Notes under the pieces: model-generated
The model's input: the letters and a program-made list of their open reading frames with translations, nothing else
What the model was told of the DNA's origin: nothing
The model's database searches: none
Part shown: positions 1-64,000 of the stretch, piece after piece
Numbering within the stretch: position 1 is the first letter of the stretch
How the letters are laid out: each line of letters starts with the position of its first letter
Source: a virus
Lineage: Duplodnaviria > Heunggongvirae > Uroviricota > Caudoviricetes
Length of the DNA: 64,000 nucleotides
Virus record (IMG/VR): IMGVR_UViG_3300029522_000074
Reading direction: 5' to 3' (one strand)
Position numbers and translations under genes: made by a program

Positions 1-197
1 TATGTAAATATTGTTAATAAAACAATCTATATAAACGCCCTTCTCAGGACGGAACATAGAGATTAAATCTATATAAAATCTATCTTCAACAGTGATTTTT
101 GAGCGCAAAAGCCCAAGGGTATGCTGTTCTTCCACCCATTCGTATATTCACTATTCAGTTTTGATTTTTTGGAAATTTTGAACTGAATTGTTCAAGA

Positions 198-590
198 CTA
201 ATCTAAGATATTTCCTGTTACTTCATACATTTCTAAATCGTTTAATTCACACCATGATTCAAAATTATCTCTCTGAACGTACCAACCAACATTCATTCCA
301 AGAAATTCATTCTCACCATTTCCATAAGATACTACATTATATAATTCTCCGTTTAGTATGTCGTTTTCAAAGATTAACTTGCCATTTTTATCATGGCTAC
401 CAGTACATCTACACAATGTCTTTGGATCTACTTCTTCAAAACCATCGGTTTCACCATGAGAATAGAATACTGTTGCTGGTTCAAATATTATATGAATTTC
501 TTTACCATACATATCTAAACCTTTTACATAATATCCACAAACCCATTGACCACTATTAATGCTCTTTGCTTTACATAGCTGCGTATCCAT
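198..590 (-). CDS. YopX-like phage protein
   Basis: N-terminal GQWVCGYYV motif and overall pattern resemble the YopX phage family; 130 aa; RBS GGAGG upstream. Confidence 0.45.
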   Translation of the reverse strand: MDTQLCKAKSINSGQWVCGYYVKGLDMYGKEIHIIFEPATVFYSHGETDGFEEVDPKTLCRCTGSHDKNGKLIFENDILNGELYNVVSYGNGENEFLGMNVGWYVQRDNFESWCELNDLEMYEVTGNILD

Positions 591-838
591 TTCTCACCTC
601 CTCAAAACCCGAATGAAACAGTGATTTCTTGCTATTCTTATATTCTCTGTTTCTTGATATTGATACTGTAAAACCCTTGATTTATAAGGGTTTTCAGCAC
701 CTCGTTTTTATTATTCTCTAAAAATCATTGAAAATTAGGGATTTTTGCTCGATTTGAGCATTTTTGAAATTTTTGACCTCTGAAACCCTTATAAACACTA
801 GGTTTGTAAAGCCAAAGAAATGTCAGTTTCCTTCGACT

Positions 839-1060
839 CTATTTCTTCACCGTTACATTGAAAACTGACCTTAAAATACAGATAATCAACCAAATACCAG
901 TTGCAATAGACCATTTAAATGTTATTCCAAAGCACATCGTAATAAGTTTGATAATTCCACATGTGACAATCCAACTAAGTCCATAGCACGCAGCTAAAAT
1001 TGTAATGACAATAACTGCTGTTGTGCCACCTTTTGTTAATTTTTCCTTCAAATTGCTCAT
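839..1060 (-). CDS. small hydrophobic membrane protein (two predicted TM segments)
   Basis: 73 aa, two hydrophobic stretches; position between blocks is compatible with a holin or membrane effector. Confidence 0.4.
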   Translation of the reverse strand: MSNLKEKLTKGGTTAVIVITILAACYGLSWIVTCGIIKLITMCFGITFKWSIATGIWLIICILRSVFNVTVKK

Positions 1061-1097
1061 ATGTACCTCTCTTTCTTTACTTTTATATTCTCTCTTA

Positions 1098-1343
1098 TTA
1101 ATATAATTTCATACTTAATTCAGAAACTTGTTCTTTAATTTCATCCACTTCTGTTAAACCATTTATATGTTCTAACTTGTGATTGATATCATTTATGTCA
1201 GATTCAATCTCGTCAATTATTTGAATAACAACACTTTTGGGAATAAATTCTTCCCTATCATCAAATTCATAATCAGTTAAATCACCATACTGATATGCTT
1301 CCTTGTCTATTTGTTCTCTATAATTTGTATTTTTATATGCCAT
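1098..1343 (-). CDS. hypothetical acidic protein
   Basis: 81 aa ORF in the dense minus-strand array. Confidence 0.35.
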   Translation of the reverse strand: MAYKNTNYREQIDKEAYQYGDLTDYEFDDREEFIPKSVVIQIIDEIESDINDINHKLEHINGLTEVDEIKEQVSELSMKLY

Positions 1344-1389
1344 TATCTTTACCTCCTCGCATGAAATCGAAATTTCTTGGTACTTTTAT

Positions 1390-1433
1390 CGCTATATATA
1401 GCGTATATTCATTTAGCGCACACTATATATAGT
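1390..1433. promoter_or_regulatory. paired palindromic sites CGCTATATATAGCG and CACTATATATAGT, centres about 31 bp apart
   Basis: Two near-perfect 12-14 bp palindromes sharing the core CTATATATAG, in an intergenic gap; same architecture recurs at 19710 and 27585. Confidence 0.45.
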
Positions 1434-1441
1434 ATCTTATT

Positions 1442-1735
1442 TTACTCTACCACGTCCCAATCTTCTGCAAGCATATCTGTCTGACTTGCAAGCCATCCAA
1501 TAACTAATTTATTGTCTGCTGTCTTCATATCAATATGTGGGCAAATTTCAATTTCGTCCATGCCTTTATCTTTACAAAAACTTCTTAAATAATTTGCTAT
1601 TTCTGGTTTCATTTCATCTAAATGAACAACACTTCCTGTTGTCATATACAAAAACATGCCCTTACCATTCCATCCAACTCTTGCTACCTTTTTACCGTTC
1701 TTTAAAGCTTCAATTGCCTGTCCAAAATTCATCAT
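1442..1735 (-). CDS. DUF2829 family protein, Tad2-like (candidate Thoeris anti-defence gcADPR sponge)
   Basis: N-terminal FGQAIEALKNGKKVARVGWNGKGMF and C-terminal GWLASQTDMLAEDWDVV match, as I recall it, the DUF2829 signature to which phage Tad2 belongs; 97 aa. Confidence 0.6.
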   Translation of the reverse strand: MMNFGQAIEALKNGKKVARVGWNGKGMFLYMTTGSVVHLDEMKPEIANYLRSFCKDKGMDEIEICPHIDMKTADNKLVIGWLASQTDMLAEDWDVVE

Positions 1736-1756
1736 TTTAAAATCTCCTTTACTTCG

Positions 1757-2122
1757 TTATCTCCAACTGATACTGTAATATGGTTCATTGTACTGAGTAC
1801 CAGTCTCGACTTTATAACCAAGTTCTTCTAATTTCTTTCGTGTTTCAGGTTTCAAAGAACCATCTTCACTAATTGAAAATTTGCCATCTGCAATCGCATC
1901 TCTAATTAATTTAGATAATTCTGCTAATTGTTGCGTAGTGCAGTTATCAATTGCGTTATTTGTCATCTTATTTGCTTCTGATGCAGACGGAATAACATTC
2001 TTTGGTGACTGAACTTCTGGCATAGGAATGTTGGAAGTAATAGCATCTTCACAACAATCTGCATCGCTACATCCTAAACAAAATTTATAACTTCTGTTAG
2101 TTATTGGGTACTTACAAGTCAT
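1757..2122 (-). CDS. hypothetical protein, Cys-rich N-terminus
   Basis: 121 aa; CxxC-rich N-terminal segment. Confidence 0.4.
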   Translation of the reverse strand: MTCKYPITNRSYKFCLGCSDADCCEDAITSNIPMPEVQSPKNVIPSASEANKMTNNAIDNCTTQQLAELSKLIRDAIADGKFSISEDGSLKPETRKKLEELGYKVETGTQYNEPYYSISWR

Positions 2123-2137
2123 TTATTCATCCTCCTT

Positions 2138-2575
2138 TTAAACCTGTTTATATAACTGATTTTGGAGCTTCCCTAATACCTTATTAACAGCAACCTTGCC
2201 CATTTCTTTATTCCATATTTCACCTTGTCTAACCCTTGCAAAGAATAAAGCATATTCTGAAATATTATTTTCCACATCTTCGTAAAATTTTTCGTCCTCT
2301 TCACTATCATCAAATTCAGATTTACATGAACTAATAATCATCACAGCTAAAAAATCTTTTGCAACCTGTATTAATCCGTCTGATGTCTTGATTTGATCAT
2401 TTAGAAAATCATTTGTTTCTATTGTTGATTTTTCTGGTACAGAAAAATAATATAACTGCTTAAAATCTTGCTCTTTTGTGTCTTCAATATGAATTCCCAT
2501 ATATTCTAATGTAAGTATAGTTTTAAGATTTTCTTCAATCTGTTTTGAATTATTCTCTAATTCTATTGGTATCAC
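2138..2575 (-). CDS. hypothetical protein
   Basis: 145 aa ORF, no recognisable motif. Confidence 0.4.
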   Translation of the reverse strand: MIPIELENNSKQIEENLKTILTLEYMGIHIEDTKEQDFKQLYYFSVPEKSTIETNDFLNDQIKTSDGLIQVAKDFLAVMIISSCKSEFDDSEEDEKFYEDVENNISEYALFFARVRQGEIWNKEMGKVAVNKVLGKLQNQLYKQV

Positions 2576-2842
2576 CTCCTACATTCCAACATATTCAGGA
2601 AATTTTTCATAGATTTTATTCCACTCTTCAATAATTCTTCTATTCATAATTTCCTGATCAATCAATTCTTCTACGATTTTTGCAGTAGCACACTGCGTCT
2701 GACTTCTAAGAATTTTACAAGCATTTTTCTTATACTCTTCTAAATCTTCTATAGAAACACTTGACAGCATTGTATTTTCATTTGTTAATCCTTGCATTAC
2801 TGATGGTGTTATCATTCGTTTCACCTCCACACGAAACCGATA

Positions 2843-3403
2843 TTACTTATTTTTTGATTCAAATTCTTCAAATGCTTTATAAAACTCACTGCCTTTTATC
2901 TCTTCAAAACCATTTTCATAAGGAGTTAATGAATTATAGCGATTAGTACTCATACGTAAGTATTGTTTTCCATTGTATTCAAAACTTGTTCTTGAATAGC
3001 CACCCATTTCCGTTTCTTCGAAGTAGTCTCCACACCTCAAAGGATAAGCATTAATAACTATCTCCTTTTTAATACATTCATCTTGAAATTGCTTTAATAT
3101 TTTGCAACCTTTTTTAAACTTTCTCATACTTTGACCTTCAAACATTTTAGGTTTGTTTAATTGATTACCAAATTTTTCACTATTTTCCTGCACATCATCA
3201 ATATACAATTCAATATTACTTTTTGTGTTTTCCTTAAACGCAACATTAACATTACCATCTCCACGCATATAATAATGATTTCCACTTATTCCTATGCGAT
3301 TGAAAAAATCTTTGATAAATTCTCTTCTGTTTTTTTCTATTACTTCATCACGATGTAACCCTTTTAAAAAATCTTCATTTGTTACAATATAAAATTTCTC
3401 CAT
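2843..3403 (-). CDS. hypothetical protein
   Basis: 186 aa ORF directly downstream of the AdSS-like gene. Confidence 0.4.
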   Translation of the reverse strand: MEKFYIVTNEDFLKGLHRDEVIEKNRREFIKDFFNRIGISGNHYYMRGDGNVNVAFKENTKSNIELYIDDVQENSEKFGNQLNKPKMFEGQSMRKFKKGCKILKQFQDECIKKEIVINAYPLRCGDYFEETEMGGYSRTSFEYNGKQYLRMSTNRYNSLTPYENGFEEIKGSEFYKAFEEFESKNK

Positions 3404-3445
3404 TTTTTACCTCCATATTTCCAAAAGAACGAATCTTTCTTGTTC

Positions 3446-4537
3446 TCAGTTCACATCATTATGTGTTTCACCATCTGAGTAATAAATATTCCAATCCTTG
3501 AATAACTCAATCAATTTATCATTATCCCAATCATATTCATTACAATGTGTAATGGTGATTGATTTTTTATCTCCAAAGTTTCCTATATCATTAGAGCATC
3601 TACTATATAATTCTCCTAAATCCAGTGTTCCATATCTCAATGTATCCTGGAATGGATTTGGCACATTTGTTTTATCAAACATATATTCGTTGATAAATCT
3701 CTTATTACATTCAGATGGGAATTTACCAGCACCATGTCTTGTTAAATAAGTACGCGATACATAACAAGTTTCAATATTTATCTCATCATTCCATTCAACA
3801 TTTTCAATTATTCTCTTGGGATTTTTAATACCTGTATTAGACGGTGTTAGATGTGGAAAATATTCTGTGTTGTTCTGATCAAGCAATAAACCTTGTGCAG
3901 CTTCAAATACAATATTGTCAAATTGATTTAAGAAATAATTATCTGATATAGCCAATGAGTGATTATTCATAAAATCCCAATCATCTAAAAAGTGTTCAAA
4001 TATACCATTATCAAGGAATATTTTTGACCATTCATCTGTTAATATAATATTCTCTCTTTCAAATTGTTCTAAGTAGTATTCCCTGATATGATTATCTACA
4101 TCAGTTATGCCAGCTTTATATCTTTTGATAGTTTCAAAAATTCCCAAGCCACAACTACCATGTTTATTTTTTCCACGATTTTCTTCTATAATCTGATTTG
4201 CCATCATATCAAAAGGTGTAGTCAACATACAATTTTGATTGATATAAACATTCGTAATATATCCTAATTTCATCAATTCATCATATTCCTGCTTAAAGAT
4301 AATTGGATTAACAATAAAATCCTCAGATAAATATGTACTTGCATGATTGAATGTTCCAGATCCAAAATGATGAAAGACATGTCTGATTCCATCAGGCGTT
4401 GTTACGGTATGTCCTCTCTGAGCACCACCATTTGAACAAACAACAATACTATTAGGTTTCTGTGAGAAATAATCTGTCATTAATCCCTTTCCACAATCTC
4501 CAAAGTTAGCACCTATTACAATCTTAATGTCTTTCAT
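3446..4537 (-). CDS. adenylosuccinate synthetase family protein, short form (PurA/PurZ-like)
   Basis: P-loop IVIGANFGDCGKG (compare GDEGKGK), GAQRGHTV (compare GHNAGHTV), EAAQGLLLDQNNTEYFPHLTPSNT (compare [22 protein letters not shown]), YLTRHGAGKFP (compare TTRVGSGPFP); 363 aa, the size of archaeal-type PurA and phage PurZ. Confidence 0.75.
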   Translation of the reverse strand: MKDIKIVIGANFGDCGKGLMTDYFSQKPNSIVVCSNGGAQRGHTVTTPDGIRHVFHHFGSGTFNHASTYLSEDFIVNPIIFKQEYDELMKLGYITNVYINQNCMLTTPFDMMANQIIEENRGKNKHGSCGLGIFETIKRYKAGITDVDNHIREYYLEQFERENIILTDEWSKIFLDNGIFEHFLDDWDFMNNHSLAISDNYFLNQFDNIVFEAAQGLLLDQNNTEYFPHLTPSNTGIKNPKRIIENVEWNDEINIETCYVSRTYLTRHGAGKFPSECNKRFINEYMFDKTNVPNPFQDTLRYGTLDLGELYSRCSNDIGNFGDKKSITITHCNEYDWDNDKLIELFKDWNIYYSDGETHNDVN

Positions 4538-4554
4538 CTCTTAAATCTCCTATC

Positions 4555-5454
4555 CTACCAAGTAATTCCTTCTGAGTTAGAAGGTGTAGTAACTGTATCT
4601 GTAACATTATTCTCTGCTTCACTAACAATAATATCTACAATCTCATTTGTAATACTATCCATAGTTACTCTTCTAAAGTGTGTATCATCAAGATACTTCT
4701 TGTAGGACTTCTCAATTTCTTCTTCATCCCATCTGTGACCGTGATTTACATCTAAATGATAAATGTTAAACTTCTGAGAAGCCTCTTCGTATAAATCCTT
4801 AGTCTCTACATCAGACTGAAGGTTATCACCTGTCACCTCTGATAAGCCATGACCTCTACTCTTAAATGGAAGATATGGATTTAACTGCTCATCACCCATT
4901 GTAATAATAATTCCTTTTCTTCTACGGTTTAAGCAATCAAGCTTTGTGTGACGAGAACCGAAATACCATGCTGCTGTGTAGGATTCATAACTATTTCCAC
5001 CACCGCCAAATTCAAAATAAATCTTGTCAAGCTGTTCAGCAATACGAATATCTGACTCAAACTGTGAAGCCTGAATTGGATAGCTATCACAAGCTAAATC
5101 ACCAATACCCATGATAAGGAACTCAACATCTGTAACCTTTTCATATAACTTAGTCATAATTACATTTAACTTCTTTGCCACTTCAACGGCAGCCTGTCCC
5201 ATAGAACCAGTTACATCAAGTGCAAGAATAACAGGAATTGTGTTTGGATGTTCCTCTGTATCGCAACACTCTCTAATAACATTCTTAGGATCAAGTGCAG
5301 AATCAATATTTCTTGCCTTAAACATGTCCTGATTAGAATAAGAACCTCTAATCATACCATCCGTTGAAACACTCATACCCTTTGTTGTTGAATAACTTAC
5401 ATAACTATCTCTTGTCCATGAACCGCATCCCATATTATGCCTCCTCCTCTTCAT
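4555..5454 (-). CDS. von Willebrand factor A (VWA) domain protein
   Basis: MIDAS motif ILALDVTGSM (DxSxS-type) followed by a VWA-like alpha/beta pattern; start may be an internal Met. Confidence 0.55.
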   Translation of the reverse strand: MKRRRHNMGCGSWTRDSYVSYSTTKGMSVSTDGMIRGSYSNQDMFKARNIDSALDPKNVIRECCDTEEHPNTIPVILALDVTGSMGQAAVEVAKKLNVIMTKLYEKVTDVEFLIMGIGDLACDSYPIQASQFESDIRIAEQLDKIYFEFGGGGNSYESYTAAWYFGSRHTKLDCLNRRRKGIIITMGDEQLNPYLPFKSRGHGLSEVTGDNLQSDVETKDLYEEASQKFNIYHLDVNHGHRWDEEEIEKSYKKYLDDTHFRRVTMDSITNEIVDIIVSEAENNVTDTVTTPSNSEGITW

Positions 5455-6052
5455 CTACTTCTGTATCATCGTCATCATTGCTACTCATATCAAAGTCGAA
5501 CATTCCGTCAAACATATCACCCATATTTCCACCCATCATCATAAGTGGTAACATAGAACTCATTCCACCATTGCCATTCATCATGCCAGCAGAACCATTA
5601 TCACTTTTCATCATCTGAGAAAGCATCATGTACTTAAAGATATTATTTGTACCTTTCTTACCTTTAATAACATCACTTCCAAACATCGAAACAATCTTTC
5701 CATAAAAATATGTATTGCCCATAAATACATGTCTTTCAGGAAGCACGGTTTCAATTGTTGAGTCCTCATAATTGATTACTGTAATCTTTGTCTTATCGGC
5801 TTCAATAACACATCTTGGCTTACCATTTACAAGAATGATGTCACCCTTCTCTACCTTATTAGTTGGAATAATAAAGAAGAATTCCTCTCCAATATCAAAT
5901 ACAAAGTTACTACAGTTTGTGAGCTTGCCAGTCTTGATGTTATATGTCTTATAACCACCATTTGTCTTAACTGCAATTCCACCATTCATAGAAAGTCTAC
6001 ACATTCCACTTCCTACCTTACCAAACATGCCATTTAAAAAATTGTTCATCAT
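5435..6052 (-). CDS. hypothetical protein with Met/Gly-rich region and poly-acidic C-terminus
   Basis: 205 aa; C-terminal MMGGNMGDMFDGMFDFDMSSNDDDDTEVDEEEEA low-complexity tail. Confidence 0.4.
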   Translation of the reverse strand: MMNNFLNGMFGKVGSGMCRLSMNGGIAVKTNGGYKTYNIKTGKLTNCSNFVFDIGEEFFFIIPTNKVEKGDIILVNGKPRCVIEADKTKITVINYEDSTIETVLPERHVFMGNTYFYGKIVSMFGSDVIKGKKGTNNIFKYMMLSQMMKSDNGSAGMMNGNGGMSSMLPLMMMGGNMGDMFDGMFDFDMSSNDDDDTEVDEEEEA

Positions 6053-6838
6053 ATTTATTTCCTCCTATGATATAAAATTATTGTTTACAATTACTTATTC
6101 TCTTAACTGCGACATTCTCATCAATTCTTCTTTGTCTGCTTCTGATAATGTCAATCCTGCTTTAATCCAAGCCTCTGTCTGTTCATCAATTTTCTTCTTA
6201 TATCCACCTTGAATTATCCCATTTTCACTTAGCAACCTCTTACAATTCTCATACTGAATATCATTTGTCTCATGTGCATTTCTAAGATTACTTTCTAAGC
6301 AGCGAATAATATCAATCAGCTCATCTTTTGTCATAGACTTTAATGTACTATCTGAATATGTTCTTCTTCCATCACCTATCGCCATGTTCAACCTGCTTAA
6401 ACAATCTAGCTGGAAATTCGTCTATATCGCCATCTTTATAAGCCTGTTCTTCACCAACCCAAACAATTTCAATTTTATTAGGATTAAAATTTGATCTACC
6501 AATAAAATAAGCCTTCTTACCTTTTTTATAAAATGTTGTATCCTCAATTAATTCAATAATATCTCCTCTTTTCATTCTTTTTCCTCCGATTTTTCATAAT
6601 ACTGTTTTATTAATTAGCTGTCCTATATAATTATTCTCCTATAACTATTTAAAACATCATTTATCTTATCAACTAATATTGTTGGATCACTTGACATACG
6701 ACATACAAATTCATCATTACAATAAACTTCATATACATCATCATATTCTGGTCTTCCCCAACAATCACATCCATTTACAACTTCAGTTTTCTCTATACGA
6801 AATATATTAATCACCTCCCAAGAAAGAAAAATTTCTTT

Positions 6839-7477
6839 CTATGATTCAAACTGATAATCCTTGTTACTTACAAATTTGTCAATTTTTCCATCTTTGAAAA
6901 ATACAAATTCTGCATAAAAATCATCTGTATTTTCTGACATTGCACACGAAACATACTCATCAGATTCCTCGTCATATTTTTCAAACCATCTCTCAACGCC
7001 ATCATCAACTGTTGTATTTTTAAAAACAAAATATGGAAATTCATTTTCGTCAATTGACAAAATATCATTTGCTATTTCGGTAAATCTTTCAATAATATGT
7101 TCTCTTTTTAATACTGGGATATTATCTTCTTCTGATACATCATAAGTATCATTTTGTTTTAAGAATTGCATAATAGAATTTGAAATAATCTGTTTATCAG
7201 ATGTATGAAAAATCTGTTGATTTGACATCTCCCAACAAATCCTATCAGGTGTGTTATCGCACTCATTAATGGATTTGTTAGTTCTTGTCCATACATCGTT
7301 TCCGTCCATTCCAATAATTCCCTTTTTAAAACCAAATGGTGTTTGAATGTAATCATGAATATATTTATCTGGTAAGACGCTCCAAATTATAGGAGAAAAC
7401 CACCATGAGTTTTTATATTCAAATATTTCTTCTCCTGTATAGTCTTTTCTTATTCCATAAATACTACTACTGCTCAT
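6839..7477 (-). CDS. hypothetical protein
   Basis: 212 aa ORF. Confidence 0.4.
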   Translation of the reverse strand: MSSSSIYGIRKDYTGEEIFEYKNSWWFSPIIWSVLPDKYIHDYIQTPFGFKKGIIGMDGNDVWTRTNKSINECDNTPDRICWEMSNQQIFHTSDKQIISNSIMQFLKQNDTYDVSEEDNIPVLKREHIIERFTEIANDILSIDENEFPYFVFKNTTVDDGVERWFEKYDEESDEYVSCAMSENTDDFYAEFVFFKDGKIDKFVSNKDYQFES

Positions 7478-7496
7478 TTATTCTCCTTTCTTATCC

Positions 7497-8258
7497 TTAA
7501 TCTAACCACCTATTATCCAAATAATAGAACCCAAATACCATTCCTCCGATTAAAATAACCCAAAAGATCCAGAAAATAATAATTGGAAAATCAGATTCTA
7601 ACCTTTCTATCGTCTCGTCAATAGTCGAATTATTATAAAATGATGTGTTATCAGAAATGGTTTTATCTCTCAAATCTGTAAAAATTGTTCCTTTATATTC
7701 AGTACCAACGCCATAATATTTATACCTTATATGACTTGATTCCTTGATAGTGTCAATATAATCAGTACCAGGTAAATCAATTTTATTACTTGTGAAATTT
7801 ACTCCACAAAATGATACTTCTTTACACTTAATATCTTCACTTCCGACTCTATCCCAAGTCCAATATGTTTCTGTTGTATAATAAGTTTGTGATTTGCCAT
7901 TAACAGTTCTTGTATGAGCTACTTGTCTTGTATGCATTGTGTATTGCTCTTTGACTTTTTCTACATACATATATTCTCCATCAATTTCAGGATATGTAAC
8001 TGTATCTACTGTTTTCAAATCACCATATACAAACGCATTACCAACATTTGTATCCATTCCATATTGGAACATTTCTTGACTTTCTATCTTAACAGCTTTG
8101 TTATAAATTTCATTTTTATCCATTTGATATTCTGAAATCTTAGAAGAAATCAGAATACCAAACAGAATCATAACTGCAATGATAGAAATACTAGCCAAGA
8201 TTTCACGTTTTGTTATTTCAAAATTGCCAAAATCAAAACCTTTTCTACCATATCTCAT
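7497..8258 (-). CDS. membrane protein with N- and C-terminal TM segments (possible TPM-like partner of LemA)
   Basis: 253 aa; hydrophobic segments near both termini; immediately downstream of LemA, as LemA-TPM pairs are arranged in bacteria. Confidence 0.4.
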   Translation of the reverse strand: MRYGRKGFDFGNFEITKREILASISIIAVMILFGILISSKISEYQMDKNEIYNKAVKIESQEMFQYGMDTNVGNAFVYGDLKTVDTVTYPEIDGEYMYVEKVKEQYTMHTRQVAHTRTVNGKSQTYYTTETYWTWDRVGSEDIKCKEVSFCGVNFTSNKIDLPGTDYIDTIKESSHIRYKYYGVGTEYKGTIFTDLRDKTISDNTSFYNNSTIDETIERLESDFPIIIFWIFWVILIGGMVFGFYYLDNRWLD

Positions 8259-8261
8259 AGA

Positions 8262-8813
8262 CTAATCCTCTTTAAACAAATCCTGCGGAGCATCAACTGG
8301 TGCATTGTAATCCAAATACTCATATTCCTGTACTTCATATCCAAGCAATCCAAGAAACTGTCTTGTAGGGAACTTTCTCACATATCGTTTGTATTCCTTA
8401 ATCTGTTTATTGTAATTGCTGCGATATTCTGCAATCATATTCTCTGTCATAGATAACTCATTCATAAGAGTCTTATAGTTCTCATTGGACTTCAACTCAG
8501 GATATGCTTCTGCAACTGCTGTAATAGCTGTTGTTACATTCTCAATATCCCCTGTTGATCCACGACCATCTGCAACCGCTGTCAATGTATCAGCTTCATG
8601 TTTGTCATACTGTTTTACACAATCAGCAAGGTTATATACAAGATCAACTCTTCGCTTTTCCTGTACCTTAATATCTGATGACGCTGTATTTACCTGCTCT
8701 TCAAGTGCAATAGCCTTATTCTGTGAACTCTGTACACCAAATACAATCATCAAAATAACTGCTAATACTCCTACGCCAATAATTACTGGCACTTTCCAAT
8801 TTGTGTTCTTCAT
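8262..8813 (-). CDS. LemA family protein
   Basis: N-terminal TM, then AYPELKSNENYKTLMNELSMTENMIAEYRSNYNKQIKEYKRYVRKFPTRQF matching the LemA signature. Confidence 0.7.
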   Translation of the reverse strand: MKNTNWKVPVIIGVGVLAVILMIVFGVQSSQNKAIALEEQVNTASSDIKVQEKRRVDLVYNLADCVKQYDKHEADTLTAVADGRGSTGDIENVTTAITAVAEAYPELKSNENYKTLMNELSMTENMIAEYRSNYNKQIKEYKRYVRKFPTRQFLGLLGYEVQEYEYLDYNAPVDAPQDLFKED

Positions 8814-8947
8814 TTAAAATCTCCTTTATATGTAATATTTTTATTAGTTACACTGTAATATTCTCTTATTTGTTGGGATTCCCATAGCCGAATGGCTTAG
8901 ATATGATTAAAAATTTTCCAATGAAAGATTGGTTTACTGCGAAACCA

Positions 8948-9259
8948 CTACTTACTCTTCTTTACAGAAGTATTATTAACTGACTTCTGAATATTCTTCA
9001 TAAGCTGAATATTGTCGTTAATCATAAGTGCTAATGCCTGATCCTCTGTAAATCCAACATTTATATATGCATCAAACATATTTTTCTTAGTTCTCGCCTG
9101 AATTGCAGGATACTCAGTATTCTCAGAATAATCCTTTGCAATGATCATAAGTTCCTTCAGAACATCATATATAGGCTCTTTATACTTTGTAATGTATGTC
9201 TTTACTACCTCTCCTAAACTTTCTGGGTTCTCTGCTAATAATCTTAAAATTGTTTCCAT
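8948..9259 (-). CDS. hypothetical protein
   Basis: 103 aa ORF. Confidence 0.35.
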   Translation of the reverse strand: METILRLLAENPESLGEVVKTYITKYKEPIYDVLKELMIIAKDYSENTEYPAIQARTKKNMFDAYINVGFTEDQALALMINDNIQLMKNIQKSVNNTSVKKSK

Positions 9260-9634
9260 GTTTAATATTCTCCTTTATAAATTTTTTGTTATTCTCCAAA
9301 CTCACAAGTATCACATGTTGAAAAATACTTATCGTGGTCTATGCAGCATTGTGGTCTGCTATCATCTTCATATTTTTCTTTCTTAAAATTTATATAAAAT
9401 TGTTCACATCTACAAGTCAACATAGACGCAATAGACATTCCGTGAATAATAGCCATTTTACACTGATTGTTATCTTTAAACACCGTGGAATCAACCATTT
9501 TATCAAATTCTTCTGAAGCGATATAATCCAATACTTTCTGTTGTAGTTCGGTTGAATCAATAAGTACTTTATAATTATCCATTTAGCACCTCTTTTCATA
9601 AAATCCAACGATATGTTGCTTTCTTATGAAATAA

Positions 9635-10372
9635 CTAATTGCAATATTTCTCAATACCTTGTTTCATAATATCTCTTAATTCATCTTCCTCATATGTAGT
9701 ACCAAACTGCGACCAACTACAACTATGTTCTGTATCATTGTGTACTAATGCAAGTTTAAATACACTGCCACCATAATTCCTATATGTATCTAATTTGATA
9801 GCGTTGATATGAGGAATTTCTAAATACCAATTATGCTCTTTGTATTCAAAGTAAATATTAGTAGCTTGACCAAAATTAAAGTCAATGAATTTAACATCAT
9901 TCATATACTCAATATCAAGAAGCTTTTTAATATAATTAACATACCAATCATATGTTTCCTTTTCTTTATATTTCTTTCTTTTATCAAGCTTGTTGCCATC
10001 AGTATCCTGATTTTTTGATAACATATTTAGCCATTCTCTACACATTTTAATTGTGGACGGCTGATCAAGCAGCATATACTGGATGTTCTCTTTATAAGTG
10101 CGAAATGCCTGTTGTTCAATAAGATCACATTCATTCTTCATATCATCCAATGCCTGCTTCTTTGCAGACAATCTTCTTTCTGCTTGTGCAAATTTATTTA
10201 ATGAACTCATTTCGTATTCACCATCATAGTTGTATGTCCCATTTTTATATGTTAAAGACATTAATCGTTCACCTCTTTTATCTTTCCTAATTATAAAAAT
10301 CATTGATTTTATTCTTGCTTTAATATTCTCTACTCGATGGTCAATTTCATGTTGCTTCCATGATTTCTCCAA
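9635..10372 (-). CDS. hypothetical protein
   Basis: 245 aa ORF; a better RBS (AAGAGGTGA) precedes an internal Met at about 10261. Confidence 0.4.
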   Translation of the reverse strand: MEKSWKQHEIDHRVENIKARIKSMIFIIRKDKRGERLMSLTYKNGTYNYDGEYEMSSLNKFAQAERRLSAKKQALDDMKNECDLIEQQAFRTYKENIQYMLLDQPSTIKMCREWLNMLSKNQDTDGNKLDKRKKYKEKETYDWYVNYIKKLLDIEYMNDVKFIDFNFGQATNIYFEYKEHNWYLEIPHINAIKLDTYRNYGGSVFKLALVHNDTEHSCSWSQFGTTYEEDELRDIMKQGIEKYCN

Positions 10373-10965
10373 TTACCTTCTTGCTTTTCCTCTTTGATTA
10401 GTGGAAACTTCAAATCAACCTTTCTAACAATATCTGTCAACTTTTTATTGCCTTTTAAAACTGAAATAGAATGGCTTCTTCGATATGTATTAATTTTCAA
10501 AGCTCTTTCTAAAATTTTTTCATCTGATTCATAATCACTATTATATACATAAGCAAAACAGTACCCTTCTTTTATATTAGTATTACCATAATTAAAATCT
10601 TCGAAAATTACTTTTTTCTTACCAAGATATAAATACATTTCCCCTTGAGTTGATTTGTAAATTCCACCCACTTCTAATTTACTTAACGGAATTGTTTTTA
10701 AATTTGCTTTTCGCTCTCGATCTTCTACTTCTTTCTGAAGGAGTATATTTATTTTATCTCTAATTTCCAACTCCTTTTTCGTTGGATTTTCGATCAGATA
10801 TGTATTGCTTGTACAACTTTTATTAATATATTCTTCGCTATATCCTAAATAAACAACTGAGCTACCTTGAAAAACTCCAATATGCATTCCTGGTGAATTT
10901 CTACCTATTGCCATTCCAATACACATATCACCATCTTTAATCTCTCTACCTAAAATGTCTTTCAA
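10330..10965 (-). CDS. hypothetical protein
   Basis: 211 aa ORF. Confidence 0.4.
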   Translation of the reverse strand: MKDILGREIKDGDMCIGMAIGRNSPGMHIGVFQGSSVVYLGYSEEYINKSCTSNTYLIENPTKKELEIRDKINILLQKEVEDRERKANLKTIPLSKLEVGGIYKSTQGEMYLYLGKKKVIFEDFNYGNTNIKEGYCFAYVYNSDYESDEKILERALKINTYRRSHSISVLKGNKKLTDIVRKVDLKFPLIKEEKQEGNWRNHGSNMKLTIE

Positions 10966-11298
10966 ATTTTCACCTCCATATTATAACCAAAAAACCTGAA
11001 TTTACTTGCCTCTACTTTCTATTAATCCATTCCTTAAACTCGTTAAAATCATCTTTTGTAAGCACAATATCAGAATAATAAAAATCCTTATTCCTAATAA
11101 TCGCCCAAATTTTCTTCAACTTTTCAAAGAATGATCTTTGCTGAGTATAAAAATTGCCATTCGTATAGGTCAAAAAAGCGTAATCTCCATCTTCATAATC
11201 GGCGATTTTAAAATGGATACCCTCATCACAACCGCATTTACAGCTTACGATTAATTCATCATCTTTAAAATTTTTAAATACTGCCATAACAATCTCCT

Positions 11299-11691
11299 TT
11301 ACTTACAATTCCCAAGTCCAACTTTGTAATCACCCTTGACATCAATACTTACTTCTCTCTGAAATTTTCCTTCTTTGTCATACAAAGATAAGTAATATCT
11401 ATTACCACGTTGTTCTAATACGACATCTTCATTCTCGAATAACTGTACTCGCTTCTGTTTCTGTACTGATTTATTCTCTACTTTTAAGTTATTCATTTCT
11501 TCCTTTGAATCGACAAAGATTGGTGATTTTAATTCTTCAAGGATACACCTAATATCATCATCAAGATTGCCATATCTGCTTGTGTGCCTATCAACTGCTT
11601 TAATAACATCATTCTCAAGTAATAATCTGTTTCCCATTTTAATATTCTCCTTTCCACTCTCCCAACTCATAAAAATCATTAATCTGGTCAT
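11299..11691 (-). CDS. hypothetical protein
   Basis: 130 aa ORF; likely true start at internal Met near 11637. Confidence 0.35.
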   Translation of the reverse strand: MTRLMIFMSWESGKENIKMGNRLLLENDVIKAVDRHTSRYGNLDDDIRCILEELKSPIFVDSKEEMNNLKVENKSVQKQKRVQLFENEDVVLEQRGNRYYLSLYDKEGKFQREVSIDVKGDYKVGLGNCK

Positions 11692-12178
11692 CTAATTTTC
11701 TAACTTGCTTTCTTAAATCATACTCTTCTTTCTTACTATCTGTTCTCTGACACTTCTTCCGTAATTCATCACGCTGCTTAGTCAGTTCATCATACTTTTC
11801 AGATACATCAATCTCATCCAAGACTTCAATCTCAATCTTCTCACCACAATGAGGACAAAACTGAATTGGATAATTGTCTGTCTGTACCCATTCGTCTTCA
11901 TATGATGTAATAACTTCTGTATATGAAGTACAGAATCTCGGAATATATCTTTCATCATCCCGACAATCATCACTATAAATTAAATCTTCATCTGTGAAAA
12001 TGATGGCTTTATCATTCTGTATTTCATCACAACAATGCGTAAATGGCTTGTACTTGTATGAATGTGCATCATTGAATTTTAACTTGATTAGCTCTATCTT
12101 CATATTTATTCTCCTAGCTAAATTTCCACCAAAAATCATAAATTTTATGAATATGTTGATAACCTTTGTGTAATTCAC
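11639..12178 (-). CDS. hypothetical zinc-ribbon protein
   Basis: 179 aa listed; RBS AGGAGA precedes internal Met at 12103, the likely true start; CxxC pairs present. Confidence 0.4.
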   Translation of the reverse strand: MNYTKVINIFIKFMIFGGNLARRINMKIELIKLKFNDAHSYKYKPFTHCCDEIQNDKAIIFTDEDLIYSDDCRDDERYIPRFCTSYTEVITSYEDEWVQTDNYPIQFCPHCGEKIEIEVLDEIDVSEKYDELTKQRDELRKKCQRTDSKKEEYDLRKQVRKLDDQINDFYELGEWKGEY

Positions 12179-12590
12179 CCTTATATCTGCGAATCGCTTT
12201 ATTGGACTGTCGCTTCAAATAACTGCTTCTTTTACCTCTATACCATCTTTTATAATATGGTTTTGGATTTTCAACATATCCCAAACCTTTAATCAATATC
12301 TTATCTTTATATGTTACAGCATAAGGATATCTACACGACACTCTTTCTAAATATTTGAGATGATTTTGATGCCTTAAATATCTCTCACGCTTATTCATTC
12401 TCTTTTTCTTGGAATGATTCTTATGCTTTTCTTCATCGTGTTCATACCAATCACTACAATGATCAAAAGAATAAACCTTGCCACCAACTTTATCGCACCA
12501 AACACAGTTCTCAATATCTTCTTCGTCAATGTATGATTTATATTTTTCAAAGTCTTCATATCCATAAAGGCAATCTTTACATTTCATCAA
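12114..12590 (-). CDS. hypothetical basic Cys-containing protein
   Basis: 158 aa, Lys/Arg-rich C-terminal half. Confidence 0.4.
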   Translation of the reverse strand: MMKCKDCLYGYEDFEKYKSYIDEEDIENCVWCDKVGGKVYSFDHCSDWYEHDEEKHKNHSKKKRMNKRERYLRHQNHLKYLERVSCRYPYAVTYKDKILIKGLGYVENPKPYYKRWYRGKRSSYLKRQSNKAIRRYKGELHKGYQHIHKIYDFWWKFS

Positions 12591-12605
12591 ATCACCTCTT
12601 TTATT

Positions 12606-12803
12606 TTATTCTCCTAATTTCCTTCCACACCAAGGACAATACGAAATATATTCTTTCTGATGAACAAATCCATCGTCATATTCATCCCATTCAGAAGTTT
12701 CAATATCCAAATAATATTCATTTGTCAGTGGATCAACATATATCTGATTGTCAGGTGAATCATAATTACAACGGTTACACATACACTTACCTCGCTCTAT
12801 CAC
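12606..12803 (-). CDS. small zinc-ribbon protein
   Basis: CxxC...CPWCG motifs; 65 aa. Confidence 0.35.
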   Translation of the reverse strand: MIERGKCMCNRCNYDSPDNQIYVDPLTNEYYLDIETSEWDEYDDGFVHQKEYISYCPWCGRKLGE

Positions 12804-13671
12804 ATTCGTTAAAATCTAAAAGCATCTTATATTTATATTCTCCAAATCTTTCTTTCCAACGCTGCTTTGCTTTATCAGTATCCCAACTAAAAGGCATCAT
12901 ATGGTAATTGATGAGGAAACATGTATCTAAAACAACATCAGAATTAACATGATACATAGCTGTCATGTATTGATATGAACCGTAACAATGATGCTGATAA
13001 TAATGAGCTATCCCATCTTCATCAAATGTTTGTGTACTCAATTTGCCTAAATCGTGATACAAAGCACCTATTCTGAATCTTGCAGGATAAGCATATTTTG
13101 TGGAAAATAATCTTGATGCATATTTGCAGTGTTCAAATAAATTCATTGTATGATGCGGACTTTTCTGATCAAATCCTCTCATATCTGGAATATCATTTGG
13201 TTCGTAATCATTTAATAAATTATGAATAATAATCTCATCGAATCCTTCCTCGTAGAACGGAATCTGAAATTTTCTAATCTGCTTATCCAACACAAAGTCA
13301 GGTACAGGATGTTCTCTATGTAGATTATCTTTTTTGCACTGTTCAAATGGCTTTGGAATAATTACACATACTTTTCTGACATTTAAACCATTTACTTTCA
13401 TCATAATTGCTCTGCGAGATTTCATAGTCAGATTAGTCGCATCTGCGATTACATTCTTTTTATTCTCCAAATTCTTACGGATTCTATCATGAAAAATTTT
13501 GAATACTTCTTCATTATGTTCTTGATTTTCGTAATTACCAGTCAATTCCTCACGAATTGCATCGGATGATACGATTATTGTATTTGGATTCTCATTGGCA
13601 ATCTGAGTGGCAATGGTTGACTTGCCACTACCACTCAAACCACACATAATATACAATGTAGGTTTATTCAT
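12787..13671 (-). CDS. P-loop kinase fused to HD phosphohydrolase (polynucleotide kinase-phosphatase-like RNA repair enzyme)
   Basis: N-terminal Walker A GLSGSGKST typical of PNK-type kinases; C-terminal HD signature ALYHDLGK...HYYQHH...D; 8-nt overlap with the upstream RNA ligase gene. Confidence 0.6.
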   Translation of the reverse strand: MNKPTLYIMCGLSGSGKSTIATQIANENPNTIIVSSDAIREELTGNYENQEHNEEVFKIFHDRIRKNLENKKNVIADATNLTMKSRRAIMMKVNGLNVRKVCVIIPKPFEQCKKDNLHREHPVPDFVLDKQIRKFQIPFYEEGFDEIIIHNLLNDYEPNDIPDMRGFDQKSPHHTMNLFEHCKYASRLFSTKYAYPARFRIGALYHDLGKLSTQTFDEDGIAHYYQHHCYGSYQYMTAMYHVNSDVVLDTCFLINYHMMPFSWDTDKAKQRWKERFGEYKYKMLLDFNECDRAR

Positions 13672-14983
13672 TTAAAGTCTCCTCGAATAACTCTTCAGCT
13701 TCTTCCATATCAGGCACATCAGATGTATCTTTAGCAATCCCCTCAATTACCTTAAATTCAAACACCTTATCCTTATAAGCTGTGAATGTTGCTCTATTAT
13801 CAATACGAACAACTACACCTTCAGCAACATGTGTCTTACCGATTTCATCTGCTGGCATACCATCAAGATATTTATTTACTCTTTCTTTCAAATCTTCTGG
13901 TGTAGTAAAAATAAACTTCTCTAAATCAGGTACATGCTTAACGCCCAACTTGTCACACCATACTTCTACAGTTTCCCAAGGCACTTCAACAACTGTTCCG
14001 TCTGCTGTTGTCATTGTCATTCGATATACATACATCTCATTTTCGCCTTGTTCACAGCCATATGAGAATGTTGTGGTGTCACCAAATTTCTTAGTAAATT
14101 CTTTTTCCTTAACTCCCTTATTAGATACTGAACCCATAATTGGTGTTGTTTCATTTACATATCCGACAATTTCATAGAAAATTTCAGCACCTTCAGGAAG
14201 CTTGTCTTTTAATAAATCGTGGTACTTCTTTCTAAATCCATTATCAGAATAATATCCATCATTCTTTGTCATATCCTTTAACACAACTCTTCTGCTACCA
14301 GATACAACAGAAACTTCTCTTATAACCTTTGGTTTCATATGTAAAAACTTTCTCAGCTTACTATTCTTCTTTGTAACCTTAACAGTCTTCATAGTACGAG
14401 CCGATGTTCCGTGGAGCTTACGAGTAATATAAATTGTATCTCCTGGCTTAAATGCTGATATATTATATGCAAGCTGTGCAGTATCTTTATGCTCCTCAAA
14501 AAATGGATATGATACTGTTTCTTTCTGAAACTTATTTTTCTTCTTTAAATTATTTCCATTACCTCTTGAACGATTTTTTCCTCTTGGAATATATTTTTGA
14601 CAAATCTCATGACCACCAAGAACTGTAATCTGATCGCCATCTTTTAATTTTGAAATATCTGTATACTTAGAAAGTGTTTCAACAGGTAATACAAGTCCTT
14701 CTGACTTCTCACCTCTAAGTCTAATAGCGGTTACATTTCTCTTCTCAGCATCCATATAACCACCAATGTTGTTTCCATTCTTATCTTTCTTTCTGACAAG
14801 GTTATTATCTGCTGCATACTCAAGTGATAACTGACCGTCAGATGGGAAGAATACTACTTTCTGTCCTTCCTGATAATTCAAATCTACAATTACATTCTGT
14901 CCAAATACCTCTACACACTGTAACCTATCAGCGTTACTATGTTTTCTTAATCCTTTTAATGTTGTGATATAAGCACAATACAT
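13664..14983 (-). CDS. ATP-dependent RNA ligase-like protein (N-terminal OB-like domain plus nucleotidyltransferase)
   Basis: Candidate motif I lysine in ITRKLHGTSA; 439 aa; co-transcribed with the kinase/HD gene as in phage tRNA-repair modules. Confidence 0.5.
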   Translation of the reverse strand: MYCAYITTLKGLRKHSNADRLQCVEVFGQNVIVDLNYQEGQKVVFFPSDGQLSLEYAADNNLVRKKDKNGNNIGGYMDAEKRNVTAIRLRGEKSEGLVLPVETLSKYTDISKLKDGDQITVLGGHEICQKYIPRGKNRSRGNGNNLKKKNKFQKETVSYPFFEEHKDTAQLAYNISAFKPGDTIYITRKLHGTSARTMKTVKVTKKNSKLRKFLHMKPKVIREVSVVSGSRRVVLKDMTKNDGYYSDNGFRKKYHDLLKDKLPEGAEIFYEIVGYVNETTPIMGSVSNKGVKEKEFTKKFGDTTTFSYGCEQGENEMYVYRMTMTTADGTVVEVPWETVEVWCDKLGVKHVPDLEKFIFTTPEDLKERVNKYLDGMPADEIGKTHVAEGVVVRIDNRATFTAYKDKVFEFKVIEGIAKDTSDVPDMEEAEELFEETLNE

Positions 14984-15053
14984 AAGTTCCTCTTACCTTA
15001 GTAAGTAGTGCGCACTTTATCCTATAGGAACTTTTCTATTTTCCCTTTCTTCT

Positions 15054-15710
15054 TTAATCTTCTAATTTGTTACCTTTTGCTTCATTACAAAGCTTACACA
15101 TTGTTTGATAGTTACTAATATCATCAATACCACCTTTTGAGCGTGGCATAATATGATCTTTTGTCATTAAAATTTCATCACCATTATCATCAACTGCATA
15201 CAAATTTAGATGATAACTTTTATCCTGTAAATGTCTTTCTTTTGCAAAATATTTTCCTTCAATTCCACAAACTACGCATTTACAACCTTTAGTAAAAAAT
15301 GTTTGGTATCTTTGGCTATTGCCCTTAATCAAATCTCCATCAAAATCAACTTTTGCAAGTTTTTTATCTTTCTCAAATAAAACATCCTTTACTTTATCTC
15401 TGACTTCTTCTATTGAATAGATTTCTTTCCTAAGTAATTTTGTAGGATTAAAATCTTTTAAAAGCGTTTTTACTTCACCTAATTTAAAACATTTTTCAAA
15501 TAGCGGTTGCTTGTGCCAAGTTACGGATAATAATTCCGTATCGTTTGTAGGTGACATTGGATTATTATTCTTAGGGAAATCGGTTTCTAAAAAATCCCGT
15601 ATTGTCTCAAACCTCAAAGACAATACCTTATCATCGACTTTGTATTGGATTTTAAATTTTTTATCTTTTCTTCGCATAAAACATATCTCCTTATAATTTA
15701 ATGTCGTCAC
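15054..15710 (-). CDS. HNH endonuclease
   Basis: C-terminal DHIMPRSKGGIDDISNYQTMCKLCNEAKGNK HNH motif. Confidence 0.7.
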   Translation of the reverse strand: MTTLNYKEICFMRRKDKKFKIQYKVDDKVLSLRFETIRDFLETDFPKNNNPMSPTNDTELLSVTWHKQPLFEKCFKLGEVKTLLKDFNPTKLLRKEIYSIEEVRDKVKDVLFEKDKKLAKVDFDGDLIKGNSQRYQTFFTKGCKCVVCGIEGKYFAKERHLQDKSYHLNLYAVDDNGDEILMTKDHIMPRSKGGIDDISNYQTMCKLCNEAKGNKLED

Positions 15711-15762
15711 CTATGTATTCTCTCTTATTTTTCCAAAACTCCAAAGAAAATGCTTCTTTCCT

Positions 15763-16113
15763 CTAACCATGAATATTCATATAAGGATATTTAACTCCCT
15801 TATATTCCTTATAACCCTTTGTTAATAATCTAAAATTCACATTCTGTTTATAATATCCTTTGTATTTCTTTACTAAAAACAAATGAGTACACCCACATTG
15901 AACACAAAATTTGCTATTTCGTTTGGCTTCATTTTTTGAATAATAATATCCTTGAATTCCACTACAACAAGGGCAGGTTGATACCCATACTTCTCTTGTT
16001 AAGTTGTGTATTTCTTCAAATGGAATTTCATGAAATATTAGACCTTCAGGAGTTACAAGATAATATTTCTTTTCACTAACATCTATACTTTCTGACTCAA
16101 CTTGACTAATCAT
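15763..16113 (-). CDS. hypothetical Cys-rich protein
   Basis: 116 aa with several CxxC pairs. Confidence 0.4.
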   Translation of the reverse strand: MISQVESESIDVSEKKYYLVTPEGLIFHEIPFEEIHNLTREVWVSTCPCCSGIQGYYYSKNEAKRNSKFCVQCGCTHLFLVKKYKGYYKQNVNFRLLTKGYKEYKGVKYPYMNIHG

Positions 16114-16396
16114 TTATTCTCCCATCTGATCTACAATGCTTTGTAACTTATCAACATATATCTGAGCATCCTTTTTATGTCTAAGCTGCTTAATATCAGC
16201 AGGTACAAAAGTCAATATTGCTTCACCAAAAACTTTATTGTCAGCGTATAAATTCATAAACTGACACATAGTCTCGACATCAATCCAATTTAAATCTGGC
16301 TGAAAACAAATCACATCACCCTTCTGTGGATGCAGTTTTCTAACCTTAATAAGTGTCTGTTTAAATAATTTCTTTCTCTGTCTCTTGTTCATATTG

Positions 16397-16792
16397 TTAT
16401 TCTCCAATTTCTATATATTCCAATATCCAACTGTCGTATTTATTTTCTTTGATCAACTGCTGATATAAATTTATCCATCCTTGTGCTGAAAGACCTTCGT
16501 ACTTCCAAACGCATTCTTTCCAATGTCTGTGTACAAAATGACCTCTTGTTTTTAACTCAATGCATTTCACACATTTATCGTATAATTTCTTGGAATACCA
16601 ATTCGATCTACTTCTATTCCAGCCCTCTATAAATGCTTCAGTCGGATCATACCTACTTCTCATATCAGTAAGAGTTCTGTCATACAACTCAGTCTTTGCA
16701 TTGTATAAACAATGAAGCAGAAAGTAGATGTCTTCATAATTATTTTCAAACTCCCATTCTCCAATATTTAAATCAAAATACATTATTCTCAC
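16397..16792 (-). CDS. hypothetical protein
   Basis: 131 aa ORF. Confidence 0.4.
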   Translation of the reverse strand: MRIMYFDLNIGEWEFENNYEDIYFLLHCLYNAKTELYDRTLTDMRSRYDPTEAFIEGWNRSRSNWYSKKLYDKCVKCIELKTRGHFVHRHWKECVWKYEGLSAQGWINLYQQLIKENKYDSWILEYIEIGE

Positions 16793-16856
16793 CTACTTTC
16801 ACAACCATAAGAAACGTGGTTTTCAATGGATTTTTTAACCTCTAAAAGCCTTGATT

Positions 16857-17174
16857 TTAGGGCATTTCAGAGATTGCTTTAAGTCGATAATAGAGATTAC
16901 TTACAAATCCTTCTATCTCATTATGAATATTTGCCGTATCATCTTTCATATACTCAACATATAAGTAAGATAATGTATCTTCTTTATCTAATAAGAACTC
17001 TTCAAATTTGTCTGATATAATATTCTCTGAAAAATAGTTAATAATTTCTTCTTTAATGCAATACTCATATGAATATTGTTTTAATAGTTTCTCACTTGAT
17101 AAGTCAGAATTGGTGACTAAATCACCAATCCAACTATTCATCTCTTCATTTAATCTTTGCGTTAGTTTATCCAT
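16857..17174 (-). CDS. hypothetical protein
   Basis: 105 aa ORF. Confidence 0.35.
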   Translation of the reverse strand: MDKLTQRLNEEMNSWIGDLVTNSDLSSEKLLKQYSYEYCIKEEIINYFSENIISDKFEEFLLDKEDTLSYLYVEYMKDDTANIHNEIEGFVSNLYYRLKAISEMP

Positions 17175-17782
17175 TTTAGTTTACTTTCACCTGTATAACC
17201 CTTTTCAAACTCGTACCACGCATAAGCGACCGCACTACCACCACCTGCTCTCATCTCATCAAAAAGAGCATTTTTTGCACATAAAATACGACTACTTGAA
17301 ACATAAACGCATTTTGGTGGATACTTCTTAAATAATTCCTTACGAGCTTTTCCTTCAAGGAACTGAACTTTAAGAAACATAAATACTCTGCAACCATCAG
17401 GAATTAATGTCATTGCATGTTCAATAAATTCTTTTGCATATTTGTATGGGGGATTTGTTAAGATATCGCCATTCCAAGGCTGATTATATGTAAGAAAATC
17501 AATTCCACCTTCGCCATAACCTCTATCAATTAGATCGGTGGAACGAACTTCATAACCGAAGCTCTTTAATCTTTCAGATAAATGTCCCTCGCCACAGGAA
17601 CATTCCCAGATAGGTTTGTCAAATGTGACATTACCATCTTTCAATAAAACATCAATTGCAATAGGATCTGTCGCATAATAATCTTCATTCTGTCTTTCCT
17701 TATCAGTATGATTACTTGCACCTAAAGTCTTAAAAATACTATTCTTATTGCCTGTCCAATCTTTTTCTGTATTATTACTCAA
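17162..17782 (-). CDS. DNA amino-methyltransferase (N6-adenine or N4-cytosine), NPPY motif
   Basis: GDILTNPPY catalytic motif IV; 206 aa. Confidence 0.65.
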   Translation of the reverse strand: MSNNTEKDWTGNKNSIFKTLGASNHTDKERQNEDYYATDPIAIDVLLKDGNVTFDKPIWECSCGEGHLSERLKSFGYEVRSTDLIDRGYGEGGIDFLTYNQPWNGDILTNPPYKYAKEFIEHAMTLIPDGCRVFMFLKVQFLEGKARKELFKKYPPKCVYVSSSRILCAKNALFDEMRAGGGSAVAYAWYEFEKGYTGESKLKWIN

Positions 17783-18350
17783 TTTTTGTTCACCATTAGT
17801 AGCTGCGCAGCTTTACTCACATGTGAACGTTTTTCCTTTCCTTAATTGTAATTACGTTATTATATTCTCTGTTATTTCTTTCTTATGTCCCATAAATAAG
17901 GGCTACTACATCCACAATTATGAATACCATCACCCAATACACATCTTCTACAGTCTTCATATTCTGCATGAGTTTTACAATATTCTTTTACAGTATTAAT
18001 AGCTTTTATGATATTTTCATCGACTGATTCTGGTGGAATATATTCTCTTAGTTCTACTCTCAAGTTTTCACCTCGCTACCTTCAAATGAAAGGTTTCTTT
18101 CAATGTATTATTTGAACTCTATCTTGTTTCTTTTTAATACCTTAACTGCCTTGTCATAATCGGTTTCAGCTACTTTGATATTTTTCATCTTAGTAGGCTT
18201 TGGTTTTATCCAATGGCGACATTCTGTAATATCTTCGTCATACCACATCAAACCACCTTCGCAATATTTATGATACTGGCAGTCATTGTTACCACATCTA
18301 CTCATTTATGTATCCTCTTACTCTCTTGCTCCTTTCAATGTATTATTCTC

Positions 18351-18725
18351 TTAATAGATCTCTGTCCATTCACTAATTTCTACTTTATTATCAGGATATC
18401 CAGATAAGCTCCATTCATTGTTGTTATATACTACTTTCCACATAGCATTTTCTCCATGTGGATTACCTTTAATCTTGCCATAATATAATCCTGAACATGG
18501 TGGTAATTCTTCTTCTGTTTTTCTCCAAATTGGTTTCTCATATACTTTATTAATATCATCTACTGCTTTTGCCAAATTTGTCGTAATTGTATCGAAATAT
18601 CCTTTTTCTAAATCAATCATTTCAAGTATGTAAGTATGATCGATCTTAAAAGAAATCCCAAGCCCAATAAGTACTCCTATACAAATCCCTAATAATCCAA
18701 TTAATACTGTTAAATAAATATCCAT
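18351..18725 (-). CDS. membrane-anchored hypothetical protein
   Basis: N-terminal TM helix; 124 aa. Confidence 0.4.
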   Translation of the reverse strand: MDIYLTVLIGLLGICIGVLIGLGISFKIDHTYILEMIDLEKGYFDTITTNLAKAVDDINKVYEKPIWRKTEEELPPCSGLYYGKIKGNPHGENAMWKVVYNNNEWSLSGYPDNKVEISEWTEIY

Positions 18726-18775
18726 ATCTTACCTCACTTTCTTATCATCCGAAGGAAACTTCGGTTTACTGTGGT

Positions 18776-19102
18776 TTATTTTCCATCATACAATTTAACT
18801 GTTCCATCTGAATTGTAGATAGGAGTGATTGCCATTGAGTTGTTTCCATAAACACATAAATACATTACCTTTGTATTCTCGTCATAAGCAACTACACTTC
18901 CATCATTCTTATCATAAATTTCATGCATTTTTATATATTTGTTATTAACATTTGAAAAATTACTATCTCCATCTTTAATATAAGCTCCACATCCAGTCAA
19001 TCCAAAGCACAATGTTAATCCTAATACAACCACTAAAATTTTCTTCTTCATATGATTTATTCTCCTATCTACCATACATAATATATTCATCACCAAGTTC
19101 AA
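18776..19102 (-). CDS. putative lipoprotein
   Basis: Signal peptide KKKILVVVLGLTLCFGLTGCGAY with LTGC lipobox (start probably the internal Met). Confidence 0.45.
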   Translation of the reverse strand: MNLVMNILCMVDRRINHMKKKILVVVLGLTLCFGLTGCGAYIKDGDSNFSNVNNKYIKMHEIYDKNDGSVVAYDENTKVMYLCVYGNNSMAITPIYNSDGTVKLYDGK

Positions 19103-19478
19103 GATTCATTTTGTAATTTCCATTGTTATAAACCTGAACTCTCATATTGTAAAATTTACTATCCTGCTCATGAGAATTTGGATCATAAGGATAACTAAAA
19201 CCTGCTCTTGTTAGATGTCTAAGAACACGTCTCTCTGTTGTCGCACGACTACATCTTTCTTCAAAAGCTAATTGTCCATTGTCGAGATTTACCAAACTAC
19301 AATATGTTGATGTACTGTCACCACCATATTTGTTTTTATTATCTCTGAACGAAATCACTAAATAAACACCTATTACATTGTTATTTTCTTTCTGCACTAC
19401 GACTGCACCATTTGTTAATTTGATATTTCTGTCTAAGTCTACACAATCGCAAACTCCTTTAATACTAATATTCTGCAT
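19065..19478 (-). CDS. hypothetical protein
   Basis: 137 aa ORF. Confidence 0.4.
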   Translation of the reverse strand: MQNISIKGVCDCVDLDRNIKLTNGAVVVQKENNNVIGVYLVISFRDNKNKYGGDSTSTYCSLVNLDNGQLAFEERCSRATTERRVLRHLTRAGFSYPYDPNSHEQDSKFYNMRVQVYNNGNYKMNLELGDEYIMYGR

Positions 19479-19709
19479 TTATTTACACCTCTTGTTATAT
19501 TATTCTCTATTATTTCTGCCACCAATGTTTCTTTTTATTTTCTTTATAAACATTACAAACATTTGGATAATTACAACTTTTGGTTTCTTCATTGTAATAT
19601 TCGCAAAAATATCCATCTTCACAACCAATATCGCATTCCATTTCAGTATATATTCTCATAAAACCCTCCTAAACTCCTCAAGAAATCTATGTTTCTTGGT
19701 AAAAATATT

Positions 19710-19752
19710 ACTATATATAGTGTCTATATTTTGCACAGACACTATATATAGT
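19710..19752. promoter_or_regulatory. perfect 15-bp inverted repeat ACTATATATAGTGTC / GACACTATATATAGT with 13-nt spacer (paired ACTATATATAGT palindromes)
   Basis: Seen directly; on the minus strand the hairpin is followed by AATATTTTT, so it could also terminate the nadE-containing transcript. Confidence 0.5.
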
Positions 19753-19759
19753 ATTTCAT

Positions 19760-20497
19760 TTACGCCTGATACATAAAACTTGGCATTGGCTGTAATTTAA
19801 ACAGATTTTTCTCATGCATTGAATCAATCTTAGCTTTTACTTCCTCATTTGGCTCAATTCCATCTCTGATATATGCATCTAATTCAGCATAAGTAAATCC
19901 AAGGTTATCTTCATCAGTCTTTCCGCAAAGACCATCGGTAGGTGTCTTATCAACTAATTCTGACGGAAGCCCCAACTCACGACCAATAGCTTTAACCTCT
20001 GTTACTGTAAGCTGAGATAACGGACTGAAATCACCAGCAGCGTCACCATATTTCGTGGCGTAACCCACCCAATCTTCGGAAAGATTACACGTATTTGCAA
20101 CTCGACCATTTACTGTCTGTGATACTGCATAAAGCGTAGTCATACGAATACGAGCAGGAAGATTTGTTGTTGTCTGAATTGATAACTCTTCATCTAATGA
20201 TGTTTTAATTTCATATTCAGTAACATTCACAATTGTTCCGACTGGAATAATAGTACGTGGAATGTCTAAAAAACTGCAAAGTTTACGACTATATTCGATA
20301 TCTCTTTGTCTTCCCTGTGGCATCATCACACCAAAAACTCTATCCTTACCAAGAGCTTCTACACATAATGCAGCTACAACACTTGAATCCTTACCGCCAG
20401 AAATTCCCACTACTGCCATACAATCTTTACCATTCTGTTCAAACCAATTTCTGATCCACTCTACGATTTCATTTTTTACTTTCTTAGCATCAAACAT
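19760..20497 (-). CDS. nadE: NH3-dependent NAD+ synthetase
   Basis: PP-loop VVGISGGKDSSV, ARIRMTTLYAV, DFSPLSQLTVTEVKAIGRELGLP; 245 aa like Bacillus NadE. Confidence 0.85.
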   Translation of the reverse strand: MFDAKKVKNEIVEWIRNWFEQNGKDCMAVVGISGGKDSSVVAALCVEALGKDRVFGVMMPQGRQRDIEYSRKLCSFLDIPRTIIPVGTIVNVTEYEIKTSLDEELSIQTTTNLPARIRMTTLYAVSQTVNGRVANTCNLSEDWVGYATKYGDAAGDFSPLSQLTVTEVKAIGRELGLPSELVDKTPTDGLCGKTDEDNLGFTYAELDAYIRDGIEPNEEVKAKIDSMHEKNLFKLQPMPSFMYQA

Positions 20498-20513
20498 TTA
20501 TATATTCTCCTTC

Positions 20514-21140
20514 CTACATTCGATTCATCACATCATAGAACCGAATTAAATACTCATATACATTTCTAGGAACTAATTCTTTTACCTTTTCAAATTCACT
20601 CTTTTCACATAAATCTCTAACCAAACTTGAAGAAGTATGATTTTCTGGTATCTGAATTTCTGTGAAGTGATCTTTATATTCCATAAGATTTGCTTCTCTT
20701 AAAGCAGTCTCAAGATTCTGACCTTCTCTCACACATGCTACAAAATTATATTCCTCAACAAACGGTTTCCAATTATACCAAGTTGTAAGTGTTTCAATAT
20801 TATCCATTCCTAAACAAATATAGTATTCGTTGAAGATATAATCTTTTTCATTCATATCTCTTATCTGAGTAATAGTATTGTATGTCCTCTGTGGAAAGAA
20901 GCTGGTTGTTTCAACTTCGGATGCCCACATATTATTTTCATCACAATTTGGCATTGAATTAATTAGCGATACTCGACAATATCCAGGTATCAAAGTCTTT
21001 TTCTTCGCAACATATGTATCATGTGCAGGAATAAACAATATAGCATCGGCATTAACCGCTTTTTTAGCAGTCAATGCCATATCAACATGGGCGTTGGTAA
21101 TTGGATTAAAACTTCCTGGTATAAGTAAAATTTTATTCAT
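20514..21140 (-). CDS. nadD: nicotinate/nicotinamide mononucleotide adenylyltransferase (NadD/NMNAT-like)
   Basis: Nucleotidyltransferase motif PGSFNPITNAHV (HxGH-type); adjacent to pncB and nadE. Confidence 0.6.
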   Translation of the reverse strand: MNKILLIPGSFNPITNAHVDMALTAKKAVNADAILFIPAHDTYVAKKKTLIPGYCRVSLINSMPNCDENNMWASEVETTSFFPQRTYNTITQIRDMNEKDYIFNEYYICLGMDNIETLTTWYNWKPFVEEYNFVACVREGQNLETALREANLMEYKDHFTEIQIPENHTSSSLVRDLCEKSEFEKVKELVPRNVYEYLIRFYDVMNRM

Positions 21141-22434
21141 GATCCATTCTCCAATTAATACATCTCTTTAGATAATCAACATAATCAGGGTTTTTACACA
21201 TGCCTTTGCCTTCTACATCAGACACTTTTGCAACATCCATACCATTACATTTAGTGGTTTTCATTACAATATTTAAAGCAGGAACATCTGTGTCATTACT
21301 CAAATAAGTACCAATTCCAAATGCAACGTTTACTCTATCATGGAAGTGTCTAAATAACTTATCAGCTCTTTCAAAATCAAGACTGTCACTAAACAGAAGT
21401 GTCTTTGTCTTAGGATTGATACCAAGTGACTCATAATGATTAATCATTTTTTCACCCCATTCAATCGGATCGCCACTATCATGTCTTACACCACTGAATA
21501 ATGTTGCATATGTCAACTGAAAATCTTTCAAGAAACAATCAGTTGTAATTGTATCTGTGAGCGCAATACCATTTAACACACCATACTCTCTAACCCATGC
21601 GTCTAGGGCATACCAGTTTGAATATGCTGGATTGTGCTTGTGATTACCCTGACCAGAACACATAATCCATTCATGAGCCATAGTTCCAACAGGTGTAAGG
21701 TTATATTTCTTTGCAAGATATACATTAGAAGTGCCAACAAACTTAGATGGACTATGCAATGTATCATTCAAATGTGAAAACTTCTCAACAACTAATTCCT
21801 GTGCTTCAGCAGAAAGTCTTCTTCTAAGACCAAATTCAGAAAATGTACCAGCATACCAATGACCGCTTCTGAGATTTTCATACTTTTCATCTAATCTCTT
21901 TTTGAAACTATTAAGTAATTCCTCATAGTTATATGCCATTCTGAAATATACTTCGTTTACAATCGCAAGTGTAGGAATCTCATACATAGATGTATTAAGC
22001 CATGTACCAAATGTTTCGATAGAAAGACCGCAATCTGAATCTGTTGTAATTTCAAAATCCTCATATCTTGGCTGCCATAATCTCAGAAAATCAACATACG
22101 AACCTTTCATCCATTTGATATTATCAATATAAGTAAGTTCATCTTCTGTGAATCTCAAACCACAATATAATTTAATCTGTCTGCGAATCTCTTCTACCAT
22201 TTCTGGTGTAAAATGAACATCCTTATTACGACACTTAAAACTCCAAGTGGTTTTATAATCACTAAACTGATGATAAATAGCCTGTCCCATTGACAATTTG
22301 TAAGCATCTGTCTCCAATAAACTTGTAATAATCTGTTTCATATTATTTTCCTTCTTTCTTGATTTGATTAAATATTGTTCTAATATCATATTCTCTGTTT
22401 TCGTACTCATAAAACAGATTAATATACTTATCAA
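21133..22434 (-). CDS. pncB: nicotinate phosphoribosyltransferase
   Basis: LLETDAYKLSMGQAIYHQF matches E. coli PncB LLDTDAYKLHMQQAVFHH; likely true start is the internal Met at about 22341 (about 402 aa). Confidence 0.8.
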   Translation of the reverse strand: MISILICFMSTKTENMILEQYLIKSRKKENNMKQIITSLLETDAYKLSMGQAIYHQFSDYKTTWSFKCRNKDVHFTPEMVEEIRRQIKLYCGLRFTEDELTYIDNIKWMKGSYVDFLRLWQPRYEDFEITTDSDCGLSIETFGTWLNTSMYEIPTLAIVNEVYFRMAYNYEELLNSFKKRLDEKYENLRSGHWYAGTFSEFGLRRRLSAEAQELVVEKFSHLNDTLHSPSKFVGTSNVYLAKKYNLTPVGTMAHEWIMCSGQGNHKHNPAYSNWYALDAWVREYGVLNGIALTDTITTDCFLKDFQLTYATLFSGVRHDSGDPIEWGEKMINHYESLGINPKTKTLLFSDSLDFERADKLFRHFHDRVNVAFGIGTYLSNDTDVPALNIVMKTTKCNGMDVAKVSDVEGKGMCKNPDYVDYLKRCINWRMDHE

Positions 22435-22909
22435 TAAAAGTTATGTCATTTGGATGCATTGCAATTGGCTTACTTTTCTTAGATTTCCACCATTTTAATT
22501 CCTTCTCAAAATTAAACGATTTACCATAATATGCTCTACCTGCTCCAAGATAATCACAAAACATTTCTTTTTTATACTTCGTTGGCATTTCAATAGGATT
22601 CCCACCATTATCAAAATTGTCCTGCCAATATTCGTAATGGTGCTTGTTTCTTCCTTTATGGTGCATCCAAGCTGCTGACCAACCATTCTCTTTCTTACAA
22701 GCATCTATTGGACTTGAAGTACCTTGATAATACTTAACACTCTCCCAAAATTCTGTTGGAGAAAATTTAGATAAATCATGTACTAACCCTTGAAATGGAA
22801 TTCCCACTTTACAGCAATAGTAGAACACCCAATGTTTATGCGTACAGACTTTCTTAAAATGTCTAAAAGTATTAATGATATAATTCTTATACTTCATTAT
22901 TCTCTCCAA
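22343..22909 (-). CDS. hypothetical His-rich protein, possible HD-type phosphohydrolase
   Basis: H...HDLSK...MHHKGRNKHH pattern loosely resembles an HD metal-binding signature; 188 aa inside the NAD cluster. Confidence 0.3.
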   Translation of the reverse strand: MERIMKYKNYIINTFRHFKKVCTHKHWVFYYCCKVGIPFQGLVHDLSKFSPTEFWESVKYYQGTSSPIDACKKENGWSAAWMHHKGRNKHHYEYWQDNFDNGGNPIEMPTKYKKEMFCDYLGAGRAYYGKSFNFEKELKWWKSKKSKPIAMHPNDITFIDKYINLFYEYENREYDIRTIFNQIKKEGK

Positions 22910-23411
22910 TCACTTCGATCTGACACATCTTCATAGTTGCTAATGCAGCCTTATGAGTATTAGGTGTGACACCCGCACAACAACTTGCGTCTACTGTAAT
23001 ATCAATTTCAGGATAATTTGCTCTAATAATAAGTGCATTTGAAACCACACAGATGTCGGTACATAATCCGCAAATCTCAACACTTTCAAATTTAAAATCA
23101 TCCCAATGAGTCCATCCAAAAGTAATTTTGTCAATCAGAATGTCATTATCAATATCAAAATCTAACTTATCTGAAATCTGCCAACCAACAGTATTCTTTA
23201 CACAGTGAATAACAGGAAGATGTACACCTTCATATGTCTCTAAATAATTCTCAGGGTGTGTGTCTCTTGTAAAGATTATCTGTTTACCAGCATCCTTGTA
23301 CTCCTTAATTTTCTTTGCTACATTTGATACAATCGCCTGTGCTTCCTTTGTACCAAGTGTTCCATCAATAAAATCATTCTGCATATCTACAACAATTAAT
23401 GTTTCTCTCAT
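22887..23411 (-). CDS. pncA: nicotinamidase (isochorismatase-family cysteine hydrolase)
   Basis: VVDMQNDF catalytic Asp, metal site TRDTHPENY...H, catalytic Cys in ICGLCTDICV. Confidence 0.8.
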   Translation of the reverse strand: MRETLIVVDMQNDFIDGTLGTKEAQAIVSNVAKKIKEYKDAGKQIIFTRDTHPENYLETYEGVHLPVIHCVKNTVGWQISDKLDFDIDNDILIDKITFGWTHWDDFKFESVEICGLCTDICVVSNALIIRANYPEIDITVDASCCAGVTPNTHKAALATMKMCQIEVIGENNEV

Positions 23412-23506
23412 TTTGCTACCTCTTTTCTTTTTTTATATGTATTTATTCTCTGAAACTCAGAAGAAATTCCGCTTTCCTGCGAACTTCATATTATGTTATT
23501 CTCTAT

Positions 23507-24856
23507 TTAATATTCCCAATCATCATTCCTAACTTGGAATACATCGCCACACTCTTCAATATCTGGATAATTATATGTGGCAACATTCATAGCATATTTA
23601 TCTATTTCGTATGCTTTATATGTAATATTTGTAAATCCCATTTTCTCCAAACAATACCTGCCAGTAGCAATACCATCATACAAACTTAGAACTTCAATAG
23701 GATAATCTCGTGGAACATTCTTCAATCCATGATTTAAAATGTGAATAATTACTTCTGCCGTCCATCCATTGCCAATTTGTTTATATCTCTGAGTAGCACT
23801 GTTTTTTGGTGCTGCTGTATAATTATCTGGTAATGTCTGTAGTCTTTCACATTCTAATGGTGTTAATTTACGGATAAGATAATATCCATCTTTTAGTTTT
23901 ATTGGGTATAATCCATCTTTATAGCCAATAAGACCGTCTTTAACAAGATAGATCATTTTCCCATCAACAGATAAATTTCCATTCTCATACCATTCAATCT
24001 TTTTATATTTGCTTAAATCAATTACTTCTATCTCTTCACACATAACATTGTATGGAACACCTTTATGCAGATTTGCCAATAGACACTGAGACTTGTCTTT
24101 GTTAGATACTTGAATATATCCAAAATCAAAATGATTTCTTCCACCTGCTACAGTTCTGACCATATATTCCATTTCTTTTTCACTGAGATGTTTAAAACTG
24201 TCTTCTGTAATGGAAATTGGTGTCATATACAAACCAGTTTTTGCACCTTGACCACCACCGTTACTTGTAAGATTTACACTTTTCCCATCTGAACTATATA
24301 CTCTATGAGCCTGAGCAGTTGTGTCTATATCACCAATACGAATAGGTTCATCACTTTCTGCAATATTAACAGGTGTAAAAGCTACTTGAGTATGATGTTT
24401 TTTTAAATAATCTCGTGCATTTCCTGCTTGATGTTTTAAACAATAGGCTTTCTCTTTATCAACAATTCCATATTCAAGTACGTCTTTTAAAAAGATATGT
24501 CGATCTTCTGGTTGTGGAACATTTGAAATATTTGTACAATAAATTCTCTTCCTCTGTTGTGCTGATACCAAAGCACTATTAATATGTAATAGTGGATAAC
24601 CCAATTCTTCACTAATCTGACTCTTTATTTCTTCCGCAGCGGATTCATTGTTTTCGTACAAAAAGATATCTGGTTTCCACCTTTCTTTCGCCACCACATA
24701 ATTTAAGAATAATTCCCATCCTTCTCCCTCTGCTTTTGTCTCACGATTTTTTCTTTGTGCAATAGACCAATGAGTGCATGGCGAACCACCTATTAACAAA
24801 CGTAATGGTTGTCCATTAAGTTCACAATAAGTATTTTTTTCTTTATTCTCTGTCAA
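23507..24856 (-). CDS. DNA cytosine-C5 methyltransferase with circularly permuted motif order (IV-VI-VIII-TRD-IX-X then I-II-III)
   Basis: GGSPCTHWSIAQ (PC motif IV), FLYENNE (ENV-like VI), QQRKRIY (VIII), RKLTPLECERLQTLPDNY and GNGWTAEVI (IX and X), then C-terminal SLYDGIATGRYCL (motif I FxGxG); probable TTG start. Confidence 0.65.
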   Translation of the reverse strand: MTENKEKNTYCELNGQPLRLLIGGSPCTHWSIAQRKNRETKAEGEGWELFLNYVVAKERWKPDIFLYENNESAAEEIKSQISEELGYPLLHINSALVSAQQRKRIYCTNISNVPQPEDRHIFLKDVLEYGIVDKEKAYCLKHQAGNARDYLKKHHTQVAFTPVNIAESDEPIRIGDIDTTAQAHRVYSSDGKSVNLTSNGGGQGAKTGLYMTPISITEDSFKHLSEKEMEYMVRTVAGGRNHFDFGYIQVSNKDKSQCLLANLHKGVPYNVMCEEIEVIDLSKYKKIEWYENGNLSVDGKMIYLVKDGLIGYKDGLYPIKLKDGYYLIRKLTPLECERLQTLPDNYTAAPKNSATQRYKQIGNGWTAEVIIHILNHGLKNVPRDYPIEVLSLYDGIATGRYCLEKMGFTNITYKAYEIDKYAMNVATYNYPDIEECGDVFQVRNDDWEY

Positions 24857-25007
24857 AATCCTTTAATCTACAGAGATTGCGCAATCATTTATCCTAGAAT
24901 TTACTGTTAAATCCTTTCTTCTTAATTATTTTGTTATAAAATCCTATGGACTTTGCACGTCTGCAAAAACCATAAAAAAAAAATATTTCTTGTTACTTTT
25001 ATTTGGA

Positions 25008-25052
25008 AAATTTGGCTGAATCGCCAAGATAGAAATTTCTATATTTGATTAT
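25008..25052. repeat. copy A of ~45-nt intergenic motif AAAATTTGGCTGA...TAGAAATTTCTATATTTGATTATT
   Basis: Near-identical second copy at 25409-25459; both lie between consecutive minus-strand genes. Confidence 0.5.
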
Positions 25053-25382
25053 TTACTCATAAATTGTTACTGTTTTTGCCTCTTTTTGTCTTACATGAAA
25101 TCCTTGAATTGGAATAATTTCATATGGTGCAATATCCATAACTTGTTTAATATTAGGAAATTCTGTTCCTCTAACCTGAACCCATCTGCCATGTCCTCTC
25201 ATTGCTTCTATTGTTGTCATACATCCGCTTAACTTATGAAAATATTCCTCTTCACATAGAAAATATTTTCTATCATAACTGCAACTTCCAACATCCTCAT
25301 AACTTTTCATAGTCACTACAACCATAGGGATATTATTATCCAAAACAACATCTCCTATTTGTGGAATATACTTTTTACTCAT
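25053..25382 (-). CDS. hypothetical protein
   Basis: 109 aa ORF with RBS GAGAGGTGA. Confidence 0.45.
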   Translation of the reverse strand: MSKKYIPQIGDVVLDNNIPMVVVTMKSYEDVGSCSYDRKYFLCEEEYFHKLSGCMTTIEAMRGHGRWVQVRGTEFPNIKQVMDIAPYEIIPIQGFHVRQKEAKTVTIYE

Positions 25383-25408
25383 TCATTTCACCTCTCTTAT
25401 TTATTAAT

Positions 25409-25459
25409 AGAAAAATTTGGCTGATCAGCCGTGAATAGAATTACTTCTATATTAGATTA
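25409..25459. repeat. copy B of ~45-nt intergenic motif; contains palindrome TTGGCTGATCAGCCAA
   Basis: 27-77 nt upstream of the start codon of gene 25053..25382; candidate promoter or operator. Confidence 0.5.
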
Positions 25460-25463
25460 TTCT

Positions 25464-25919
25464 CTACTTTTCAAATGGCTTATCCATGATACAATTATTA
25501 ACCATATCTCTAAATGCAAAAGGGGAATCAATTACTCTATCTGAATATTTGAAATGTTTTAGAAACTCAAGTACCTCATGTGCATCTCTATGTGATAATG
25601 GGATAAACTTCACATATTCAGGATGTCCTTTAATACACACAACTGCCCAAGAATGATCATCAGAATAAAAACCAATATCCGTTCCAACATCTATCATCGA
25701 GTTCATCATTTTGTGACAATCATCAATTAATTTATAAGAATTTTTATATGTAACGGTTGCGTCAGATAATTGAATATTGGCATATCTATATCTTTCCTCT
25801 GCATCTTTGCATTTTTCTATTGCATCTTTATATGATTTCTTGGCTGCTTCCACTTGAAACAAATCATCCTCCAATAACCAATGTCTTAATTTATCTCGTA
25901 TTTTGTCCTTTAATTTCAC
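25464..25919 (-). CDS. hypothetical protein
   Basis: 151 aa ORF. Confidence 0.4.
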   Translation of the reverse strand: MKLKDKIRDKLRHWLLEDDLFQVEAAKKSYKDAIEKCKDAEERYRYANIQLSDATVTYKNSYKLIDDCHKMMNSMIDVGTDIGFYSDDHSWAVVCIKGHPEYVKFIPLSHRDAHEVLEFLKHFKYSDRVIDSPFAFRDMVNNCIMDKPFEK

Positions 25920-25923
25920 TTTT

Positions 25924-26367
25924 TCACCTCTTACATACTAAAATCTCAACATCCGTATCCGCAAAAATGCTTTTAATCTGTTCTGAGACATCGTTCCAAT
26001 TCAGCCTATCTAAACCACAACCAATTACAGGCATTGCAATCTTTTTGATATTATTATCCAAACAAATCTGTTTCATCTTTTCAAGTGCAAATTTCATTGT
26101 GATAATTGTTGGCTTGTGAAAATATCTCTCTTTTGTAATAAGATTAAATACTCTACCCTCTAATAGACAGTCACCACCAATTTTCTTATGAGTATACTGG
26201 TTAATATAATCTGGATATTTTGTCTGTAATTTTCGTTTCATATCAAATCTTTTATTGAATTCAACTACAATTCCTTTACCCATTCCAAAATCTGCACTGA
26301 TACAATGTGCTAAATTGTAATCTTCTGAAACTGTAAACAAGTCTTTATTCTCTTCACTGTATGTCAT
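25924..26367 (-). CDS. macro domain protein (ADP-ribose binding or processing)
   Basis: LAHCISADFGMGKGI and IAMPVIGCGLDRLNW match macro-domain Gly-rich loops; 147 aa. Confidence 0.7.
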   Translation of the reverse strand: MTYSEENKDLFTVSEDYNLAHCISADFGMGKGIVVEFNKRFDMKRKLQTKYPDYINQYTHKKIGGDCLLEGRVFNLITKERYFHKPTIITMKFALEKMKQICLDNNIKKIAMPVIGCGLDRLNWNDVSEQIKSIFADTDVEILVCKR

Positions 26368-26377
26368 TTATTTCACC

Positions 26378-26920
26378 TCACTTATTCGTAATCATATCCA
26401 AAAACAACAACTCATCTTTCTTCAATGTAATATCATAATCTTTCCATTTTTCCATCAGTTCTCTTATATCAAATCCATGCTCTGCAATTACCGCATAGCC
26501 ATGAGGAGTTTTATGGCAGTCATTGTGAATACCTAATAATCCCAAATCTGTTCTAAATTGACCAAGTAATTCTTTGTCATCCACATCAAAATCAAACAGC
26601 CACTTACTCTCATCACGATTTTGTACCTGTAGTGCAACGGATGCCAATGTGCGATTAAGCTGTGTCACACTTGGCTTATCTCTCAACAGACGGATAATAA
26701 ATTCTTCTCTGATTTTCTCTTCATTCCTAGAATTAACTGATCTATATAATCTTGTCTGTTCACCAGGAACTCCTTTAGCTGCAAAATTCTTAAAAGCTTC
26801 AATTACTTTATCTTCGTTCTCTTTATATTCAAGGATTGTTTCGGCTCGCCCCTTAAAACTTGGAATATCCTTATTGTCTTTATTTCGAGAACGAATTAAA
26901 TATACATATAAGTTTGACAT
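26378..26920 (-). CDS. hypothetical protein
   Basis: 180 aa; co-directional with the macro-domain gene. Confidence 0.4.
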   Translation of the reverse strand: MSNLYVYLIRSRNKDNKDIPSFKGRAETILEYKENEDKVIEAFKNFAAKGVPGEQTRLYRSVNSRNEEKIREEFIIRLLRDKPSVTQLNRTLASVALQVQNRDESKWLFDFDVDDKELLGQFRTDLGLLGIHNDCHKTPHGYAVIAEHGFDIRELMEKWKDYDITLKKDELLFLDMITNK

Positions 26921-27584
26921 TGTATTATTCTCCTAAAATAAATTTCCTTGACTATCTACCATACCTTTGTAACCACACCATTTACATTTACAATGCATGG
27001 AAGCACCATCGAAACTTTCTAAAATATAATCTTTTTGATGACAATGCCATCCTATTTTGCAAAAGAACTTTTGTAATGGTTTAATATAATCTGCTAACAT
27101 GTATGTTACAAATAGCAAAATTAATAAAACTATTACAATTAAAATAACAACATATTTCATGTTTACCTCTTTACCTCACTTATCTTCTTTCCAATCAACC
27201 ATAATAAATGATAAAAATCCCAAACATGGCTCTATTAATAAAATTTTCCATAATTCAACTGGTTCAGGAAAAATAAAATTCATTAATAAATTTAATGTCA
27301 TAAGCCATATTAAAAATCTTATTGTAGATTTATACATGCTATTCTCCTCTTACTTATTCAAAACAATCAGAATGTTACTTAGATATAAAGCATAGAAGAC
27401 TAAATACCCACCACCTGCCAAGAATAATAATTTGAACACAAAGTTGACAACATTCTTTTTCGTCCATGTTATCCCAACAATAAGGTTAAAAAATTCCCAT
27501 AATTAATAAAATAATGTTTAAAATATTCATATTTCACCTCCAAAATTCCTGAAGAAATGTGCGTTTCTTTTTAATGTAAAATAT

Positions 27585-27632
27585 ACACCATATATAGTAT
27601 ATACTACTTATTTTTAATACTATATATGGTGT
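27585..27632. promoter_or_regulatory. perfect 15-bp inverted repeat ACACCATATATAGTA / TACTATATATGGTGT with 18-nt spacer (ATATATAG-palindrome family)
   Basis: Seen directly; third locus of the same motif architecture, upstream of the 27644 gene block. Confidence 0.5.
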
Positions 27633-27643
27633 ATTTGTAACGA

Positions 27644-28033
27644 TTACTCGCTTAACTCTGCAAGTGCCTTATCCAGATCCTCGTCAGACATGTTTTCAAG
27701 TGCTGCATCCTGTCTCTTAGCCTTGATTTCAAGCAATCTCTGTCTCATCTCTGCATTCTTCTTAGCGTCTTCTCTCTTCTTCTTTTCGTCAAGCTTCACA
27801 CCAACAATGTACTTAACAATTTCGATCTTATTAGAAATCTCTTCATCTTCCTTTGACTTAGTATTCAGAAGGCTTTCTTCCTCAGACCTTTTTACTTCTG
27901 CATTGAGTGTCTTAAATACTGAGTCCAGATTTGTGAGAGATAAATCCCACAAATCAATTACGTTAATCATTCCTCTGAATGGAAACTGATAGTTTGATCT
28001 TGTTGCATTGATAAATAATTCGTTGTTTGTCAT
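27644..28033 (-). CDS. hypothetical charged coiled-coil protein
   Basis: 129 aa, Lys/Glu-rich. Confidence 0.4.
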   Translation of the reverse strand: MTNNELFINATRSNYQFPFRGMINVIDLWDLSLTNLDSVFKTLNAEVKRSEEESLLNTKSKEDEEISNKIEIVKYIVGVKLDEKKKREDAKKNAEMRQRLLEIKAKRQDAALENMSDEDLDKALAELSE

Positions 28034-28054
28034 AATAATAATCTCCTTTTCTAA

Positions 28055-30112
28055 TTAAAACTTAATCTTCATTACACGCTCTGTTGCACCCTTAACCTTA
28101 ACAACTAAATCTGCTCTCTTTGTCATAGAGAATCCAATTCCTGAAAGCTGATCATCAGTATCTTCTACATGGCACTTAGCACCTAAAGCCTCAAATACTC
28201 TCTTGTGCTTTTCAAGTTCACTCTTCAAGAACTCATTGTAATAGCCATTAGGACTTTCGTTGTTCACACAATCCTTCAGGAAGAAGAATAAATGTCTATG
28301 ACCAATTCCATCCTGCTCGTCAAAATAGTTTGGACTATAACTGATTACTGATACAGGAACGAACTGATTTGTATTTACACCCCAAATCTCACGGCTTGAA
28401 ATAGAGGAATTTCCTGCTAATTTTTCCTTAATTGAGAAGTTTCCATTCTCATCGAGTGTTACTTCTGCAACCTGAACCTTTTCATCAGTTCTCATTGACT
28501 TATCGTAATCAAACTTGTAAATTTCTCCATTAAATTCAATCTCAGCTCTAAATCCATGCCTTACGCTTCCTGAATACTGATGTACAAAGAACTTATAAAC
28601 ACCTGGTTTCATTCTTGACAGGTCTTCCCAAGTAATATTCTCCACTGCAATCTTTCCATCTGGATTAATAATATCAACATCTAACTGACCGCCCATTATC
28701 GAAATTCTTGGTTTTCTACAATTACTAAAGAAGATTTCATTCTTATCTGGTTCAATACAATGTGCGTCAAGGTCGTAGTTATCATGACCATCTTCGTTCC
28801 ACTGAATAGAAAATCTAAGAACGCCATCAACATTACCGCCAGCCGCTTTGACATTCTGTTTCATATCTGAGTCTGTAATGTTTCCTGAATAAGCCCAAGA
28901 TAATCCATTGTTCCACTTAAACATTGTCTTAGCATCTGGATTAACTGGTGCAATCATAGATACAAAGTTCTTCTCATGCTTATTCTCTACAAATGCTTCA
29001 ATCTCCTTTGCAGTTGGAAGCACCTTATCAATAAAATCCTGTGCTGAAATCTCTTCAACCTTAGAGAATTTTTTAGGACTTACAGCAATATCCTTTTCCA
29101 TCTGACCAAAAATATCATCTGCACCAACCATTCTTCTTGCAGCACTCTTATTTGAGAACAGTACATTATTTACAGTAATATCATTCAGATTAGCAAATCT
29201 TCTCTGTAATGAATCCATATATCCAAGTTCTGTAATAGTCTTCTTTGCATCCTCAAGCATTTTCTTTGTAAAAATAGCCTTTGGTCTTTTATAGTTGCTC
29301 GGTGCTGTAATCTGCTCATACTTCTTAACTGCTGTGTCAAGATCCATATCCTCGCTTACATTAATAAGAAGTGTTCCAATAGAATGATTTCTAATTCTAC
29401 CGATAGCCATGCCTGATGTTACCGACTTCTCCCAAGCATATAAGTCCTTTTCAGTATCAGAAGTCAGCTTATCATATTCCTTCTTATACTTCTTGAACTC
29501 TGTGAGTACACCTTTCCACTCTTCACCCTTGTAAAGTGTATTTGAATTGATAAGTTCAAGAATTGTATCAAGTGCTTCCATAGTAATCTCATCAAGAGAA
29601 CGCTTAAATACATTTCTTGTGTCCCTGAACTGTCCCTTAACTTCCTCGTTTGAACGACTACTTCTATTTACGAACTTGCTTGGAAGCTCTAAGAATAAAT
29701 GATCCCACTGATGAGACTTTCCATTAATTTCCTCAAAGTTAAAATCTGTACCAATCTTAGGGAACTTGGTTGTATAAATATCTGTAACTGTATGAGCTTT
29801 TACAAAAGTATCAAGTGCATCACATACTGACTGATATGTTGTATCACCAAGATTCAGTTCCCAGATTGTGTGGATCTGATTATCCTTGATAGTGACAGCA
29901 GAACCAATATTCTTAATAAACTGTCTACAACAACTGCAATCATGCTCTCTACGTTCCCTGAAAATCTCATTTGTACCGGCAGGGAAGCTATCAAGATATG
30001 TATTCCATAATTCGTCCTTATCTACATTTACCTCAAATAAATGTGTTGCCTCTTTCTGCATTTCATCGAAGTGCTTCTGTAAAGCCTTCTTAAACATCAT
30101 AAATCCATCCAT
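28055..30112 (-). CDS. large hypothetical protein (685 aa)
   Basis: Longest ORF in the window; no recognisable catalytic motif by eye; strong codon continuity. Confidence 0.5.
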   Translation of the reverse strand: MDGFMMFKKALQKHFDEMQKEATHLFEVNVDKDELWNTYLDSFPAGTNEIFRERREHDCSCCRQFIKNIGSAVTIKDNQIHTIWELNLGDTTYQSVCDALDTFVKAHTVTDIYTTKFPKIGTDFNFEEINGKSHQWDHLFLELPSKFVNRSSRSNEEVKGQFRDTRNVFKRSLDEITMEALDTILELINSNTLYKGEEWKGVLTEFKKYKKEYDKLTSDTEKDLYAWEKSVTSGMAIGRIRNHSIGTLLINVSEDMDLDTAVKKYEQITAPSNYKRPKAIFTKKMLEDAKKTITELGYMDSLQRRFANLNDITVNNVLFSNKSAARRMVGADDIFGQMEKDIAVSPKKFSKVEEISAQDFIDKVLPTAKEIEAFVENKHEKNFVSMIAPVNPDAKTMFKWNNGLSWAYSGNITDSDMKQNVKAAGGNVDGVLRFSIQWNEDGHDNYDLDAHCIEPDKNEIFFSNCRKPRISIMGGQLDVDIINPDGKIAVENITWEDLSRMKPGVYKFFVHQYSGSVRHGFRAEIEFNGEIYKFDYDKSMRTDEKVQVAEVTLDENGNFSIKEKLAGNSSISSREIWGVNTNQFVPVSVISYSPNYFDEQDGIGHRHLFFFLKDCVNNESPNGYYNEFLKSELEKHKRVFEALGAKCHVEDTDDQLSGIGFSMTKRADLVVKVKGATERVMKIKF

Positions 30113-30212
30113 GTTTTGTACCTCTTCTTTCTTATATTTATTTTTTATTAATTACTTCTATTGTTATATTCTCCGTTTATAATCTAAAGGAAACGAAGTT
30201 TTACTGAGGAAT

Positions 30213-30587
30213 TTAATTTTCGTCCTCATCAAAATCCCATGCATCATATAATTTTTCTCCGTTACCCCACCAACTAGGTTTGTCAGAACCCCATTCAGTT
30301 TCATTATTAGTCCAACATTCAATTTCTTCACCATCTACATCTACAATTGGTGTAGCCCAATTTGAACAACCATAGACATATCCGTTATAATACTTGCCTT
30401 TTGCATAAATAAGACCACTCGTATTATTCCAATCTTCCATAAGTCCAGCGTAAATTATTGAATTAGGATGACTTTCTACAACCTCTTTAACTTTGTTCCA
30501 ATCCATAAATTTCATTGCACCAATAGGTTTTGTTGCTACTACACTTGCTCCCAAAAATCCCATTGCAAAATCTGTATAGCCTTTCAT
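30213..30587 (-). CDS. hypothetical protein
   Basis: 124 aa, Trp-rich. Confidence 0.4.
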   Translation of the reverse strand: MKGYTDFAMGFLGASVVATKPIGAMKFMDWNKVKEVVESHPNSIIYAGLMEDWNNTSGLIYAKGKYYNGYVYGCSNWATPIVDVDGEEIECWTNNETEWGSDKPSWWGNGEKLYDAWDFDEDEN

Positions 30588-31013
30588 GTAAATCTCCTTT
30601 CTAATTTACCAAAAAATTCCATTTACCGTCTTATCAATAGCTTCCCTCATTACACCACCAGTCATTTTATTCATTGTATCTGCAACAAGACCTTTAAATT
30701 CTGCTCTTATTCGCCTATTATGACGAGTACATGTTTTTGAACAATAATTATTCCTTCTACATTTTTCACAGTTGCCATTCAATTTCCACTGTTCATTTTC
30801 CTGAATCTGTTCCATAACTTAGCCTCCTCTTCTATCTAAAATCTTCTGAATAGTTTTCTTATCTTTATCAGATAAACTATCCCAATCCAACTTAAAACTT
30901 TCACAATTTTTATGCTGATTCCAACCATCATCACAATCATAAGAATAACGATACGCACAATAATCACATGCCATTTATATTCACCTCTCTTCTAAAGAAA
31001 TCGAACATTCTTC

Positions 31014-31307
31014 CTACCACAAATCTTCAGATATCATCTGTTTACCAAACATACTTTTATTCTCTCGTTCATCAATAATCTTCTCACATATCTGACCACA
31101 CATTTTTGCATGTTCGTATGCTTCTTCTCTTGTAAGAAAATTGTTCTTATGATCAATAAAACCTTGTTCAATTTCCTGATATCCTTTTCTTGGTTCAAAT
31201 CCTAGCTGCTCCAATTGAACGAATACATCACCATGTCTTGCACCACATAAAACAACATCTGAATCAGTTTTATCTATGTGATATTTAATAGCTGCTGCTA
31301 AAATCAT
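31014..31307 (-). CDS. hypothetical protein
   Basis: 97 aa with ILAAAIKY...VVLCGARHGDVF N-terminal motif that looks nucleotide-binding but is unassigned. Confidence 0.4.
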   Translation of the reverse strand: MILAAAIKYHIDKTDSDVVLCGARHGDVFVQLEQLGFEPRKGYQEIEQGFIDHKNNFLTREEAYEHAKMCGQICEKIIDERENKSMFGKQMISEDLW

Positions 31308-31362
31308 TTAAGTACCTCCATTTGAATCTAAAACCATTATTTCTCCTTTCTTTAATATTTAA

Positions 31363-31435
31363 TGTGCCATAAGGGACTTGAACCCTCAACATCTTGATTA
31401 AAAGTCAAGTGCTCTACCTATTGAGCTAATGGCAC
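31363..31435 (-). tRNA. tRNA-Lys (anticodon UUU)
   Basis: Manual cloverleaf: acceptor GTGCCAT/ATGGCAC, D-arm GCTC-AATAGGTA-GAGC, anticodon arm CTTGA-CTTTTAA-TCAAG, T-arm GAGGG-TTCAAGT-CCCTT, discriminator A. Confidence 0.8.
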
Positions 31436-31439
31436 ACAG

Positions 31440-31512
31440 CTAGGATGGTGGGATTCGAACCCACGAATGTCAGAATCAAAATCTGATGTGTTGACCGCTT
31501 CACCACATCCCA
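31440..31512 (-). tRNA. tRNA-Gln (anticodon UUG)
   Basis: Manual cloverleaf: U1-A72 acceptor TGGGATG/CATCCTA (one G-U), anticodon arm TCAGA-TTTTGAT-TCTGA, T-arm GTGGG-TTCGAAT-CCCAC. Confidence 0.75.
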
Positions 31513-31550
31513 TTAGCAAGGCGTAGAATTAACTACGCCCTTATTATTAA

Positions 31551-32420
31551 TTACTTGTCTGTTACAACTGTATTGTTAGTTCCAGAAATAGTAACCCAAC
31601 CAAATTTATTTCTTGCTTCGGCTTCCTTCATTCTTATAAGCTCATCTGTAATAGAAGAACTTAACTTATTATTCGCCTCTGCCTGTGCTTTGGCTTCGAT
31701 TAACTGTGCATCAGCCTTTGCTTGTGCTTCTGCCTTAGTTACTTCTGCATCAGCCTTTGCCTTATTAATAGCTGTCTGATTATTAATTTCCTGAGTTTCG
31801 GCTGCCTGCTGTGCTGTAATCTTTGCATTAATAGCTTCCATCGTATTTTCATCTACAGTAATATTAATAAGAGATACATTTGTAATATTAATTCCATATG
31901 TAGAAAATCTTTTATTAAGATAATCTGTTAATGCTGCATTAACATTTGCTCTTTCAGAACCGAGAATATCAGATACTTTATACTGCGCCACGACTTCTTT
32001 TGTCCAAGAAATGATATTAGGCTTAATAAAACTATCTCTTACTTCCTTACCAGATTGTCCTCTAAACCTTGTAAATAAATCAGCGACCTTTTCAGTGTTG
32101 TACTGATATGTAAATGTTAAATCTAATGTCATAGCCTTACCTTCAGATGAACTAGCTGAAAAACTATCATCATCTTTAGAGTCTCCGTCCTTACCTGCTG
32201 TAAGATATGACTGTTCTAAGCTTACAGAATATAATGTAGTCTTTACTGTGGGTGACTTGAAATGCCATCCCTGTGTTAATACGTCACCTTTGATTCCACC
32301 CGACATACTGTACTGGATTGCAACATATCCCGCTGGAACACGAACTGTTGACTTAAATAAAATTATTGCTAAAAATAGTATCACTATGGCAGATACAACG
32401 CCACCTACAACTTTCTTCAT
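31551..32420 (-). CDS. SPFH (band 7 / stomatin-prohibitin) domain membrane protein
   Basis: N-terminal TM, VPAGYVAIQYSMSGGIKGDVLTQGWHFKSP SPFH start, Ala/Gln-rich coiled-coil C-terminal region; followed by an unlisted ~50-aa TM peptide ORF at about 32420-32578. Confidence 0.7.
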   Translation of the reverse strand: MKKVVGGVVSAIVILFLAIILFKSTVRVPAGYVAIQYSMSGGIKGDVLTQGWHFKSPTVKTTLYSVSLEQSYLTAGKDGDSKDDDSFSASSSEGKAMTLDLTFTYQYNTEKVADLFTRFRGQSGKEVRDSFIKPNIISWTKEVVAQYKVSDILGSERANVNAALTDYLNKRFSTYGINITNVSLINITVDENTMEAINAKITAQQAAETQEINNQTAINKAKADAEVTKAEAQAKADAQLIEAKAQAEANNKLSSSITDELIRMKEAEARNKFGWVTISGTNNTVVTDK

Positions 32421-32948
32421 TGTTGTTTTGTCTCCTTTTCTTCTTCGTTATTTATTTCATCTGTTACAAGATCTTTTATTTTATTAATAGTAGAATTCCC
32501 TATTTTTTGAAAAAATCTTGACAGTAGAAACCATATAATCATTAATCCAACTGCAATTAATATAAAAAATACTTCCATTTAATTATTCTCCTTTTTACTT
32601 ATCATTCCATTCCATTTCCAATAGCTCATCATATGTAGCAGCATTATCAGACAGACTCTTTTCTTTCTCTTCCAATAACTTAATACACATCTCAACAAGC
32701 TTCGGTTTAGAATAATTCTGTAATTGTTCTCTTAATTCTTCTTTGTTCATATCGACACCTCGTCTTAATATTATCTATATCACTTATAAGAACATCTCCA
32801 CCCTTAATTACCCACATACACTGATAATCTTTCTCAGCACAGAGCTTGGTAAAATCAGCATATGATTGATACTTATCTGGCTTTGCCATAGCTCTATAAC
32901 ATTGTTTTCTATTCTGACAACTTTGGCTTGTACACATTGTTATATCCA

Positions 32949-34385
32949 TTAAGCAGCTCCTCCATTTGCATTGACGAAATTATCAAAACTTCTCTTCATA
33001 TATTTGAAATTGACTTCCTGCGAAGGACTGAGATTCTGCCACTTTCTTGACTGACAATTTTCAATCCATTTTCCTAATTCAACATCTCTATCGCATTTGT
33101 AAGCATAAGCAGTTAAAGCCATTAATGCTATAGAACACTGCTTGTATAATTCAGAATCAATGTTTACATATGAATCCATAAAATCCTGATATTCTTCAAT
33201 ATCTTCATTTGATACATCTTTTGAAACATTATTCTGAATAAATTCAAGCGTTGAATCTGATTCACACGACTTTGTATCAGACTCATTTATATTATTCTCT
33301 GTTTCTGAATTAGTTTCTTCTGTAATATGTAAATATTCCTTCATAAGCTGTTCGAGCATGTTAAGTTTTGCCTTAACAACTTTCTTATCTTTAGTTCCCT
33401 TACCATCATCATAAGTATCGAAACTCTTATTCTCATATTCTACAAATGTCTTGCTATGTAATGTTTTCTGAAACTCTTCAAGAAAATCAATAAATTTAAT
33501 ATCTTCAATTCCAAACTGTGTAAATGTATGAAAAGCAGCGAACCATATAAATGAATTTTTTGAATTAAACAATTTACCTACTGTGTCTTGATCAGTAATC
33601 TCATACAACCTATTGAGTTCATTCTCAAATACCTCAAATTCATCTTTCGTTGCATTTTCATTAAGATACAAACTCATTTGTTTTGATTTCTTCCAGTTAT
33701 CAAGATGAAACATAGTCATAATAGATTCACACACAATTCTGTTAAATACTTCCTTTGTATCTTCTTTTGGATTATAATTTCCACAATCCATAAAGAAACG
33801 ATTGCTGACGAGTTTTTTTATCTCAGGTGCTATCTTCCAAGCAACCAAAATATTTTTCTGATTTACATTCATACTTGTCTGTCTGTTATATCTTGCAATA
33901 TGATAGGCTATTTCTTCATCTGTACAATCAAGATGTTTGACTATATCAACAGCATAACTATCGAATTTTTCCTTTAATTCATCTGGTAAATCTTTGTATT
34001 TTTTACCTCTAAGATCATATTTAATAACTCCAACTTTTCCATTCTCATCAACTCCTTGATAGTACATAATTGGCATTTCAAGACTCTTCTTAATTTCAAA
34101 AGCATTATTCTTAAATGATTCAAGAACAGTTAATCTCTGCAATCCATCAATAAGCCAAAGAATGAACTCTGTCGAGCTTACAATCTGCTCACATATTTTA
34201 ATGGAATCAATATCCTCTCCTTTGATTATAGTGGCAGCAAGTCCTGACTTTGCCTCATCTGACCATTGATCAGGCTTTCTCTGCAAAGGATGATTCTTAT
34301 TAATCTGACCTCTTTTAAACTGATTAAGTAATGTTCCTAACATCATCTGATCTTTTTTAACTTTGTCTCTTCCCACCATTGTCAT
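32949..34385 (-). CDS. DUF262 (ParB/Srx-like, GmrSD N-terminal-type) domain protein
   Basis: Signature LIDGLQRLTVL (DGQQR motif) and upstream KGEDIDSIKI block; 478 aa. Confidence 0.6.
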   Translation of the reverse strand: MTMVGRDKVKKDQMMLGTLLNQFKRGQINKNHPLQRKPDQWSDEAKSGLAATIIKGEDIDSIKICEQIVSSTEFILWLIDGLQRLTVLESFKNNAFEIKKSLEMPIMYYQGVDENGKVGVIKYDLRGKKYKDLPDELKEKFDSYAVDIVKHLDCTDEEIAYHIARYNRQTSMNVNQKNILVAWKIAPEIKKLVSNRFFMDCGNYNPKEDTKEVFNRIVCESIMTMFHLDNWKKSKQMSLYLNENATKDEFEVFENELNRLYEITDQDTVGKLFNSKNSFIWFAAFHTFTQFGIEDIKFIDFLEEFQKTLHSKTFVEYENKSFDTYDDGKGTKDKKVVKAKLNMLEQLMKEYLHITEETNSETENNINESDTKSCESDSTLEFIQNNVSKDVSNEDIEEYQDFMDSYVNIDSELYKQCSIALMALTAYAYKCDRDVELGKWIENCQSRKWQNLSPSQEVNFKYMKRSFDNFVNANGGAA

Positions 34386-34402
34386 AACTTGTTTCCTCCT
34401 AA

Positions 34403-35044
34403 TTAAAATAATAATGATATGTATTCATATTTTCTTAACCCTGATAAACAATCATTGTATTCATTTGCAGTTATATGTAATATTTTCAATATCTCATCTT
34501 TTGTATATTGTTGAGATAATAACCTCGCTACCCTTTCCTGTTTTCGTGGTAATTGCTGTAAATATAACTCAACCTTGTCAGTATATTCTTCTGTGAATAT
34601 TTCTCTTTCTACATTCTCTCTTGAAGGTAAATTCTCTTTAATACTTTTCACCTCATCTGTATTAACATCCAATGAGACATTCATAATAATTTGAGGATTA
34701 CCCTTTTCATCAAGAATTAGTTTTCCATTTTCGTCCCTTAAGAGATTCTGACGCTTTAACCTATATTTGTTGTCTCTCATCCATGTGCTTGTCTTTCTTG
34801 CAATATTACCCGTCAGAAAAGTTTCAAAACGAGATTTATTTTGATCAAATGAGACTACTGCTTCCATAAGACAATCCATTGCCACCTCATATAAATCATC
34901 GTATTCACTAACTTCAACTTTTCCATGCCAAATCTTATGACATATTCTTTTTAATTTTTTGTTTTCGTTGTCTGAATAATCATTAATAATTTTCATCATT
35001 TCAGGATTATTGTTAATAACCCTCATCATCTCTTCATTAATCAT
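34403..35044 (-). CDS. sigma-70 family RNA polymerase sigma factor (phage-encoded)
   Basis: Region 2-like FETFLTGNIARKTSTWMRDNKY and C-terminal region 4-like HTH LSQQYTKDEILKILHITANEYNDCLSGL. Confidence 0.6.
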   Translation of the reverse strand: MINEEMMRVINNNPEMMKIINDYSDNENKKLKRICHKIWHGKVEVSEYDDLYEVAMDCLMEAVVSFDQNKSRFETFLTGNIARKTSTWMRDNKYRLKRQNLLRDENGKLILDEKGNPQIIMNVSLDVNTDEVKSIKENLPSRENVEREIFTEEYTDKVELYLQQLPRKQERVARLLSQQYTKDEILKILHITANEYNDCLSGLRKYEYISLLF

Positions 35045-35239
35045 TTCTTCTACCCGCCTTTTGAATTTCTTTATTCATATATTCCCCGAAAGACAATTCA
35101 GAATTCATAATTTTAATATGCTTAGTTTCTCTTTTACATTTTGGACACTTACAATATCTATTATGTCGATTTCTTTCTCCTGGTTGAAAACTCATAGTCT
35201 CTACCATAGGAATTAAACAGTTTCTACATATCACCATAA

Positions 35240-35908
35240 TTAATCCTCCAATATATCATTAGCCATTTTCCAATATTCCGTTCTTCCTTTGTAATCATCG
35301 CTAGTGACTTTACTAAGTTCTAATTTTATCTTCTCGATGTTGTATCCTTTGACTATCGCATCTTGCATAACCTGAACGTACCTTATACATTGCTTTATTC
35401 GTTTATGCTTATCTCGTATATCATCAAGTAAATATCCTATCTTTGCTACCTTATGAGCTTGTGGTTTCTTACCATTATGTATTTTCTTATATTTTTCTAA
35501 TGCATGATTAATATCACTCTCAGCACTATCACACTTTGACAACTCCGTATTTAATAAATTTTTATATGTTATAAGTTGATTGTCGTCCCAACCCACTAAT
35601 CCCAAAATGGAATTAGCTTCTGATTCAATCTTGTCTAATAAGGCATAATCAAAATTATTTTTATCTCCTATATAGATATCTGCATTTCCTCTATAATAAA
35701 GAGATTTATCAGACTTCTGCCCCGTATCCACATCAATAAGATTATATTTCTTAATCCATGAATACTTCTTTCTGCTGTTCTGTACTAATGACCTCGCTTG
35801 TTTGTAAGTAAACTCCTTTGCCATAGAACTCGAAGTCGTTATCATATACTCACCTGACTTCATAGGATTCTCCATAACATAATTTTTTCCATCTGTTAGA
35901 ATAAACAA
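35240..35908 (-). CDS. hypothetical protein
   Basis: 222 aa ORF. Confidence 0.4.
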   Translation of the reverse strand: MFILTDGKNYVMENPMKSGEYMITTSSSMAKEFTYKQARSLVQNSRKKYSWIKKYNLIDVDTGQKSDKSLYYRGNADIYIGDKNNFDYALLDKIESEANSILGLVGWDDNQLITYKNLLNTELSKCDSAESDINHALEKYKKIHNGKKPQAHKVAKIGYLLDDIRDKHKRIKQCIRYVQVMQDAIVKGYNIEKIKLELSKVTSDDYKGRTEYWKMANDILED

Positions 35909-36019
35909 AAAACATCACTCCTCTCTGATTTTTGACGCACTTTAATAAGCCTTGGGTATACCAAAGAAAAATTAAAATGCTATTAAATTGTTAAAATTTG
36001 GAAAAATTCTGCGAATGCA

Positions 36020-36048
36020 TTGATTTTTATATAATTGATATGTATAAT
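36020..36048 (+). promoter_or_regulatory. sigma-70-type promoter, TTGATT -35, 17-bp spacer, TATAAT -10, plus strand
   Basis: Seen directly at 36020-36025 and 36043-36048; near-consensus elements. Confidence 0.5.
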
Positions 36049-36054
36049 TTAAAT

Positions 36055-36143
36055 GCGTACTAGTCTTTTTCCCCCAAGAAATAGATTTTGTATGTTGCTT
36101 GACTAGAAAGTTGGTAGCTGGCTAGTCAAGCATTTTTTATTTT
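36055..36143 (+). ncRNA. candidate ~90-nt small RNA transcribed antisense to the dominant minus-strand orientation
   Basis: Bounded by the consensus promoter and by the intrinsic terminator GCTTGACTAG-15 nt loop-CTAGTCAAGC + ATTTTTTATTTT (36097-36143); only a 17-aa ORF inside. Confidence 0.4.
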
Positions 36144-36209
36144 CTTTTCCATTATATTACTCCGAACATGTGTTTGTGTCAATATAAATTCGAACAAAAA
36201 TTCGAGAAA

Positions 36210-36506
36210 TTATCTTAGCAAAATATCATGCATAATTCCCTTCTTAATAATATTTTTTATGTCCTGTTCGACATTAAATAGTTGCATATGAGGAATGTAC
36301 TCATCCTCATTCACAATTATTGTTTTTGATTTTCTAACTAATAAGCACCCATCATCAGGTGTTGCAATTTTCTTTGAAGAAGTATTATTATCAAAATCCA
36401 TTGTAAGTATTACTACATTCTTAGGATTTTTCCCTTCAGCTTTCAGCTTTTGTAATCTTTCAATTGCTTCGTCAATTGAGGTATAATCATATGTTTCTGT
36501 CTTCAT
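36210..36506 (-). CDS. hypothetical protein co-transcribed downstream of mazF (candidate cognate inhibitor)
   Basis: 98 aa ORF starting 19 nt after the mazF stop. Confidence 0.4.
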   Translation of the reverse strand: MKTETYDYTSIDEAIERLQKLKAEGKNPKNVVILTMDFDNNTSSKKIATPDDGCLLVRKSKTIIVNEDEYIPHMQLFNVEQDIKNIIKKGIMHDILLR

Positions 36507-36524
36507 GATATTCTCTCCTCTCCC

Positions 36525-36875
36525 TTATATCAAAGCCAAACTTATTTTCATCGCTTCCATAACCTTTAAACTATCTTCAGCAGATAATTCACCAATTTTA
36601 AATTGAATCCGATCTTTATCAATCGTTGTAATCTGCTCTAATGCCACAACAGAATCATATTTTAGTCCATTAAGCTCATCTTTATGTATTTCTACATGTG
36701 TTGGCAATTCTCTTTTAGACTTGGTTGTTATAATGGCAATTATAGTGGTAGGGCTAAACTTATTGCCAATATTGTTTTGCAATATCAGTACCGGTCTTTT
36801 ACCACTCTGTTCTGAGCCTTTAGAATCGTATTTAGTTATATCAGCGAAATATATTTCACCACGTTTAATTTCCAT
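36525..36875 (-). CDS. mazF: MazF/PemK-family endoribonuclease toxin (EndoA/NdoA-like)
   Basis: EIKRGEIYFADI...SEQSGKRPVLILQNNIGNKFSPTTIIAIITTK...PTHVEI...YDSVVALEQITTIDKDRI...ISLALI closely parallels Bacillus EndoA; own promoter TTGACA-17-TATTAT and RBS AGGAGGG. Confidence 0.8.
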   Translation of the reverse strand: MEIKRGEIYFADITKYDSKGSEQSGKRPVLILQNNIGNKFSPTTIIAIITTKSKRELPTHVEIHKDELNGLKYDSVVALEQITTIDKDRIQFKIGELSAEDSLKVMEAMKISLALI

Positions 36876-37001
36876 TATGTTAGCCCTCCTTTCTCTGTTT
36901 GTCCCTTTTGATATTTTATATAATACATCATATTATAATATATGTCAACATATATTATTGATTAATATATTATTTTTTACTATAATACAAATAAATAATA
37001 T

Positions 37002-37223
37002 ATGAAGAGGTGCTATATGTACAAGCTTAATGTAAAAAATCTTTTAGATGCAAAAGGTAAAACACAATATTGGCTTTCTAAACAAACAGGGATATCCGCA
37101 AATAATGTAAGCAAAATCTATAATGGAGAAACAATCAATATTAGACTTGATACAATTAATAAATTGTGTGAAGCATTAGAATGTACACCATGCGAATTAT
37201 TTATTAAGGACGATACAAAATAA
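37002..37223 (+). CDS. XRE-family helix-turn-helix transcriptional regulator
   Basis: HTH QYWLSKQTGISANNVSKIYNGE; promoter TTGATT-17-TATAAT and RBS GAAGAGGTG; start may be the Met at 37017; divergent from mazF. Confidence 0.75.
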   Translation: MKRCYMYKLNVKNLLDAKGKTQYWLSKQTGISANNVSKIYNGETINIRLDTINKLCEALECTPCELFIKDDTK

Positions 37224-37237
37224 CTTTGTATCATCCT

Positions 37238-38245
37238 TTACATATTGTTTAACACATCTTTCATCCCCACTGCACCATTTGCATAATTATTAACTGTTGT
37301 ATTTACATTACTATGTCCTAACTGCTGCTGTACAAATGCAAGATTTCCATTTCTGTTCATTATACTAGCATAATAATGACGCATCATATGTGGTGTTATA
37401 CCATTTCCATAATTCTCAAATATCTGTTTGATATTTCTTTCTGTTGTACGAGTTCCATTTTTATTTACAAACACAGCTTCTGTATCAATAATGTTACTTA
37501 ATGTGCTTCTGTATTCTAACCACTCTCTTATAGCTTTTAAAGCAGATCCGCTAAGATATACCATTCTATTTTGCATTTCTCTGTACACACCTTTACCAAG
37601 AATAGTAATATAAGGCATTTCTTCATCCAAATGTAAATCAGACAAATCTAAACCAGCAAGTTCGGACTCTCTTATTCCAGTTCCTCTTAACACTCGAAAA
37701 ATAGCAATATTCCTATTTCTTACTGGAATATCCTTTTTCCACATTATCTTCTCTTCCATGTCGTTAAGCTGCTTTTCTGTTGGAAGTTTCTTAGTCAAGT
37801 TATTCCCAGATGGAATTCCTTTATAAGACACATCTTTAAAGAATCCATCTTTAATTTCAGTTCCCTTTACTCTACTCATATAATCCCAAAAGCTACTTAT
37901 CATATGCTTTCTGGTTTCCAATGTGGTTGGTGACATACCATTCTGTTCTTTATTTTTCAAATATAATGTAACATCCTCTGCCATAATATCAGTAAAATCC
38001 GATGGCTTAATATCTGAAATATTTGTTTTGTCAATAAGTTTTTCTTCAATAAACCAATTGAGTAAATCTACAATAACTCCAAGATAATTCAACGCACCTG
38101 CCTTACTCTCTATTCTAACAGTGAAATATTTTCTCATATATATAGGAAGATTTAACTCATCCAACTTGTTATTAAGCTTTTCAGCATTTTTGTTTTGTAC
38201 TTCTATTTTGTAACACATAATTATCAACCTCGCTTTCATAATCAT
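37238..38245 (-). CDS. tyrosine recombinase / integrase
   Basis: C-terminal catalytic motifs HMMRHYYAS and LGHSNVNTTVNNYA (R-H-R-Y family). Confidence 0.8.
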   Translation of the reverse strand: MIMKARLIIMCYKIEVQNKNAEKLNNKLDELNLPIYMRKYFTVRIESKAGALNYLGVIVDLLNWFIEEKLIDKTNISDIKPSDFTDIMAEDVTLYLKNKEQNGMSPTTLETRKHMISSFWDYMSRVKGTEIKDGFFKDVSYKGIPSGNNLTKKLPTEKQLNDMEEKIMWKKDIPVRNRNIAIFRVLRGTGIRESELAGLDLSDLHLDEEMPYITILGKGVYREMQNRMVYLSGSALKAIREWLEYRSTLSNIIDTEAVFVNKNGTRTTERNIKQIFENYGNGITPHMMRHYYASIMNRNGNLAFVQQQLGHSNVNTTVNNYANGAVGMKDVLNNM

Positions 38246-38486
38246 CTATGTAATAATTCTCTCTTTTTATCTTTGCTGCTTCAAAAATTTCTTCATAAGA
38301 ATCACAGAATCTTACCTCAATACACTTCGTTACCTCTCCACACTTCAAACAATATAAATCTTTAACATGTTTTCGTTCTCTTTGTCTCTGTCTCTGAATT
38401 CCACTGGCTAACATATTTTCATTCATACATTTTAAACATATAAATCTACTTGTATGTTTTGGATTTCCATTCTTATATCTACTCAA
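38181..38486 (-). CDS. hypothetical zinc-finger protein
   Basis: CLKC...CLKCG pairs; 101 aa. Confidence 0.4.
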   Translation of the reverse strand: MSRYKNGNPKHTSRFICLKCMNENMLASGIQRQRQRERKHVKDLYCLKCGEVTKCIEVRFCDSYEEIFEAAKIKRENYYIDDYESEVDNYVLQNRSTKQKC

Positions 38487-38557
38487 AAATTATTCACCTC
38501 GTTTTCTGTAATAAAAAAGAAGCAGATTAACTCTGCTTCCCACTAAATTATATTCAA

Positions 38558-38932
38558 TTAAAATTCTAAAACAAGTCCTTGTGATAACGCCTGTGTGCCA
38601 TCATAACTTGTTTCAGATTCTTCAAATCCATAATTAACAATAGCTGCAAATAATCCATCAGCCTTATCACTTGGATCAAATTTCATATATTCCGTTTTAA
38701 AAATTCCACAAAGGAAATCTCTAAAATGTATTTCATCTTTCTGTGCAGCAAGTCTCATAGCTTCTTGTCTTCTTCCTGTTTTAAGAGTCTCACCTTTCAT
38801 ATTCTTAAATACATACCCAAGCCATAAGCCAGATACATAATACCACTCTTCAGCGGTATTAATCTTAAATTCTTTCTTATTTGCTTGCGCTTCAATTCTT
38901 TCTAATACATCTTTTATTTGCTTATCAAACAT
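38558..38932 (-). CDS. hypothetical protein
   Basis: 124 aa ORF. Confidence 0.4.
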   Translation of the reverse strand: MFDKQIKDVLERIEAQANKKEFKINTAEEWYYVSGLWLGYVFKNMKGETLKTGRRQEAMRLAAQKDEIHFRDFLCGIFKTEYMKFDPSDKADGLFAAIVNYGFEESETSYDGTQALSQGLVLEF

Positions 38933-39091
38933 ATTTTTTTATTCTCCTTTTTAATATTCCATTACTGGCACATCACATGTTAAGGTTTATCATTAAATGT
39001 ATTAGAAATAATGTAAATAAATTATAGCAAAATATGTACATTTTGTCTATTTAATTTAGCATTACAATAAGAAAGCAATTTTTCTTTAGGT

Positions 39092-39406
39092 TTAATATCC
39101 CAATTTTTTCATACTTTCTATATTAAATTTCCAATATGTTTCAACAATATTTCCATATCTCTTTATAGCAGCCTGTCTTAACTCATCATTTGTAAAAATT
39201 AACCCTGTGTTTTTTAAATCGCTAAATAATTTCTTGCTCATTCTAGGAGTTACTTTGTTGAATCCATGTCCAATTTTTTGTGTTACAATTTGATAACAAG
39301 CTCCATTATCAAGTATCAAATCATTTTCACTTATGTCTAATATATTTCTTCCAACTTTTAACTTAACCATAATATCATATCCTTTCTTTTGAAACAATTC
39401 TTTCAT
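39092..39406 (-). CDS. hypothetical protein
   Basis: 104 aa ORF directly downstream of the second DUF262 gene. Confidence 0.4.
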   Translation of the reverse strand: MKELFQKKGYDIMVKLKVGRNILDISENDLILDNGACYQIVTQKIGHGFNKVTPRMSKKLFSDLKNTGLIFTNDELRQAAIKRYGNIVETYWKFNIESMKKLGY

Positions 39407-39409
39407 TGG

Positions 39410-40210
39410 TTATTCATCTAACATTTTCTCAACTTTATCAAGCTGTGACTGATCCATTGACTTTCCAGTTCTATTGAGCATTAAGAAATATTTTAATACT
39501 GCCTTTCTATCTGCTTCTCTTACTTCTCCTTGTACAATATGATGGTTTAAGAAAACATTCTTATCTTTAGCCGATAAGTCATTGTAATAAACTCCATTAT
39601 ATGGAAATCTATTCTCATAAAAATCAATAATTGTGCTTAATCTCTGCTTTCCATCAAGTATTTCATATCCATTACCTGTCTCAGCCCATTTTTTATCATC
39701 CAAATGAATAAAAGCAAATTTACCTATATCAATATTATTAAAAATACTATCTATAAGCAACTGTTTGTCTTCTGATTTCCAAACATACCCTCTCTGATAT
39801 TCAGGATTCATATCTACTCCAAAAGCATAATACTTATGGATAAGAGATTCAATTATTGAATTATTAAAATTAATTTTTACATTCTGATTTTTACTAAACT
39901 TTGAATCCCCATTAGTAAGCGGTCTAACGCTAGTCCATCCAGCAACTCGATATACTTCTCTATCATAAGGATTTCCATAATTTTCTTCAGTAGAAATACA
40001 ATGTAATCCGTACACCTTCCCATCATATAACACTTCTTTTACTGTACAGTCTTTTAATGCACCATATTCTACCTTATCTCCTATTTCAAATCTATAAGTT
40101 GGTTCATTCAGATGTGGCACTTCATCTTTAATAAAACTTAATTCATTTTCTCTTTCTTTCTGTAACTGTTCTTCTATGGTTAATTCTTTATTTACTTTCT
40201 TTCTCGCCAT
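39410..40210 (-). CDS. DUF262 (ParB-like nuclease) domain protein, short form
   Basis: IDSIFNNIDIGKF and ILDGKQRLSTII (DGQQR motif); 266 aa. Confidence 0.6.
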   Translation of the reverse strand: MARKKVNKELTIEEQLQKERENELSFIKDEVPHLNEPTYRFEIGDKVEYGALKDCTVKEVLYDGKVYGLHCISTEENYGNPYDREVYRVAGWTSVRPLTNGDSKFSKNQNVKINFNNSIIESLIHKYYAFGVDMNPEYQRGYVWKSEDKQLLIDSIFNNIDIGKFAFIHLDDKKWAETGNGYEILDGKQRLSTIIDFYENRFPYNGVYYNDLSAKDKNVFLNHHIVQGEVREADRKAVLKYFLMLNRTGKSMDQSQLDKVEKMLDE

Positions 40211-40249
40211 TTAATCATCTCCTTCTATTTACCAAGAAATCGTCATTTA

Positions 40250-40591
40250 CTACACTGGTTTATATTTTTGACGATTTACTTTCTGTCTTTCTTCAATAAT
40301 AAGATTCAAAACAATTGTTAGTCTCCTCTTTTCACTTGAGGAATCAGTCTCTCCATATATCTTAGTCAGTTTACCCTCATATTCTTGTTGTAAGCTGCAC
40401 AATTCTCTTTCATATTCTATCAACTCTTTTAGTGTCATATTTATCATTATATCACCTCGTTTCTTCTGCTCATTAATCAAATCCAATACTTCACATACAA
40501 AATTTTTGCCCACATTGAGGACAATATGTATTTGTAGAATATACATTACTACCACAAATACCGCACTGATGTACAATTGTTGATTTTCCAA
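40250..40591 (-). CDS. hypothetical membrane-anchored protein
   Basis: 113 aa, N-terminal hydrophobic helix. Confidence 0.35.
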   Translation of the reverse strand: MENQQLYISAVFVVVMYILQIHIVLNVGKNFVCEVLDLINEQKKRGDIMINMTLKELIEYERELCSLQQEYEGKLTKIYGETDSSSEKRRLTIVLNLIIEERQKVNRQKYKPV

Positions 40592-41735
40592 ATAAGCTAA
40601 ATTCTCTTTTATTATTTGTTGGAAATCTCTTTTGTTTTCTTACACATTCTTCTATGGTATCAATATTAGCCATTAAATCTTCAATATCACCAACTGCAAT
40701 AACTCCATTTTCATTACTATATGCGATTTTAAATTGTTGTATGGATATCAATGCCGCATTTATTTCTTCTTCATACATTTATATCACCTCAATTTCCTAT
40801 TAACCAATCTCTTCCATCACAAGATTTGTGTTCTTGGACAATTTCATCAGTTAATTTTATATTTTTAAAAAGTCCACTATCAATTGCTGCACAACCATAT
40901 GAACAATATTTATCTGTAAACCCAGTTCTTACAACAATAATTGAATTTTCAAGTAATGACTTACCACATTTAGAACACTCCATATATCTTTCCATCAATC
41001 ACACCTCACTTCATTACTGACACATCAATAACATTTAATCCAGCATCTTCTAAATCCTGTTCAACACAATATCTCAATGTTTCTTCTGATGACTCATCAT
41101 CATAGAATTCTCCTTCAACTTCTACAATAAGTTTTGCTTTTACCTTATTGGGGTTATTCATTGTTTTTGACATATGTATCACCTCTTATCTTTCAGTTAC
41201 AATTAAATTTTCTATATCATACCTGCAATCAATCCAATGTTCATATAGTCCAATGTTTTCATCTGTTGGCTTCCTTGTTGCTGATGAAATATAATTATCA
41301 AATTTAACGATTGCGTTATACATTTTCTCAAGGTCTTCTTTTGTAATCTCGTCAGTATTTCTAAATTCTTTCACTATATCACCTCTTCCAATCTTCCGAG
41401 TAAATCATTCATTCATTGGCTTTTTAATTACAATTTTTCTTCCACAAATCGGACAATAACCAATATTTATCCTTTTGCTAAAAGCATCTTCTGCGAAATC
41501 ATATCCACAACAAAGTGTTACTCCGTCAATCATTATTGTTCCATTCTGCCAAATTGCTAATGTTTTCTCTTTGTCATCTAAAATTTTTCTTGCCACATCT
41601 TCATCGAAATTAGTAACCTTTAATACTTCTTCCACACAGTCTGTAGGATAAGAAGAATAATCTACTGCGAATTTTTCTATTTGGCTTTTTGTCATATTAT
41701 TACCTCCAAACTAAAGAAATCATCATTCATCATAT

Positions 41736-41850
41736 TGTGGGCGATAGGACTTGAACCTATTCTTACTTCTGTCAGCCTGGTTACTGATTTACGAGACTTG
41801 AACTCATTTGCTATCGTCATAGCAGCTCCTATATTAGCTACCCACAATAA
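41736..41850 (-). ncRNA. tRNA-like element (T-arm plus acceptor-like 3-prime end; non-canonical overall)
   Basis: Minus strand carries ATAGGTTCAAGTCCTATCGCCCACA (T-arm plus acceptor-like), a second TTCAAGTC T-loop-like motif, a D-arm-like AGCT-AATATAGG-AGCT, and long-range pairing TTGTGGG/CCCACAA; I could not fold a standard 73-76 nt cloverleaf. Confidence 0.3.
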
Positions 41851-42275
41851 AACCAATCTTTTACAACACTTTAAATTTACACATCGCAAATTCAAAAATT
41901 GTTCCTTCAGATAATTTACCGGGATTATTCCAATCTCTAAATCTGCATAATATTGGCTGCCATATTCCTACATTTTCTTTTACTCTATAAATACGTCCAA
42001 GTGTAAAATTTCCATTATCACTTGAATTATCAATACATTTGCACTGCATATATAATCATCTCCATTCATTCATCTTGTTACTAAACTTTTAATATCTTGC
42101 CAAAGCAAACATTCTGCATTTTTGTTCCATCTGACATAGTTGTTGTGGAAAGCTGTGCTATCTGTCCATGATTGCCAATCTCTTCATCAGGAAAAGATTT
42201 GTTAATCAAATCAATCAACTCTCTTTTCGTTAATGCCGTATGTACTACTGTTTCAATTACATTTCTATTTTCCAT

Positions 42276-42677
42276 TTATATTACCTCTTCTAATCTTCCT
42301 AATAAATCATTTTTCACTTCGATTATTGCATTCAACCTTGATTCAGTTGCAGTAACCTTACAGGCTTCTGCATTATAGGTCATTTGCTTTTCTAGGTCAG
42401 ATTCAAGTCTGTCAATTTCTGTATCAAGCTCACCGATATATTCTTTTATCTTTTCTCTCATATTAGGCTTATCCTGATTCATATTACCAAAATCTGTTCC
42501 CTTAAAATTTTCCTTAGTTAATTTCCTTCCACATTTAGGACAATAGTAAAAACGGTTATTATTATCAATTTGAAATACACTTCCTGATAAAGAAATTACC
42601 GCTATATCATCAAATCTTCCTATTTCAGTCATCCTAAAATCATATTTTCCACCACATAATTCGCAATTATTATTCAT
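42276..42677 (-). CDS. hypothetical zinc-ribbon protein
   Basis: CELCGG...CPKCGRKL; 133 aa. Confidence 0.4.
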   Translation of the reverse strand: MNNNCELCGGKYDFRMTEIGRFDDIAVISLSGSVFQIDNNNRFYYCPKCGRKLTKENFKGTDFGNMNQDKPNMREKIKEYIGELDTEIDRLESDLEKQMTYNAEACKVTATESRLNAIIEVKNDLLGRLEEVI

Positions 42678-42946
42678 TATCTTTCACCTCCAAAGGAAAG
42701 TTAATTTACTTGGATTTTTGTAATTGCAAAATCAGTTCCAACTCTGCAATTTCCGTTTTCAGTTTCTTCATGTATAACAATGCATTAATGGCATTGTCTT
42801 CATAATTTGATTGTTCAATATTTTTCATATCAATTCTGAAATATTCTTGTTGATTTTCCAAATCTCGCTTCTTTGCAGCTAATCGCTGTTCTAATGCTTC
42901 TTTCATATTATTCACTCCTTTTCATTCGATAGTAAACTTAGATTTC

Positions 42947-43273
42947 TTAGTCATTAAATAAGTAATCTCTTGCATATTCATCACCAAATTTCTCATACAT
43001 CCATCTTCTATAATCCGGTGTACAATTACCTGAATGGTGATACACTTTGACATCATAATCGGTAATTTCATAATCATCATCAATGATAAGTGTGGCATTT
43101 GGGTCTTCCTTCAATCTCTCTTCTTCAAATTCAGGAATTTCCACATATCCCTCAAGCCCAATAGAACGTTCATCTCTTGTAATATTTAGTTCATTGATTT
43201 TTCCGTCTGAATCAATAAATAAGCCATATATTTCTCTTAATTCTTCATCAGTTAATCTATTTGCATATTTCAT
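42947..43273 (-). CDS. hypothetical protein
   Basis: 108 aa ORF. Confidence 0.35.
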   Translation of the reverse strand: MKYANRLTDEELREIYGLFIDSDGKINELNITRDERSIGLEGYVEIPEFEEERLKEDPNATLIIDDDYEITDYDVKVYHHSGNCTPDYRRWMYEKFGDEYARDYLFND

Positions 43274-43847
43274 AAAATAATTCCTTTCTGTTTCAAAAGA
43301 AAACTTGGTTTCTTACTATCTTTCATAATAACTACATGGTGCTTCACATTCTCCAGATGATGTACATGCAGGATTTTTACCACACAATCCATTTCCTACC
43401 ATATATTTACACCCTTCTTTTCTTGTACCAATATTTCTCGAACCACAATTATTACAATGATATGATTTCTCTTTTTCATCATATCGAATATCCATATTTC
43501 CGCAATCTAAACAAATCATATTTTTATTCTCCAATCTTCTAACGAATTTGTTTCAATCTATTTAATTCCAGCTTCCTTACACAATTCTAAAAACTCATCC
43601 TGGCTAATTTGCATTTCTGGTTTAATAGTTGTCTCATAATAATGAATTGTATCTGCCGTAAGATCATAATTCTTATCAGACTTTGCAAGATCAACCATTG
43701 ATTCCAATGTGAATTTTACAATACCTATGTATGTTTTCTTATCTATTTTGTCCATTTATTTTACCTCCAATTTTCCAATGAATCTATTATTTATTGCTCC
43801 TTCCATTCTACATAATATCACCCAACAACTCAATTACTTCATTGCGT

Positions 43848-44399
43848 TTAATTGAATGGCATATAGTCTTCATCCTCTTCACCATTTTCCTTAAAAATAT
43901 CGTCATCTTCTCCATTATCAATACAAGTATCATAACCATCATTTCCAATTGTAAAATGTTGAAGAAAATCAACTTCAATAAAATTCGCCATTTCTTGAAT
44001 TTTTCTTGTGATATTAATATCATTTACACTTGCATCTTTTGAACCATTTGGATGATTATGAGCTACAATAAATTTATTCGCACCAGACAATAATAGAAAT
44101 ATTGCAAGCTCTCTCATTTTTATTATAGAAGTATCTGCTGTTCCATGTGATAGTTCAAATACTCCTTGTGGAATCATTTGACAATTAAATGACATAATAT
44201 AAACATATTCTTCTTCAAGATATTTCGTTTCAAATACTTGATTAAAAAAATCCACCATTTTATCATATGAAGAAAAATCCGAATTCCATTGAATTTTCTC
44301 TTTCTCTTTTAACATAGGTAAATTATTCTCTTTATTCCTAAATGTAATATATCTTTTAATCTCCATTATATATTCTCCTTTAAAAAATAGATTTTGCAA
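43848..44399 (-). CDS. RadC-like JAB/MPN domain protein
   Basis: JAMM-type motif FIVAHNHPNGSKDASVNDINIT; 183 aa. Confidence 0.7.
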   Translation of the reverse strand: MQNLFFKGEYIMEIKRYITFRNKENNLPMLKEKEKIQWNSDFSSYDKMVDFFNQVFETKYLEEEYVYIMSFNCQMIPQGVFELSHGTADTSIIKMRELAIFLLLSGANKFIVAHNHPNGSKDASVNDINITRKIQEMANFIEVDFLQHFTIGNDGYDTCIDNGEDDDIFKENGEEDEDYMPFN

Positions 44400-45399
44400 T
44401 TATATTAGCAGCCATATCATTATACTGATTTAAATTATTTTTCAAATATATCTTTGTTGTTTCGGTTCTAGCATGTCCTAATAACTGCTGAACCACATAT
44501 ATATTTTCATCTGTCTTTCCCAACATAATATTTGCAAACGAAGCCCTTAATTTATGAGGTGTTACTGAATATCCAAGAGCTTCCTTTGTATATTTTATAA
44601 CAATATCAGATAATGATCTTTGTGTCATACGAGTTTTTGATTTTGAAATGAATAACGCATCTTCATTTTTATCTATTATTTTTTCTCGATCACACATCCA
44701 ATCTAAAATAGCCTTTTCTAATTGAGAACTCATAGTAAAAGTCCTGTCTTTATGCCCCTTCTCAATTACACTTTTAATAATATGATTTTCAAAATCAATA
44801 TCTTCAACATTGATTTCGCTTAATGCTGTTTCACGTATTCCAGTTTGCATAAATAACATCATAATTGCTCTGTCTCTTGATTTCCATTTATATTGCATAG
44901 CAACTGACCTTCTATTTCCTGCTCCACATTCTACAGCCAATAGTACTTCTTTTAAATCATCTTCATCTAAGAATTTTCTATTAACAAAATCTTCTCCACG
45001 AACCCTTTTTATTTTATTCATAGGATTTTCAGTTATATAATCATTCTCCGTTAAGAAATCAAAAAAACTTTTTAATACACTATGATAACATTTCCTGTAA
45101 GATAATGAAGATTGTTTTTTATTTCCATTATTATCTGTTATATATTCTATTGAATCCAAAAAACGAGTAATGTCAAACTTTGTTATTTCAATAACTTTAA
45201 TATGTTTAATATCACTCGGATTAATGTAATATAAAAATTTTGCTATTTTTCTTATATATTCTCTACATGCTGTTGGTTGCCTTCCTGATTTAAATTCATA
45301 ATAATATTCTGTCACATATTGTGGTAATGAAGACAATATTTCTTTTATATTTTTTTCTATTTGTAATGAATGTTCTAATCTACCTTTCATTTTTATCAC
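44380..45399 (-). CDS. tyrosine recombinase / integrase (second copy)
   Basis: TPHKLRASFA and LLGHARTETTKIYL catalytic motifs. Confidence 0.8.
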   Translation of the reverse strand: MIKMKGRLEHSLQIEKNIKEILSSLPQYVTEYYYEFKSGRQPTACREYIRKIAKFLYYINPSDIKHIKVIEITKFDITRFLDSIEYITDNNGNKKQSSLSYRKCYHSVLKSFFDFLTENDYITENPMNKIKRVRGEDFVNRKFLDEDDLKEVLLAVECGAGNRRSVAMQYKWKSRDRAIMMLFMQTGIRETALSEINVEDIDFENHIIKSVIEKGHKDRTFTMSSQLEKAILDWMCDREKIIDKNEDALFISKSKTRMTQRSLSDIVIKYTKEALGYSVTPHKLRASFANIMLGKTDENIYVVQQLLGHARTETTKIYLKNNLNQYNDMAANIIAKSIF

Positions 45400-45405
45400 C
45401 GTCCT

Positions 45406-45786
45406 TTATAGCAGCATATTATTTAATTTTTCAATACTATTTAATAAGTTTTTTAAACTGTTAGTGGCATCTTCAATTGTTTTAGATAAATCTTCTACAT
45501 CTTCATCTTCTTTTTTATCAGTTTCCTTGTTTAAGCAGTCTTCAAAAACATGACCACCATTTTCAACATACATATTAAACAACATATCACCTGGAACTGT
45601 TTCAAATAATTTTCCATTATGATAAATCTCGTAATCAGGTACTTCATTTATAGGTGCTTTAAATCTAAATATACATAAAATAGCAAATTGCGTATCATCA
45701 TAACTGTCGAAATAATTTTTTTTCTCTGGTTTATCACTTGCAATATAACACCATTCTTTCATTATTTTATCTCCTTTATTTTTCAC
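45406..45786 (-). CDS. hypothetical protein
   Basis: 126 aa ORF. Confidence 0.4.
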   Translation of the reverse strand: MKNKGDKIMKEWCYIASDKPEKKNYFDSYDDTQFAILCIFRFKAPINEVPDYEIYHNGKLFETVPGDMLFNMYVENGGHVFEDCLNKETDKKEDEDVEDLSKTIEDATNSLKNLLNSIEKLNNMLL

Positions 45787-46537
45787 TTCGTCTATATTTT
45801 ACTCTTGCCTCCCCCTCATCTATAAATTTATCTTTTAAAGAGTCAGCCATTGGGCGTAAAGTTGTTTCGTAATATAATTTTTGTTTATACCACGTACTAT
45901 ATGGTTCAGCCATATGTTCATAATATTCTTTTACATATTTATGGAAGAATTTATTTATATCATTCATTAAAGCACCTTGACCTAGCATTTGTTCAATTGT
46001 TCCATCTGATAGTCGAATAATTTTCTTTGTTTCAGGATCAAATAATACGGAAAATGTTTGTTGACAAATTCCATAGCCAGACCACAAATGTAACATTTTA
46101 TAATGTTCTTCAGTAAAAATCATAGATCTCTCAACATATAATTTTCCTGCTTTAAAATCCTTATATCTAATTCCAGGGAATTCATCTTTTCTATGTTCAT
46201 TATCACCATATTTAATGTGCGTTCTATCACTTTCACCACGGAATGCTTTCGCCCTTTCTTCTTGATATTTTTGTTCAACTCTACTGGCTGTAATATTTTG
46301 AGTATATCTACCAGTTTGTGCATCTTTAAGCCAAACATCACCATTATAATCTCTCTCAGTTACCATAATATGATTGGTAGACAGGTCTCTTTTGTTCATA
46401 TTATGATCTAAATAAGTGTTAGTTTCATTGTTTCTGTATCTCGTCTTATGATCATTATCTTCTATAGCATTTTTTACATCATTGACACCTTTACAACCAA
46501 TTCCAAATATTGTATAAAATAATCCGAATAAACTCAT
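45776..46537 (-). CDS. hypothetical protein with N-terminal hydrophobic segment
   Basis: 253 aa. Confidence 0.4.
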   Translation of the reverse strand: MSLFGLFYTIFGIGCKGVNDVKNAIEDNDHKTRYRNNETNTYLDHNMNKRDLSTNHIMVTERDYNGDVWLKDAQTGRYTQNITASRVEQKYQEERAKAFRGESDRTHIKYGDNEHRKDEFPGIRYKDFKAGKLYVERSMIFTEEHYKMLHLWSGYGICQQTFSVLFDPETKKIIRLSDGTIEQMLGQGALMNDINKFFHKYVKEYYEHMAEPYSTWYKQKLYYETTLRPMADSLKDKFIDEGEARVKYRRSEK

Positions 46538-47731
46538 ATAATTAACCGCCTTTCTTATCTATGATTAATTCTATCTTTATAATCTTCACCAAAATTTTTT
46601 TTCATAAATTCTTCTGCATTTCTTTCTGCATTATTTTTTTCTTCTTTTTTATTATCTATAAATATTGCGATTGCAAACATTAATATTATTATACTTATAG
46701 CTGTACCCATAATCCATATCCTCCTATTTAACTATTCACATCTCATTATTACTATTCTAATTCTATCATATAATTTTAAATTTTGCACTATATATCCAAG
46801 TATTAAAATGATCCATAGTAATGAATTTTAATACATCCTCAAATCCCTTTATTACATCGGTTGCAAACAAAAATCCTTTACTGTATCCCTCGTAATTATT
46901 ATTAGGAATAATTGTAAGATATTTTCCTTTCTTATGTACTTCATGACCTCTCTTTTCCATCTCTTTCTTGAATTCTTTATAATCTATCATACTAAACACA
47001 ACCTTTCTTAATAAAAATAAAAGAAGTGAATAACCATATTGTCATCCACTTCTTTATTCTCCACTATGTATCTATTAAAGAGAAAAATGTTTATTCCCAT
47101 TCTCCATTTGTTTTAATGTTGTTAATCACAGGTATTGCTATTTCCTGCATAGTTTCTATTTTTTCTGTAGCTATTTCCTTACCTTCTGCAATAGTCATAC
47201 AAGAACATAATCTTGACCATGCATTATAAGCCGTGTTGAATATCATTACATCATACTTCTGATTGAATGAATTAATTTCCATTCCAGCCGTATATCTATT
47301 CACTATACGTATTTTTATTCCATTTACTCTAAAGTTTCTCATTACAATCACAACCTTTCACTGTAAATTATCCATTCCTTTCCATAAAAAATAAGAGACT
47401 GGATATTTTTCAATCTTTCCAATCTCTTAAATGTTCTCTCTAAATTATTCAATTATTACAAAATTTCATTTTGCTTTTCTAATAAAATTAATAATGCACT
47501 CATTGTCATTTTCTGTATGTATTCATCTTTATCCAATTCTTTTTCAGTTATTGGCTGATCTTCATCAATAAAATCATAATTTACATACAATGTAACTCCT
47601 GAATTATCCTTGCACCATACTGCAACAACTTTGTCACCACCAAATTCTACAATATCTTCTTTAAGCTCTTTGATTAATTCCGAACATTCATAACTAATTC
47701 CCAAACCTTGTTCATTTATAAATGCCATTAT

Positions 47732-48247
47732 TTATCCCTCCAAAATTTTTATAAATCTAAATCCGTTTGCCGTAGTTTTCTTTTTAGAACCATCCTTACG
47801 ATAAAACCAATTGCCTTTTATAATACCTTCTTCAATAACTTCTGTTACTACTGGATGTTTTCTAGTACCAGACCATTCTAAGAAAGCACATTCCCATCTT
47901 TCTTCTGAAGGCTTAGATTCCATTCTTTTCTCTTTTTTATAATCTAAAAGCAATTCCTCAATTTTATCATCTGTCAAATTTTCTATTCTATTAATATCAA
48001 GCGAATAGAATTCTGTTTTATTATAGTGATTACTTGTATGATGCCATGAAGAATATCTCAAGCAAACTTCTTTCAATACTTTTATAGGAAGTCTTCTTAA
48101 CTTCTCAATTGAACATTTCAATTCAATTTCTGTATCTTTAATTGTATCAAAAATATTTGCCTTTGTCCACTTACTTAATGGTTTCTCACCATCTTCATAA
48201 GCTGCAACTGCATTGTTGCTCATCGACCATCCATTATACCCCGCCAT
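47732..48247 (-). CDS. hypothetical protein
   Basis: 171 aa ORF. Confidence 0.4.
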   Translation of the reverse strand: MAGYNGWSMSNNAVAAYEDGEKPLSKWTKANIFDTIKDTEIELKCSIEKLRRLPIKVLKEVCLRYSSWHHTSNHYNKTEFYSLDINRIENLTDDKIEELLLDYKKEKRMESKPSEERWECAFLEWSGTRKHPVVTEVIEEGIIKGNWFYRKDGSKKKTTANGFRFIKILEG

Positions 48248-49355
48248 ATTATCAACCTTCTTTCTTATATATTATATCACACTTTATTTCTCATCCTCAA
48301 TATCTTCTAAGCTGTCAATTCCTAACTCATCCATAATATCATCACAAAGACAACTTCCATCGCATTCAGCTCCATCATACATAACAGTCATCTCTTCAAT
48401 ATTTAAAACATAACGACTTTCTTTCTGTTGCTTAAATAATTTTAGTACCTGTCTTAATAAATATTCTTTCCTATCCATAAATTTTACCACCTTTCCTTAA
48501 ACAAATTCAATGACAATTGCCTTATAAAATACTCCATCGACATTCTCAATCAATATTGTTTCATCCTGATCGCCTGTCATTATTATTATATCTTTCACAT
48601 CTAATTCAATTTCTTCATTATTAAATAATAAGTCTTTAAATCTAATTTTCATATAATTTACTCTCCGAAATGTGCTTTTCATCTAGTTTTATAATTCTAA
48701 TAAAGAATACGCAACTCTTTCTCTTAATTCATCAATACATTCATTAGGAGTTTTAAATTCTTTAGTTTTTAATCTTGTCCCATTTTTAATTCCACCACTA
48801 ACAGAATAAAGTTTCTGTCCTGTTTCCAATGTAATGATATTAATGGAAACACTCTCGTTTTTTACTTCAATAAAGTCTGTTCCAAATATATTTATCATAT
48901 TATTAACCTTCGATTCAATCTTGAAATTTCCGTTTCATCTTTTCTTAAATTTTTTATGTTCTTCTATCAATTCTTCTAAAATATCCAACGGAACAATATT
49001 TTTTAAATCATCAACATAAACTCTTATATGTTCAAACTTTCCATTCAGATAATTGTATCCACACTCAATACATGTTCCACAATTAAAGCCTAGTTTATTT
49101 TTACATATCGGACATTCCATTTTATCACTCCTATCTAAATTACAATTCCAATACTTACTTATAGTCTCTACATATATCCATTACTGTATCTATTACATTT
49201 AGTTTAGAATCAATTCCATAACCACTCATTAAGTCAAAAGAACTGTTATCTTTGGTATAAACTAAATCGCAATAATCAAATACATTTCTTTCATAATTGT
49301 TCCTTTTCGTTACTTATTACTCTATTGCTCATTATCTAATTTCTTTTCCAGTAAA

Positions 49356-49880
49356 TCATCGTATCATTGTTTCATCAAATTCAACATTATATTTTTCAGA
49401 AATAGATTTTGTAAGTTTCATACTTGTAATAATATTTTCAAACCCATACTCCTCATACAATGCTGTTAATTCATCGAAAAGTAAAGTTCTATCGCTATAT
49501 TTAAGTCTTCGGAAAGCTACCTCTTCAATTAAGTCTCCATTTTTATCTACTTTATCAAGATATATTTCTATATCAGTTGTAGAAGAAAAACAACCTTTGT
49601 ATTTTTGTATTTTTATTATGTTTGTTGTTTTGATTTTCTGCTTTTCGATTAATTCTGATTCATACACTTTTTTATTTTCATTGAGAACATTTAAGAATTC
49701 TTTAGTTTCCACAATTTTACGATTTACATCATCTAAAAGATTTTTTAATCCATTAATTGTTGCTCCCTGTAATTCTTCTCTTTTAACTGATTTCATAATA
49801 TTTTCCTCCAATCTTCCAAAGAAACTCTTGTTTCCTTGCCTAGTTTCTTTCATATTTATAATAGCTTCCGAACCATACAA
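49356..49880 (-). CDS. hypothetical protein
   Basis: 174 aa ORF. Confidence 0.4.
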   Translation of the reverse strand: MYGSEAIINMKETRQGNKSFFGRLEENIMKSVKREELQGATINGLKNLLDDVNRKIVETKEFLNVLNENKKVYESELIEKQKIKTTNIIKIQKYKGCFSSTTDIEIYLDKVDKNGDLIEEVAFRRLKYSDRTLLFDELTALYEEYGFENIITSMKLTKSISEKYNVEFDETMIR

Positions 49881-50278
49881 GTTTTGGATTCATAATCGTA
49901 CCAACATTTTCTTTAACCTGACCACTATCGTTAAATCCTTTTTCAGTCATTTGTTCTGCATGTTTATTACGCTCCTCTTCTGAATCATAATGGTATTGTT
50001 CTATCAGCTCTGTATAAGAGGTATGCTCTCCATTTTCATATGAATGTTTCTTGATAATACTTTCTTTTACAATCTGCATACTTCATCACTCCTTTACTTC
50101 TACATTTAATGTAATCTCATACTGTTCACCTTCAATCAACCGTTCATTTAACACTTCTGTTTCTAAGGGATAATTCATATCATCAATAGAAACTCCATTC
50201 TTATCTACAAAATCATAAACTCCATCTGCCTTATTCCAAAAATCTCTTAATGTTTTTGCCATAATTCATCACTCCATT

Positions 50279-50614
50279 TCATACTTTGCATTCTTTGTAT
50301 TCTCTTTCAGTTAATAGTCCTTCATCGCACATATTTTCAAGCGTTCTATATACAGCGTTTGCTCTCCAACTTGCATATGAAAAACCATCAAACTCTCCAA
50401 TAAGTGCATCTCTGTTTTCTTCACTTTGTTTTTGTAATTTTTCTGCTAATGAAAAATTACGAAAGAAATATGCTTTATACATGGCTGCTTTAATTCTAAG
50501 ATTCTCAATTTCATATTCCTGAGAAACTAATTTCTCTTGAGATTCTAATAACTGTAATCCCAGATTCCCCAATGAACTTCTTTCGATTCTGTTTCCAAAA
50601 TAAGTATAATTCAT
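50279..50614 (-). CDS. hypothetical protein
   Basis: 111 aa ORF. Confidence 0.35.
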   Translation of the reverse strand: MNYTYFGNRIERSSLGNLGLQLLESQEKLVSQEYEIENLRIKAAMYKAYFFRNFSLAEKLQKQSEENRDALIGEFDGFSYASWRANAVYRTLENMCDEGLLTEREYKECKV

Positions 50615-50872
50615 AAATCATCACTCCACTTCTATATTAATTCATCAACTTCAACTACATCAGGATTATCACTAAACCATGAATCATTCTCTGCAATTTC
50701 CTTTAACTCAATAAAATCTCTTTCAGAATCAAAGCAATCGTTGTGTTTCAAATAAGCTACTTTCACCTTTTCTCTTGCATCTTCATATGACTCTGCCTTT
50801 ACAATTCCAACAGCCAATTCTTCAATTCTGTATGCATATAAGTTTGTAATATCTAGCATAATCATCACCTCT

Positions 50873-51202
50873 TTATAATTTTATCTTTCCATAATCGGGA
50901 ATCATCTGAATAAATTCATCTGCATTTGTAAACTGTTTATTGATTTCAACCCAATACTGTTCGTTATTTGTATCTGTACAACAAGCTTCTAATTTAAAAT
51001 CATGCTGTGCGTAAATTGTTAAGCATAATTCTACTTTCTGAATAGATACACCTTCTGGAACTTCTTCAACTGTTGCGTACTCTTCCAAAAAGCTATCAAT
51101 TTCGCTTTCTTTTAAATCATAATTGTAAAATGCCTGTAATGGCTTGTCTGTGTCATCTAACTCATTGAATGTAATTTTTGTATAATCTAACATATTAAGC
51201 AC
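50873..51202 (-). CDS. hypothetical protein
   Basis: 109 aa ORF. Confidence 0.35.
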   Translation of the reverse strand: MLNMLDYTKITFNELDDTDKPLQAFYNYDLKESEIDSFLEEYATVEEVPEGVSIQKVELCLTIYAQHDFKLEACCTDTNNEQYWVEINKQFTNADEFIQMIPDYGKIKL

Positions 51203-51208
51203 TCCTCC

Positions 51209-51589
51209 CTATAATAAATCTCTTAATTTTTCCGCAAACTCTTTCAATGCATTTTCTTTATATTCCTCGTTATGTACTAGATCAACTACACCAGGAACAC
51301 CTTGAAATCCATTTCTCTTTGCTTCTAACATAAGATATGTTTCTTCCTCAACATCAAAGCCATCATAAAGTTCCCACATTTTTTCGTGTAAAGTCTCTAT
51401 TAATTCTTTCTTTGTCTTTGGATTCTTAATTGTAATTTCAGTACTCCAATCCTCATTGCAAGGGTTATCTCCCTGCATATATAACTCAACTTCACCATTC
51501 TTTATTTCTGATATTCTAAAATCAAAATCAGTTCCTTCTGATAACTCATCAAGATACTTTTCTAATTTATCTTTTTTCATATAAATCAA
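51209..51589 (-). CDS. hypothetical protein
   Basis: 126 aa ORF. Confidence 0.35.
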   Translation of the reverse strand: MIYMKKDKLEKYLDELSEGTDFDFRISEIKNGEVELYMQGDNPCNEDWSTEITIKNPKTKKELIETLHEKMWELYDGFDVEEETYLMLEAKRNGFQGVPGVVDLVHNEEYKENALKEFAEKLRDLL

Positions 51590-52675
51590 CCATCCTTTCC
51601 ATTTGAAATTGCTATTTCTTATCTCTAATCTTATCCAACTGCTTCTTTAATTTTCCATCGTTAATTTCAACCTCGTATCCTGATAGATAAGAAACAATGT
51701 CACTTGCTCTCTTATTACTCCGTGTAATACATACAGGAACACCATCAATTGCAATAACTGTTTTGTATGTACTGTTATATTGTTTTACTCTTGTCTGTGT
51801 AATTTTCATTTCCATCACTCCACTCTATGCTTCATAATCAAATTCGCTTAATCCTGTATCAGTTACATATGCCTGTACAGCTTCCACATATGTTCCATCA
51901 AAGTTTCCATTCTCTGCATTATAACTACTTGACTCTTCTTCAATTTCACAATCATAATGTAAGAAAATATTCGTGATCAAGTTTTCCATTGATGTTTTTG
52001 GCTCATATTTCTGTTCTCTGATCCATGCAGCCATACAATCATAGTCACACCATTTCTCTTTTGGATATGTACTATAATCTTTTTCTTCCGTCCATTTACC
52101 TGTCCACTGATCTACCATATTAATTACTCCAATCTTCTAATAACTCATACACTTCATCCTTATTGTCGTACATATACTGATTAAACGCTTCGTAATCTCC
52201 ATCTTTATCAGGAAATTCTTCAATAAATCTTTCCCACATTGCATCTGACACCACATTTTCATTGAATAATTTTCCCTTGTATTCAAGTTCTGCATCTGAC
52301 CATTCTCCGTGTGAAATATATCCAATATCTTCAATTCCGCAATAGTTTGGATATTCTTTCATTGGGAAACTTGCTACATCATTTTTTACTACAAAGTCTC
52401 TTTCTATTGTGCTTGTCATCTTCTCACCTCTTCAATTTAGATAAATACAAAAACATTACTATTCCTTTCCATTTTGTGTTATAATACTAATATAGGAGCG
52501 AGGACTTACACGGCTGTGTCACCAGCCGATGCCTCTTGTGTTAGCAATTCTCTTCTATGTATTCCCATGCTTCTTCTTCAGTTGGAAAAGCATTTGGACA
52601 ACCTGGTACATAGAAGTCGCCGTACATTTTGTAAGGTTTAATCACTCTAACACCTCCTCATATGTATTTATAGAA

Positions 52676-52703
52676 AAAGCAGAGATAATTAAATCTCTGC
52701 TTT
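52676..52703 (-). terminator. intrinsic terminator hairpin AAAGCAGAGAT-loop-ATCTCTGCTTT followed by U-run on the minus strand
   Basis: 11-bp perfect stem seen directly; downstream of gene 52776..53006. Confidence 0.5.
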
Positions 52704-53398
52704 AACTATCACTATTAAGTTATTCTCCATTATCTCTTAATTGACCGCCATTATAGCTGATAATATACTTAAACATTAATATCCTTCCAATCGTTTCCAT
52801 CCACCATTTTTCTGTTCCCATGCAGTCGGATTTAAGCCATACAAATCCTTTTTGAATAACTCGTCATATCTTTTGTCCATCTGCTCTTTGGTATTAAACA
52901 ATTCTTCGTGATCTAAGTTTCCTTTATCTGCACCAGACAACTTATATATTCGTAGTTTGTACATTTTAATCACTCTCCTCATCTTCATCTTTAAAGAAAA
53001 TCTCAAACGAAATATTGTTATCTTCTAATTTACTACCAATCCAATCTGCCATTGTTTCGCTATAAGCATCCTCATCCGTCCAATAAGTTTCTTCTGCTTC
53101 CCTTATAATTTTTTCTGCTTTTGAAAAATTTTCGTATATATCAATTACAATCATAAAATCAATCCATGTATTCAAATCTGAATAGACATGAAATCCGCTT
53201 GTAGGTTGTACCATTTCAATCACTCTCCTTTCAGATTAGGACATAAACCAAGTCCACCATCAATCTCAGGCACTCTTCTATAAGCGTTTCTGTGAATACA
53301 ATCTTCCTGATCACATTCAGTACAATCGCACTTTTTGTATTCCTCGTAACTCATTTTATAATTTGTCTCTTTAAATCTCTCTTCTGTCATCATATAAA

Positions 53399-53812
53399 TC
53401 ACTCCTTTAAACAATCACTATCAACTACTGCAAATAACTTAATCTCTTCACCGGCTTCGCTTTCATCAAGATCCAGATTATCAAGCAATTCTGCAAACGA
53501 TTCATCAGTAAAATCTTCCTTATATAAATACACATCATGTACTATTGGAGTACACCATAAATGCAATCTAATGAACTCTATTAGTTCAATCCATTCGCAT
53601 TCATTACATATCCGTCTTGCACACCTTACTAATGACTGAACAAAATCCTGTGTCATAAGTCCGTTACCTTCGAGCTTTTCAATCTGCTCGTCAGTAACCT
53701 CTTTTACGTTACTCATACCTTTATCCATAATGTAAGAAATAACTGCATTTCCCATTCGTGAATCGAACTCTTCCTCAATAATCTTTCCTATTTTTGTTTC
53801 GTAGTATGTCAT
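53399..53812 (-). CDS. hypothetical protein
   Basis: 137 aa ORF. Confidence 0.35.
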   Translation of the reverse strand: MTYYETKIGKIIEEEFDSRMGNAVISYIMDKGMSNVKEVTDEQIEKLEGNGLMTQDFVQSLVRCARRICNECEWIELIEFIRLHLWCTPIVHDVYLYKEDFTDESFAELLDNLDLDESEAGEEIKLFAVVDSDCLKE

Positions 53813-54064
53813 ATTACGCTACCTCCTAATAATTTTCATCAATACATTCATCTGCTTCACTATAATATTGACCGTCATATCCTTTTTCCATTAATTTTTC
53901 CCAACAATCATTACACACTAATCTAAAAGTGATTCCATGACAGTCTCTTGTGAAATTCATATCATTTCTTTCTACTTCCTTATTACATACTGGACAAATT
54001 CTAATATCTTTTTCTTTCATAATTATTGTCTCCTATTCTTTGTAAACAGTTCTTTCCTTTGGTT

Positions 54065-55072
54065 TTATGCAACCTCTTTTATTTCCTTTACTGTTTCTTT
54101 CCAACAACTATCAATCAGTCCATAAACTTCATCAATATCATATCCATGCATCTTACATCCCTCTACACAAAAGATTGCATATTTAATAGGAAGTTTAACA
54201 TCCTTATCCAGTTCTACTTCTAATACAGAACCACCGCCAGACCAAGAATCATATAACCCACACATTGTTTCTTTCCCAAGAACTATATAAGATTTTGATT
54301 TTTCATTCTTTCGTGGATCGTATTTCCCCTTTTCGTCATATTCTTTATTCTGTAATTCGATTAAATCAAATAAATCAAATAACGGCATTTTTACAAGAAA
54401 TGTTACAGTTGCCATATGTGATGGAAGATTTTCAAATTCCTGTATGCAGCTTTCAATAAATTTGTCTTTGTTTTTATCTCTATCTACATAATATCCATCA
54501 TCCCTATGTACCTGTTTACATGCCTTTCTTAATGCAGTTGCTTTACCTTGCGTCTTTGCTAACCACAGCATAGATGACTCTTTATCAATACTTCCATCTC
54601 CTGAATTTCCATACCAATTCAGAACATTATCGCAAACGCAATCGTAATTCCAATTACCACAATCCACCATGATATTTACTTTGACTTCATTATTAAAATC
54701 CTCTGCATTGTAATAAAAATATGTATTTTCTTTTACGTATTCCCATATCTCATCAAAATTATCTGTAAAATACTCTTCCTCTTCATCTGTCAGTTCTTTA
54801 CGAATATCCTTTTCAAGCTCATCTTCTCCGTACTCCATCGCATAATCCATAGCCCAATCAGCTAATTCATCATTAAATGCCTCCTTTGGATTATCATGCT
54901 TAAATATCTCTTTTAAGAAACTATCAGAAAGTTCTCTTTCTCTATAGTCAGTATAAATTTCGATGCCACCATCTTCATTTACACCCCACATTTTCTTTAA
55001 TATTTCATCTATTCTGATTTTTAATATTTCCATTGTCATATCAATCAACCTCGCTTTCTTCCCATAAATCAA
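54065..55072 (-). CDS. hypothetical protein
   Basis: 335 aa ORF. Confidence 0.45.
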   Translation of the reverse strand: MIYGKKARLIDMTMEILKIRIDEILKKMWGVNEDGGIEIYTDYRERELSDSFLKEIFKHDNPKEAFNDELADWAMDYAMEYGEDELEKDIRKELTDEEEEYFTDNFDEIWEYVKENTYFYYNAEDFNNEVKVNIMVDCGNWNYDCVCDNVLNWYGNSGDGSIDKESSMLWLAKTQGKATALRKACKQVHRDDGYYVDRDKNKDKFIESCIQEFENLPSHMATVTFLVKMPLFDLFDLIELQNKEYDEKGKYDPRKNEKSKSYIVLGKETMCGLYDSWSGGGSVLEVELDKDVKLPIKYAIFCVEGCKMHGYDIDEVYGLIDSCWKETVKEIKEVA

Positions 55073-55352
55073 TCAAACCAGGTAATACATAACCTAAGTC
55101 TATCCAGTTAAATTCATCAAACTCTTCAAGTTCTTTCAACTCATCTTCTGTTGGAATTTCAGCACCCATAATTCGCTTTACATCATTTTCTGTTCCACCA
55201 GCTTCAAGTATTCTATGTAATGTCATTTCTAATGCTCCAGAAATATCATCACTTCCTTTTACTGTGATTGCATTCCGTGACCAATATTCATTACAAAGAT
55301 GAAATGTCACAAGTGTCTCATTTTCTTCTAATAAATCTTTTAACTCAATCAT
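55041..55352 (-). CDS. hypothetical protein
   Basis: 103 aa ORF. Confidence 0.35.
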   Translation of the reverse strand: MIELKDLLEENETLVTFHLCNEYWSRNAITVKGSDDISGALEMTLHRILEAGGTENDVKRIMGAEIPTEDELKELEEFDEFNWIDLGYVLPGLIDLWEESEVD

Positions 55353-55539
55353 TTCGCTTACCTCCTACAATAATTCGTTTACATGTTTCTTTAACCATGC
55401 ATATGCCTTTACCATTGAATCAAATGGTTCAATTCCAATCCACATCAAAACACCATCTCCAACAACTGCTGTTGTCTTTAAACAATACTCTTCTTTATTA
55501 ATTTCCCATTTTCCATCGTATCGCTTTTCTACGACATAT

Positions 55540-55932
55540 TTACCTATTCGTGGGGTAATTTCTCCAAAACAATTCCGTGTAATCATCTTTACATTCTCCT
55601 TTCTCTAAACTTTTCAATTCATCGTTAGAATATTTCGCCCATTTTCCTGTATAAACACCGTTCATTCTTTCTTCAAAGGTTCTCTTTCTCATTCCGTACA
55701 TTTCTGTTGCAACTTTATACATGTCATAAACAAGATCCTTTTCCGTATCAATAATCATAAAATCTTTAGGATTTTTCAAATTATCCAATACATACTGCAT
55801 GAAATCTCTGAATGTAATTAGTTTGTTTGTCGTACACCATACAAGAATTTTGTTTTTGTCTTTGGTGTCTCTTGTTACAAATTTCATCAACTGCATCTCA
55901 CATTCTCCTTCCCAAATAAATAAGACAGACAC
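55540..55932 (-). CDS. hypothetical protein
   Basis: 130 aa ORF. Confidence 0.35.
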   Translation of the reverse strand: MSVLFIWEGECEMQLMKFVTRDTKDKNKILVWCTTNKLITFRDFMQYVLDNLKNPKDFMIIDTEKDLVYDMYKVATEMYGMRKRTFEERMNGVYTGKWAKYSNDELKSLEKGECKDDYTELFWRNYPTNR

Positions 55933-56270
55933 ATTTGTTTGCGTCTGCCTTATTATTCTCTGTATTAAACCTCAATTACTTCCCAAGTCCATTCATATTC
56001 TCCATCGTAAGATGAAAGATATGCTGAACCATCATCACTGATTGTAAAATCAATCGAATCCTTATCTTCTTTATTTGCATTATTCATTTCTTCTTCATAA
56101 GTATTCTGTGCATCCTTTTCGAGAAATGCATAAGCATCATCCTCATTATCGAATGCATCATGACTTGCGATTTCTTTTTCGTGTACTGCATAACAAATTA
56201 CTACATATTTTTTCATATAAATCACCCTTTACCTTTCTAAAATTTCACTGTAAATTACAATTTCCTTTGA

Positions 56271-56594
56271 TTACATTTCTTCATTATTATATGTATAATT
56301 GAAATCTCCATATTTTAATTCAGAATTAATAGCGTCTCTTGTTTCCGTTTTCCAATCCTGCCTAAACAACTTCGCTTGCTCTTTTGGAGTATTTTCTTTA
56401 TCAACTAGCTTAAATTCTCCATCAACATAATCGTATCTTGAAGTGATAGGTTTATATTCCATATTACCTTCTTCAATCTCCTTAGAAATTTTCATTTTTA
56501 ACTTCAGTTGGGATGTACCAATGAATAAAAGTTCCATGCTGGAATACTCTTTCCATTCATTGCAGCTATGTAAATAATATATTTGCTGTGCCAT
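56271..56594 (-). CDS. hypothetical protein
   Basis: 107 aa ORF. Confidence 0.35.
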   Translation of the reverse strand: MAQQIYYLHSCNEWKEYSSMELLFIGTSQLKLKMKISKEIEEGNMEYKPITSRYDYVDGEFKLVDKENTPKEQAKLFRQDWKTETRDAINSELKYGDFNYTYNNEEM

Positions 56595-56606
56595 AGTATC
56601 ACTCCT

Positions 56607-56996
56607 TTACATGTGTGTCTGAAAGAATTTCTCTTCCATCAACTTAACTCTTTCTTCAAATGGTAAATCTCTATTGTTGTCCCATATTACATAAAATGGA
56701 TTCATAACTCCACCATAGCCAATACTAGGAATATCTAACATATATTCACACTTCTGTCTTGTAGTTTTCTGATTCCATTTCTCTAAAAATTCTGCCTTGC
56801 TTCGTTCTGCTGTTTTCTTTATCTTTTCCATTGCATCGGCTGGAATATAATCTTCAGGAACATAAAACTTAATTACCCCATGATTAGAAATATGTGCAAT
56901 AGTTTTATAATCTCCATGTTCATATACTGCTTTATTACATACAGTAGTTCCATTACCCATACAACCCATAAATAATTCAAATTTCTGTGCTGCCAT
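56607..56996 (-). CDS. hypothetical protein
   Basis: 129 aa ORF. Confidence 0.35.
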   Translation of the reverse strand: MAAQKFELFMGCMGNGTTVCNKAVYEHGDYKTIAHISNHGVIKFYVPEDYIPADAMEKIKKTAERSKAEFLEKWNQKTTRQKCEYMLDIPSIGYGGVMNPFYVIWDNNRDLPFEERVKLMEEKFFQTHM

Positions 56997-57008
56997 TTGC
57001 GTTTTCTC

Positions 57009-57368
57009 CTATAATCCAAGTACAAAACAATCTCTCTGATGATTCCAAAAATGTGCTTTTAAATCTGCAAGAGATTTTGTTCCATTTTTCAATGCTTCAT
57101 AATCTGCCTTTACCATGTCTTTTGTATAGTCACCACAACTATAAATAGATGACCGAAATTTTTTACCTTTTTGTGAGTACCATCCTTTACCTTCAGGAAA
57201 AGTATTTTTAGCAACTGTACAAAATGTAATTATCATTCCGTTGTAATCAGGTAATTTATGCTCACCACTCAAGTCATGTAGTTCAATTTCCATTCCGTCT
57301 GGTGTAACTGCTTTATCAAGAATTTGCATATTAATCACCTCAATTCTTATATCTCTTATATCAGACAA
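57009..57368 (-). CDS. hypothetical protein
   Basis: 119 aa ORF. Confidence 0.35.
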   Translation of the reverse strand: MSDIRDIRIEVINMQILDKAVTPDGMEIELHDLSGEHKLPDYNGMIITFCTVAKNTFPEGKGWYSQKGKKFRSSIYSCGDYTKDMVKADYEALKNGTKSLADLKAHFWNHQRDCFVLGL

Positions 57369-58399
57369 TTATCATAATCATAAATATCTGGATAAGTCTC
57401 TCTAATTGTATATTTATTGCCTCTATTACTTGCAAATACGATACCTTCCGTTTCCTTGTTGATGAACTTACAAAGATGGTCAACATCCTTTCTGTGATAA
57501 TTTCTGTTAATAAGCACATCTGCCATATCAGAATATGATTTTTCATAACAGCAATCACAATTATAAAATTCATTTCCTGTTCTCTTCTTTACATAAAGTA
57601 ACTTATCCCATTTCTCTTTCATAGGAAACTTTTTGATAAGTGCTGCAACCACCTTTTCTCTTGCAGTTCTTTGATCATACATTGTTCCATAAGTCTTATC
57701 ATCAAACCAATTTCCAAGATACATATAAGACTGAATCCATGCTCTATCCTTTACCCAAGGTGTATCCTGCATTACATAAGGTGAATCAGTACATACAAAC
57801 TCGTACCACTCAACACCACAATATTCATGTTTATGTTTTACCTTCGTGAACTGATATTTATGACCTAAATACTCAAATTCTGTATCTGGAATAGGTTCAT
57901 ATTCAATTTCCTTTTCTGCCCAACATCCTGTCCAATTTTCGTCATAATCTTTTGCCTTTTCAGGATATAAATCTGGATCTTTATAAGATAACAACCACTG
58001 ATTTATTTTCATTGTGGTATCTCCGTTCCAACACTCAGCCCAAAAGTTCTTAGTCAAGTCTTCCACATTATACTGAAGCTTTTCCTTTACCTTGTTCCAT
58101 TCTCTTTTGATTATCGTTTCAAATTTTGGAAGTTTATTTCCATCCGCATTTGAATATCTGATTACTTCATTTCCATTTTCATCACAACAGATAAACATTA
58201 CATCATCTGCCATTGGTGCATTTAATTCACAGTAACCAAGCGGATCGCATACTGAATACCAAGTTCCCTCATTTCCATATGTATATCTTCCGTAATATCT
58301 ATGTTTTCCTTCAATTTCTTCAACTGTTTTCCAAAGTTCTACATAATTGTCATCTTCGCCTCTATATAACTGAACTTTAATTTCTCTCATACTAATCAA
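57356..58399 (-). CDS. hypothetical protein (Trp/Tyr/Cys-rich)
   Basis: 347 aa ORF. Confidence 0.45.
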   Translation of the reverse strand: MISMREIKVQLYRGEDDNYVELWKTVEEIEGKHRYYGRYTYGNEGTWYSVCDPLGYCELNAPMADDVMFICCDENGNEVIRYSNADGNKLPKFETIIKREWNKVKEKLQYNVEDLTKNFWAECWNGDTTMKINQWLLSYKDPDLYPEKAKDYDENWTGCWAEKEIEYEPIPDTEFEYLGHKYQFTKVKHKHEYCGVEWYEFVCTDSPYVMQDTPWVKDRAWIQSYMYLGNWFDDKTYGTMYDQRTAREKVVAALIKKFPMKEKWDKLLYVKKRTGNEFYNCDCCYEKSYSDMADVLINRNYHRKDVDHLCKFINKETEGIVFASNRGNKYTIRETYPDIYDYDNCLI

Positions 58400-60650
58400 C
58401 CTGCCTTTCTAATTTCCTTTAACATATTTGCCTTACACAATATCAGATTTTCTTTCATATCTTCAATTCGCATATCCATAAATTCTTTAAGTGCCTTATC
58501 AAACTGTTTTTCTGTAATGTCATGACCATAATTTGCAATCACAACATCCATAACTTCTCTATACGAAAAGCCATTAAATAATGTGTCGTTCTCATGTATT
58601 GGTGAGTTATAAGTAAACTCTTTTCCATTCCGTGAATCCGTTTCAGGATCATATAACCATCTACTCATATTAAACCTCCTCTACAATTCCGTTTTTTGCG
58701 TTACTCCAATGGTACTTCTTTCCATTCTCCACATTCTCAAAGATTACTGAATATGAAAATGTTTCAAATGGTGTGAACACTTCTCCGTTGCAAGTTGTCG
58801 GTGACTTCTCTGTATTCCAATCAATACCAAGCTTTCCATTATCTTCATGAACTGTAAATATAGTTCCATAGTTCCGTGTCTTAATCTCTCTGTTACATGT
58901 GTCATACATGTGCACTTTTACTTTGTCATTTACCTTCAACATTCTGTATTCCTCCTTGTAATAAAATAGGCAGCTAGGTATTTATTCTCCTAACTGCCTT
59001 TGCGGTTGCTATAAATTTATTGCATTTCCATCTTCATCATATTCAATCGGTGCAACATGAACTGCATAACCGATTTCTTTTTCTTTGTCGTAAATCTCCA
59101 TTGTGCCACCTGCACAAAATTCAAATGAGAACCGCTTATCATCCGATTCAATCAGCTTAATCAAGTGATCCGTAAGTTCATTTAAGTTCCGTGCATCTTC
59201 TTTTGACTTTTCAATACTTGTCATTTTGCTTCACTCCTTTTCATAAATCTCTAATTTATGTAACAAATCAAACATTGCTACATATCTACCCTGATTCCGT
59301 TCTTTGAGTTTATCATTGTCGTTCTGCATTGCATCATCATAATCTTTATTTACTTTTCTAAATTCCTCTGCAATAATTTCAAGAATTTCATCCTTTGTCT
59401 TTTCACATGTATATCTACTCATTTCCATCACTCCGTTCCCTATAATTTTCAAATCCAATTCCACCACTATAATTAATAATCATTTGTATATAATATGGTA
59501 AAAATTCCGTTCCTTTTTCAATCATATGTTCTTTCTCCTTCCATATCAAAAAATCTTAGTTTCATTCTAAATATCTTGTTGCTTCTATATGGTCAAACAT
59601 TTTAAAAATATCATCGGCTTTTGATTTGTCATCATTAAAAAAATCTCTTTCTGAAATTCTCATTGCAGAATAACATTCATTACAAACTTTAATTCCCTCC
59701 TTGAAATTAAAGTGCCAATTAGTATTATGTTTATCATTATGGCAACAAGGACAAATATCAAAACTTTTATTTGTGTACATAACGCCTCACCAATTTCCTT
59801 TCTAAAACTTATGAAATGCGAATTTCTTGTTTACAAATTATAACAATTTAATATCATCTGAAATGAATCGCTACTTACGTATTCTGCAATATCCTTTTCA
59901 TGTCTTCTTATTCTTTTTTCTAATAACTCCCTATTTTCAGGATGTGTTTGTAAAAATTCTTTATCTTGTTTATATCTTGCTACCAGATGCTTTAATGTTA
60001 CTCTTTCCATATTTACCTACCTTTCTAAACCAATGAAAAATGTGAATTTCAGACACTCATTATTCCATCTAAATAATCATTTAAGCCTTCAAAATAATCT
60101 TCGTTTGGCTGTTCCTGATGAACAAATTCCTCTTCGCACTGTTCTTCATAAGCTGCCTTCTGTGTCTCTTTATAAATAATTTCATCAATTCTATTCATTT
60201 CTCTTGCCTCCAACTCTAACAAACACGCATTTACTTTGCATTTACAGCTTCTACTAACAAATCATGATATAAACAACAATCAAAATTGTTATTCCAATCT
60301 AATTTTCGTCCTACCTTTTTCTCTGCATCTTCCCAAGATAAAAGATAAGAGTATTTACGTTCAAATTCCTGAAAACTCATTATTTTACCTTTACCTTTCC
60401 TTATGAATTATCCATTTCTAATTAATCATTGTTCCATTCACCATTTAACACTTTATTTATTTTTACTTTGTTTATGTCCTGGTCGTTAAGAGTAATAGAT
60501 GAAATGCCTTTAAATTTCTCAATTAACTCTTCTCTTGGCATAGTCCAATCAAACACTCTTAAATATGTCATTACATCTTCTTTTTTCACATATTCTCCGC
60601 TCGTGAAATCATCATATTTCATTTTATTTTCTCCAATCTTTCCTATGTTT

Positions 60651-61169
60651 TTACACATACTCATTGTTATACCAAACAGCTCCTTTCGCATCTTCATATA
60701 ATCTAGCAATTTGTATACAATCTGAATTTCCATAACCTTTATTAAGTTCCTTACAAAACTCTTCATAAGATAACTCCGTTCTACAGTTATCATCAAAGTC
60801 ACTCTCAAACTCACAATAATCTTTATAGGCTTCTCTTCTGTTTCCTACTTTGATAAATGTTGACATATCCATATTTTCATTTATCTTATAAATAACAATC
60901 GAAGTTTCAACAACCTGTGAAAAATTATCTTTTATGAACTTCCTTATGTATTCTATTTCCTTATCATTTTTATATCTTGTGTCGTATCTAATATCATATG
61001 AATTAGTGTTTGAATATCCCTTCTCTTTTTCAGTAACATTGAATTTTATTATCTTGCCATTTCCATACTGAAAACACTTGCTTTCACTTATTTCCACTGT
61101 TCCTAACATAGTATATTTTTCATCATTGCAATCTTTTCCGCTAAATTCTAAATTATATTTCATAATCAT
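60651..61169 (-). CDS. hypothetical protein
   Basis: 172 aa ORF. Confidence 0.4.
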   Translation of the reverse strand: MIMKYNLEFSGKDCNDEKYTMLGTVEISESKCFQYGNGKIIKFNVTEKEKGYSNTNSYDIRYDTRYKNDKEIEYIRKFIKDNFSQVVETSIVIYKINENMDMSTFIKVGNRREAYKDYCEFESDFDDNCRTELSYEEFCKELNKGYGNSDCIQIARLYEDAKGAVWYNNEYV

Positions 61170-61175
61170 TCTCCT

Positions 61176-61652
61176 TCATTCTTTCTCACTTTCTATGCTG
61201 TTTGCACCATCAGAGAACCCATCATCATATCCCTTATTGTACATAGGATTCTCGAACTTTGTGTTTGCTATTGGACTATCTTCTTCAATACCGAACCACT
61301 CTTTCTCTTTATCTGTCATCTCACAACAATTTTCGAAAAATTCAAACGCATTTTCTCTATCATCAGAAATAAGTCCATCTTTAAAAAGTGTTGCAAGTTC
61401 TTCCAATCTTGTCCGTGAAATATAATTCTTATTTACTTTTTCAAACAGCTTTTCAGTTGCTTTATTAAGTGCAACTAATTTCTCTTTGTCGTTTGAAAAC
61501 ATGTAATACACACCATATTCCCACTGTCTACCCCATCTTTGGGATGAATCATAACCGCAAGCAACAATATAATTATCACTTGTTTCAATAAGAGAGAACT
61601 TTTTGCCTTTTGTGTTTGATACCACTAATATTTCTCTATGATTTTCTTTCAT
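61176..61652 (-). CDS. hypothetical protein downstream of the HicA-like gene
   Basis: 158 aa; not recognisably HicB. Confidence 0.4.
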   Translation of the reverse strand: MKENHREILVVSNTKGKKFSLIETSDNYIVACGYDSSQRWGRQWEYGVYYMFSNDKEKLVALNKATEKLFEKVNKNYISRTRLEELATLFKDGLISDDRENAFEFFENCCEMTDKEKEWFGIEEDSPIANTKFENPMYNKGYDDGFSDGANSIESEKE

Positions 61653-61653
61653 A

Positions 61654-61860
61654 TCACACCTCCAAGTTATACTCTTTAATTAATCTCTGTCTTACCATGT
61701 CGTTTAAATCTTTATTAACAGGCATTATCCTATGCGTATTTCTGTTGATATATACGAAATGACTTCCCTTGCACCTTGTCGGCGTATAACCGTTCTTCCG
61801 TAATATCATATCAAAGTCACGCATTCGCTTTGACTTTCTAAAATTGTGCATAAATCTCAC
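61654..61860 (-). CDS. HicA-like (YcfA family) small RNA-binding or mRNA-interferase-like protein
   Basis: GYTPTRCKGSHFVYINRNTHRIMPVNKDLNDMVRQRLIKEYNL resembles the HicA GSH...IP...core; 68 aa. Confidence 0.45.
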   Translation of the reverse strand: MRFMHNFRKSKRMRDFDMILRKNGYTPTRCKGSHFVYINRNTHRIMPVNKDLNDMVRQRLIKEYNLEV

Positions 61861-61916
61861 TCCTTTCTGTTACCCGTATAGCCTGATAGTGCAGCTTTAT
61901 ATGTATATGTTCTCTC

Positions 61917-62849
61917 TTATGCTGTTCTCTTCTTGATAAATATAACCTTTGTACCTTCAATCACTCTTGACTGTTCAAGTCCAAGTCCTTCTACAATCAT
62001 ATCCTCAACATAAAGAGATACCGCTGTTCTAAAATCTAAAATAGGATATTTTGCACAAGCATTTGCCTTTAAATTTTCTGGTGTAATTTTTCTAAACTCA
62101 TTTGATAAAAAACTCTTTGTTTCGCTTCTATCCTGTGCATATAACTTATACATATCTCTTAATGCACGAGTTATATAACTTACATATCCGCTATGTTTTC
62201 TATCAAATCCAGAATCTCTTATTATGTCATATACATATTCTGCACAAGCTCCATTGTCGATTGAACAGAGACTCAATGCTTCTGTATATGAACCAAGAAC
62301 TCCACTTCCTCTATTACCTGCATTTTCTCTATACTCAAAGCCATAGATATTTTTCATTTTTTCAAGTGTTTCCGTTGCTGGATCATGTAATACAAGCATT
62401 GCACCATGCTTCTGAATTGGCGTTACCTTTCTAACTGATACACCCTGAAATGCATATAATTCAGCTTCAAATGCAACTCTTTCAGAATCTTCCGTTGGTG
62501 CATTTAAAATTAGTTGCACCTTTAAATCCTTATATTTATCCTTATCTACAATCTGACTTGCAATCCATCTTCCATAACCATCAACTATATACACTTTGCC
62601 TTCTTCCCAATGTGGTACACCAAGTAAAGGCATGAGCTTTCTTTCATCCCAATTATTAGTTAGATATTTTAAATCCCTTTCCGTTCTTTCGTCTGTCTGA
62701 TACCGTGAATCAACTTCCATTAACTCAACAGGTATTCTAATAATTGCAATGTCTTCATGTATATCAGTGTATGCCTTTGTAAGACCTTCTAACTTGTCAA
62801 CACTTCCCTTTGACTTTCTTCCTGTTACTACTTCAAACATTTTGCACAT
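61917..62849 (-). CDS. ParB-like nuclease domain protein
   Basis: N-terminal VYIVDGYGRWIASQ resembles the ParB/Srx GxxRxxA box; 310 aa. Confidence 0.45.
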   Translation of the reverse strand: MCKMFEVVTGRKSKGSVDKLEGLTKAYTDIHEDIAIIRIPVELMEVDSRYQTDERTERDLKYLTNNWDERKLMPLLGVPHWEEGKVYIVDGYGRWIASQIVDKDKYKDLKVQLILNAPTEDSERVAFEAELYAFQGVSVRKVTPIQKHGAMLVLHDPATETLEKMKNIYGFEYRENAGNRGSGVLGSYTEALSLCSIDNGACAEYVYDIIRDSGFDRKHSGYVSYITRALRDMYKLYAQDRSETKSFLSNEFRKITPENLKANACAKYPILDFRTAVSLYVEDMIVEGLGLEQSRVIEGTKVIFIKKRTA

Positions 62850-63598
62850 AATTAACTACCTCTTTTCTTTTAATATTTTTGATATGTATTTTAAGTAAAA
62901 AATAACGGCTCGCTTTCGCTTGCCGTTTAGTTACTAGACTTTTCAAACACTCCTGACTTGAGCATATCTGTTTTCCAACACTCAAAATCTGGATATTCTG
63001 TTTTGTCTACCATATTTCTGTAGACTTCATGCATTTGCTTTTCTGTAAATGTTTTGCATTTAAGTGGTTCTTCATATGTGATATACATTACACTTCACCT
63101 CTTTCTTTTAGATAATTTCTGTATTCAACTTCGCTTTCAAACTGCTGATATTTGCATATACTTGGCACAAATCCCATATAAGCAAATCCGTTATAATATC
63201 CCTTCATGTATTATCCTCCTTGCAAAATTCTTTACCTTGTCAATGATTGTTGGCTCGACTGCCTTCTGCCATCTCTTTTGCCTTTCTGAAAAATATAGGC
63301 TGTTTTCTACATTGATATAATCCATCATCTGTAGTGGTGTTAATGAGTTGTATGGAGTTGATAGAGTACTATCTATTATTTCAGCTCCGTTTGCCTTAAT
63401 GATTCTAAAATTAAATGCTTCCATTTTTTATACCTCCTTTAATCTTGCATCACGCATAATCCGTGAGATTTCATTTTCCGTTTTTGCATTATGAATCTGT
63501 ATTATTACTTCATCCGAATAACATAAATCTCTTGCTGTTGTGATTGCCGTTCTCTTGTAATTGTAGGTTTCTTTTGACATAGTTATATTCTCCCTTCT

Positions 63599-63934
63599 TT
63601 ATCTTACAAAACCTGAATATTGAGCTTTGATAATTGTGTCGTCATAGATGATATCTGTATAATTGTCGTGCATTATTAATGAACAGATATCTCCCTTGAG
63701 CCAATCTTCTGTGTTATCTGTGAATGTCCAAAGGTTTCCGTTGAAATCCTTGGCTGTTATTTCATTTCCGTTTACACACTCAATCACTGTTGATAGTGGG
63801 TATGTGTGATTGTTGTAAGTTACCTTTTGAACTGCTCTACCTATAAATAAGGCAGAAATTGAGAGTGTTACTGTTAAGGTTGCCATGAGCAGTTTTCTCT
63901 TTTCCTGATGTGTAAATTTGATTTCTTTTCGCAT
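63599..63934 (-). CDS. secreted or membrane-anchored hypothetical protein
   Basis: N-terminal signal/TM LLMATLTVTLSISALFIG; 111 aa. Confidence 0.4.
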   Translation of the reverse strand: MRKEIKFTHQEKRKLLMATLTVTLSISALFIGRAVQKVTYNNHTYPLSTVIECVNGNEITAKDFNGNLWTFTDNTEDWLKGDICSLIMHDNYTDIIYDDTIIKAQYSGFVR

Positions 63935-64000
63935 TACTTTAGTTTCCTTTCTTATGATATGCTTTTTGGGTATAAAAATAGCACCCTTTGCGTTTTGCTT

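Follow-up and report, generated by a model that had tools for sequence, protein, structure and literature searches.

Paired NrdR-type operators ahead of accessory genes in a family of uncultured human gut phages

The window, the whole stretch of DNA that was analysed, comprises 64 kb of a virus of the Caudoviricetes. All its genes lie on the minus strand. Two palindromic boxes of 16 bp are found at each of three intergenic loci (Table 1). The box pairs start 5–11 nt past the stop codon of the upstream gene, encoding Tad2 at locus 1, NadE at locus 2 and a 129-aa protein at locus 3, and end 45–54 nt before the next start codon. The downstream genes are small and hypothetical. The first-pass annotation had described palindromes paired at about 31–32 bp at three intergenic loci; centre-to-centre distances of 31, 31 and 32 bp for loci 1, 2 and 3 confirm this. 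The exact sequence CTATATATAG has four copies in the 64 kb, starting at 1392, 1423, 19711 and 19742. Shuffled sequences gave an expectation of 0.11 copies, and none of 100 shuffles reached four. Locus 3 is the variant pair CCATATATAG/CTATATATGG at 27588/27620. A scan of the window scored on the NrdR consensus yielded only these three strong pairs, all intergenic, and one weak intragenic pair at chance level.

Table 1. Operators, neighbouring genes and short inverted repeats in the 64-kb window
Feature	Position	Strand	Sequence or length	Remarks
Locus 1, Tad2 ORF (upstream)	1442-1735	minus		box 1 starts 6 nt past the Tad2 stop
Locus 1, NrdR box 1 (upstream in minus-strand transcription)	1420..1435	minus	ATACTATATATAGTGT	6/6 key positions, 15/16 to ACACTATATATAGTGT
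Locus 1, linker	1405..1419		15 bp	length within the canonical 15-16 bp (PMC13584703)
Locus 1, NrdR box 2 (gene-proximal)	1389..1404	minus	ACGCTATATATAGCGA	6/6 key positions, 13/16
Locus 1, short inverted repeat	1361..1378	minus	AAGAAA-TTTCGA-TTTCAT	13 nt past the box core; outer pair A/A mismatched
Locus 1, RBS, then ATG	1352-1358, 1343-1341	minus	GAGGAGG	opens an 81-aa hypothetical ORF
Locus 2, NadE ORF (upstream)	19760-20497	minus		PF02540; box 1 starts 5 nt past the NadE stop
Locus 2, NrdR box 1	19739..19754	minus	ATACTATATATAGTGT	6/6 key positions, 15/16
Locus 2, linker	19724..19738		15 bp	
Locus 2, NrdR box 2	19708..19723	minus	ACACTATATATAGTAA	6/6 key positions, 14/16
Locus 2, short inverted repeat	19679..19698	minus	CAAGAAA-CATAGA-TTTCTTG	
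Locus 2, RBS, then ATG	19664-19669, 19659-19657	minus	GGAGGG	opens a 49-aa Cys-rich ORF
Locus 3, 129-aa ORF (upstream)	27644-28033	minus		box 1 starts 11 nt past its stop
Locus 3, NrdR box 1	27617..27632	minus	ACACCATATATAGTAT	6/6 key positions, 14/16; C at non-critical position 5
Locus 3, linker	27601..27616		16 bp	
Locus 3, NrdR box 2	27585..27600	minus	ATACTATATATGGTGT	6/6 key positions, 14/16
Locus 3, short inverted repeat	27552..27569	minus	AAGAAA-CGCACA-TTTCTT	
Locus 3, GGAGG, then ATG	27537-27541, 27530	minus	GGAGG	only a 14-codon ORF; small membrane-like ORFs next
Fourth junction, without operator	812..840	minus	AGGAAA-CTGACA-TTTCTT	short inverted repeat and downstream sequence kept; alignment with L086, L003 and L084

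NrdR is a repressor with a Zn-ribbon and an ATP-cone whose tetramer occupies a pair of boxes spaced by about three helical turns (PMC9110341, PMC13584703). It occurs in most bacteria (PMC9110341). The NrdR box is 16 bp long and partly palindromic, has C4, A6, A8, T9, T11 and G13, and is paired across a 15–16 bp linker (PMC13584703). In vitro, spacers of 14–17 bp (and 24–27 bp) are tolerated, and others bind about 100-fold worse (PMC12051234). The six key positions are present in all six boxes of the window, which match the consensus at 13–15 of the 16 positions. The E. coli boxes in Table 1 of PMC13584703 include CCCCTATATATAGTGT and GCACTATATATAGACT, and the window boxes are near-identical to box 1 of nrdAB and box 1 of nrdDG. 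Bacterial NrdR operators at nrdAB, nrdHIEF, nrdDG and nrdJ promoters, for example in E. coli, Streptomyces coelicolor and Listeria monocytogenes, share the box, the key positions, the 15–16 bp linker of free sequence and the location just upstream of a gene start (PMC13584703, PMC9110341, PMC12051234). A pattern scan retrieved the exact pattern also from bacterial genome contigs of very diverse taxa. The ORFs flanking these bacterial sites (n = 149) included NRDD (22), ATP-cone (22), Ribonuc_red_lgC (16), lgN (11), the class II N-terminal domain (6) and the NrdR Zn-ribbon (2). Of the flanking ORFs, at least 38 of 149 were RNR genes in bacteria and 1 of 121 in viral contigs (Fisher p = 3e-10). 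By their key positions, spacing and bacterial association with RNR genes, the paired palindromes are NrdR-type operators at the sequence level.

The suggestion that the pairs serve a dimeric or tetrameric DNA-binding protein as operator is supported: they fit the NrdR operator, whose two boxes, about three turns apart, are occupied by a tetramer. The candidate readers named with it fared differently. A phage (XRE) repressor is unsupported and not needed, because the very same pattern serves universally as the NrdR operator beside RNR genes across highly diverse bacteria. Two identical palindromes are not what a sigma factor reads; the elements repeat the same palindrome 31–32 bp apart and are not asymmetric −35/−10 elements at 16–18 bp, so a sigma-factor promoter is not supported.

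Perfect 15-bp inverted repeats had been reported at two of the loci and were recovered at loci 2 and 3, with arms extending to 27 nt (85% complementary) and 25 nt (88%). The folds of these loci have stems of 18–20 bp (−30.8 and −26.6 kcal/mol, z = −6.3 and −4.3). If formed in the sense RNA, a hairpin could terminate or attenuate transcription behind the upstream operon, or serve as an RNase III-type processing site between the upstream and downstream messages. Such a role is consistent with the two strong folds and with the start of the sites so close to the stop codon. On the minus strand, the pair at locus 2 is followed by AATATTTTT, as the first-pass annotation had stated for the 19710 site, and the U-rich tail AUAUUUUUAC gave a terminator-like call. 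The transcript-end hairpins proposed there fit locus 2 only: no U-tract follows the pair at loci 1 and 3, and the locus 1 fold is no better than shuffles (z = −1.47). An intrinsic terminator at all loci is not supported. Outside the 16-bp boxes the viral sites show little complementarity, to a similar degree as bacterial NrdR sites; most of the long inverted repeat simply follows from having two palindromic boxes close to consensus. A hairpin would need neither six specific positions nor a 15–16 bp linker and would leave the bacterial RNR association unexplained. We consider this role very improbable.

A sigma-A-like promoter over the boxes was not detected at loci 1–3 at a threshold of at least 9 of 12 matches. 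The only −10-like element is TATAGT in the gene-proximal box, and the candidate −35 region coincides with the most variable part of the linker. In this lack of a recognisable −35/−10 overlap the phage boxes differ from bacterial NrdR operators.

The operators are carried by a family of uncultured human gut phages with genomes of about 90–215 kb and co-directional genes. Among viral contigs, at least 119 box-pair loci were found, with a spacing of 31 bp at 68 loci and of 32 bp at 34. Orthologue samples for the conservation analysis were picked without reference to the boxes. All 12 key positions of the pair are kept in 64 of 80 NadE relatives and in 66 of 78 relatives of the 129-aa gene, that is, at about 80–85% of the orthologous loci. 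Column entropy in 61 distinct NadE-type orthologues amounts to 0.08–0.09 bits within the boxes, rises to 0.26 across the linker and reaches 1.48 immediately beyond the small repeat. The six key positions are held while the linker is freer, which argues for purifying selection on the key positions. Linker sequences are unrelated between cassette types; the linker is constrained in length and free in sequence. Some relatives have 13-bp linkers, outside the 14–17 bp range.

A short inverted repeat specific to the phages lies 12–14 nt from the operators and marks a mosaic junction, whereas bacterial NrdR sites have no such repeat. Sequence identity collapses just beyond the small repeat, and the junction maps to its 3′ arm and not to the boxes. 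Fifteen unrelated first downstream genes follow the NadE-type cassette of operator and repeat. The operator is present in some cases and absent in others at one orthologous junction; at 812..840, the approximately 60-bp operator is absent from the window and present at the same position of the alignment in the relatives L086, L003 and L084. Four relatives have a box 2 that breaks off precisely at the midpoint, and the small repeat is found with arms that do not match each other, fitting crossovers within the repeat. These observations could describe a cassette that is mainly the boundary of a recombination module, or a selfish palindromic insert, with no role in regulation. That reading is highly unlikely: it explains neither a perfect NrdR operator with correct spacing nor the purifying selection on six key positions versus the linker, and the junction lies at the small repeat, not at the boxes.

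The phage sites are unlike bacterial NrdR operators in their setting, being located in phage DNA, three per 28 kb, at mosaic junctions and without an RNR or nrdR neighbour. No RNR, ATP-cone or NrdR domain occurs in the genes on either side of the three operators, none of these domains is among the best 25 of the 33 Pfam families matched by ORFs of the window, and no nrdR gene was found in the 64 kb. A related contig with a NadE 100% identical to that of the window (L295) also encodes nrdD (L611), and the 600 nt ahead of this gene contain no box pair. A perfect box pair is present at 1 of 80 viral nrdD loci. The operator is dissociated from RNR genes in this phage family. The sites may be read by a phage-encoded NrdR-like protein, for example a Zn-ribbon-only homologue without ATP-cone, and control would then be nucleotide-independent. 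NrdR-like Zn-ribbon proteins that lack an ATP-cone are indeed encoded on viral contigs, and gut phages with nrdR homologues are listed in PMC10294663. A pattern-limited search of the window and of about 1 Mb of loci bearing the cassette found no such ORF, and 0 of 49 viral NrdR-like loci were on cassette-bearing contigs among those listed. A reader of phage origin is improbable. The only NrdR lookalike in the window, a Zn-ribbon ORF at 38181-38486, is unrelated to NrdR.

The sequence identity of the sites with NrdR operators, their spacing, position and conservation and their dissociation from RNR genes are directly supported by the sequences. Each locus is probably an operator for NrdR, most likely that of the host, which would repress or road-block the downstream accessory genes at high dATP. 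The dATP/ATP switch of NrdR and the binding of the tetramer are described in PMC9110341. The two 16-bp boxes, on the same helix face and three turns apart, would form the tetramer site. By analogy with solved NrdR-DNA complexes, the tetramer, carrying dATP and ATP, would occupy both boxes and introduce a sharp bend into the DNA, and bound NrdR would keep RNA polymerase off the genes immediately downstream. This may proceed by occlusion of a weak promoter, with the −10-like TATAGT inside the gene-proximal box, or by a block to read-through from the operon ending 5–11 nt upstream. Promoter occlusion is unproven because of the missing sigma-A-like −35/−10 over the boxes and the variable candidate −35. 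When dATP is low relative to ATP, NrdR forms ATP-only oligomers that do not bind DNA, and the downstream genes would be on. We infer the binding protein, the direction and timing of regulation, and the route, promoter occlusion or roadblock. The operator would have moved from RNR genes to the head of hypervariable accessory modules beside NAD-salvage and anti-Thoeris genes, coupled to the short inverted repeat as the mark of a recombination junction. This suggests that the phage ties small accessory genes to the DNA-precursor level of the host.

Replicating phage operators could also serve as decoys that soak up scarce host NrdR, de-repress the host RNR operons and raise the dNTP supply, with regulation of adjacent genes being incidental. 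The boxes are near-perfect consensus sites, several per genome, without a recognisable promoter over them, and no single gene type follows, as the variety of first genes after the NadE-type cassette illustrates. However, the nrdD of the related contig lowers the need for host RNR, and the single site in MT835469.1 would be weak for titration. The operators always lie directly upstream of an RBS and keep a constant spacing to another conserved element, which is needless for a pure decoy. Titration is unlikely, and control of the adjacent genes by host NrdR is preferred.

Phages place host-repressor operators before their own genes, for example LexA/SOS boxes. As with these, the operator of a global sensor-repressor of the host would stand before phage genes, and expression would track host physiology. 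The signal differs: LexA/SOS boxes respond to DNA damage, whereas phage NrdR boxes would sense the dATP/ATP ratio. NrdR is regarded as an RNR-specific repressor. No paper on NrdR boxes in phage genomes turned up in a literature search. It would be a new finding that hundreds of gut phage contigs have an NrdR operator of consensus strength, under selection, before non-RNR accessory genes. If true, phages time gene expression by reading the dATP/ATP sensor of their host, and the hypervariable, mostly unannotated gene islands beside the NAD-salvage and anti-Thoeris genes gain an experimental handle.

A more tentative extension concerns the whole gut phage family. The NrdR operator and the junction repeat could possibly form a portable switch that heads exchangeable accessory or counter-defence modules, is on only at low dATP and doubles as the crossover point for cargo swaps. 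Moments of low dATP would be early infection, before phage NrdD fills the pool, or the firing of a dNTP-depleting host defence. The operator cassette may also provide a simple marker, at the sequence level, of the borders of exchangeable modules in such phage genomes. PeSL (promoter-early stem-loop) elements, reportedly described by Arbiol et al. in 2010, are mobile regulatory cassettes of T4-type phages with a sigma-70 early promoter. PeSL and the phage cassette described here are both short stem-loop regulatory cassettes between small variable ORFs of a hyperplastic region, at recombination junctions. PeSL has a sigma-70 early promoter and no repressor operator, whereas the phage cassette has a repressor operator and no recognisable sigma-A promoter.

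The three loci of paired palindromes described in the first-pass annotation match the sequence exactly. Their layout is given in minus-strand direction, since GC skew and the ORF map place all genes of the window on that strand. The order is common to all loci: the stop codon of the upstream gene, 5-11 nt, palindrome 1, a linker, palindrome 2, 12-14 nt, an inverted repeat of the type AAGAAA-N6-TTTCTT (the small repeat), a GGAGG ribosome-binding site and an ATG. Counted between 16-bp boxes, the linkers of loci 1, 2 and 3 are 15, 15 and 16 bp long. The 10-mer CTATATATAG is present in four exact copies in 64 kb, with 0.11 expected and none of 100 shuffles reaching four. This speaks against the random occurrence that had been named as the alternative to a genuine motif family. 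Locus 3 carries the symmetric variant CCATATATAG/CTATATATGG. Strong box pairs are limited to these three loci in the window.

A full-text search with the 10-mer led to the literature on NrdR, the bacterial dATP/ATP-sensing repressor. NrdR boxes are partly palindromic 16-bp sequences with conserved C4, A6, A8, T9, T11 and G13; they are always paired and separated by a linker of 15-16 bp and free sequence (PMC13584703). Box 1 is CCCCTATATATAGTGT in Escherichia coli nrdAB and GCACTATATATAGACT in nrdDG (PMC13584703). Cryo-EM revealed a tetramer of NrdR loaded with dATP and ATP on two boxes about three helical turns apart, with sharply bent DNA; ATP-only NrdR is a dodecamer incapable of DNA binding (PMC9110341). 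All six window boxes have 6/6 of the key positions and match the palindromic consensus at 13-15 of 16 positions. One genome per bacterial species was scanned with the pattern CTATATATAG-N21/22-CTATATATAG, yielding at least 120 loci in Nitrospiria, Clostridia, Treponema, Bacteroidales, Proteobacteria and cyanobacteria. Bacterial flanking ORFs with starts up to 300 nt on either side (n = 149) were searched against Pfam. Matches listed comprised NRDD (22), ATP-cone (22), the barrel domain (Ribonuc_red_lgC, 16) and the all-alpha domain (lgN, 11) of ribonucleotide reductase (RNR), the class II RNR N-terminal domain (6) and NrdR itself (2). By its sequence, the window element is a canonical NrdR operator, a kind of element that is already known.

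Operators, neighbouring genes and further features of the window
Feature	Position	Strand	Remark
Locus 1, box pair	1389-1435		
Tad2, anti-Thoeris protein	1442-1735	-	upstream gene, locus 1
81-aa protein		-	downstream gene, locus 1
PurA-like protein, 363 aa	3446-4537	-	short adenylosuccinate-synthetase-like protein
Locus 2, box pair	19708-19754		
NadE	19760-20497	-	upstream gene, locus 2; last gene of NAD-salvage block
NAD-salvage block	19760-23411	-	isochorismatase-family protein, DUF5662, NAPRTase, 208-aa ORF, NadE
49-aa Cys-rich protein		-	downstream gene, locus 2
Locus 3, box pair	27585-27632		
129-aa protein	27644-28033	-	upstream gene, locus 3; no assigned function
14-codon hydrophobic ORF	27486-27530	-	MNILNIILLIMGIF
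Run of short membrane-like ORFs, then function-unassigned proteins			downstream of locus 3; one weak Macro-domain match
685-aa protein	28055-30112	-	function-unassigned; phrog_1735, E = 2e-265
tRNA-Lys(ttt), tRNA-Gln(ttg)	31362-31512	-	adjacent, in 243-nt intergenic gap
AT-rich region with promoters	36876-37237, 38933-39091		palindrome-dense at 36920-37040
Two tyrosine-recombinase genes	37238-38245, 44380-45399		beside the AT-rich region
Box-free GAAA/TTTC repeats	43297-43314, 39069-39086, 18087-18102, 6821-6840	-	ahead of other ribosome-binding sites or in other gaps
ParB-like gene	61917-62849		

The NAD-salvage block and Tad2 resemble counter-defence genes directed at systems that deplete NAD, and two operators out of three start directly behind the final gene of such a unit. 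At locus 3, the ATG served by the ribosome-binding site opens nothing longer than the 14-codon ORF, possibly a leader peptide or a truncated gene. Relatives have longer ORFs at this position, for example 152 aa in the viral contig L005.

The same CTATATATAG pair pattern was found at at least 119 loci in IMG/VR. The listed matches were mostly on contigs of 90-215 kb, with a spacing of almost always 31 or 32 bp. Proteins are shared with the window at 68 of these loci, which indicates an extensive family of related phages from the human gut. Among the matches listed, RNR genes accounted for only 1/121 viral flanking ORFs versus at least 38/149 bacterial ones (p = 3e-10). The other viral flanking ORFs listed were mostly small proteins without Pfam match; Pfam matches included RNA-polymerase alpha-CTD-like domains, Tad4, AAA_24, NAD-dependent ligase and a dUTPase-like protein. 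RNR, ATP-cone and NrdR domains were absent from the best 25 of 33 Pfam families matched by window ORFs. The contig of locus L295, with a NadE 100% identical to that of the window, also carries nrdD (L611), and the phage family of the window encodes an anaerobic RNR of its own. The 600 nt ahead of this nrdD contain no box pair, and a perfect box pair was present at 1/80 viral nrdD loci. Operator and RNR genes have parted company in these phages.

GenBank phages gave no megablast match to 5 kb of the window. A distant search with the cassette, that is box pair plus small repeat, retrieved a single relative, the unannotated gut phage MT835469.1. Its whole sequence has a single operator, ahead of an ORF for a 130-aa Zn-ribbon protein. 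This gene (~78900) and its counterpart on viral contig L025 (3352-3741) follow an operator with the repeat upstream and have ATT or ATC as apparent start; an in-frame ATG, GTG or TTG is missing near the ribosome-binding site.

Conservation was assessed in relatives gathered via the upstream proteins, with the boxes not consulted in sampling. The 80 loci with NadE relatives (77-100% amino-acid identity) retained all 12 key positions of the two boxes in 64 cases and 11 positions in two. A shortened linker was seen in two and no cassette in eight. In the remaining four (L303, L311, L320, L359), box 2 is broken off precisely at its midpoint, about 50 nt past the NadE stop, and joined to a different downstream gene (ACACTATAT|GATTAA...), which suggests crossovers at the palindrome centre. 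Such joints bear on a rival reading of the cassette as a purely recombinational element. Column entropy across 61 distinct NadE-type sequences was 0.08-0.09 bits in the boxes, 0.26 in the linker and 1.48 directly past the small repeat. The first gene after the NadE-type cassette belonged to 15 unrelated clusters among 25 relatives. For the 129-aa gene, 66/78 loci keep all 12 key positions, including a variant with C at position 5. A 13-bp linker is present in nine of the 78; spacers outside 14-17 bp (and 24-27 bp) weaken NrdR binding in vitro about 100-fold (PMC12051234). Tad2 is widespread in unrelated phages, and boxes accompany only the four closest relatives. The operator therefore belongs to this phage family and not to Tad2. 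At a fourth window junction (~812-840), the small repeat and downstream sequence are kept; the ~60-bp operator, present in three relatives, is absent.

The small repeat was analysed separately. Perfect stems of 6 bp or more, starting 9-19 nt from the box core, were found at 40/201 viral cassette sides versus 31/1020 control positions (p = 2e-15). At bacterial NrdR sites there was no excess over control (10/239 sides versus 29/1210, p = 0.13), so it is not part of these sites and is phage-specific. The few bacterial sites with a repeat, one of them in a Roseburia assembly, resemble phage-type cassettes. The repeat can precede or follow the operator. Roughly one third of the non-redundant cassettes have it upstream, with the ribosome-binding site directly behind box 2, which resembles the Listeria nrdDG arrangement (PMC12051234). 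An apparently strong covariation signal was discounted, because the sample had been chosen for stem perfection. In repeats sampled without this bias, constant pairing was confined to the GAAA/TTTC core (G-C 168, A-T 9, G-T 6), and the outer pair matched in just 103/183. Left and right arms were found in mixed combinations, which fits crossovers inside the repeat. It could be a 5'-proximal RNA stem, the site of a second protein or merely a recombination joint. Box-free repeats of this type are also present in the window (see table).

Another rival explanation is a hairpin for RNA processing or termination. The long inverted repeats proposed for two loci are real at loci 2 and 3. Sense-RNA folds of the box pairs at loci 1, 2 and 3 have -17.2, -30.8 and -26.6 kcal/mol (z = -1.47, -6.3 and -4.3). 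The suggested transcript-end hairpin fits locus 2 only, which has a U-rich tail; loci 1 and 3 have none. When two boxes are both palindromic and near consensus, each is by itself an inverted repeat of the other, so the arms need no hairpin function. Outside the 16-bp boxes there is little further complementarity, no more than bacterial operators show except for a small surplus at linker position 1. Selection for a hairpin or cruciform is thus unsupported.

The favoured reading remains an operator for NrdR, likely that of the host. Going by established NrdR biochemistry and sequence evidence only, NrdR would either occlude a promoter or stop transcription that reads through from the operon ending a few bases upstream, and would be released at low dATP relative to ATP. 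Sigma-A-like promoter scans over the boxes gave nothing convincing at the three loci; clear TTGACA/TATAAT promoters exist elsewhere in the window (36-39 kb). The sole promoter-like feature at the boxes is TATAGT in the gene-proximal box, and the linker varies most at the matching -35 position. The modules may be early genes, shut off once phage NrdD fills the dNTP pool, or they may be induced upon dNTP drain; both scenarios fit the data. As the main rival, the boxes would be decoy sites that titrate NrdR.

Alternatively, a phage-encoded NrdR-like protein would read the boxes. A regex search of the window and of ~1 Mb of cassette-bearing loci detected no NrdR, and a motif scan in six reading frames no NrdR-type Zn-ribbon in the window. 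ORF 38181-38486 is Zn-ribbon-like in appearance and unrelated to NrdR. A pattern-based scan of viral contigs, of limited sensitivity, found NrdR-like loci, none on the listed cassette-bearing contigs. Other viral contigs encode small NrdR-type Zn-ribbon proteins (RRREC..C..F.T.E) without ATP-cone (L260 2902-3168, L241 2776-3258), which could bind NrdR boxes without nucleotide sensing.

A literature search, with most subscription journals outside its range, found no report of NrdR boxes in phages. What appears new is that a phage family has the NrdR operator in several copies at non-RNR accessory modules, lacks it at its own nrdD and couples it to a junction repeat.

The best PHROG of the PurA-like protein is labelled as PurZ-type enzyme of 2-aminoadenine phages. 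PDB matches were limited to ordinary PurA, and a look at the neighbours revealed nothing DatZ/MazZ-like. Should the product be PurZ, NrdR sensing would have a link to dATP handling. The AT-rich region beside the tyrosine-recombinase genes has near-consensus sigma-A promoters (TTGACA-17-TATTAT, TAGACA-17-TGcTATAAT) and is possibly a lifestyle switch region. PemK/MazF, HicA, Zeta toxin, RadC and GmrSD_N domains, together with the ParB-like gene and two integrases, hint at a plasmid-like or temperate lifestyle. The 685-aa protein has close homologues in 555 records from phages of Salmonella, Klebsiella, Bacillus and Clostridioides.

Follow-up and report, generated by a model that had tools for sequence, protein, structure and literature searches.

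Tad2 of SPO1 (gp34.65; PDB entries 8SME/8SMF/8SMG and 8WJE) is the founding gcADPR sponge directed against type I Thoeris; it forms a homotetramer that sequesters gcADPR, relieving this defense. HgmTad2 (AcrIIA7; 8KBI-8KBM, 8WJC) and SptTad2 (8WJD) are dual sponges that take up both gcADPR and cGG/cGAMP, and ModTad2, also written MoTad2 (8V3E, 9EIB), sequesters His-ADPR (type II Thoeris) and also cUMP (Pycsar), and gave no inhibition of type I Thoeris. Four of the five diverse Tad2 homologs tested inhibit type I Thoeris, and about 1% of Tad2 proteins are estimated to be without a functional gcADPR site (Li et al., PMC10680739). Members of the family act on CBASS, Pycsar and Thoeris types I, II and IV, while 19 of 84 sponge homologs from the Acb2, Tad1 and Tad2 families (18 Tad2 proteins were among those tested) inhibited none of seven systems (Hadary et al.); a single protein, Tad2_71, inhibits three Thoeris types (I, II and IV). 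Because ligand specificities within the family are so diverse, the ligand cannot be read from Tad2 membership by itself, and it is the residues of the pocket, not family membership, that would carry an argument for gcADPR binding.

Two other kinds of phage function bear on the locus described here. Tad4 binds ThsB and blocks the TIR active site with a flexible loop. Phages can also reconstitute NAD+, through NARP1 (Adps and Namat), NARP2 (Nampt and Nmnat) or NARP3 (PnuC and NadR), and clusters of pncB, nadD and nadE have already been described in gut jumbo phages (PMC11662467).

The DNA analyzed here is a 64-kb stretch of viral sequence (64,000 nucleotides; the window throughout) with a G+C content of about 31%, a strongly negative GC skew and nearly all of its genes on the minus strand. 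Among GenBank phages it has a single partial match, to a 176-kb human-faecal record that carries no annotation. The exact protein sequence of its Tad2-like gene occurs in 99 blocks of the searched collection, the contigs being from the human gut and up to 226 kb long. The source is a widespread lineage of human-gut jumbo phages, with the SPbeta-like replication genes YorF and YorH.

A sequence-only reading of the window had pointed to a 97-residue protein encoded at 1442-1735 as a DUF2829 (Tad2-family) member. The open reading frame runs from ATG to stop over exactly this span (1442..1735) and lies on the minus strand, a detail which that reading had left unstated; translation of the plus strand yields many stops. 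Both of the blocks it quoted are present in the protein (EALKNGKKVARVGWNGKGMF, residues 9-28; GWLASQTDMLAEDWDVV, residues 80-96), the full sequence of which is MMNFGQAIEALKNGKKVARVGWNGKGMFLYMTTGSVVHLDEMKPEIANYLRSFCKDKGMDEIEICPHIDMKTADNKLVIGWLASQTDMLAEDWDVVE, and the gene occurs in a single copy within the window. Upstream, a Shine-Dalgarno sequence, AAGGAG, could be read 8 nt 5' of the ATG (1744..1749, minus strand) and is kept in both Tad2-bearing haplotypes considered below (A and B). The stop codon of the preceding gene is separated from the Tad2 start by a gap of only 21 nt, so that the arrangement looks operon-like. A promoter scan of positions 1-6500 returned 25 promoter-like sites as compared to 36 expected from shuffled sequence, and a terminator scan of the same interval found none 3' of Tad2 on the coding strand.

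Searches with the protein gave a uniform picture of its family. The Pfam model PF11195, currently named 'Tad2-like, Thoeris anti-defense 2-like domain', matched residues 2-96 along its entire length (profile positions 1-73 of 73) at E 1.2e-27 and 96.7 bits (cutoff 25), bearing out the DUF2829/Tad2 assignment; PHROG 1048 (E 3e-31) and PHROG 872 (E 2e-27) matched as well. A sequence search of the PDB recovered Tad2 proteins alone, at E 6e-24 to 4e-16: SptTad2 (8WJD, 6e-24) was followed by HgmTad2/AcrIIA7 (8KBI, 1e-21; 9KZR, 1e-20), with ModTad2 (8V3E, 9EIB) and SPO1 Tad2 (8SME, about 3e-16) among the further matches. Using a 70-sequence alignment of the subclade as input, AlphaFold2 produced a single-chain (monomer) model with a mean pLDDT of 91.3 and a pTM of 0.78, in which helices (H) and strands (E) follow one another as H4-12, E16-19, E28-32, E35-38 and H44-53 in the N-terminal half and E61-64, E67-71, H85-89 and E93-96 in the C-terminal half. 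The elements of the Tad2 protomer fold are present in this model: firstly, an N-terminal helix; secondly, an antiparallel sheet; thirdly, a short helix near the C terminus, ahead of the final strand. Structure comparison with solved Tad2 proteins by Foldseek likewise upheld the assignment, with 24 PDB matches at E 5.5e-11 to 5.5e-7, all of them Tad2 chains, and the first non-Tad2 match at E about 1. The best fold matches were the long-insertion proteins SptTad2 and HgmTad2 (TM 0.77-0.80), as compared to TM 0.58-0.69 for SPO1 Tad2, and identity to each of the characterized Tad2 proteins is just 45-49%. The 97-residue protein is clearly a member of the known Tad2 family, in an uncharacterized subclade.

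We compared the ligand pocket in an alignment of the protein with SPO1 Tad2 (sequence from NC_011421), HgmTad2, SptTad2 and ModTad2. The published contacts of SPO1 Tad2 to 1''-3' gcADPR are W25, N26, I63, T65, D67, H71, W73, S76, T78 and D79, and the window's protein has at these positions, in the same order, W22, N23, M70, T72, D74, I79, W81, S84, T86 and D87. Eight of the ten are identical, the replacement of I63 by Met is conservative, and H71, a water-coordinating residue in SPO1 Tad2, differs, being Ile here. For HgmTad2, the gcADPR contacts are N22, G23, M76, A78, T82, V84, W87, L88, T92 and D93, and the gcADPR pocket has been mutated in two sets, W21A/N22A and S90A/T92A/D93A (Li et al., PMC10680739). 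The contact and mutant-set residues are identical in the window's protein bar A78 and T82, where it carries the SPO1 residues T and K. All of the mutationally validated gcADPR-pocket residues are therefore matched (by W22/N23 and S84/T86/D87), and M70, T72, D74, V78 and L82 are also matched to known gcADPR contacts. Across the 70-sequence alignment of the subclade, the gcADPR-contact positions are conserved at 98-100%. Within the motif WLASQTD, the window's protein shares SQTD with proven type I inhibitors, while ModTad2 has WTPSVSD; at this motif the protein groups with the type I inhibitors, a placement that leaves room for His-ADPR or cUMP binding. Together, these comparisons predict a gcADPR site like those of SPO1 Tad2 and HgmTad2.

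From the residues of this pocket, we consider it probable that the 97-residue protein is a gcADPR sponge acting against type I Thoeris. On the model of SPO1 Tad2 and HgmTad2, the protein would assemble from four copies into a tetramer, and two pockets formed between dimers would enclose 1''-3' gcADPR (3'cADPR) and the 1''-2' isomer. The ThsB TIR protein makes the alarm molecule 3'cADPR on infection; with this signal sequestered, the ThsA NADase effector would stay off, NAD+ would be spared and the phage could replicate. We infer tetramer formation, gcADPR binding and Thoeris inhibition in the host, probably a gut member of the Bacillota, from the behavior of the characterized homologs.

The principal alternative is a Tad2-family sponge with other or broader ligands, such as His-ADPR (type II Thoeris), N7-cADPR (type IV), cUMP/cCMP (Pycsar) or another nucleotide signal, bound in addition to gcADPR by way of a second pocket in the insertion domain, or instead of it. 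Tad2 homologs with each of these alternative specificities exist, and the protein has an insertion of the long type that forms the second pocket of HgmTad2 and SptTad2, the long forms that are also its best fold matches. Spacing between GWNGK and W..S..D is 55 residues here, as compared to 56 in SptTad2, 62 in HgmTad2 and 44 in both SPO1 Tad2 and ModTad2, and the insertion is predicted to hold an extra beta3/beta4 pair and one helix, where that of HgmTad2 has two helices. In HgmTad2, R31, S47, F70 and N85 are each required for cGG/cGAMP binding (PMC10680739). The first, third and fourth of these correspond to T32, I64 and I79 in the window's protein, and S47 corresponds to M42 or E45, the alignment being ambiguous within the insertion. 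Moreover, the R/N pair is missing throughout the subclade, in which position 32 is T, V, Q or A and position 79 is I or V, and the loops of the HgmTad2/SptTad2 cyclic-dinucleotide pocket are shorter in the window's protein. Because all four HgmTad2 residues are replaced, we predict that the protein lacks a cyclic-dinucleotide site of the form seen in HgmTad2 and SptTad2.

The subclade does have polar residues of its own in or beside the insertion: H67 and D69, both invariant, and K/R43, which is conserved. They are missing in all four characterized proteins and might speak for a ligand of another kind. Judging from strand alternation, H67 and D69, and also K71 and K/R43, would lie on the face of the sheet opposite the gcADPR pocket. 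Residues H67, D69 and K/R43 may be structural, forming salt bridges with helix alpha-2, or may line a different second pocket; H67, D69 and K71 might be nothing but a salt-bridge network of this sort, which weighs against a further ligand, and the intact canonical pocket argues against the version in which another ligand is bound instead of gcADPR. Overall, we regard other or broader ligands as possible but unlikely, and prefer the gcADPR sponge.

Two of the best sequence matches, 8kbi and 9kzr, carry the labels AcrIIA7 or 'Inhibitor of Type II CRISPR-Cas system', by which the protein would be an anti-CRISPR of the AcrIIA7 type that inhibits Cas9. AcrIIA7 is HgmTad2, for which Cas9 inhibition was not reproduced in vitro or in vivo, nor was it for other Tad2 homologs, and which was shown to be a gcADPR/CDN sponge (Li et al., PMC10680739), a view shared by Yirmiya et al. 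As the published Cas9 inhibition could not be reproduced (PMC10680739), we rejected this function as very improbable for the window's protein.

Comparison with related contigs revealed that the surroundings of Tad2 vary between sister phages. Haplotype A, found in the window and in contigs L008-L013, has the PurA-like gene, then genes for proteins of 186, 78/83, 145 and 121 aa, and then Tad2. Haplotype B (L002-L007) has a 95% identical Tad2 allele with Tad4 directly upstream (9627-9971 in L002-L007; PF25186, 'Type I Thoeris inhibitor Tad4', E 1e-36), and haplotype C (L024-L028) has a homolog of the 121-aa gene and no Tad2 within 6 kb. Since Tad4 blocks the ThsB TIR, haplotype B couples a blocker of signal production to a signal sponge, and the presence of Tad4 next to a 95% identical Tad2 in sister phages supports a role of this Tad2 lineage against type I Thoeris. 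A search for Tad4 across the whole 64-kb window did not find it; in 80 loci from bacterial genomes, the surroundings of Tad2 yielded neither Tad4 nor the 121-aa protein. Tad4 occurs in one contig of haplotype B (L005, 9183-9971) fused to an N-terminal domain of roughly 150 aa that is 94% identical to window positions 10495-10965; as this domain matches part of a window open reading frame (10330-10965), the locus shows domain shuffling.

Between alleles A and B of Tad2 there are 13 nucleotide and 5 amino-acid differences (L29I, I46T, Y49H, V78A, D94N), with a dN/dS of 0.18 and none of the five substitutions at SPO1-mapped contact positions, and Tad2 is under purifying selection. That the gene is a decaying or functionless DUF2829 remnant, carried passively, is extremely unlikely in view of this ratio, the full-length open reading frame, the match to the whole profile, the strong Shine-Dalgarno sequence, the intact pocket residues and the identical protein in 99 collection blocks.

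Downstream of Tad2, RNA folding identified a 14-bp hairpin (1392..1432, minus strand) that has no U-tract and begins 9 nt past the stop codon. Its folding energy is -15.6 kcal/mol (z -2.6), its counterpart in haplotype B reaches -20.6 kcal/mol (z -4.8), and the changes in the arms are compensatory. The hairpin sits inside a conserved segment of about 78 nt (1362-1441) common to haplotypes A and B, which stops at the point from which the downstream genes differ. One contig, assigned by binning to a Lachnospiraceae MAG, has a Tad2 that is 82% identical and nothing else in common with the window, which suggests that Tad2 moves as a cassette; the binning of this contig is also a weak hint as to the host. 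Across the haplotypes, Tad2 behaves as a variable accessory gene in a mosaic region rich in counter-defense genes.

In the window, the position that Tad4 takes in haplotype B is held by the gene for the 121-aa protein, directly upstream of Tad2 (1757..2122, minus strand). This protein had no Pfam match and no similarity to Tad4, and its PHROG search gave two weak matches (E about 1e-4); its family is narrow, with 433 unannotated proteins, all in the same phage lineage. AlphaFold2 modeled it poorly (pLDDT 55.5), and its residues 30-60, which are predicted to be disordered, are nearly invariant. Between it and the PurA-like gene lie three haplotype-specific genes of 145, 83 and 186 aa (2138..3403, minus strand), for which Pfam and PHROG searches gave no match. 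The genes in the Tad4 slot have no counterpart in L002-L007 and are present in all six contigs with the exact Tad2 allele. By position only, these four genes (1757-3403) are candidate new anti-defense genes. We also entertain, as a speculative idea with a low probability, that the re-lined insertion of Tad2 (T32, I64, I79, H67, D69, K/R43) forms a pocket for a signal other than cGG/cGAMP, possibly an undescribed one, or that the cassette in the Tad4 slot encodes a new inhibitor of TIR/NADase defenses, including Thoeris. Within this cassette, the 121-aa protein (1757-2122) is the strongest inhibitor candidate.

The PurA-like gene that borders this cassette (3446-4537, minus strand) encodes a divergent adenylosuccinate synthetase of 363 aa that is 95-98% conserved in sister phages and adjoins a gene for a 299-aa protein (phrog_2971). 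We rejected a PurZ (aminoadenine) reading of this gene, for which the PurZ model reached 43.6 bits where its cutoff is 300; scores of the PurA models were likewise under their cutoffs, and the PDB matches were to ordinary PurA. Further along, at 12114-14983 (minus strand), an RNA ligase, a KTI12/AAA_33-type kinase and a third gene resemble a tRNA-repair module; a counterpart of the third gene in related loci has a faint metallophosphatase match. Thg1-like genes were found in L003, L005, L010 and L024, and in several sister phages lie just downstream of Tad2. The tRNA-repair-like module and the Thg1-like genes are consistent with a region rich in counter-defense. Tandem tRNA-Lys(UUU) and tRNA-Gln(UUG) genes (31362-31512, minus strand) were the only Rfam/ARAGORN matches in the window. 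On the minus strand, two tyrosine recombinase genes (Phage_integrase; 37238-38245 and 44380-45399) flank a GmrSD_N gene (39410-40210); such a region is unusual inside the genome of a jumbo phage and might represent a mobile element that has been inserted.

The sequence-only reading had also placed a set of NAD+ salvage genes about 18 kb from Tad2, and five genes are indeed present at 19760-23411 on the minus strand. Firstly, an isochorismatase-family gene (22887..23411, minus strand; PF00857, E 6e-27) encodes a probable PncA-like nicotinamidase, with a weak match to the nicotinamidase model PRK11609 and the motifs D9, D50-x-H52, K95 and C121 in its sequence; secondly, a DUF5662 protein is encoded inside the island (22343..22909, minus strand; PF18907, E 8e-33); thirdly, a gene for the nicotinate phosphoribosyltransferase PncB (21133..22434, minus strand) is recognized by NF003704 (486 bits, cutoff 379), TIGR01514 (406 bits), PF04095 and PF17767. 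The PncB open reading frame is of 433 aa, and gene callers use a 402-aa form starting near 22341, in relatives as well. These are followed by a NadD-like nicotinate-nucleotide adenylyltransferase (20514..21140, minus strand; PF01467, E 4e-15; TIGR00482 at 101 bits, just under its cutoff of 112) and the NAD+ synthase NadE (19760..20497, minus strand; PF02540, E 4e-53; TIGR00552 at 189 bits, cutoff 64). The DUF5662 gene sits between the nicotinamidase-like gene and PncB, and because this position is the same in 10 of 10 related contigs, its product may take part in the phage NAD+ pathway or regulate it, in a role so far unrecognized. An Rfam scan of the window found no riboswitch near the island.

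The route encoded by the island is Preiss-Handler from nicotinamide (Nam to NA, NaMN, NaAD and finally NAD+). Nicotinamide is the product of NADase effectors, and from its gene content the island could rebuild NAD+ from it; any counter-defense activity of such a Preiss-Handler phage route is putative. The order of the island's genes is the same in 10 of 10 related contigs, and the exact NadE protein turns up on contigs of 204-502 kb, in 316 blocks altogether; the island belongs to the fixed core of the lineage and is more widespread than the Tad2 allele. A two-level attack on the TIR/NADase axis, with Tad2 acting on the signal and the island on NAD+, had been put forward in the sequence-only reading and is plausible, although we arrive at it by inference. 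Specific coupling between the two found no support here, the island being core and Tad2 accessory. At 25924-26367 (minus strand), 2.5 kb from the island, there is a weak match, at E 2.5e-4 and 21.4 bits (cutoff 22), to the Macro domain, a type of domain that processes ADP-ribose derivatives.

Taken alone, the Tad2 gene is a routine annotation made with high confidence and represents no new kind of system. Its value is as a marker of a mosaic counter-defense locus, where sister phages have the Tad4-Tad2 pair and the window has a four-gene cassette, and the genes in the Tad4 slot, together with the possible re-lined second pocket, are better leads than Tad2 itself. The occurrence of a signal sponge and a complete nicotinamide-to-NAD+ pathway in one genome points to a possible layered answer to NAD+-depleting immunity.

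Set beside the described systems, the window's protein shares with SPO1 Tad2 the Pfam family, the fold, 48% identity, the W25/N26 and W73 positions, the SQTD motif and the strand motif KTADNK; it differs by 11 additional residues between GWNGK and W..S..D and by a fold match that is weaker than that to the long forms. With HgmTad2 and SptTad2, its best matches in both sequence and fold, it shares the alpha1-beta-beta-beta-alpha2-beta-beta-alpha3-beta topology, the long insertion and the predicted gcADPR site, whereas the cyclic-dinucleotide contacts are replaced, the pocket loops are shortened and one helix is predicted in the insertion. Family, fold and 48% identity are likewise common to ModTad2, which by contrast has a short insertion and WTPSVSD in place of the long insertion and WLASQTD found here. 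At the level of the locus, the window resembles the Tad4-Tad2 pair of L002-L007 in phage lineage, position, downstream 78-nt segment and hairpin, but has four unrelated genes where Tad4 would be. Finally, the NAD+ island, unlike NARP1, NARP2 and NARP3, is without their gene pairs and encodes a four-step route plus DUF5662, and in its clustered pncB, nadD and nadE it is like the gut 'NAD-jumbo phages' (PMC11662467).

Follow-up and report, generated by a model that had tools for sequence, protein, structure and literature searches.

A VWA-paired adenylosuccinate synthetase-like gene of large phages and bacteria that, by sequence, is neither PurA nor PurZ

Does a tailed phage that encodes a short adenylosuccinate synthetase (AdSS) homolog carry a 2-aminoadenine (Z) genome, or has the enzyme been put to some other use? 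The question arises from four adjacent genes in IMG/VR record IMGVR_UViG_3300029522_000074, of which we analyzed 64,000 nucleotides (hereafter "the window") out of a genome of ~155 kb. The original prediction took the 363-aa product for a PurZ-like enzyme, possibly one condensing dGMP with aspartate for dZTP synthesis in a phage with a 2-aminoadenine genome, with the hedge that it might be an AdSS scaffold put to an unrelated use. All four ORFs on which it was based were confirmed, on the minus strand (Table 1). To place them in context, we compared 84 diverse loci from Bacillota, Bacteroidota, Alpha- and Gammaproteobacteria, Acidobacteria, Cyanobacteria, Patescibacteria, and three phage groups.

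The cassette proper comprises three of these genes: c7, a VWA-fold protein, and the AdSS-like enzyme. The remaining ORF, orf186, is not part of this unit: it has homologs in none of the 84 diverse loci and in 22 of 80 close viral relatives. The c7-VWA-AdSS-like trio is kept in 80 viral relatives with variable flanks, and the sole near-identical public phage record, MT835469, matches positions 3453-6082 only, the portion common to both being the trio alone. At the c7/VWA junction, acidic-tail codons of c7 (GAGGAGGAGG) double as a Shine-Dalgarno sequence, and the ATG GGA that starts the VWA gene follows the GCA TAA of c7 after a single nucleotide.

Table 1 Features of the cassette and its surroundings in the window.
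Feature	Position	Strand	Description
orf186	2843-3403	-	186 aa ORF, outside the cassette
AdSS-like enzyme, third clade	3446..4537	-	363 aa; Pfam PF00709, residue audit
VWA-fold partner	4555..5433	-	292 aa from M8; listed ORF extends to 5454
VWA ORF as listed	4555-5454	-	299 aa
c7, first cassette gene	5435..6052	-	205 aa; Met/Gly-rich, acidic tail
c7/VWA translational-coupling junction	5431..5450	-	GAGGAGGAGG, GCA TAA, 1 nt, ATG GGA (sequence read)

Membership of the 363-aa protein in the AdSS superfamily, as originally proposed, is clear from its matches to Pfam Adenylsucc_synt (PF00709, E 1.2e-34; score of 120 against a gathering score of 27, over profile positions 1-281 of 416 only) and to phrog_1211 (E 1.3e-65). 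The claim that it carries every hallmark AdSS motif held for the four motifs quoted (GDCGKG, GHTV, AAQGLLLD, and TRHGAGKFP) and failed for the L-aspartate loop and for K331/D333, which are not conserved. A residue audit of 79 AdSS-like family members (E. coli numbering) makes this division explicit. The catalytic residues are retained (D13 in 77/77, H41 in 78/79, Q224 and T239 each in 79/79, with K16 also kept), such that the phosphotransfer core (GDxGKG with D13 and K16, H41, and Q224) is intact in the window protein and in no fewer than 77 of the 79 members; the TRxG motif and several IMP-contacting residues are kept as well. Conversely, the loop that binds L-aspartate in PurA (G298-R306 in E. 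coli, GATTGRRRR) is not conserved: G298 is replaced by N in 77 members and T301 by Q in all 79, R303 is deleted in all 79, R305 is changed to L, F, or I, and an aromatic residue takes the place of T300. The family-wide substitute for TTGRRRR is N-x-aromatic-Q-G..R, and in an alignment with PurZ and PurA the loop of the window protein reads NPFQDTL-RY, one residue shorter. The rebuilt loop does not in itself prove that aspartate is excluded, as the VWA partner could give the missing arginines in trans.

These replacements are accompanied by family-specific invariants (Q38, H126, C129, H273, N298, Q301, and R306), three of which line the nucleotide pocket (H126 in 77, C129 in 74, and H273 in 79 of the 79 members). 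In place of guanine-specificity residue K331, 44 members have H and 33 have C; position 333 is occupied by D in 48 and by N in 31, and S414 is kept in 51/79; in the window protein, K331-x-D333 reads H-C-N. Canonical PurA was rejected on several counts: scores of 99 bits against 402 for NF002223 and 82.9 bits against 395.55 for TIGR00184 (NCBIfam equivalog cutoffs), absence of the loop pattern G298-x-T300-T301-G-R303-x-R305, and absence of K331-x-D333 plus S414. Overall, the family has in common with PurA (PF00709; TIGR00184/NF002223) the GDxGKG P-loop with Asp13, His41 in GHT, Gln224 in AQG, Thr239, and TRxGxG, and the best PDB sequence matches of the 363-aa protein are bacterial PurA (E 8.7e-17). 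It differs from PurA in the loss of T300, T301, R303, and R305, the change of K331 to H or C, its own invariants (Q38, H126, C129, H273, N298, and Q301), and a VWA pairing that is always found in this family and never in PurA.

The PurZ reading was tested against the same residues. PurZ was rejected given that the catalytic Asp is kept (GDCGKG in the window protein, D in 77/77 family members) where phiVC8 and S-2L PurZ have Ser. Ser in place of Asp13 (GSTGKG) is found in 100% of 147 phage PurZ (PMC12884076), and S14 is named as one determinant of dGMP selectivity (bioRxiv 10.1101/2025.10.22.683976). The window protein reaches 43.6 bits with the NCBIfam PurZ model NF038379 (amino_Aden_PurZ), for which the cutoff is 300, its matches to phiVC8 PurZ (E 6e-4) and S-2L PurZ (E 1.5e-5) are limited to the N-terminal P-loop region, and PDB matches of the 363-aa protein include bacterial PurA and no PurZ structure. 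A retained aspartate-binding loop is expected of PurZ because aspartate is its substrate, and PurZ does keep it (TTVTKKVRR in phiVC8), whereas the AdSS-like family has lost it. The C-terminal 80 residues of the window protein align unreliably with PurZ, whose ATP/dATP-stacking residues are F295 and Y298 (phiVC8 numbering).

Genomic partners point the same way. PurZ is accompanied by DatZ, MazZ/DUF550 (or DutZ/DmtZ), and DpoZ or PrimPol, whereas the AdSS-like family has no DatZ, MazZ, or DpoZ neighbors: tblastn with phiVC8 and S-2L proteins detected no DatZ, MazZ, DpoZ, or PrimPol in the 64-kb window, and Mycobacterium and Rhizobium phages bearing the VWA/AdSS-like pair lack DatZ homologs. Furthermore, unlike PurZ, this family also occurs on bacterial chromosomes, and ordinary ones carry the same pair. 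What speaks for PurZ is that PurZ/PurZ0 (phiVC8, S-2L, SH-Ab 15497, and Ghobes) and the window protein are all phage-borne, short AdSS-superfamily members in the same PHROG 1211 with the same RefSeq product name, relatives being labeled "2-aminooxy adenylosuccinate synthetase" in both resources, that the lengths are close, and that only 64 kb of the ~155-kb genome was covered. The size-class argument is itself weak because the median length of the AdSS-like family is about 400 aa, and the argument for modified DNA drawn from two DUF262/GmrSD-like proteins lacked independent support. Taken together, the Z-genome reading is already largely refuted, and we regard it as highly improbable; it is the earlier hedge, an AdSS scaffold with an unrelated use, that the evidence supports. 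Based on these sequence comparisons, the gene belongs to a third branch, as yet uncharacterised, of the AdSS family.

The companion genes, which the original prediction had set outside the known Z cluster, are genuine companions. In 80 of the 84 diverse loci, the AdSS-like gene lies directly downstream of the VWA gene in the same orientation; of the four exceptions, three are truncated loci. Phage records show nearly identical counts of VWA and AdSS-like genes (201 and 202 in Mycobacterium phages, 10 and 10 in Rhizobium phages, 6 and 6 in Vibrio phages), the divergence of one protein tracks that of the other (pairwise identities, r = 0.81, 78 loci), and no fusions or other architectures were found. 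Gene order and co-divergence, the two observations available here, suggest that the proteins probably interact physically. The true start of the VWA protein is M8, which yields an invariant N-terminal Met-Gly; the N-terminal motif is G-x-[GAS]-x-W-x4-[WFY]. Across the 84 loci, 79 of 86 VWA genes carry an AGGAGG-type Shine-Dalgarno sequence and, after it, an ATG that adjoins the codon of the invariant Gly, and three more start with MG; among VWA representatives, 142 of 149 have an N-terminal MG. The protein adopts an alpha/beta Rossmann-like VWA fold, matched by none of the Pfam VWA models, and its MIDAS-type motif D73-x-T75-G-S77 is 93-100% conserved, to be compared with the classical DxSxS plus a distal Thr/Asp. 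D112 and D181, each conserved and positioned after a beta strand, may be distal ligands, an assignment taken from a model of moderate quality. Other invariant features are R54/E55/D58 in the N-terminal region and the motifs QxxQFExD, GGG(G)N..ESY, and GDE.

The first gene of the cassette comes in two forms. Homologs of c7 lie directly upstream of the VWA gene in 24/84 diverse loci and are found in 80/80 close viral relatives, with 5056 homologs in databases. The protein consists of a beta-rich N-terminal domain, a Met/Gly-rich segment, and an acidic tail (...MLPLMMMGGNMGDMFDGMFDFD...DDDDTEVDEEEEA); it matched nothing in Pfam, PHROG, NCBIfam, or PADLOC, and its AF2 model (pLDDT 39.6) was too low in confidence to use. 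In 39/84 loci, the first gene instead encodes a J domain fused to a kinase-like domain, in which HPD is kept in 94-97% of cases and the HRD and DFG aspartates are missing. This J-domain pseudokinase and c7 never co-occur in the 84 loci, and the window encodes no J-domain protein. For c7, it is only the composition of the tail that suggests a probable link to chaperones.

In 42 of 84 loci, an NrtR gene (Nudix + NrtR_WHD, E 8e-20) was detected near the operon, in most cases no more than 300 bp away. It is often divergent from the operon, and at eight loci belonging to several lineages a TGTTAT-N6/7-ATAACA palindrome occurs between the two; since this is a shared divergent promoter region, the palindrome could serve nrtR autoregulation only. 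NrtRs are Nudix-related repressors that control NAD metabolism in response to ADP-ribose (Rodionov et al. 2008, PMC2330246). Most reported NrtR sites have a GT-N7-AC core, from which the cassette palindrome departs, and the VWA/AdSS-like pair is not among the listed regulon members (PMC2330246). Common to both are the NrtR-type gene near the operon in half of the loci and the NAD salvage genes that are sometimes adjacent, with PncA adjoining the cassette in five loci. The association derives from bacterial loci, half of them, and suggests that the operon is probably under NrtR control. The window itself contains no NrtR-like ORF and no TGTTAT-N5-8-ATAACA site. It does encode NadE, NMNAT, NAPRTase, and PncA at 19.7-23.4 kb, and in Rhizobium phage Y65 genes for a phosphoribosyltransferase-like protein and an NMNAT/Nudix protein lie 4 kb upstream. 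The phage cassette shares its region with NAD+ salvage and RNA repair genes. Across loci, the only recurrent neighbors are the J-domain pseudokinase, c7, NrtR, and PncA.

This composition has partial parallels elsewhere. Systems that combine a vWA adaptor with a motor (CbbQ-CbbO Rubisco activase, NorQ-NorD, and the Mg-chelatase BchI-BchD) may serve as analogies of the "works like" kind only: they use MoxR/AAA+ ATPases, none of which recurs among cassette neighbors in the 84 loci, whereas the accessory protein here is the J-domain pseudokinase or c7. The TerY-P triad, reportedly described by Anantharaman, Iyer & Aravind in 2012 as a vWA protein with a Ser/Thr kinase and a PP2C phosphatase, likewise pairs a VWA gene with one for a kinase-fold protein within a small operon. 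However, the cassette includes no PP2C, its kinase-fold protein lacks catalytic aspartates and carries a J domain, and the triad has no counterpart of the AdSS-like enzyme.

We favor, with belief and doubt in roughly equal measure, a VWA-coupled ligase that would activate a purine nucleotide and join it to some nucleophile that is not free aspartate, in a process linked to NAD/ADP-ribose status. With the complete phosphoryl-transfer machinery retained, the enzyme would most likely transfer a phosphoryl group from an NTP to the 6-oxo group of an IMP-like purine nucleotide, after which an amine would displace the phosphate. Substrates are here read from residue patterns only: as the aspartate pocket has been rebuilt alike in every member, free aspartate is probably not what attacks. 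The VWA protein, an obligate partner with a putative MIDAS site and an invariant free N-terminal glycine, would dock on the enzyme and either present the nucleophile or supply the lost binding residues, and c7 or the J-domain pseudokinase would connect both to the Hsp70 chaperones of the host. Because characterised NrtR regulators sense ADP-ribose, the bacterial operon would probably be switched on during NAD+ breakdown. The phage cassette, without a regulator and amid NAD+ salvage and RNA repair genes, would fit an auxiliary or counter-defence role.

Several other readings account for parts of these data. We consider it unlikely that the cassette encodes a true AdSS in two pieces, which would convert IMP, GTP, and aspartate to adenylosuccinate with the VWA protein giving the lost arginines in trans (e.g., R54), serve as a separately regulated, possibly ppGpp-insensitive route to AMP/ATP when NAD+ and adenylates need rebuilding, and act in phages as an auxiliary metabolic gene for purine-pool manipulation. 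Such an enzyme would be consistent with the retention of all phosphotransfer and several IMP-contacting residues, the greater proximity to PurA than to PurZ in PDB matches and NCBIfam scores, and the invariant R54/E55/D58 of the VWA N-terminal region; the E. coli enzyme offers a parallel, as its dimer partner supplies R143 in trans. NAD synthesis uses ATP, which would give relevance to the NrtR and NAD-salvage genes nearby, and a xanthine/uracil permease adjoins the cassette in one locus. However, T300, T301, R303, and R305 have been swapped for another invariant motif rather than simply degraded, scores fall far under the PurA equivalog cutoffs, and neither purB nor other purine genes recur nearby, the permease having been seen once. 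The new pocket His/Cys/His, the invariant N-terminal glycine, and the J-domain partner would also be left unexplained. More doubtful still is a role in conflict, either as a bacterial or prophage defence or superinfection-exclusion module, or as a phage counter-defence enzyme by which a second messenger or depleted nucleotide would be destroyed, sequestered, or re-made. The patchy distribution suggests horizontal transfer, the module is mobile among gut phages, phage copies lie beside NAD+ salvage and RNA repair genes, and the association with an NrtR-type regulator parallels ADPr-centred conflict systems with vWA "chaperones" (PMC9503650). Against this, PADLOC-DB 2.0 models (E ≤ 0.01) matched none of the AdSS-like enzyme, VWA protein, c7, orf186, or J-domain pseudokinase, an obvious effector, be it a nuclease, NADase, or pore, is not among the recurrent neighbors, and several bacterial loci have ordinary metabolic genes around them and do not lie in defence islands.

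A bolder reading, which we deem quite improbable, is protein-nucleotide conjugation, in which the alpha-amine of the VWA N-terminal glycine would replace aspartate and attack the 6-phosphoryl purine nucleotide. The product would be a VWA N-terminus bearing an N6-linked adenylate-type group (about +330 Da if from IMP), as a signal, decoy, or primed intermediate. AdSS chemistry ordinarily uses the alpha-amine of an amino acid as nucleophile, the arginines that hold the two carboxylates of aspartate are exactly those lost, and the neutral N298, aromatic 300, and Q301 could fit a peptide backbone. The initiator Met is normally removed before Gly, such that the Met-Gly start, essentially invariant across phyla and followed by a conserved aromatic motif, would expose the glycine; obligate adjacency and co-divergence of the two genes, with no alternative architecture, are also compatible. 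Still, the idea is purely inferential, a stoichiometric self-modifying substrate would be an unusual design, the N-terminal motif could equally be a docking peptide or metal ligand, and the putative MIDAS site and NAD link are not explained by this idea alone. To our knowledge, such chemistry on a protein N-terminus has no precedent.

Overall, the AdSS-like/VWA pair is widespread, occurs in large phages and bacteria, and has been captured by several large-phage lineages, its enzyme is widely and wrongly labeled as PurZ in databases, and the cassette very probably does not make Z-DNA. In the improbable case that conjugation proceeds through the VWA glycine, ADP-ribose would switch the system on via NrtR in bacteria, Hsp70 co-chaperones would handle it, large phages would have borrowed it against NAD+-depleting immunity, and it would represent a previously unknown kind of protein-nucleotide conjugation, with an N6 linkage at a protein N-terminus.

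The four ORFs named in the original prediction were all recovered where it had placed them, in AT-rich DNA (~31% G+C) where the minus strand encodes all genes of the first 12 kb and nearly all of those in the whole window. The 363-aa protein (hereafter AdSS-like) matched phrog_1211 (E 1.3e-65) and the Pfam Adenylsucc_synt profile (E 1.2e-34), the latter over profile positions 1–281 of 416 only, and the 299-aa VWA protein matched phrog_2971 (E 2.5e-69) with no match in a Pfam search. As in all database homologs, the VWA protein starts at the eighth codon of its ORF (MGCGSW..., 292 aa). This ATG lies 1 nt past the stop codon of c7, the gene for a Met/Gly-rich acidic protein, and the sequence upstream of it, GAGGAGGAGG, consists of codons of the acidic tail of c7. 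No intrinsic terminator was found within 2000–7000 to mark the boundaries of the phage operon.

Features of the window discussed in the text (coordinates in nt)
Feature	Coordinates	Strand	Length (aa)	Remark
orf186	2843-3403	minus	186
AdSS-like	3446-4537	minus	363
VWA protein ORF	4555-5454	minus	299
c7	5435-6052	minus	205
phrog_3886 protein	7497-8258			after LemA gene
LemA-family protein	8262-8813
AAA_33/Pnk-like kinase	12787-13671	minus		RNA repair pair
RNA ligase with OB domain	13664-14983	minus		RNA repair pair; overlaps kinase gene
HNH endonuclease	15054-15710			after RNA repair pair
NadE	19760-20497	minus		NAD+ block
NMNAT-like cytidylyltransferase	20514-21140	minus		NAD+ block
NAPRTase	21133-22434	minus		NAD+ block
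DUF5662	22343-22909	minus		embedded in NAD+ block
isochorismatase/PncA-like	22887-23411	minus		NAD+ block
C5 cytosine DNA methylase	23507-24856		449
tyrosine recombinase (Phage_integrase)	37238-38245		335
GmrSD_N/DUF262	39410-40210		266
tyrosine recombinase (Phage_integrase)	44380-45399		339

The AdSS-like protein had been read as PurZ-like, and as a sign of a possible 2-aminoadenine (Z-base) genome. We evaluated this against a reference set comprising phiVC8 PurZ, DatZ, and DpoZ, S-2L PurZ, MazZ, DatZ, and PrimPol, and E. coli PurA. In the alignment, the P-loop of the window protein (GDCGKG) resembled that of PurA (GDEGKG) and not that of phiVC8 and S-2L PurZ (both GSTGKG). Of 481 viral hits, a 2026 survey distinguished PurZ from "other PurA homologs", which it left uncharacterised; at this P-loop position it reports Ser for all of its 147 phage PurZ (100%) and Asp for 99% of PurA (PMC12884076). 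A 2025 preprint names this Ser, S14 of PurZ, as one determinant of dGMP selectivity (bioRxiv 10.1101/2025.10.22.683976). The window protein scored 43.6 bits with the NCBIfam PurZ model (cutoff 300), and its hits in a PDB sequence search (E ≤ 0.001) included bacterial PurA, with a best E of 8.7e-17, but not a single PurZ structure. When phiVC8 and S-2L PurZ were searched against the window by tblastn, similarity was limited to the N-terminal P-loop (E 6e-4 and 1.5e-5), and the same approach found no DatZ, MazZ, DpoZ, or PrimPol in the window (64 kb of a roughly 155-kb genome). Within the phage collection, DatZ homologs came from phiVC8-like and other small phages, and none from the Mycobacterium or Rhizobium phages carrying the gene family of the window. 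On the strength of the residues, the model scores, and the lack of Z-cluster genes in the 64 kb searched, we rejected the PurZ and Z-genome reading and consider a PurZ identity for this enzyme extremely improbable. Nothing was found to support the suggested tie between DUF262 proteins and a Z genome.

Plain PurA membership was likewise ruled out by model scores (83–99 bits with the PurA equivalog models, cutoffs about 400) and by residues. For the latter, an alignment of 79 family members to E. coli PurA was inspected at the positions of known importance (E. coli numbering). Retained were G12, D13 (77/77), K16, G17, H41 (78), Q224 (79), T239 (79), T271-R272, G274, and G276. Consistently replaced were N38 by Q (77), I126 by H (77), T129 by C (74), V273 by H (79), G298 by N (77), and K331 by H or C. 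At T300, T301, R303, and R305, which make up the L-aspartate site of E. coli PurA, the family displayed an aromatic residue, Q (79), a deletion (79), and L/F/I, respectively, whereas PurZ, which also uses aspartate, retains the equivalent loop (TTVTKKVRR). This pattern indicates that the activation chemistry has been kept, and that the third-substrate site has been rebuilt and is strongly constrained. Three new residues, His/Cys/His, lie around the nucleotide pocket. The window protein has every family-specific residue and thus appears functional.

Next, we evaluated the association between the two genes. In Rhizobium phage Y65, Vibrio phage pv27, and Mycobacterium phage Sebata, the AdSS-like gene has as its upstream neighbor a VWA homolog with 31–35% identity to the window protein, with a small ORF between the two genes in pv27 and Sebata. 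With the VWA alignment as query, a scan that took a single genome for each prokaryotic species yielded 80 diverse loci, from Lachnospiraceae, Ruminococcus, Clostridium, Bacteroidales, Alphaproteobacteria, Competibacter, Acidobacteria, Cyanobacteria, and Patescibacteria, and a scan of viral contigs returned close relatives only, adding no diversity. Across the resulting 84 loci (80 prokaryotic, three phage, and the window), the AdSS-like gene came next after the VWA gene, on the same strand, in 80, and three of the four exceptions were loci ending right after the VWA gene. The two genes also have nearly the same distribution in the phage collection (VWA and AdSS-like, respectively: 201 and 202 Mycobacterium, 10 and 10 Rhizobium, and 6 and 6 Vibrio phage records), both are present in MT835469, and their pairwise identities co-vary (r = 0.81, 78 loci). 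Matches labeled as Listeria, Staphylococcus, or Escherichia phages were rejected as VWA-less members: these are 2–7 kb fragments resembling host purA, which match over residues 6–276 with about 27% identity, as host purA does. Such records (OR848908, OR845472, OR849879) inflate counts of "phage AdSS homologs" with apparent host purA. Based on this genomic association, the VWA protein appears to be an obligate partner of the AdSS-like enzyme. Two alphaproteobacterial loci carry a tandem double VWA gene before a single AdSS-like gene (L127, 6022–8014; L143, 6016–8007), and two loci include a nearby 510-aa DUF2828/DUF7788 protein, TROVE-like and of a different, second VWA type (L111, 3481–5013; L114, 10232–11713).

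The VWA family is large: after clustering at 50%, it numbers 2137 representatives, and the 790 that match at E<1e-30 come from many phyla. A search for fusions ("Rosetta stone") showed the 150 best of the 2137 to be stand-alone proteins of about 300 aa, save one intein-bearing allele. Positions conserved at ≥90% include R54, E55, D58, the MIDAS-type motif D73-x-T75-G76-S77, D112, D116, Q121, Q124-F125-E126, G144-G145, E150-S151-Y152, D166, and G180-D181-E182; a structure model was of moderate confidence. Inteins usually occupy functionally critical sites, and in some Bixzunavirus alleles of this partner protein (P0123; 60%-coverage matches) one is inserted directly before the invariant GDE motif, giving products of 595 aa vs about 340 aa (e.g., MH590593, KX831080, NC_028986). 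The N-terminus follows the consensus G-x-[GAS]-x-W-x4-[WFY]-x2-[YH]. In 79 of 86 VWA genes, an AGGAGG-type Shine-Dalgarno sequence lies 5–10 nt upstream of an ATG that immediately precedes the conserved Gly codon; three further genes begin with MG, and 142 of 149 independent representatives have an MG start. It is highly unusual for a free N-terminal glycine to be invariant.

When all ORFs of the 84 loci were clustered, only four recurrent neighbors emerged. In 24 loci, a c7 homolog directly preceded the VWA gene, and a ~346-aa protein occupied the same position in 39 others, never alongside c7. The latter group takes in a mycobacteriophage protein annotated as "Ser/Thr kinase" and combines a J domain (HPD conserved in 94–97% of members) with a kinase-like domain in which HRD is replaced by H-N-G/A/S and DFG by GGWW. 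Since the HRD and DFG aspartates are gone in nearly all 39 members, an active kinase was rejected and the protein is best described as a J-domain pseudokinase. For c7, the AF2 model was too poor for fold use (pLDDT 39.6), and its Met/Gly-rich acidic tail is akin to chaperone tails and chaperone-binding segments. The c7, VWA, and AdSS-like genes occurred together in 80 of 80 close viral relatives with varying flanking ORFs, and the only near-identical public phage record, MT835469, shares just 3453–6082. The trio thus forms a unit, from which orf186, also not recurrent, is excluded. Elsewhere in the window, a LemA-family protein, whose PHROG is annotated as virion structural protein, and a phrog_3886 protein with hydrophobic stretches near both ends are encoded by a gene pair conserved in about a third of close viral relatives. 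Several bacterial loci are chromosomal and not prophage. For instance, a Lachnospiraceae contig has the order aldo-keto reductase, c7, VWA, AdSS-like, NrtR, and purine permease, and riboflavin biosynthesis genes lie near the locus of Clostridium sp. D43t1. A purine-salvage neighborhood was not retained, as a permease adjoins the cassette in one locus only.

An NrtR-type regulator (Nudix plus NrtR winged helix, E 8e-20) was detected near the operon in 42 of the 84 loci, mostly within 300 bp (17 divergent upstream, 12 co-directional upstream, 12 downstream), and a PncA-type isochorismatase in five; in gut relatives, both lie directly beside the cassette. The divergent nrtR/operon spacers of eight loci (L129, L137, L140, L141, L151, L162, L163, and L165; also L115) contain a palindrome, TGTTAT-N6/7-ATAACA, mostly about 95–115 nt upstream of the first operon gene and farther upstream (−131 to −238) in L115, L162, and L165. 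Its carriers span Ruminococcus, Oscillospiraceae, Competibacter, and another proteobacterium, and few other copies occur across the 843 kb that the loci cover together. We consider this palindrome a candidate operator, although it does not match the GT-N7-AC core published for most NrtR sites. NrtR proteins leave their operators once they bind ADP-ribose, which NAD+ cleavage produces (PMC2330246). A study of ADP-ribose systems describes vWA chaperones and NrtR-type regulators in them but not the VWA/AdSS-like pair (PMC9503650).

The window contains neither NrtR nor a copy of the palindrome. It does encode, from 19760 to 23411, a compact and full predicted route from nicotinamide to NAD, and Rhizobium phage Y65 has phosphoribosyltransferase-like and NMNAT/Nudix genes 4 kb upstream of the pair. 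This recurrent NAD association across unrelated lineages is circumstantial, yet no other evidence says more about the physiological setting. The window also carries an RNA repair pair, and a Pnk-like gene adjoins the cassette in locus L114 and mycobacteriophage Sebata. Other window genes include a C5 cytosine DNA methylase, a GmrSD_N/DUF262 gene, and two tyrosine recombinases of similar size that match the same Pfam profile positions; these are possible paralogs, an unusual situation for a large phage (~155 kb).

Beyond family membership and gene-neighborhood statistics, we infer the function of a VWA-coupled ligase, a picture that we give about an even chance of being right overall. The AdSS-like enzyme would use an NTP to phosphorylate an IMP-like nucleotide at its 6-oxo group, after which the phosphate would be displaced by an amine that is not free aspartate. 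The VWA protein would bind the enzyme and either present this amine or supply the missing binding residues, and the J-domain protein or c7 may tie the pair to Hsp70. Bacterial expression would respond to ADP-ribose, and the phage cassette may serve nucleotide/NAD homeostasis or counter-defence.

This picture has two sharper, competing versions. One is a genuine adenylosuccinate synthetase in two pieces, the functional form in which a PurA-like role survives the residue and score comparisons, and we regard it as unlikely. Viewing the VWA protein as an adaptor alone does not account for its invariant N-terminal glycine. The other version, conjugation of the nucleotide to that glycine, offers the best account of this residue together with the lost carboxylate-binding arginines; however, we know of no precedent for such chemistry and judge it quite improbable. 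Outside this picture, a role in a conflict system with different chemistry is also unlikely, and a known defence system was discarded as PADLOC returned no match for the cassette components.

In databases, members of the AdSS-like family carry either the label "PurA-like" or, in error, that of PurZ ("2-aminooxy adenylosuccinate synthetase"). The PurZ product name, inherited from PHROG 1211, is attached to the gene in more than 200 phage genomes, including all Bixzunavirus mycobacteriophages, Rhizobium Kleczkowskaviridae, and Vibrio phages of roughly 190 kb, so that surveys counting AdSS-domain matches as Z-genome markers would overcount. The P-loop Asp/Ser position and the VWA neighbor separate this family cleanly from PurZ. 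Our literature search found no paper that brings together adenylosuccinate synthetase, vWA, and phage, or adenylosuccinate synthetase and NrtR, and none on the VWA pairing, the invariant N-terminus, the J-domain/c7 partners, or the NrtR link; mycobacteriophage papers repeat the "PurA-like" label only. The question is directly testable, given that the system is found in tractable phages (Bxz1/I3-type mycobacteriophages) and in culturable hosts (Clostridium drakei, Inquilinus limosus). Until now, to our knowledge, only the PurA and PurZ reactions were known for the AdSS scaffold. The family described here represents a third, strongly constrained branch, and its intact activation machinery, redesigned third-substrate site, and obligate protein partner make a new reaction a realistic prospect. 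Overall, the recurrent links to NrtR and NAD+ salvage place this system in the NAD+/ADP-ribose arena, a field at the center of present research on bacterial immunity.

Follow-up and report, generated by a model that had tools for sequence, protein, structure and literature searches.

A five-gene phage operon predicted to regenerate NAD+ from nicotinamide by the ordinary bacterial four-enzyme route

The stretch of DNA analysed here (64 kb in full, hereafter the window) comes from a large human-gut phage, and it carries a compact five-gene operon that would regenerate NAD+ from nicotinamide via the ordinary bacterial four-enzyme route. We favour the reading, with a rough probability of 0.55, that this region is a single operon that would counter NAD+ depletion driven by host NADases. 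The predicted activities of the four enzymes are highly probable, and the counter-defence role is plausible at roughly even odds. The outline is not new, because phage pncB-nadD-nadE clusters and a counter-defence proposal were already described in 2024 (PMC11662467). We found no experimental work in the literature on these proteins, or on the PncA-PncB-NadD-NadE route in any phage.

The four enzyme assignments of the first-pass annotation hold. Profile searches and solved-structure searches agree on them, the catalytic motifs are intact, and the genes lie on the minus strand essentially where they had been placed (Table 1). PncA matches the Pyrococcus nicotinamidase (PDB 1ilw, 4.6e-16), and the catalytic residues D9, K95, and C121 and the metal ligands D50, H52, and H69 all align with it. 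PncB is a nicotinate phosphoribosyltransferase (NAPRTase) equivalog by profile, scoring 486 bits against NF003704 (cutoff 379) and 406 bits against TIGR01514 (1.7e-121, cutoff 269.6). It matches PDB 1yir at 3.8e-96, has a GTMAHEW motif at residue 219, and belongs to the roughly 400-aa PRK05321 type, with its best solved relatives in proteobacteria, Bacteroidota, and yeast. Its gene had been drawn up to 22434, but the added stretch begins at a TTG and runs into the upstream gene; we place the start at the ATG at 22341. The adenylyltransferase scores 101 bits against TIGR00482, under the NCBIfam cutoff of 112, and its best solved relatives are Bacillus NadD (2qtr, 6.4e-10) and human NMNAT1 (2.6e-6). 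It carries the motifs GSFNPITNAH (residue 9) and SSSLVRD (residue 170), so the former is of the T-x-x-H form instead of the HxGH type first named. NadE exceeds the TIGR00552 cutoff of 63.65 with 188.7 bits (1e-55), matches phrog_11189 "NAD synthetase" (3e-68), and has the P-loop SGGKDS at residue 33; among solved structures it is closest to the NH3-dependent NAD synthetase 2e18 (1.5e-33). Four consecutive steps of one pathway cannot have been matched at these scores by chance.

Table 1. Positions of the features discussed, numbered from the first letter of the window.
Feature	Position	Strand	Length	Supporting match or remark
Five-gene unit (PncA, DUF5662, PncB, NadD/NMNAT-like, NadE)	19760-23411	-		tightly packed
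PncA nicotinamidase, first operon gene	22887..23411	-	174 aa	PF00857 6.2e-27
DUF5662 protein, between pncA and pncB	22343..22897	-	184 aa	Pfam DUF5662 8e-33
PncB nicotinate phosphoribosyltransferase, corrected start	21133..22341	-	402 aa	NF003704 8e-146
NadD/NMNAT-like mononucleotide adenylyltransferase	20514..21140	-	208 aa	TIGR00482 6.6e-29, PF01467 3.8e-15
NadE, single-domain NH3-dependent NAD+ synthetase	19760..20497	-	245 aa	PF02540 4e-53
Terminator-like hairpin	19709..19753	-		20-bp stem and T-rich tail, directly 3' of the nadE stop codon
Small terminator-like hairpin	23468..23483	-		between methyltransferase and pncA; weak consensus match only
Permuted C5 methyltransferase	23507-24856			
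Macro domain protein	25924-26367			
Tad2-like gene	1442-1735			PF11195 1.2e-27

From pncA to nadE, the intergenic gaps are -11, +1, -8, and +16 nt, the third being the overlap of the adenylyltransferase gene with the end of pncB. A Shine-Dalgarno-like motif is present at every gene start (AAGAGG before pncA). The small hairpin upstream of pncA may mark the upstream boundary of the operon, as a weak match to the terminator consensus. Close PncB relatives are encoded on 166 IMG/VR contigs, and among the best 80 of these, 63 loci carry the complete five-gene set in unchanged order, so that the arrangement does recur in other phages. The relatives' contigs are 90-216 kb long, most of the lineage falling at 140-196 kb. 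The order isochorismatase (PncA), DUF5662, NAPRTase, adenylyltransferase, NAD synthase is also found in the more distant loci L082 (224 kb), L245, and L246, and without NadD in L244 (302 kb). Because the adenylyltransferase of L082 is of the NadM type, not the NadD type, the function of the module has been kept through non-orthologous replacement. Reduced relatives have PncB and NadE only, or lack NadD or DUF5662.

The phage origin of the DNA is well founded. Small ORFs are packed densely along one strand of the window, many of them in PHROG-specific families, with phrog_1735 (2e-265), YopX, Tad2, a PurZ-like gene, and two tRNAs. A neighbouring protein of 685 aa shares 60-63% identity with proteins from Bacillus phages about 155-165 kb in size. 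The relatives are likewise large IMG/VR contigs. We therefore consider it extremely improbable that the stretch is bacterial or plasmid DNA wrongly recorded as viral, even though no structural gene was identified within the window and the related module L246 adjoins a Rep3 replication gene and TnpB. Among the GenBank PncB matches, the Acinetobacter "phage" records are clearly of bacterial origin, and the same may be true of the Moraxella Mcat17 match, which is unannotated and close to the record end. The phage is estimated at roughly 150-190 kb, and its host is probably a low-GC member of the Bacillota.

The first-pass annotation had joined the operon to its neighbours, up to position 26920, as a 7-kb island of cooperating NAD+ and ADP-ribose counter-defence genes. 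The genes do adjoin on the same strand, and there are phages in which a macro domain, the ADPR-1''P phosphatase Adpp, adds to NARP1. Both the macro domain and the permuted C5 methyltransferase are real. However, in the 80 relatives with 97-100% identical PncB and NadD, few carry a detectable macro gene (a minority, with its distance differing between loci), the methyltransferase is swapped for unrelated ones, and the 109-aa and 151-aa genes are mostly missing. Because the macro, methyltransferase, and three unknown genes come and go beside a conserved core, they are independent accessory genes, and the site they occupy is hypervariable. The methyltransferase is also set apart from pncA by the hairpin in a 95-nt gap. 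The macro protein is a TARG1/DarG-like orphan, and its reading as an ADP-ribose handler for the pathway is not supported. It matches human TARG1 (OARD1) at 3.4e-26 and the PADLOC DarG model at 1.3e-15, and its catalytic positions are conserved, Lys in LITKER and Asp in GCGLDRL. It differs from DarG in consisting of the macrodomain only, without the DarT-binding C-terminal domain and without a DarT neighbour, and its phage homologues come from phages of Bacillus, Lactobacillus, and Fusobacterium. Its solved-structure matches did not include yeast Poa1p, which of all characterised proteins is the nearest homologue of Adpp. Since a nicotinamide-only route does not use ADP-ribose, the pathway does not need this protein. 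A cooperating island is thus very unlikely.

In the proposed mechanism, PncA would convert nicotinamide to nicotinate and NH3, PncB would combine nicotinate with PRPP (and ATP) into NaMN, and the NadD-like enzyme would adenylylate NaMN with ATP to NaAD. NadE would then form NAD+ from NaAD, ATP, and NH3, for which the NH3 released by PncA could be reused. Expression from the phage would escape host regulation and, in the infected cell, raise the flux from nicotinamide to NAD+. Selection would most likely have come from host NADase defences (TIR/Thoeris, SIR2, DSR, and RES) that deplete NAD+, all of which release nicotinamide. Because the route requires only nicotinamide, PRPP, and ATP, it should work whatever the fate of the ADP-ribose half.

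Alternatively, the operon may serve general auxiliary metabolism, enlarging or maintaining the NAD+ pool for a large phage's replication, NAD-consuming ligases, ADP-ribosyltransferases, and RNA repair, with no special link to NADase defence. Bacillota normally own PncA, PncB, NadD, and NadE, so the phage duplicates the host's standard route rather than complementing it. NAD synthesis genes are common in large phages; the complete route was reported in 174 of 668 gut jumbo phages, alongside many NAD-consuming enzymes (PMC11662467). The RNA-repair genes RtcB, Thg1, and an AAA_33 kinase occur near related modules. The PncB-NadE-only variants resemble boosts of rate-limiting steps, and the reduced relatives fit flux boosting as well as counter-defence. 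The cost of the route (PRPP and about three ATP over four steps) also counts against a counter-defence role. On the other side, a route that opens with nicotinamidase has as its designated input nicotinamide, which NAD+ cleavage releases, and no NAD-consuming enzyme was found within the 64-kb window. The same window does hold a Tad2-like anti-Thoeris gene, as first annotated, and in L082 a NARP3-like pair, NadR-like and PnuC, lies just upstream of the five-gene module. Furthermore, the operon adjoins the hypervariable region, and its presence or absence and allele mosaicism in near-identical phages are typical of conflict genes. A purely metabolic role is therefore rather unlikely, though the two functions are not exclusive.

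The four enzyme families are those of bacterial Preiss-Handler nicotinamide salvage, in pathway order. The phage version differs in being packed into one operon with DUF5662 inserted, and in its divergent adenylyltransferase and PRK05321-type PncB. The first-pass description of a distinct solution is right in that the enzymes are unlike those of NARP1, NARP2, and NARP3, but it overstated the novelty. The gut "NAD-jumbo phages" (e.g. Kuafu_71) share the clustered pncB, nadD, and nadE, the gut origin, and the counter-defence proposal (PMC11662467). The operon here instead begins with pncA, which makes nicotinamide, not nicotinate, the input, and contains DUF5662; most contigs of its lineage are also under the 200-kb jumbo limit. 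That study mentions phage pncA in passing only and DUF5662 not at all. NARP2 (Nampt and Nmnat; Vibrio phage KVP40) likewise builds NAD+ from nicotinamide and PRPP only, independently of ADP-ribose. It was shown to overcome NADase defences, including the RES-type cleavage that defeats NARP1, and is described as metabolically wasteful, somewhat toxic, and rarer than NARP1. It takes two amidated steps via NMN, whereas the present operon takes four via nicotinate, NaMN, and NaAD, and no Nampt was found in the window. NARP1 (Adps and Namat) is also a reconstitution operon whose core can be extended by an accessory hydrolase (Adpp in NARP1-AP), but it reuses ADP-ribose through ADPR-PP; the window has no PRPS-like or Namat gene, and its TARG1-like macro gene is not linked to the operon. 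NARP3, experimentally shown to be the PnuC and NadR pair (PMC13464706), restores NAD+ by importing nicotinamide riboside; the window has neither gene.

The fifth gene had been described as HD-like. The protein is Pfam DUF5662 and is HD-like by fold; its start is most likely 22897 instead of 22909. It is putatively a distant HD-superfamily metal-dependent phosphohydrolase. No sequence similarity to YqeK or Pfam HD was detectable, and in fold it comes closest to HD-GYP domains rather than to YqeK. Among the neighbouring extras, only DUF5662 travels with the NAD pathway in the 80 related loci, and it also lies between pncA and pncB in L082, L245, L246, and L244. In L248, DUF5662 and a NadD-like domain (GSLNPITTGH, SST..R) make up a single fusion protein, encoded two genes away from Nampt and forming a NARP2-like pair with it. 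In L081, a NadM-type NMNAT is found at a distance of 2 kb from DUF5662. It may fill the slot held elsewhere, beside NMN/NaMN adenylyltransferases, by a Nudix ADP-ribose pyrophosphatase or the HD di-iron hydrolase YqeK, and would there cleave an ADP-ribose-type or mis-made dinucleotide by-product. Genomic links between a phosphohydrolase and the adenylyltransferase exist in Gram-positive bacteria, where YqeK is either fused to NadD or encoded in a cluster with it, and in NadM-Nudix fusions. NaAD analogues and Ap4A are substrates of YqeK, and proofreading on NaAD analogues has been proposed for it. The L248 fusion has the reverse domain order, and a PncB-NadE-NUDIX variant (L075) is a second precedent for a hydrolase partner. 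Any single candidate substrate is improbable.

DUF5662 could also be a passenger, a general nucleotide-sanitising or RNA-end-healing phosphohydrolase captured with the module and without a role in NAD+ metabolism. Bacterial homologues, mostly in Clostridia, are standalone and housekeeping-like, with no NAD gene within 8 kb in 78 of 80 loci. In other phages, DUF5662 occurs in AAA_33 kinase-Metallophos-DUF5662-RNase H or RNA-repair-like clusters, and it is further fused to a HAD_SAK_2 RNA-repair domain, a 2-thiouracil desulfurase, and a deoxyribosyltransferase-like domain. It is absent from some PncB relatives, and all sandwiched modules may go back to one capture. Against this, the position between pncA and pncB is held though PncA drops to 47% identity and the adenylyltransferase type is swapped, the L248 fusion beside Nampt is independent, and in L081 the gene is close to a NadM-type NMNAT. 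The passenger explanation is a serious contender but somewhat the weaker one, and a part in NAD metabolism has about an even chance. DUF5662 regularly accompanies NAD salvage modules in phages, and it is the best lead to come out of the five-gene operon.

The window has a G+C content of approximately 31% and carries almost every gene on its minus strand. The five genes at 19760-23411 are tightly packed, with an 11-nt overlap, a 1-nt gap, an 8-nt overlap, and a 16-nt gap between successive members, and a Shine-Dalgarno-like motif precedes every start codon. A perfect hairpin (20 bp) and its T-rich tail are located directly 3′ of the nadE stop codon, and a small hairpin lies within the 95-nt gap upstream of pncA. 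Based on the spacing, the Shine-Dalgarno-like motifs, and the flanking hairpins, we read this segment as one transcription unit; a promoter consensus scan was uninformative (47 sites observed versus 48 expected). Two start codons of the first-pass annotation were revised. The PncB start at 22434 is a TTG extension overlapping the DUF5662 gene, and the profile alignments start at the ATG at 22341, which gives a protein of 402 amino acids. The most likely start of the DUF5662 gene is 22897.

Coordinates of the operon and of other features of the window
Feature	Coordinates	Strand	Remarks
Isochorismatase-family protein (PncA)	22887-23411	-	first in transcription order
DUF5662 protein	22343-22897	-	second in transcription order
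Nicotinate phosphoribosyltransferase (PncB)	21133-22341	-	third in transcription order
Cytidylyltransferase-like adenylyltransferase (NadD-like)	20514-21140	-	fourth in transcription order
NAD synthetase (NadE)	19760-20497	-	last in transcription order
Tad2-like protein	1442-1735	-	
Adenylosuccinate-synthetase homologue, short, 363 aa	3446-4537	-	PF00709 1.2e-34; phrog_1211 1.3e-65
RNA ligase and AAA_33/KTI12-type kinase	12787-14983	-	ligase PF09414
Permuted C5 cytosine methyltransferase	23507-24856	-	
TARG1/DarG-type macrodomain protein, 147 aa	25924-26367	-	human OARD1/TARG1 (4j5r) 3.4e-26; PADLOC DarG 1.3e-15
685-aa protein, function not assigned	28055-30112	-	phrog_1735, 2e-265
tRNA-Lys(UUU) and tRNA-Gln(UUG)	31362-31512	-	two adjacent genes
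Tyrosine recombinase	37238-38245	-	PF00589 ~1e-28
Tyrosine recombinase	44380-45399	-	PF00589 ~1e-28

The assignment of the four enzymes to the PncA, PncB, NadD, and NadE families was upheld by profile and PDB searches, with the NadD-like score below the TIGR00482 cutoff. PncA matches PF00857 (6e-27) and has the isochorismatase fold with an Asp-Lys-Cys triad. Its D9, K95, and C121 align with the catalytic residues of Pyrococcus nicotinamidase (1ilw), which we take to be D10, K94, and C133, and its metal ligands lie in two motifs that align likewise, TRDTHPEN (D50 and H52; TRDWHPEN in 1ilw) and IHCVKNT (H69; RHCVQNT in 1ilw). Because an Asp/His/His metal site (D-x-H ... H-C) separates nicotinamidases from other isochorismatase-like hydrolases, these subgroup-defining residues predict a true nicotinamidase. 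The match to the NCBIfam PncA equivalog is limited to residues 2-56 and is under its cutoff. PncB has the NAPRTase N-terminal and catalytic domains, exceeds the cutoffs of NF003704 (486.1 bits versus 379) and TIGR01514 (406 versus 269.55) and matches Pseudomonas PncB2 (1yir) at 3.8e-96, as compared with only 4e-19 for the PHROG 'nicotinamide PRT' family, and is classified by these models as a NAPRTase equivalog, distinct from Nampt. NadE (TIGR00552, 188.7 bits versus a cutoff of 63.65) is a single-domain protein of 245 amino acids with the PP-loop SGGKDS at residue 33 and without a glutaminase domain; its best PDB matches are all NH3-dependent enzymes.

The NadD-like adenylyltransferase is the most divergent of the four. 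Its TIGR00482 match (6.6e-29, 101.3 bits) is under the cutoff of 112.45; its alignment to Bacillus NadD extends from end to end (6e-10), and that to human NMNAT1 covers the N-terminal half (2.6e-6). Both nucleotidyltransferase motifs, (H/T)xxH (as GSFNPITNAH) and SxxxxR (in SSSLVRD), are present, and the former is a T-x-x-H variant and not the HxGH motif initially ascribed to the enzyme. The pathway would be able to run with a preference for either NaMN or NMN, provided that the enzyme accepts NaMN.

In the deduced route, PncA would convert nicotinamide to nicotinate, PncB would convert nicotinate to NaMN, the NadD-like enzyme would form NaAD from NaMN, and NadE would form NAD+ from NaAD, and the ammonia freed by PncA would be the ammonia used by NadE. 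This order of steps and the reuse of ammonia are textbook pathway logic. The chemistry of the route is well supported, and we infer the activities of the enzymes themselves. Pfam scans of 113 window ORFs (nearly all of at least 60 amino acids) found no further NAD-related gene, and no Nampt, PRPS-like, PnuC, NadR, Nudix, sirtuin, or ADP-ribosyltransferase gene.

Three phage NAD+ reconstitution pathways have been experimentally proven, and their phages are all of Proteobacteria or Bacillus. NARP1 (the PRPS-like Adps and Namat) is absent from the window, as no PRPS-like or second phosphoribosyltransferase family occurs in the 113 ORFs. In comparison with NARP2 (Nampt and Nmnat), an Nmnat-like enzyme is present, but the phosphoribosyltransferase is the NAPRTase equivalog and there is no Nampt. 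For the components of NARP3 (the PnuC transporter and a NadR-like kinase/adenylyltransferase), the window gave no NMN_transporter or AAA_28 match, whereas both are found in L082, a more distant DUF5662-bearing relative. PncA, PncB, and NadE go unmentioned in both the NARP1/2 preprint and the NARP3 paper, and a 2022 survey of viral NAD systems lists NadV, NadM, and NadR only. In contrast, a 2024 Microbiome paper (PMC11662467) described 174 gut jumbo phages with complete salvage or Preiss-Handler routes, presented a pncB-nadD-nadE cluster as an example, and proposed counter-defence against NAD+ depletion. The clustering of phage pncB, nadD, and nadE is common to that Preiss-Handler cluster and the present operon; the 'NAD-jumbo phage' genomes exceed 200 kb, the window is 64 kb, and most of the longest related contigs measure 140-196 kb, with two above 200 kb. 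The earlier suggestion of a distinct phage solution is correct with respect to NARP1-3, which use other enzymes, but both the pncB-nadD-nadE cluster and the counter-defence idea were already published, so the operon is not categorically new. What is added here is the nicotinamidase at the head of the operon, through which the product of the NADases would be fed back into the pathway. Further additions are the compact organization of the operon in a gut lineage below jumbo size, the catalogue of its variants, and the recurrent DUF5662 partner. Our literature search found no experimental work on the PncA-PncB-NadD-NadE route in phages.

A tblastn search of 50,697 GenBank phage records with PncB gave 14 records, and the full cluster was found in no cultured phage among the neighbourhoods examined. 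Two Acinetobacter 'phage' records with a PncB match were rejected as bacterial DNA, and the unannotated match near the record end of Moraxella Mcat17 is probably host flank. In Agrobacterium phage Atu_ph07, PncB is unaccompanied by the other enzymes, but an ADP-ribose pyrophosphatase is encoded nearby.

Close relatives of PncB are encoded by 166 IMG/VR contigs (those with matching PncB patterns), mostly from human gut samples. When the window proteins were compared with the 80 best related loci, all five genes were found in the same order in 63; in three others, the module is interrupted by contig ends. The remaining loci have PncA-PncB-NadD-NadE without DUF5662 (5/80), PncA-PncB-NadE (2/80), or PncB-NadE only (7/80; L074-L080). 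In one of the latter (L075, 9995-12644), PncB and NadE are followed by a NUDIX protein (7e-14), and no PncA, DUF5662, or NadD was found within 10 kb. Identity across the loci is typically 98% for PncB and NadD, 48-99% (median 70%) for NadE, and 40-99% for PncA; the five-gene core is itself mosaic. Inserted genes were observed inside the module, namely a DUF2726 gene (L002, 12532-12810), an AP2-domain gene (L007, 8117-8818), paired-cysteine-rich genes without a Pfam match (L019, 11841-12600; L061, 11998-13577), and, lying between pncA and the DUF5662 gene, a weak radical-SAM-like gene (L001, 8810-9445). In near-identical phages, such insertions are accompanied by NadE and PncA alleles that diverge sharply, and we suspect that some of the inserted genes are selfish endonuclease genes driving allele exchange.

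The region 19760-26920 had been proposed as one island. The macro, methyltransferase, 109-aa, and 151-aa genes, however, are present in a minority of the 80 loci and at varying distances, and the interval from the conserved upstream genes to pncA varies from ~2.5 to 8 kb. Therefore, the island does not hold as a unit, and these genes are independent cargo of a hypervariable spot. The permuted C5 methyltransferase was itself confirmed, with motif IV (GGSPCTHWS, residue 23) ahead of motif I (LSLYDGIATG, residue 390; motifs I-II span residues 390-420); unrelated methyltransferases occupy its slot in relatives. In the 224-kb contig L082 (77-9049), a NARP3-looking pair of a NadR-like protein (CTP_transf_like and AAA_28) and a PnuC-like transporter is located ~3.5 kb upstream of a PncA-DUF5662-PncB-NMNAT-NadE module, which would make two NAD+ routes in one phage.

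The purpose of the operon is less well supported than its chemistry, and we give a probability of about one half to the reading that the operon serves counter-defence against NADases. The input of the route, nicotinamide, is the common product of TIR, SIR2, and RES NADases, and the same genome encodes a Tad2-like protein, confirmed at the profile level (PF11195, 1.2e-27, 96.7 bits versus a cutoff of 25) as a putative anti-Thoeris sponge-type domain. The pairing of the module in L082 with NadR-PnuC genes of the experimentally proven NARP3 type, and the presence/absence and allelic mosaicism of the operon, typical of conflict genes, point in the same direction. RES-type cleavage defeats NARP1, and the logic of NARP2 shows insensitivity to it; by analogy, the operon should resist RES-type cleavage because the ADP-ribose half is unneeded. 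On the other hand, the route is long and expensive and duplicates enzymes that are normal in Bacillota hosts, and the relatives with only PncB and NadE suggest plain flux boosting, fitting the "auxiliary metabolism" reading of the jumbo phages equally well. General NAD+ supply as the purpose of the operon is less likely than counter-defence but is compatible with it.

In an alignment of 38 DUF5662 homologues, H13, H20, H40-D41, H79-H80, H86-H87, E89, D93, and D115 are invariant; the residues relevant to an H...HD...D metal-binding signature of HD proteins are H20, H40-D41, H79/80, H86/87, and D115. AlphaFold2 gives a high-confidence model (pLDDT 90) with an all-helical fold. A Foldseek search with this model against PDB and BFVD gave nothing below E = 0.8, phmmer and profile searches against PDB gave chance matches only, no Pfam HD match was obtained, and NCBIfam and PADLOC gave nothing usable. 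By sequence, the protein is a member neither of the YqeK (COG1713) HD family nor of Nudix. The HD-like designation is thus moderately upheld by the conserved His/Asp residues and the helical model, but not by the Foldseek and sequence comparisons. The family comprises 3,714 clusters at 50% identity (E <= 1e-3), and our literature search found no papers on it.

In bacteria, mostly Clostridia, DUF5662 is encoded by a standalone gene in varied housekeeping neighbourhoods. When PncA, PncB, NadE, and a diverse set of four adenylyltransferases served as tblastn and phmmer queries, no NAD genes were found within 8 kb at 78 of the 80 bacterial loci; the matches at all 80 amounted to two NadE and one marginal PncA-like protein, and no other window gene recurs beyond a few loci. 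In one Clostridium locus (L176, 5306-7285; 1/80), the standalone DUF5662 gene has an NAD-dependent DNA ligase gene on its upstream side at a distance of ~700 bp, which is probably a coincidence.

A different picture emerged from nine phage or mobile-element contexts sampled beyond the lineage of the window. DUF5662 lies between isochorismatase-family and NAPRTase genes in four of them (L082, L244, L245, and L246) and 2 kb from a NadM-type NMNAT in another (L081). The adenylyltransferase of the L082 module is of the NadM type and not the NadD type, so DUF5662 held its position through a non-orthologous swap. In L248 (5001-8149), a phage-like 44.6-kb contig, DUF5662 is fused to a NadD-like domain (377 amino acids in total; GSLNPITTGH and SST..R; TIGR00482, 1.4e-10), followed by a 184-aa gene without an assigned function and by Nampt (NAMPT_N and NAPRTase, 467 amino acids). 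This arrangement resembles the NARP2 pair with its adenylyltransferase fused to DUF5662. Being independent of the PncA/PncB route, the fusion beside Nampt provides the strongest indication of a role for DUF5662 in NAD salvage.

In the other three contexts, DUF5662 is found in kinase-phosphoesterase-RNase H clusters or adjoins a dual-specificity phosphatase. The string of AAA_33 kinase, Metallophos, (small ORFs), DUF5662, and RNase H near a sigma factor (L241/L242, 2960-6219; L247, 3440-6129), with a T4-type RNA ligase also close by in L241/L242, constitutes a second recurrent context in large phages, unrelated to NAD genes. DUF5662 is also fused to a HAD_SAK_2 RNA-repair domain, a 2-thiouracil desulfurase, and a deoxyribosyltransferase-like domain, which would also fit a broader nucleotide-hydrolase role.

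The best analogies for DUF5662 are two known partners of adenylyltransferases. One is the HD protein YqeK, a hydrolase of NaAD analogues and Ap4A that, in Gram-positive bacteria, occurs as a fusion with NadD or in a cluster with it; the other is the Nudix domain of NadM fusions, an ADP-ribose pyrophosphatase. An extended reading, which we consider unlikely as a whole, is that the operon would be a fourth phage NAD+ reconstitution route (deamidating, nicotinamide-only, and blind to ADP-ribose modification) in which DUF5662 would represent a new HD-superfamily class dedicated to NAD-derived nucleotides and required for full counter-defence. It would then hydrolyse ADP-ribose or cyclic ADPR, or proofread incorrectly made dinucleotides, functionally replacing the Nudix/YqeK partners of NMN/NaMN adenylyltransferases.

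The macrodomain had been counted as an ADP-ribose-handling member of the island. The domain itself was confirmed, but its place in an NAD+/ADP-ribose island was not, given its presence in a minority of the 80 loci and its TARG1/DarG-like character. It is an ALC1-like macrodomain in which the catalytic Lys and Asp positions are conserved (LITKER and GCGLDRL), the catalytic residues being K84 and D125. Two libraries gave a match to DarG that is confined to its macrodomain, and in the 329-position DarG model only positions 27-142 are covered; the protein lacks the second, DarT-binding C-terminal domain of DarG and has no DarT neighbour, and its neighbours gave no PADLOC match. Homologues are encoded by Bacillus phage G, Lactobacillus phages LP65 and LpeD, and Fusobacterium phage Fnu1. 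Identity with the NARP1-associated ADPR-1''P phosphatase was rejected because the closest solved relative is TARG1 and the homologues belong to phages of Gram-positive bacteria and Fusobacterium. That phosphatase, Adpp, is reportedly a homologue of yeast Poa1p, its closest characterised relative, and Poa1p was not among the solved-structure matches of the macro protein. Phages use orphan NADAR antitoxins against DarTG1, and by analogy an anti-DarT2 or other de-ADP-ribosylation role is a natural guess.

Phage-specific families among the neighbours, including phrog_1735, YopX, the Tad2-like protein, and a PurZ-type adenylosuccinate synthetase, identify the window as phage DNA. A near-identity DNA search of GenBank phages gave a sole match (534 bp, 76%) to an unannotated faecal phage, and the lineage has no cultured or annotated relative. 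The low G+C content, the Clostridia relatives of DUF5662, and the macro relatives in Bacillus, Lactobacillus, and Fusobacterium phages suggest a Bacillota-type host. The family of the 685-aa protein, present in 481 GenBank phage records, provides a useful taxonomic or host hint, with best matches at 60-63% identity to Bacillus phages of ~155-165 kb and 59% to a Clostridioides element.

The phrog_1211 family is annotated as '2-aminooxy adenylosuccinate synthetase' (PurZ-type), and the phage may make 2-aminoadenine (Z) DNA; the ORFs neighbouring this gene showed no MazG or HD Pfam match. The adjoining RNA ligase and kinase genes form an RNA-repair-like pair. Related NAD modules are located beside RtcB (L246), Thg1 (L245), and RlaP with an AAA_33 kinase (L082), and in these elements genes for NAD salvage are often found close to genes for RNA repair. 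The two tyrosine recombinase genes are paralogous; they are separated by 7 kb, and the ORFs of the region around them are tiny. A batch scan of 198-36875 and 38558-63934, which gives families and not individual ORFs, yielded single-ORF matches to PemK/MazF toxin (9.8e-31), LemA (2.7e-29), RadC (9.6e-22), HNH endonuclease, sigma-70 region 2, and HicA toxin (6e-6).

NAD+ depletion is among the commonest outcomes of bacterial anti-phage defence, and the operon occurs commonly in a lineage of human-gut phages that is itself widespread. The recurrent link to phage NAD salvage, including the NadD-like fusion beside Nampt, provides the first functional lead for DUF5662. If the operon works as we infer, the classical four-step deamidating route would join the known counter-defences, NAD+ counter-defences would reach gut Bacillota phages, and the survival of such phages when exposed to defences that alter the ADP-ribose moiety would be explained.
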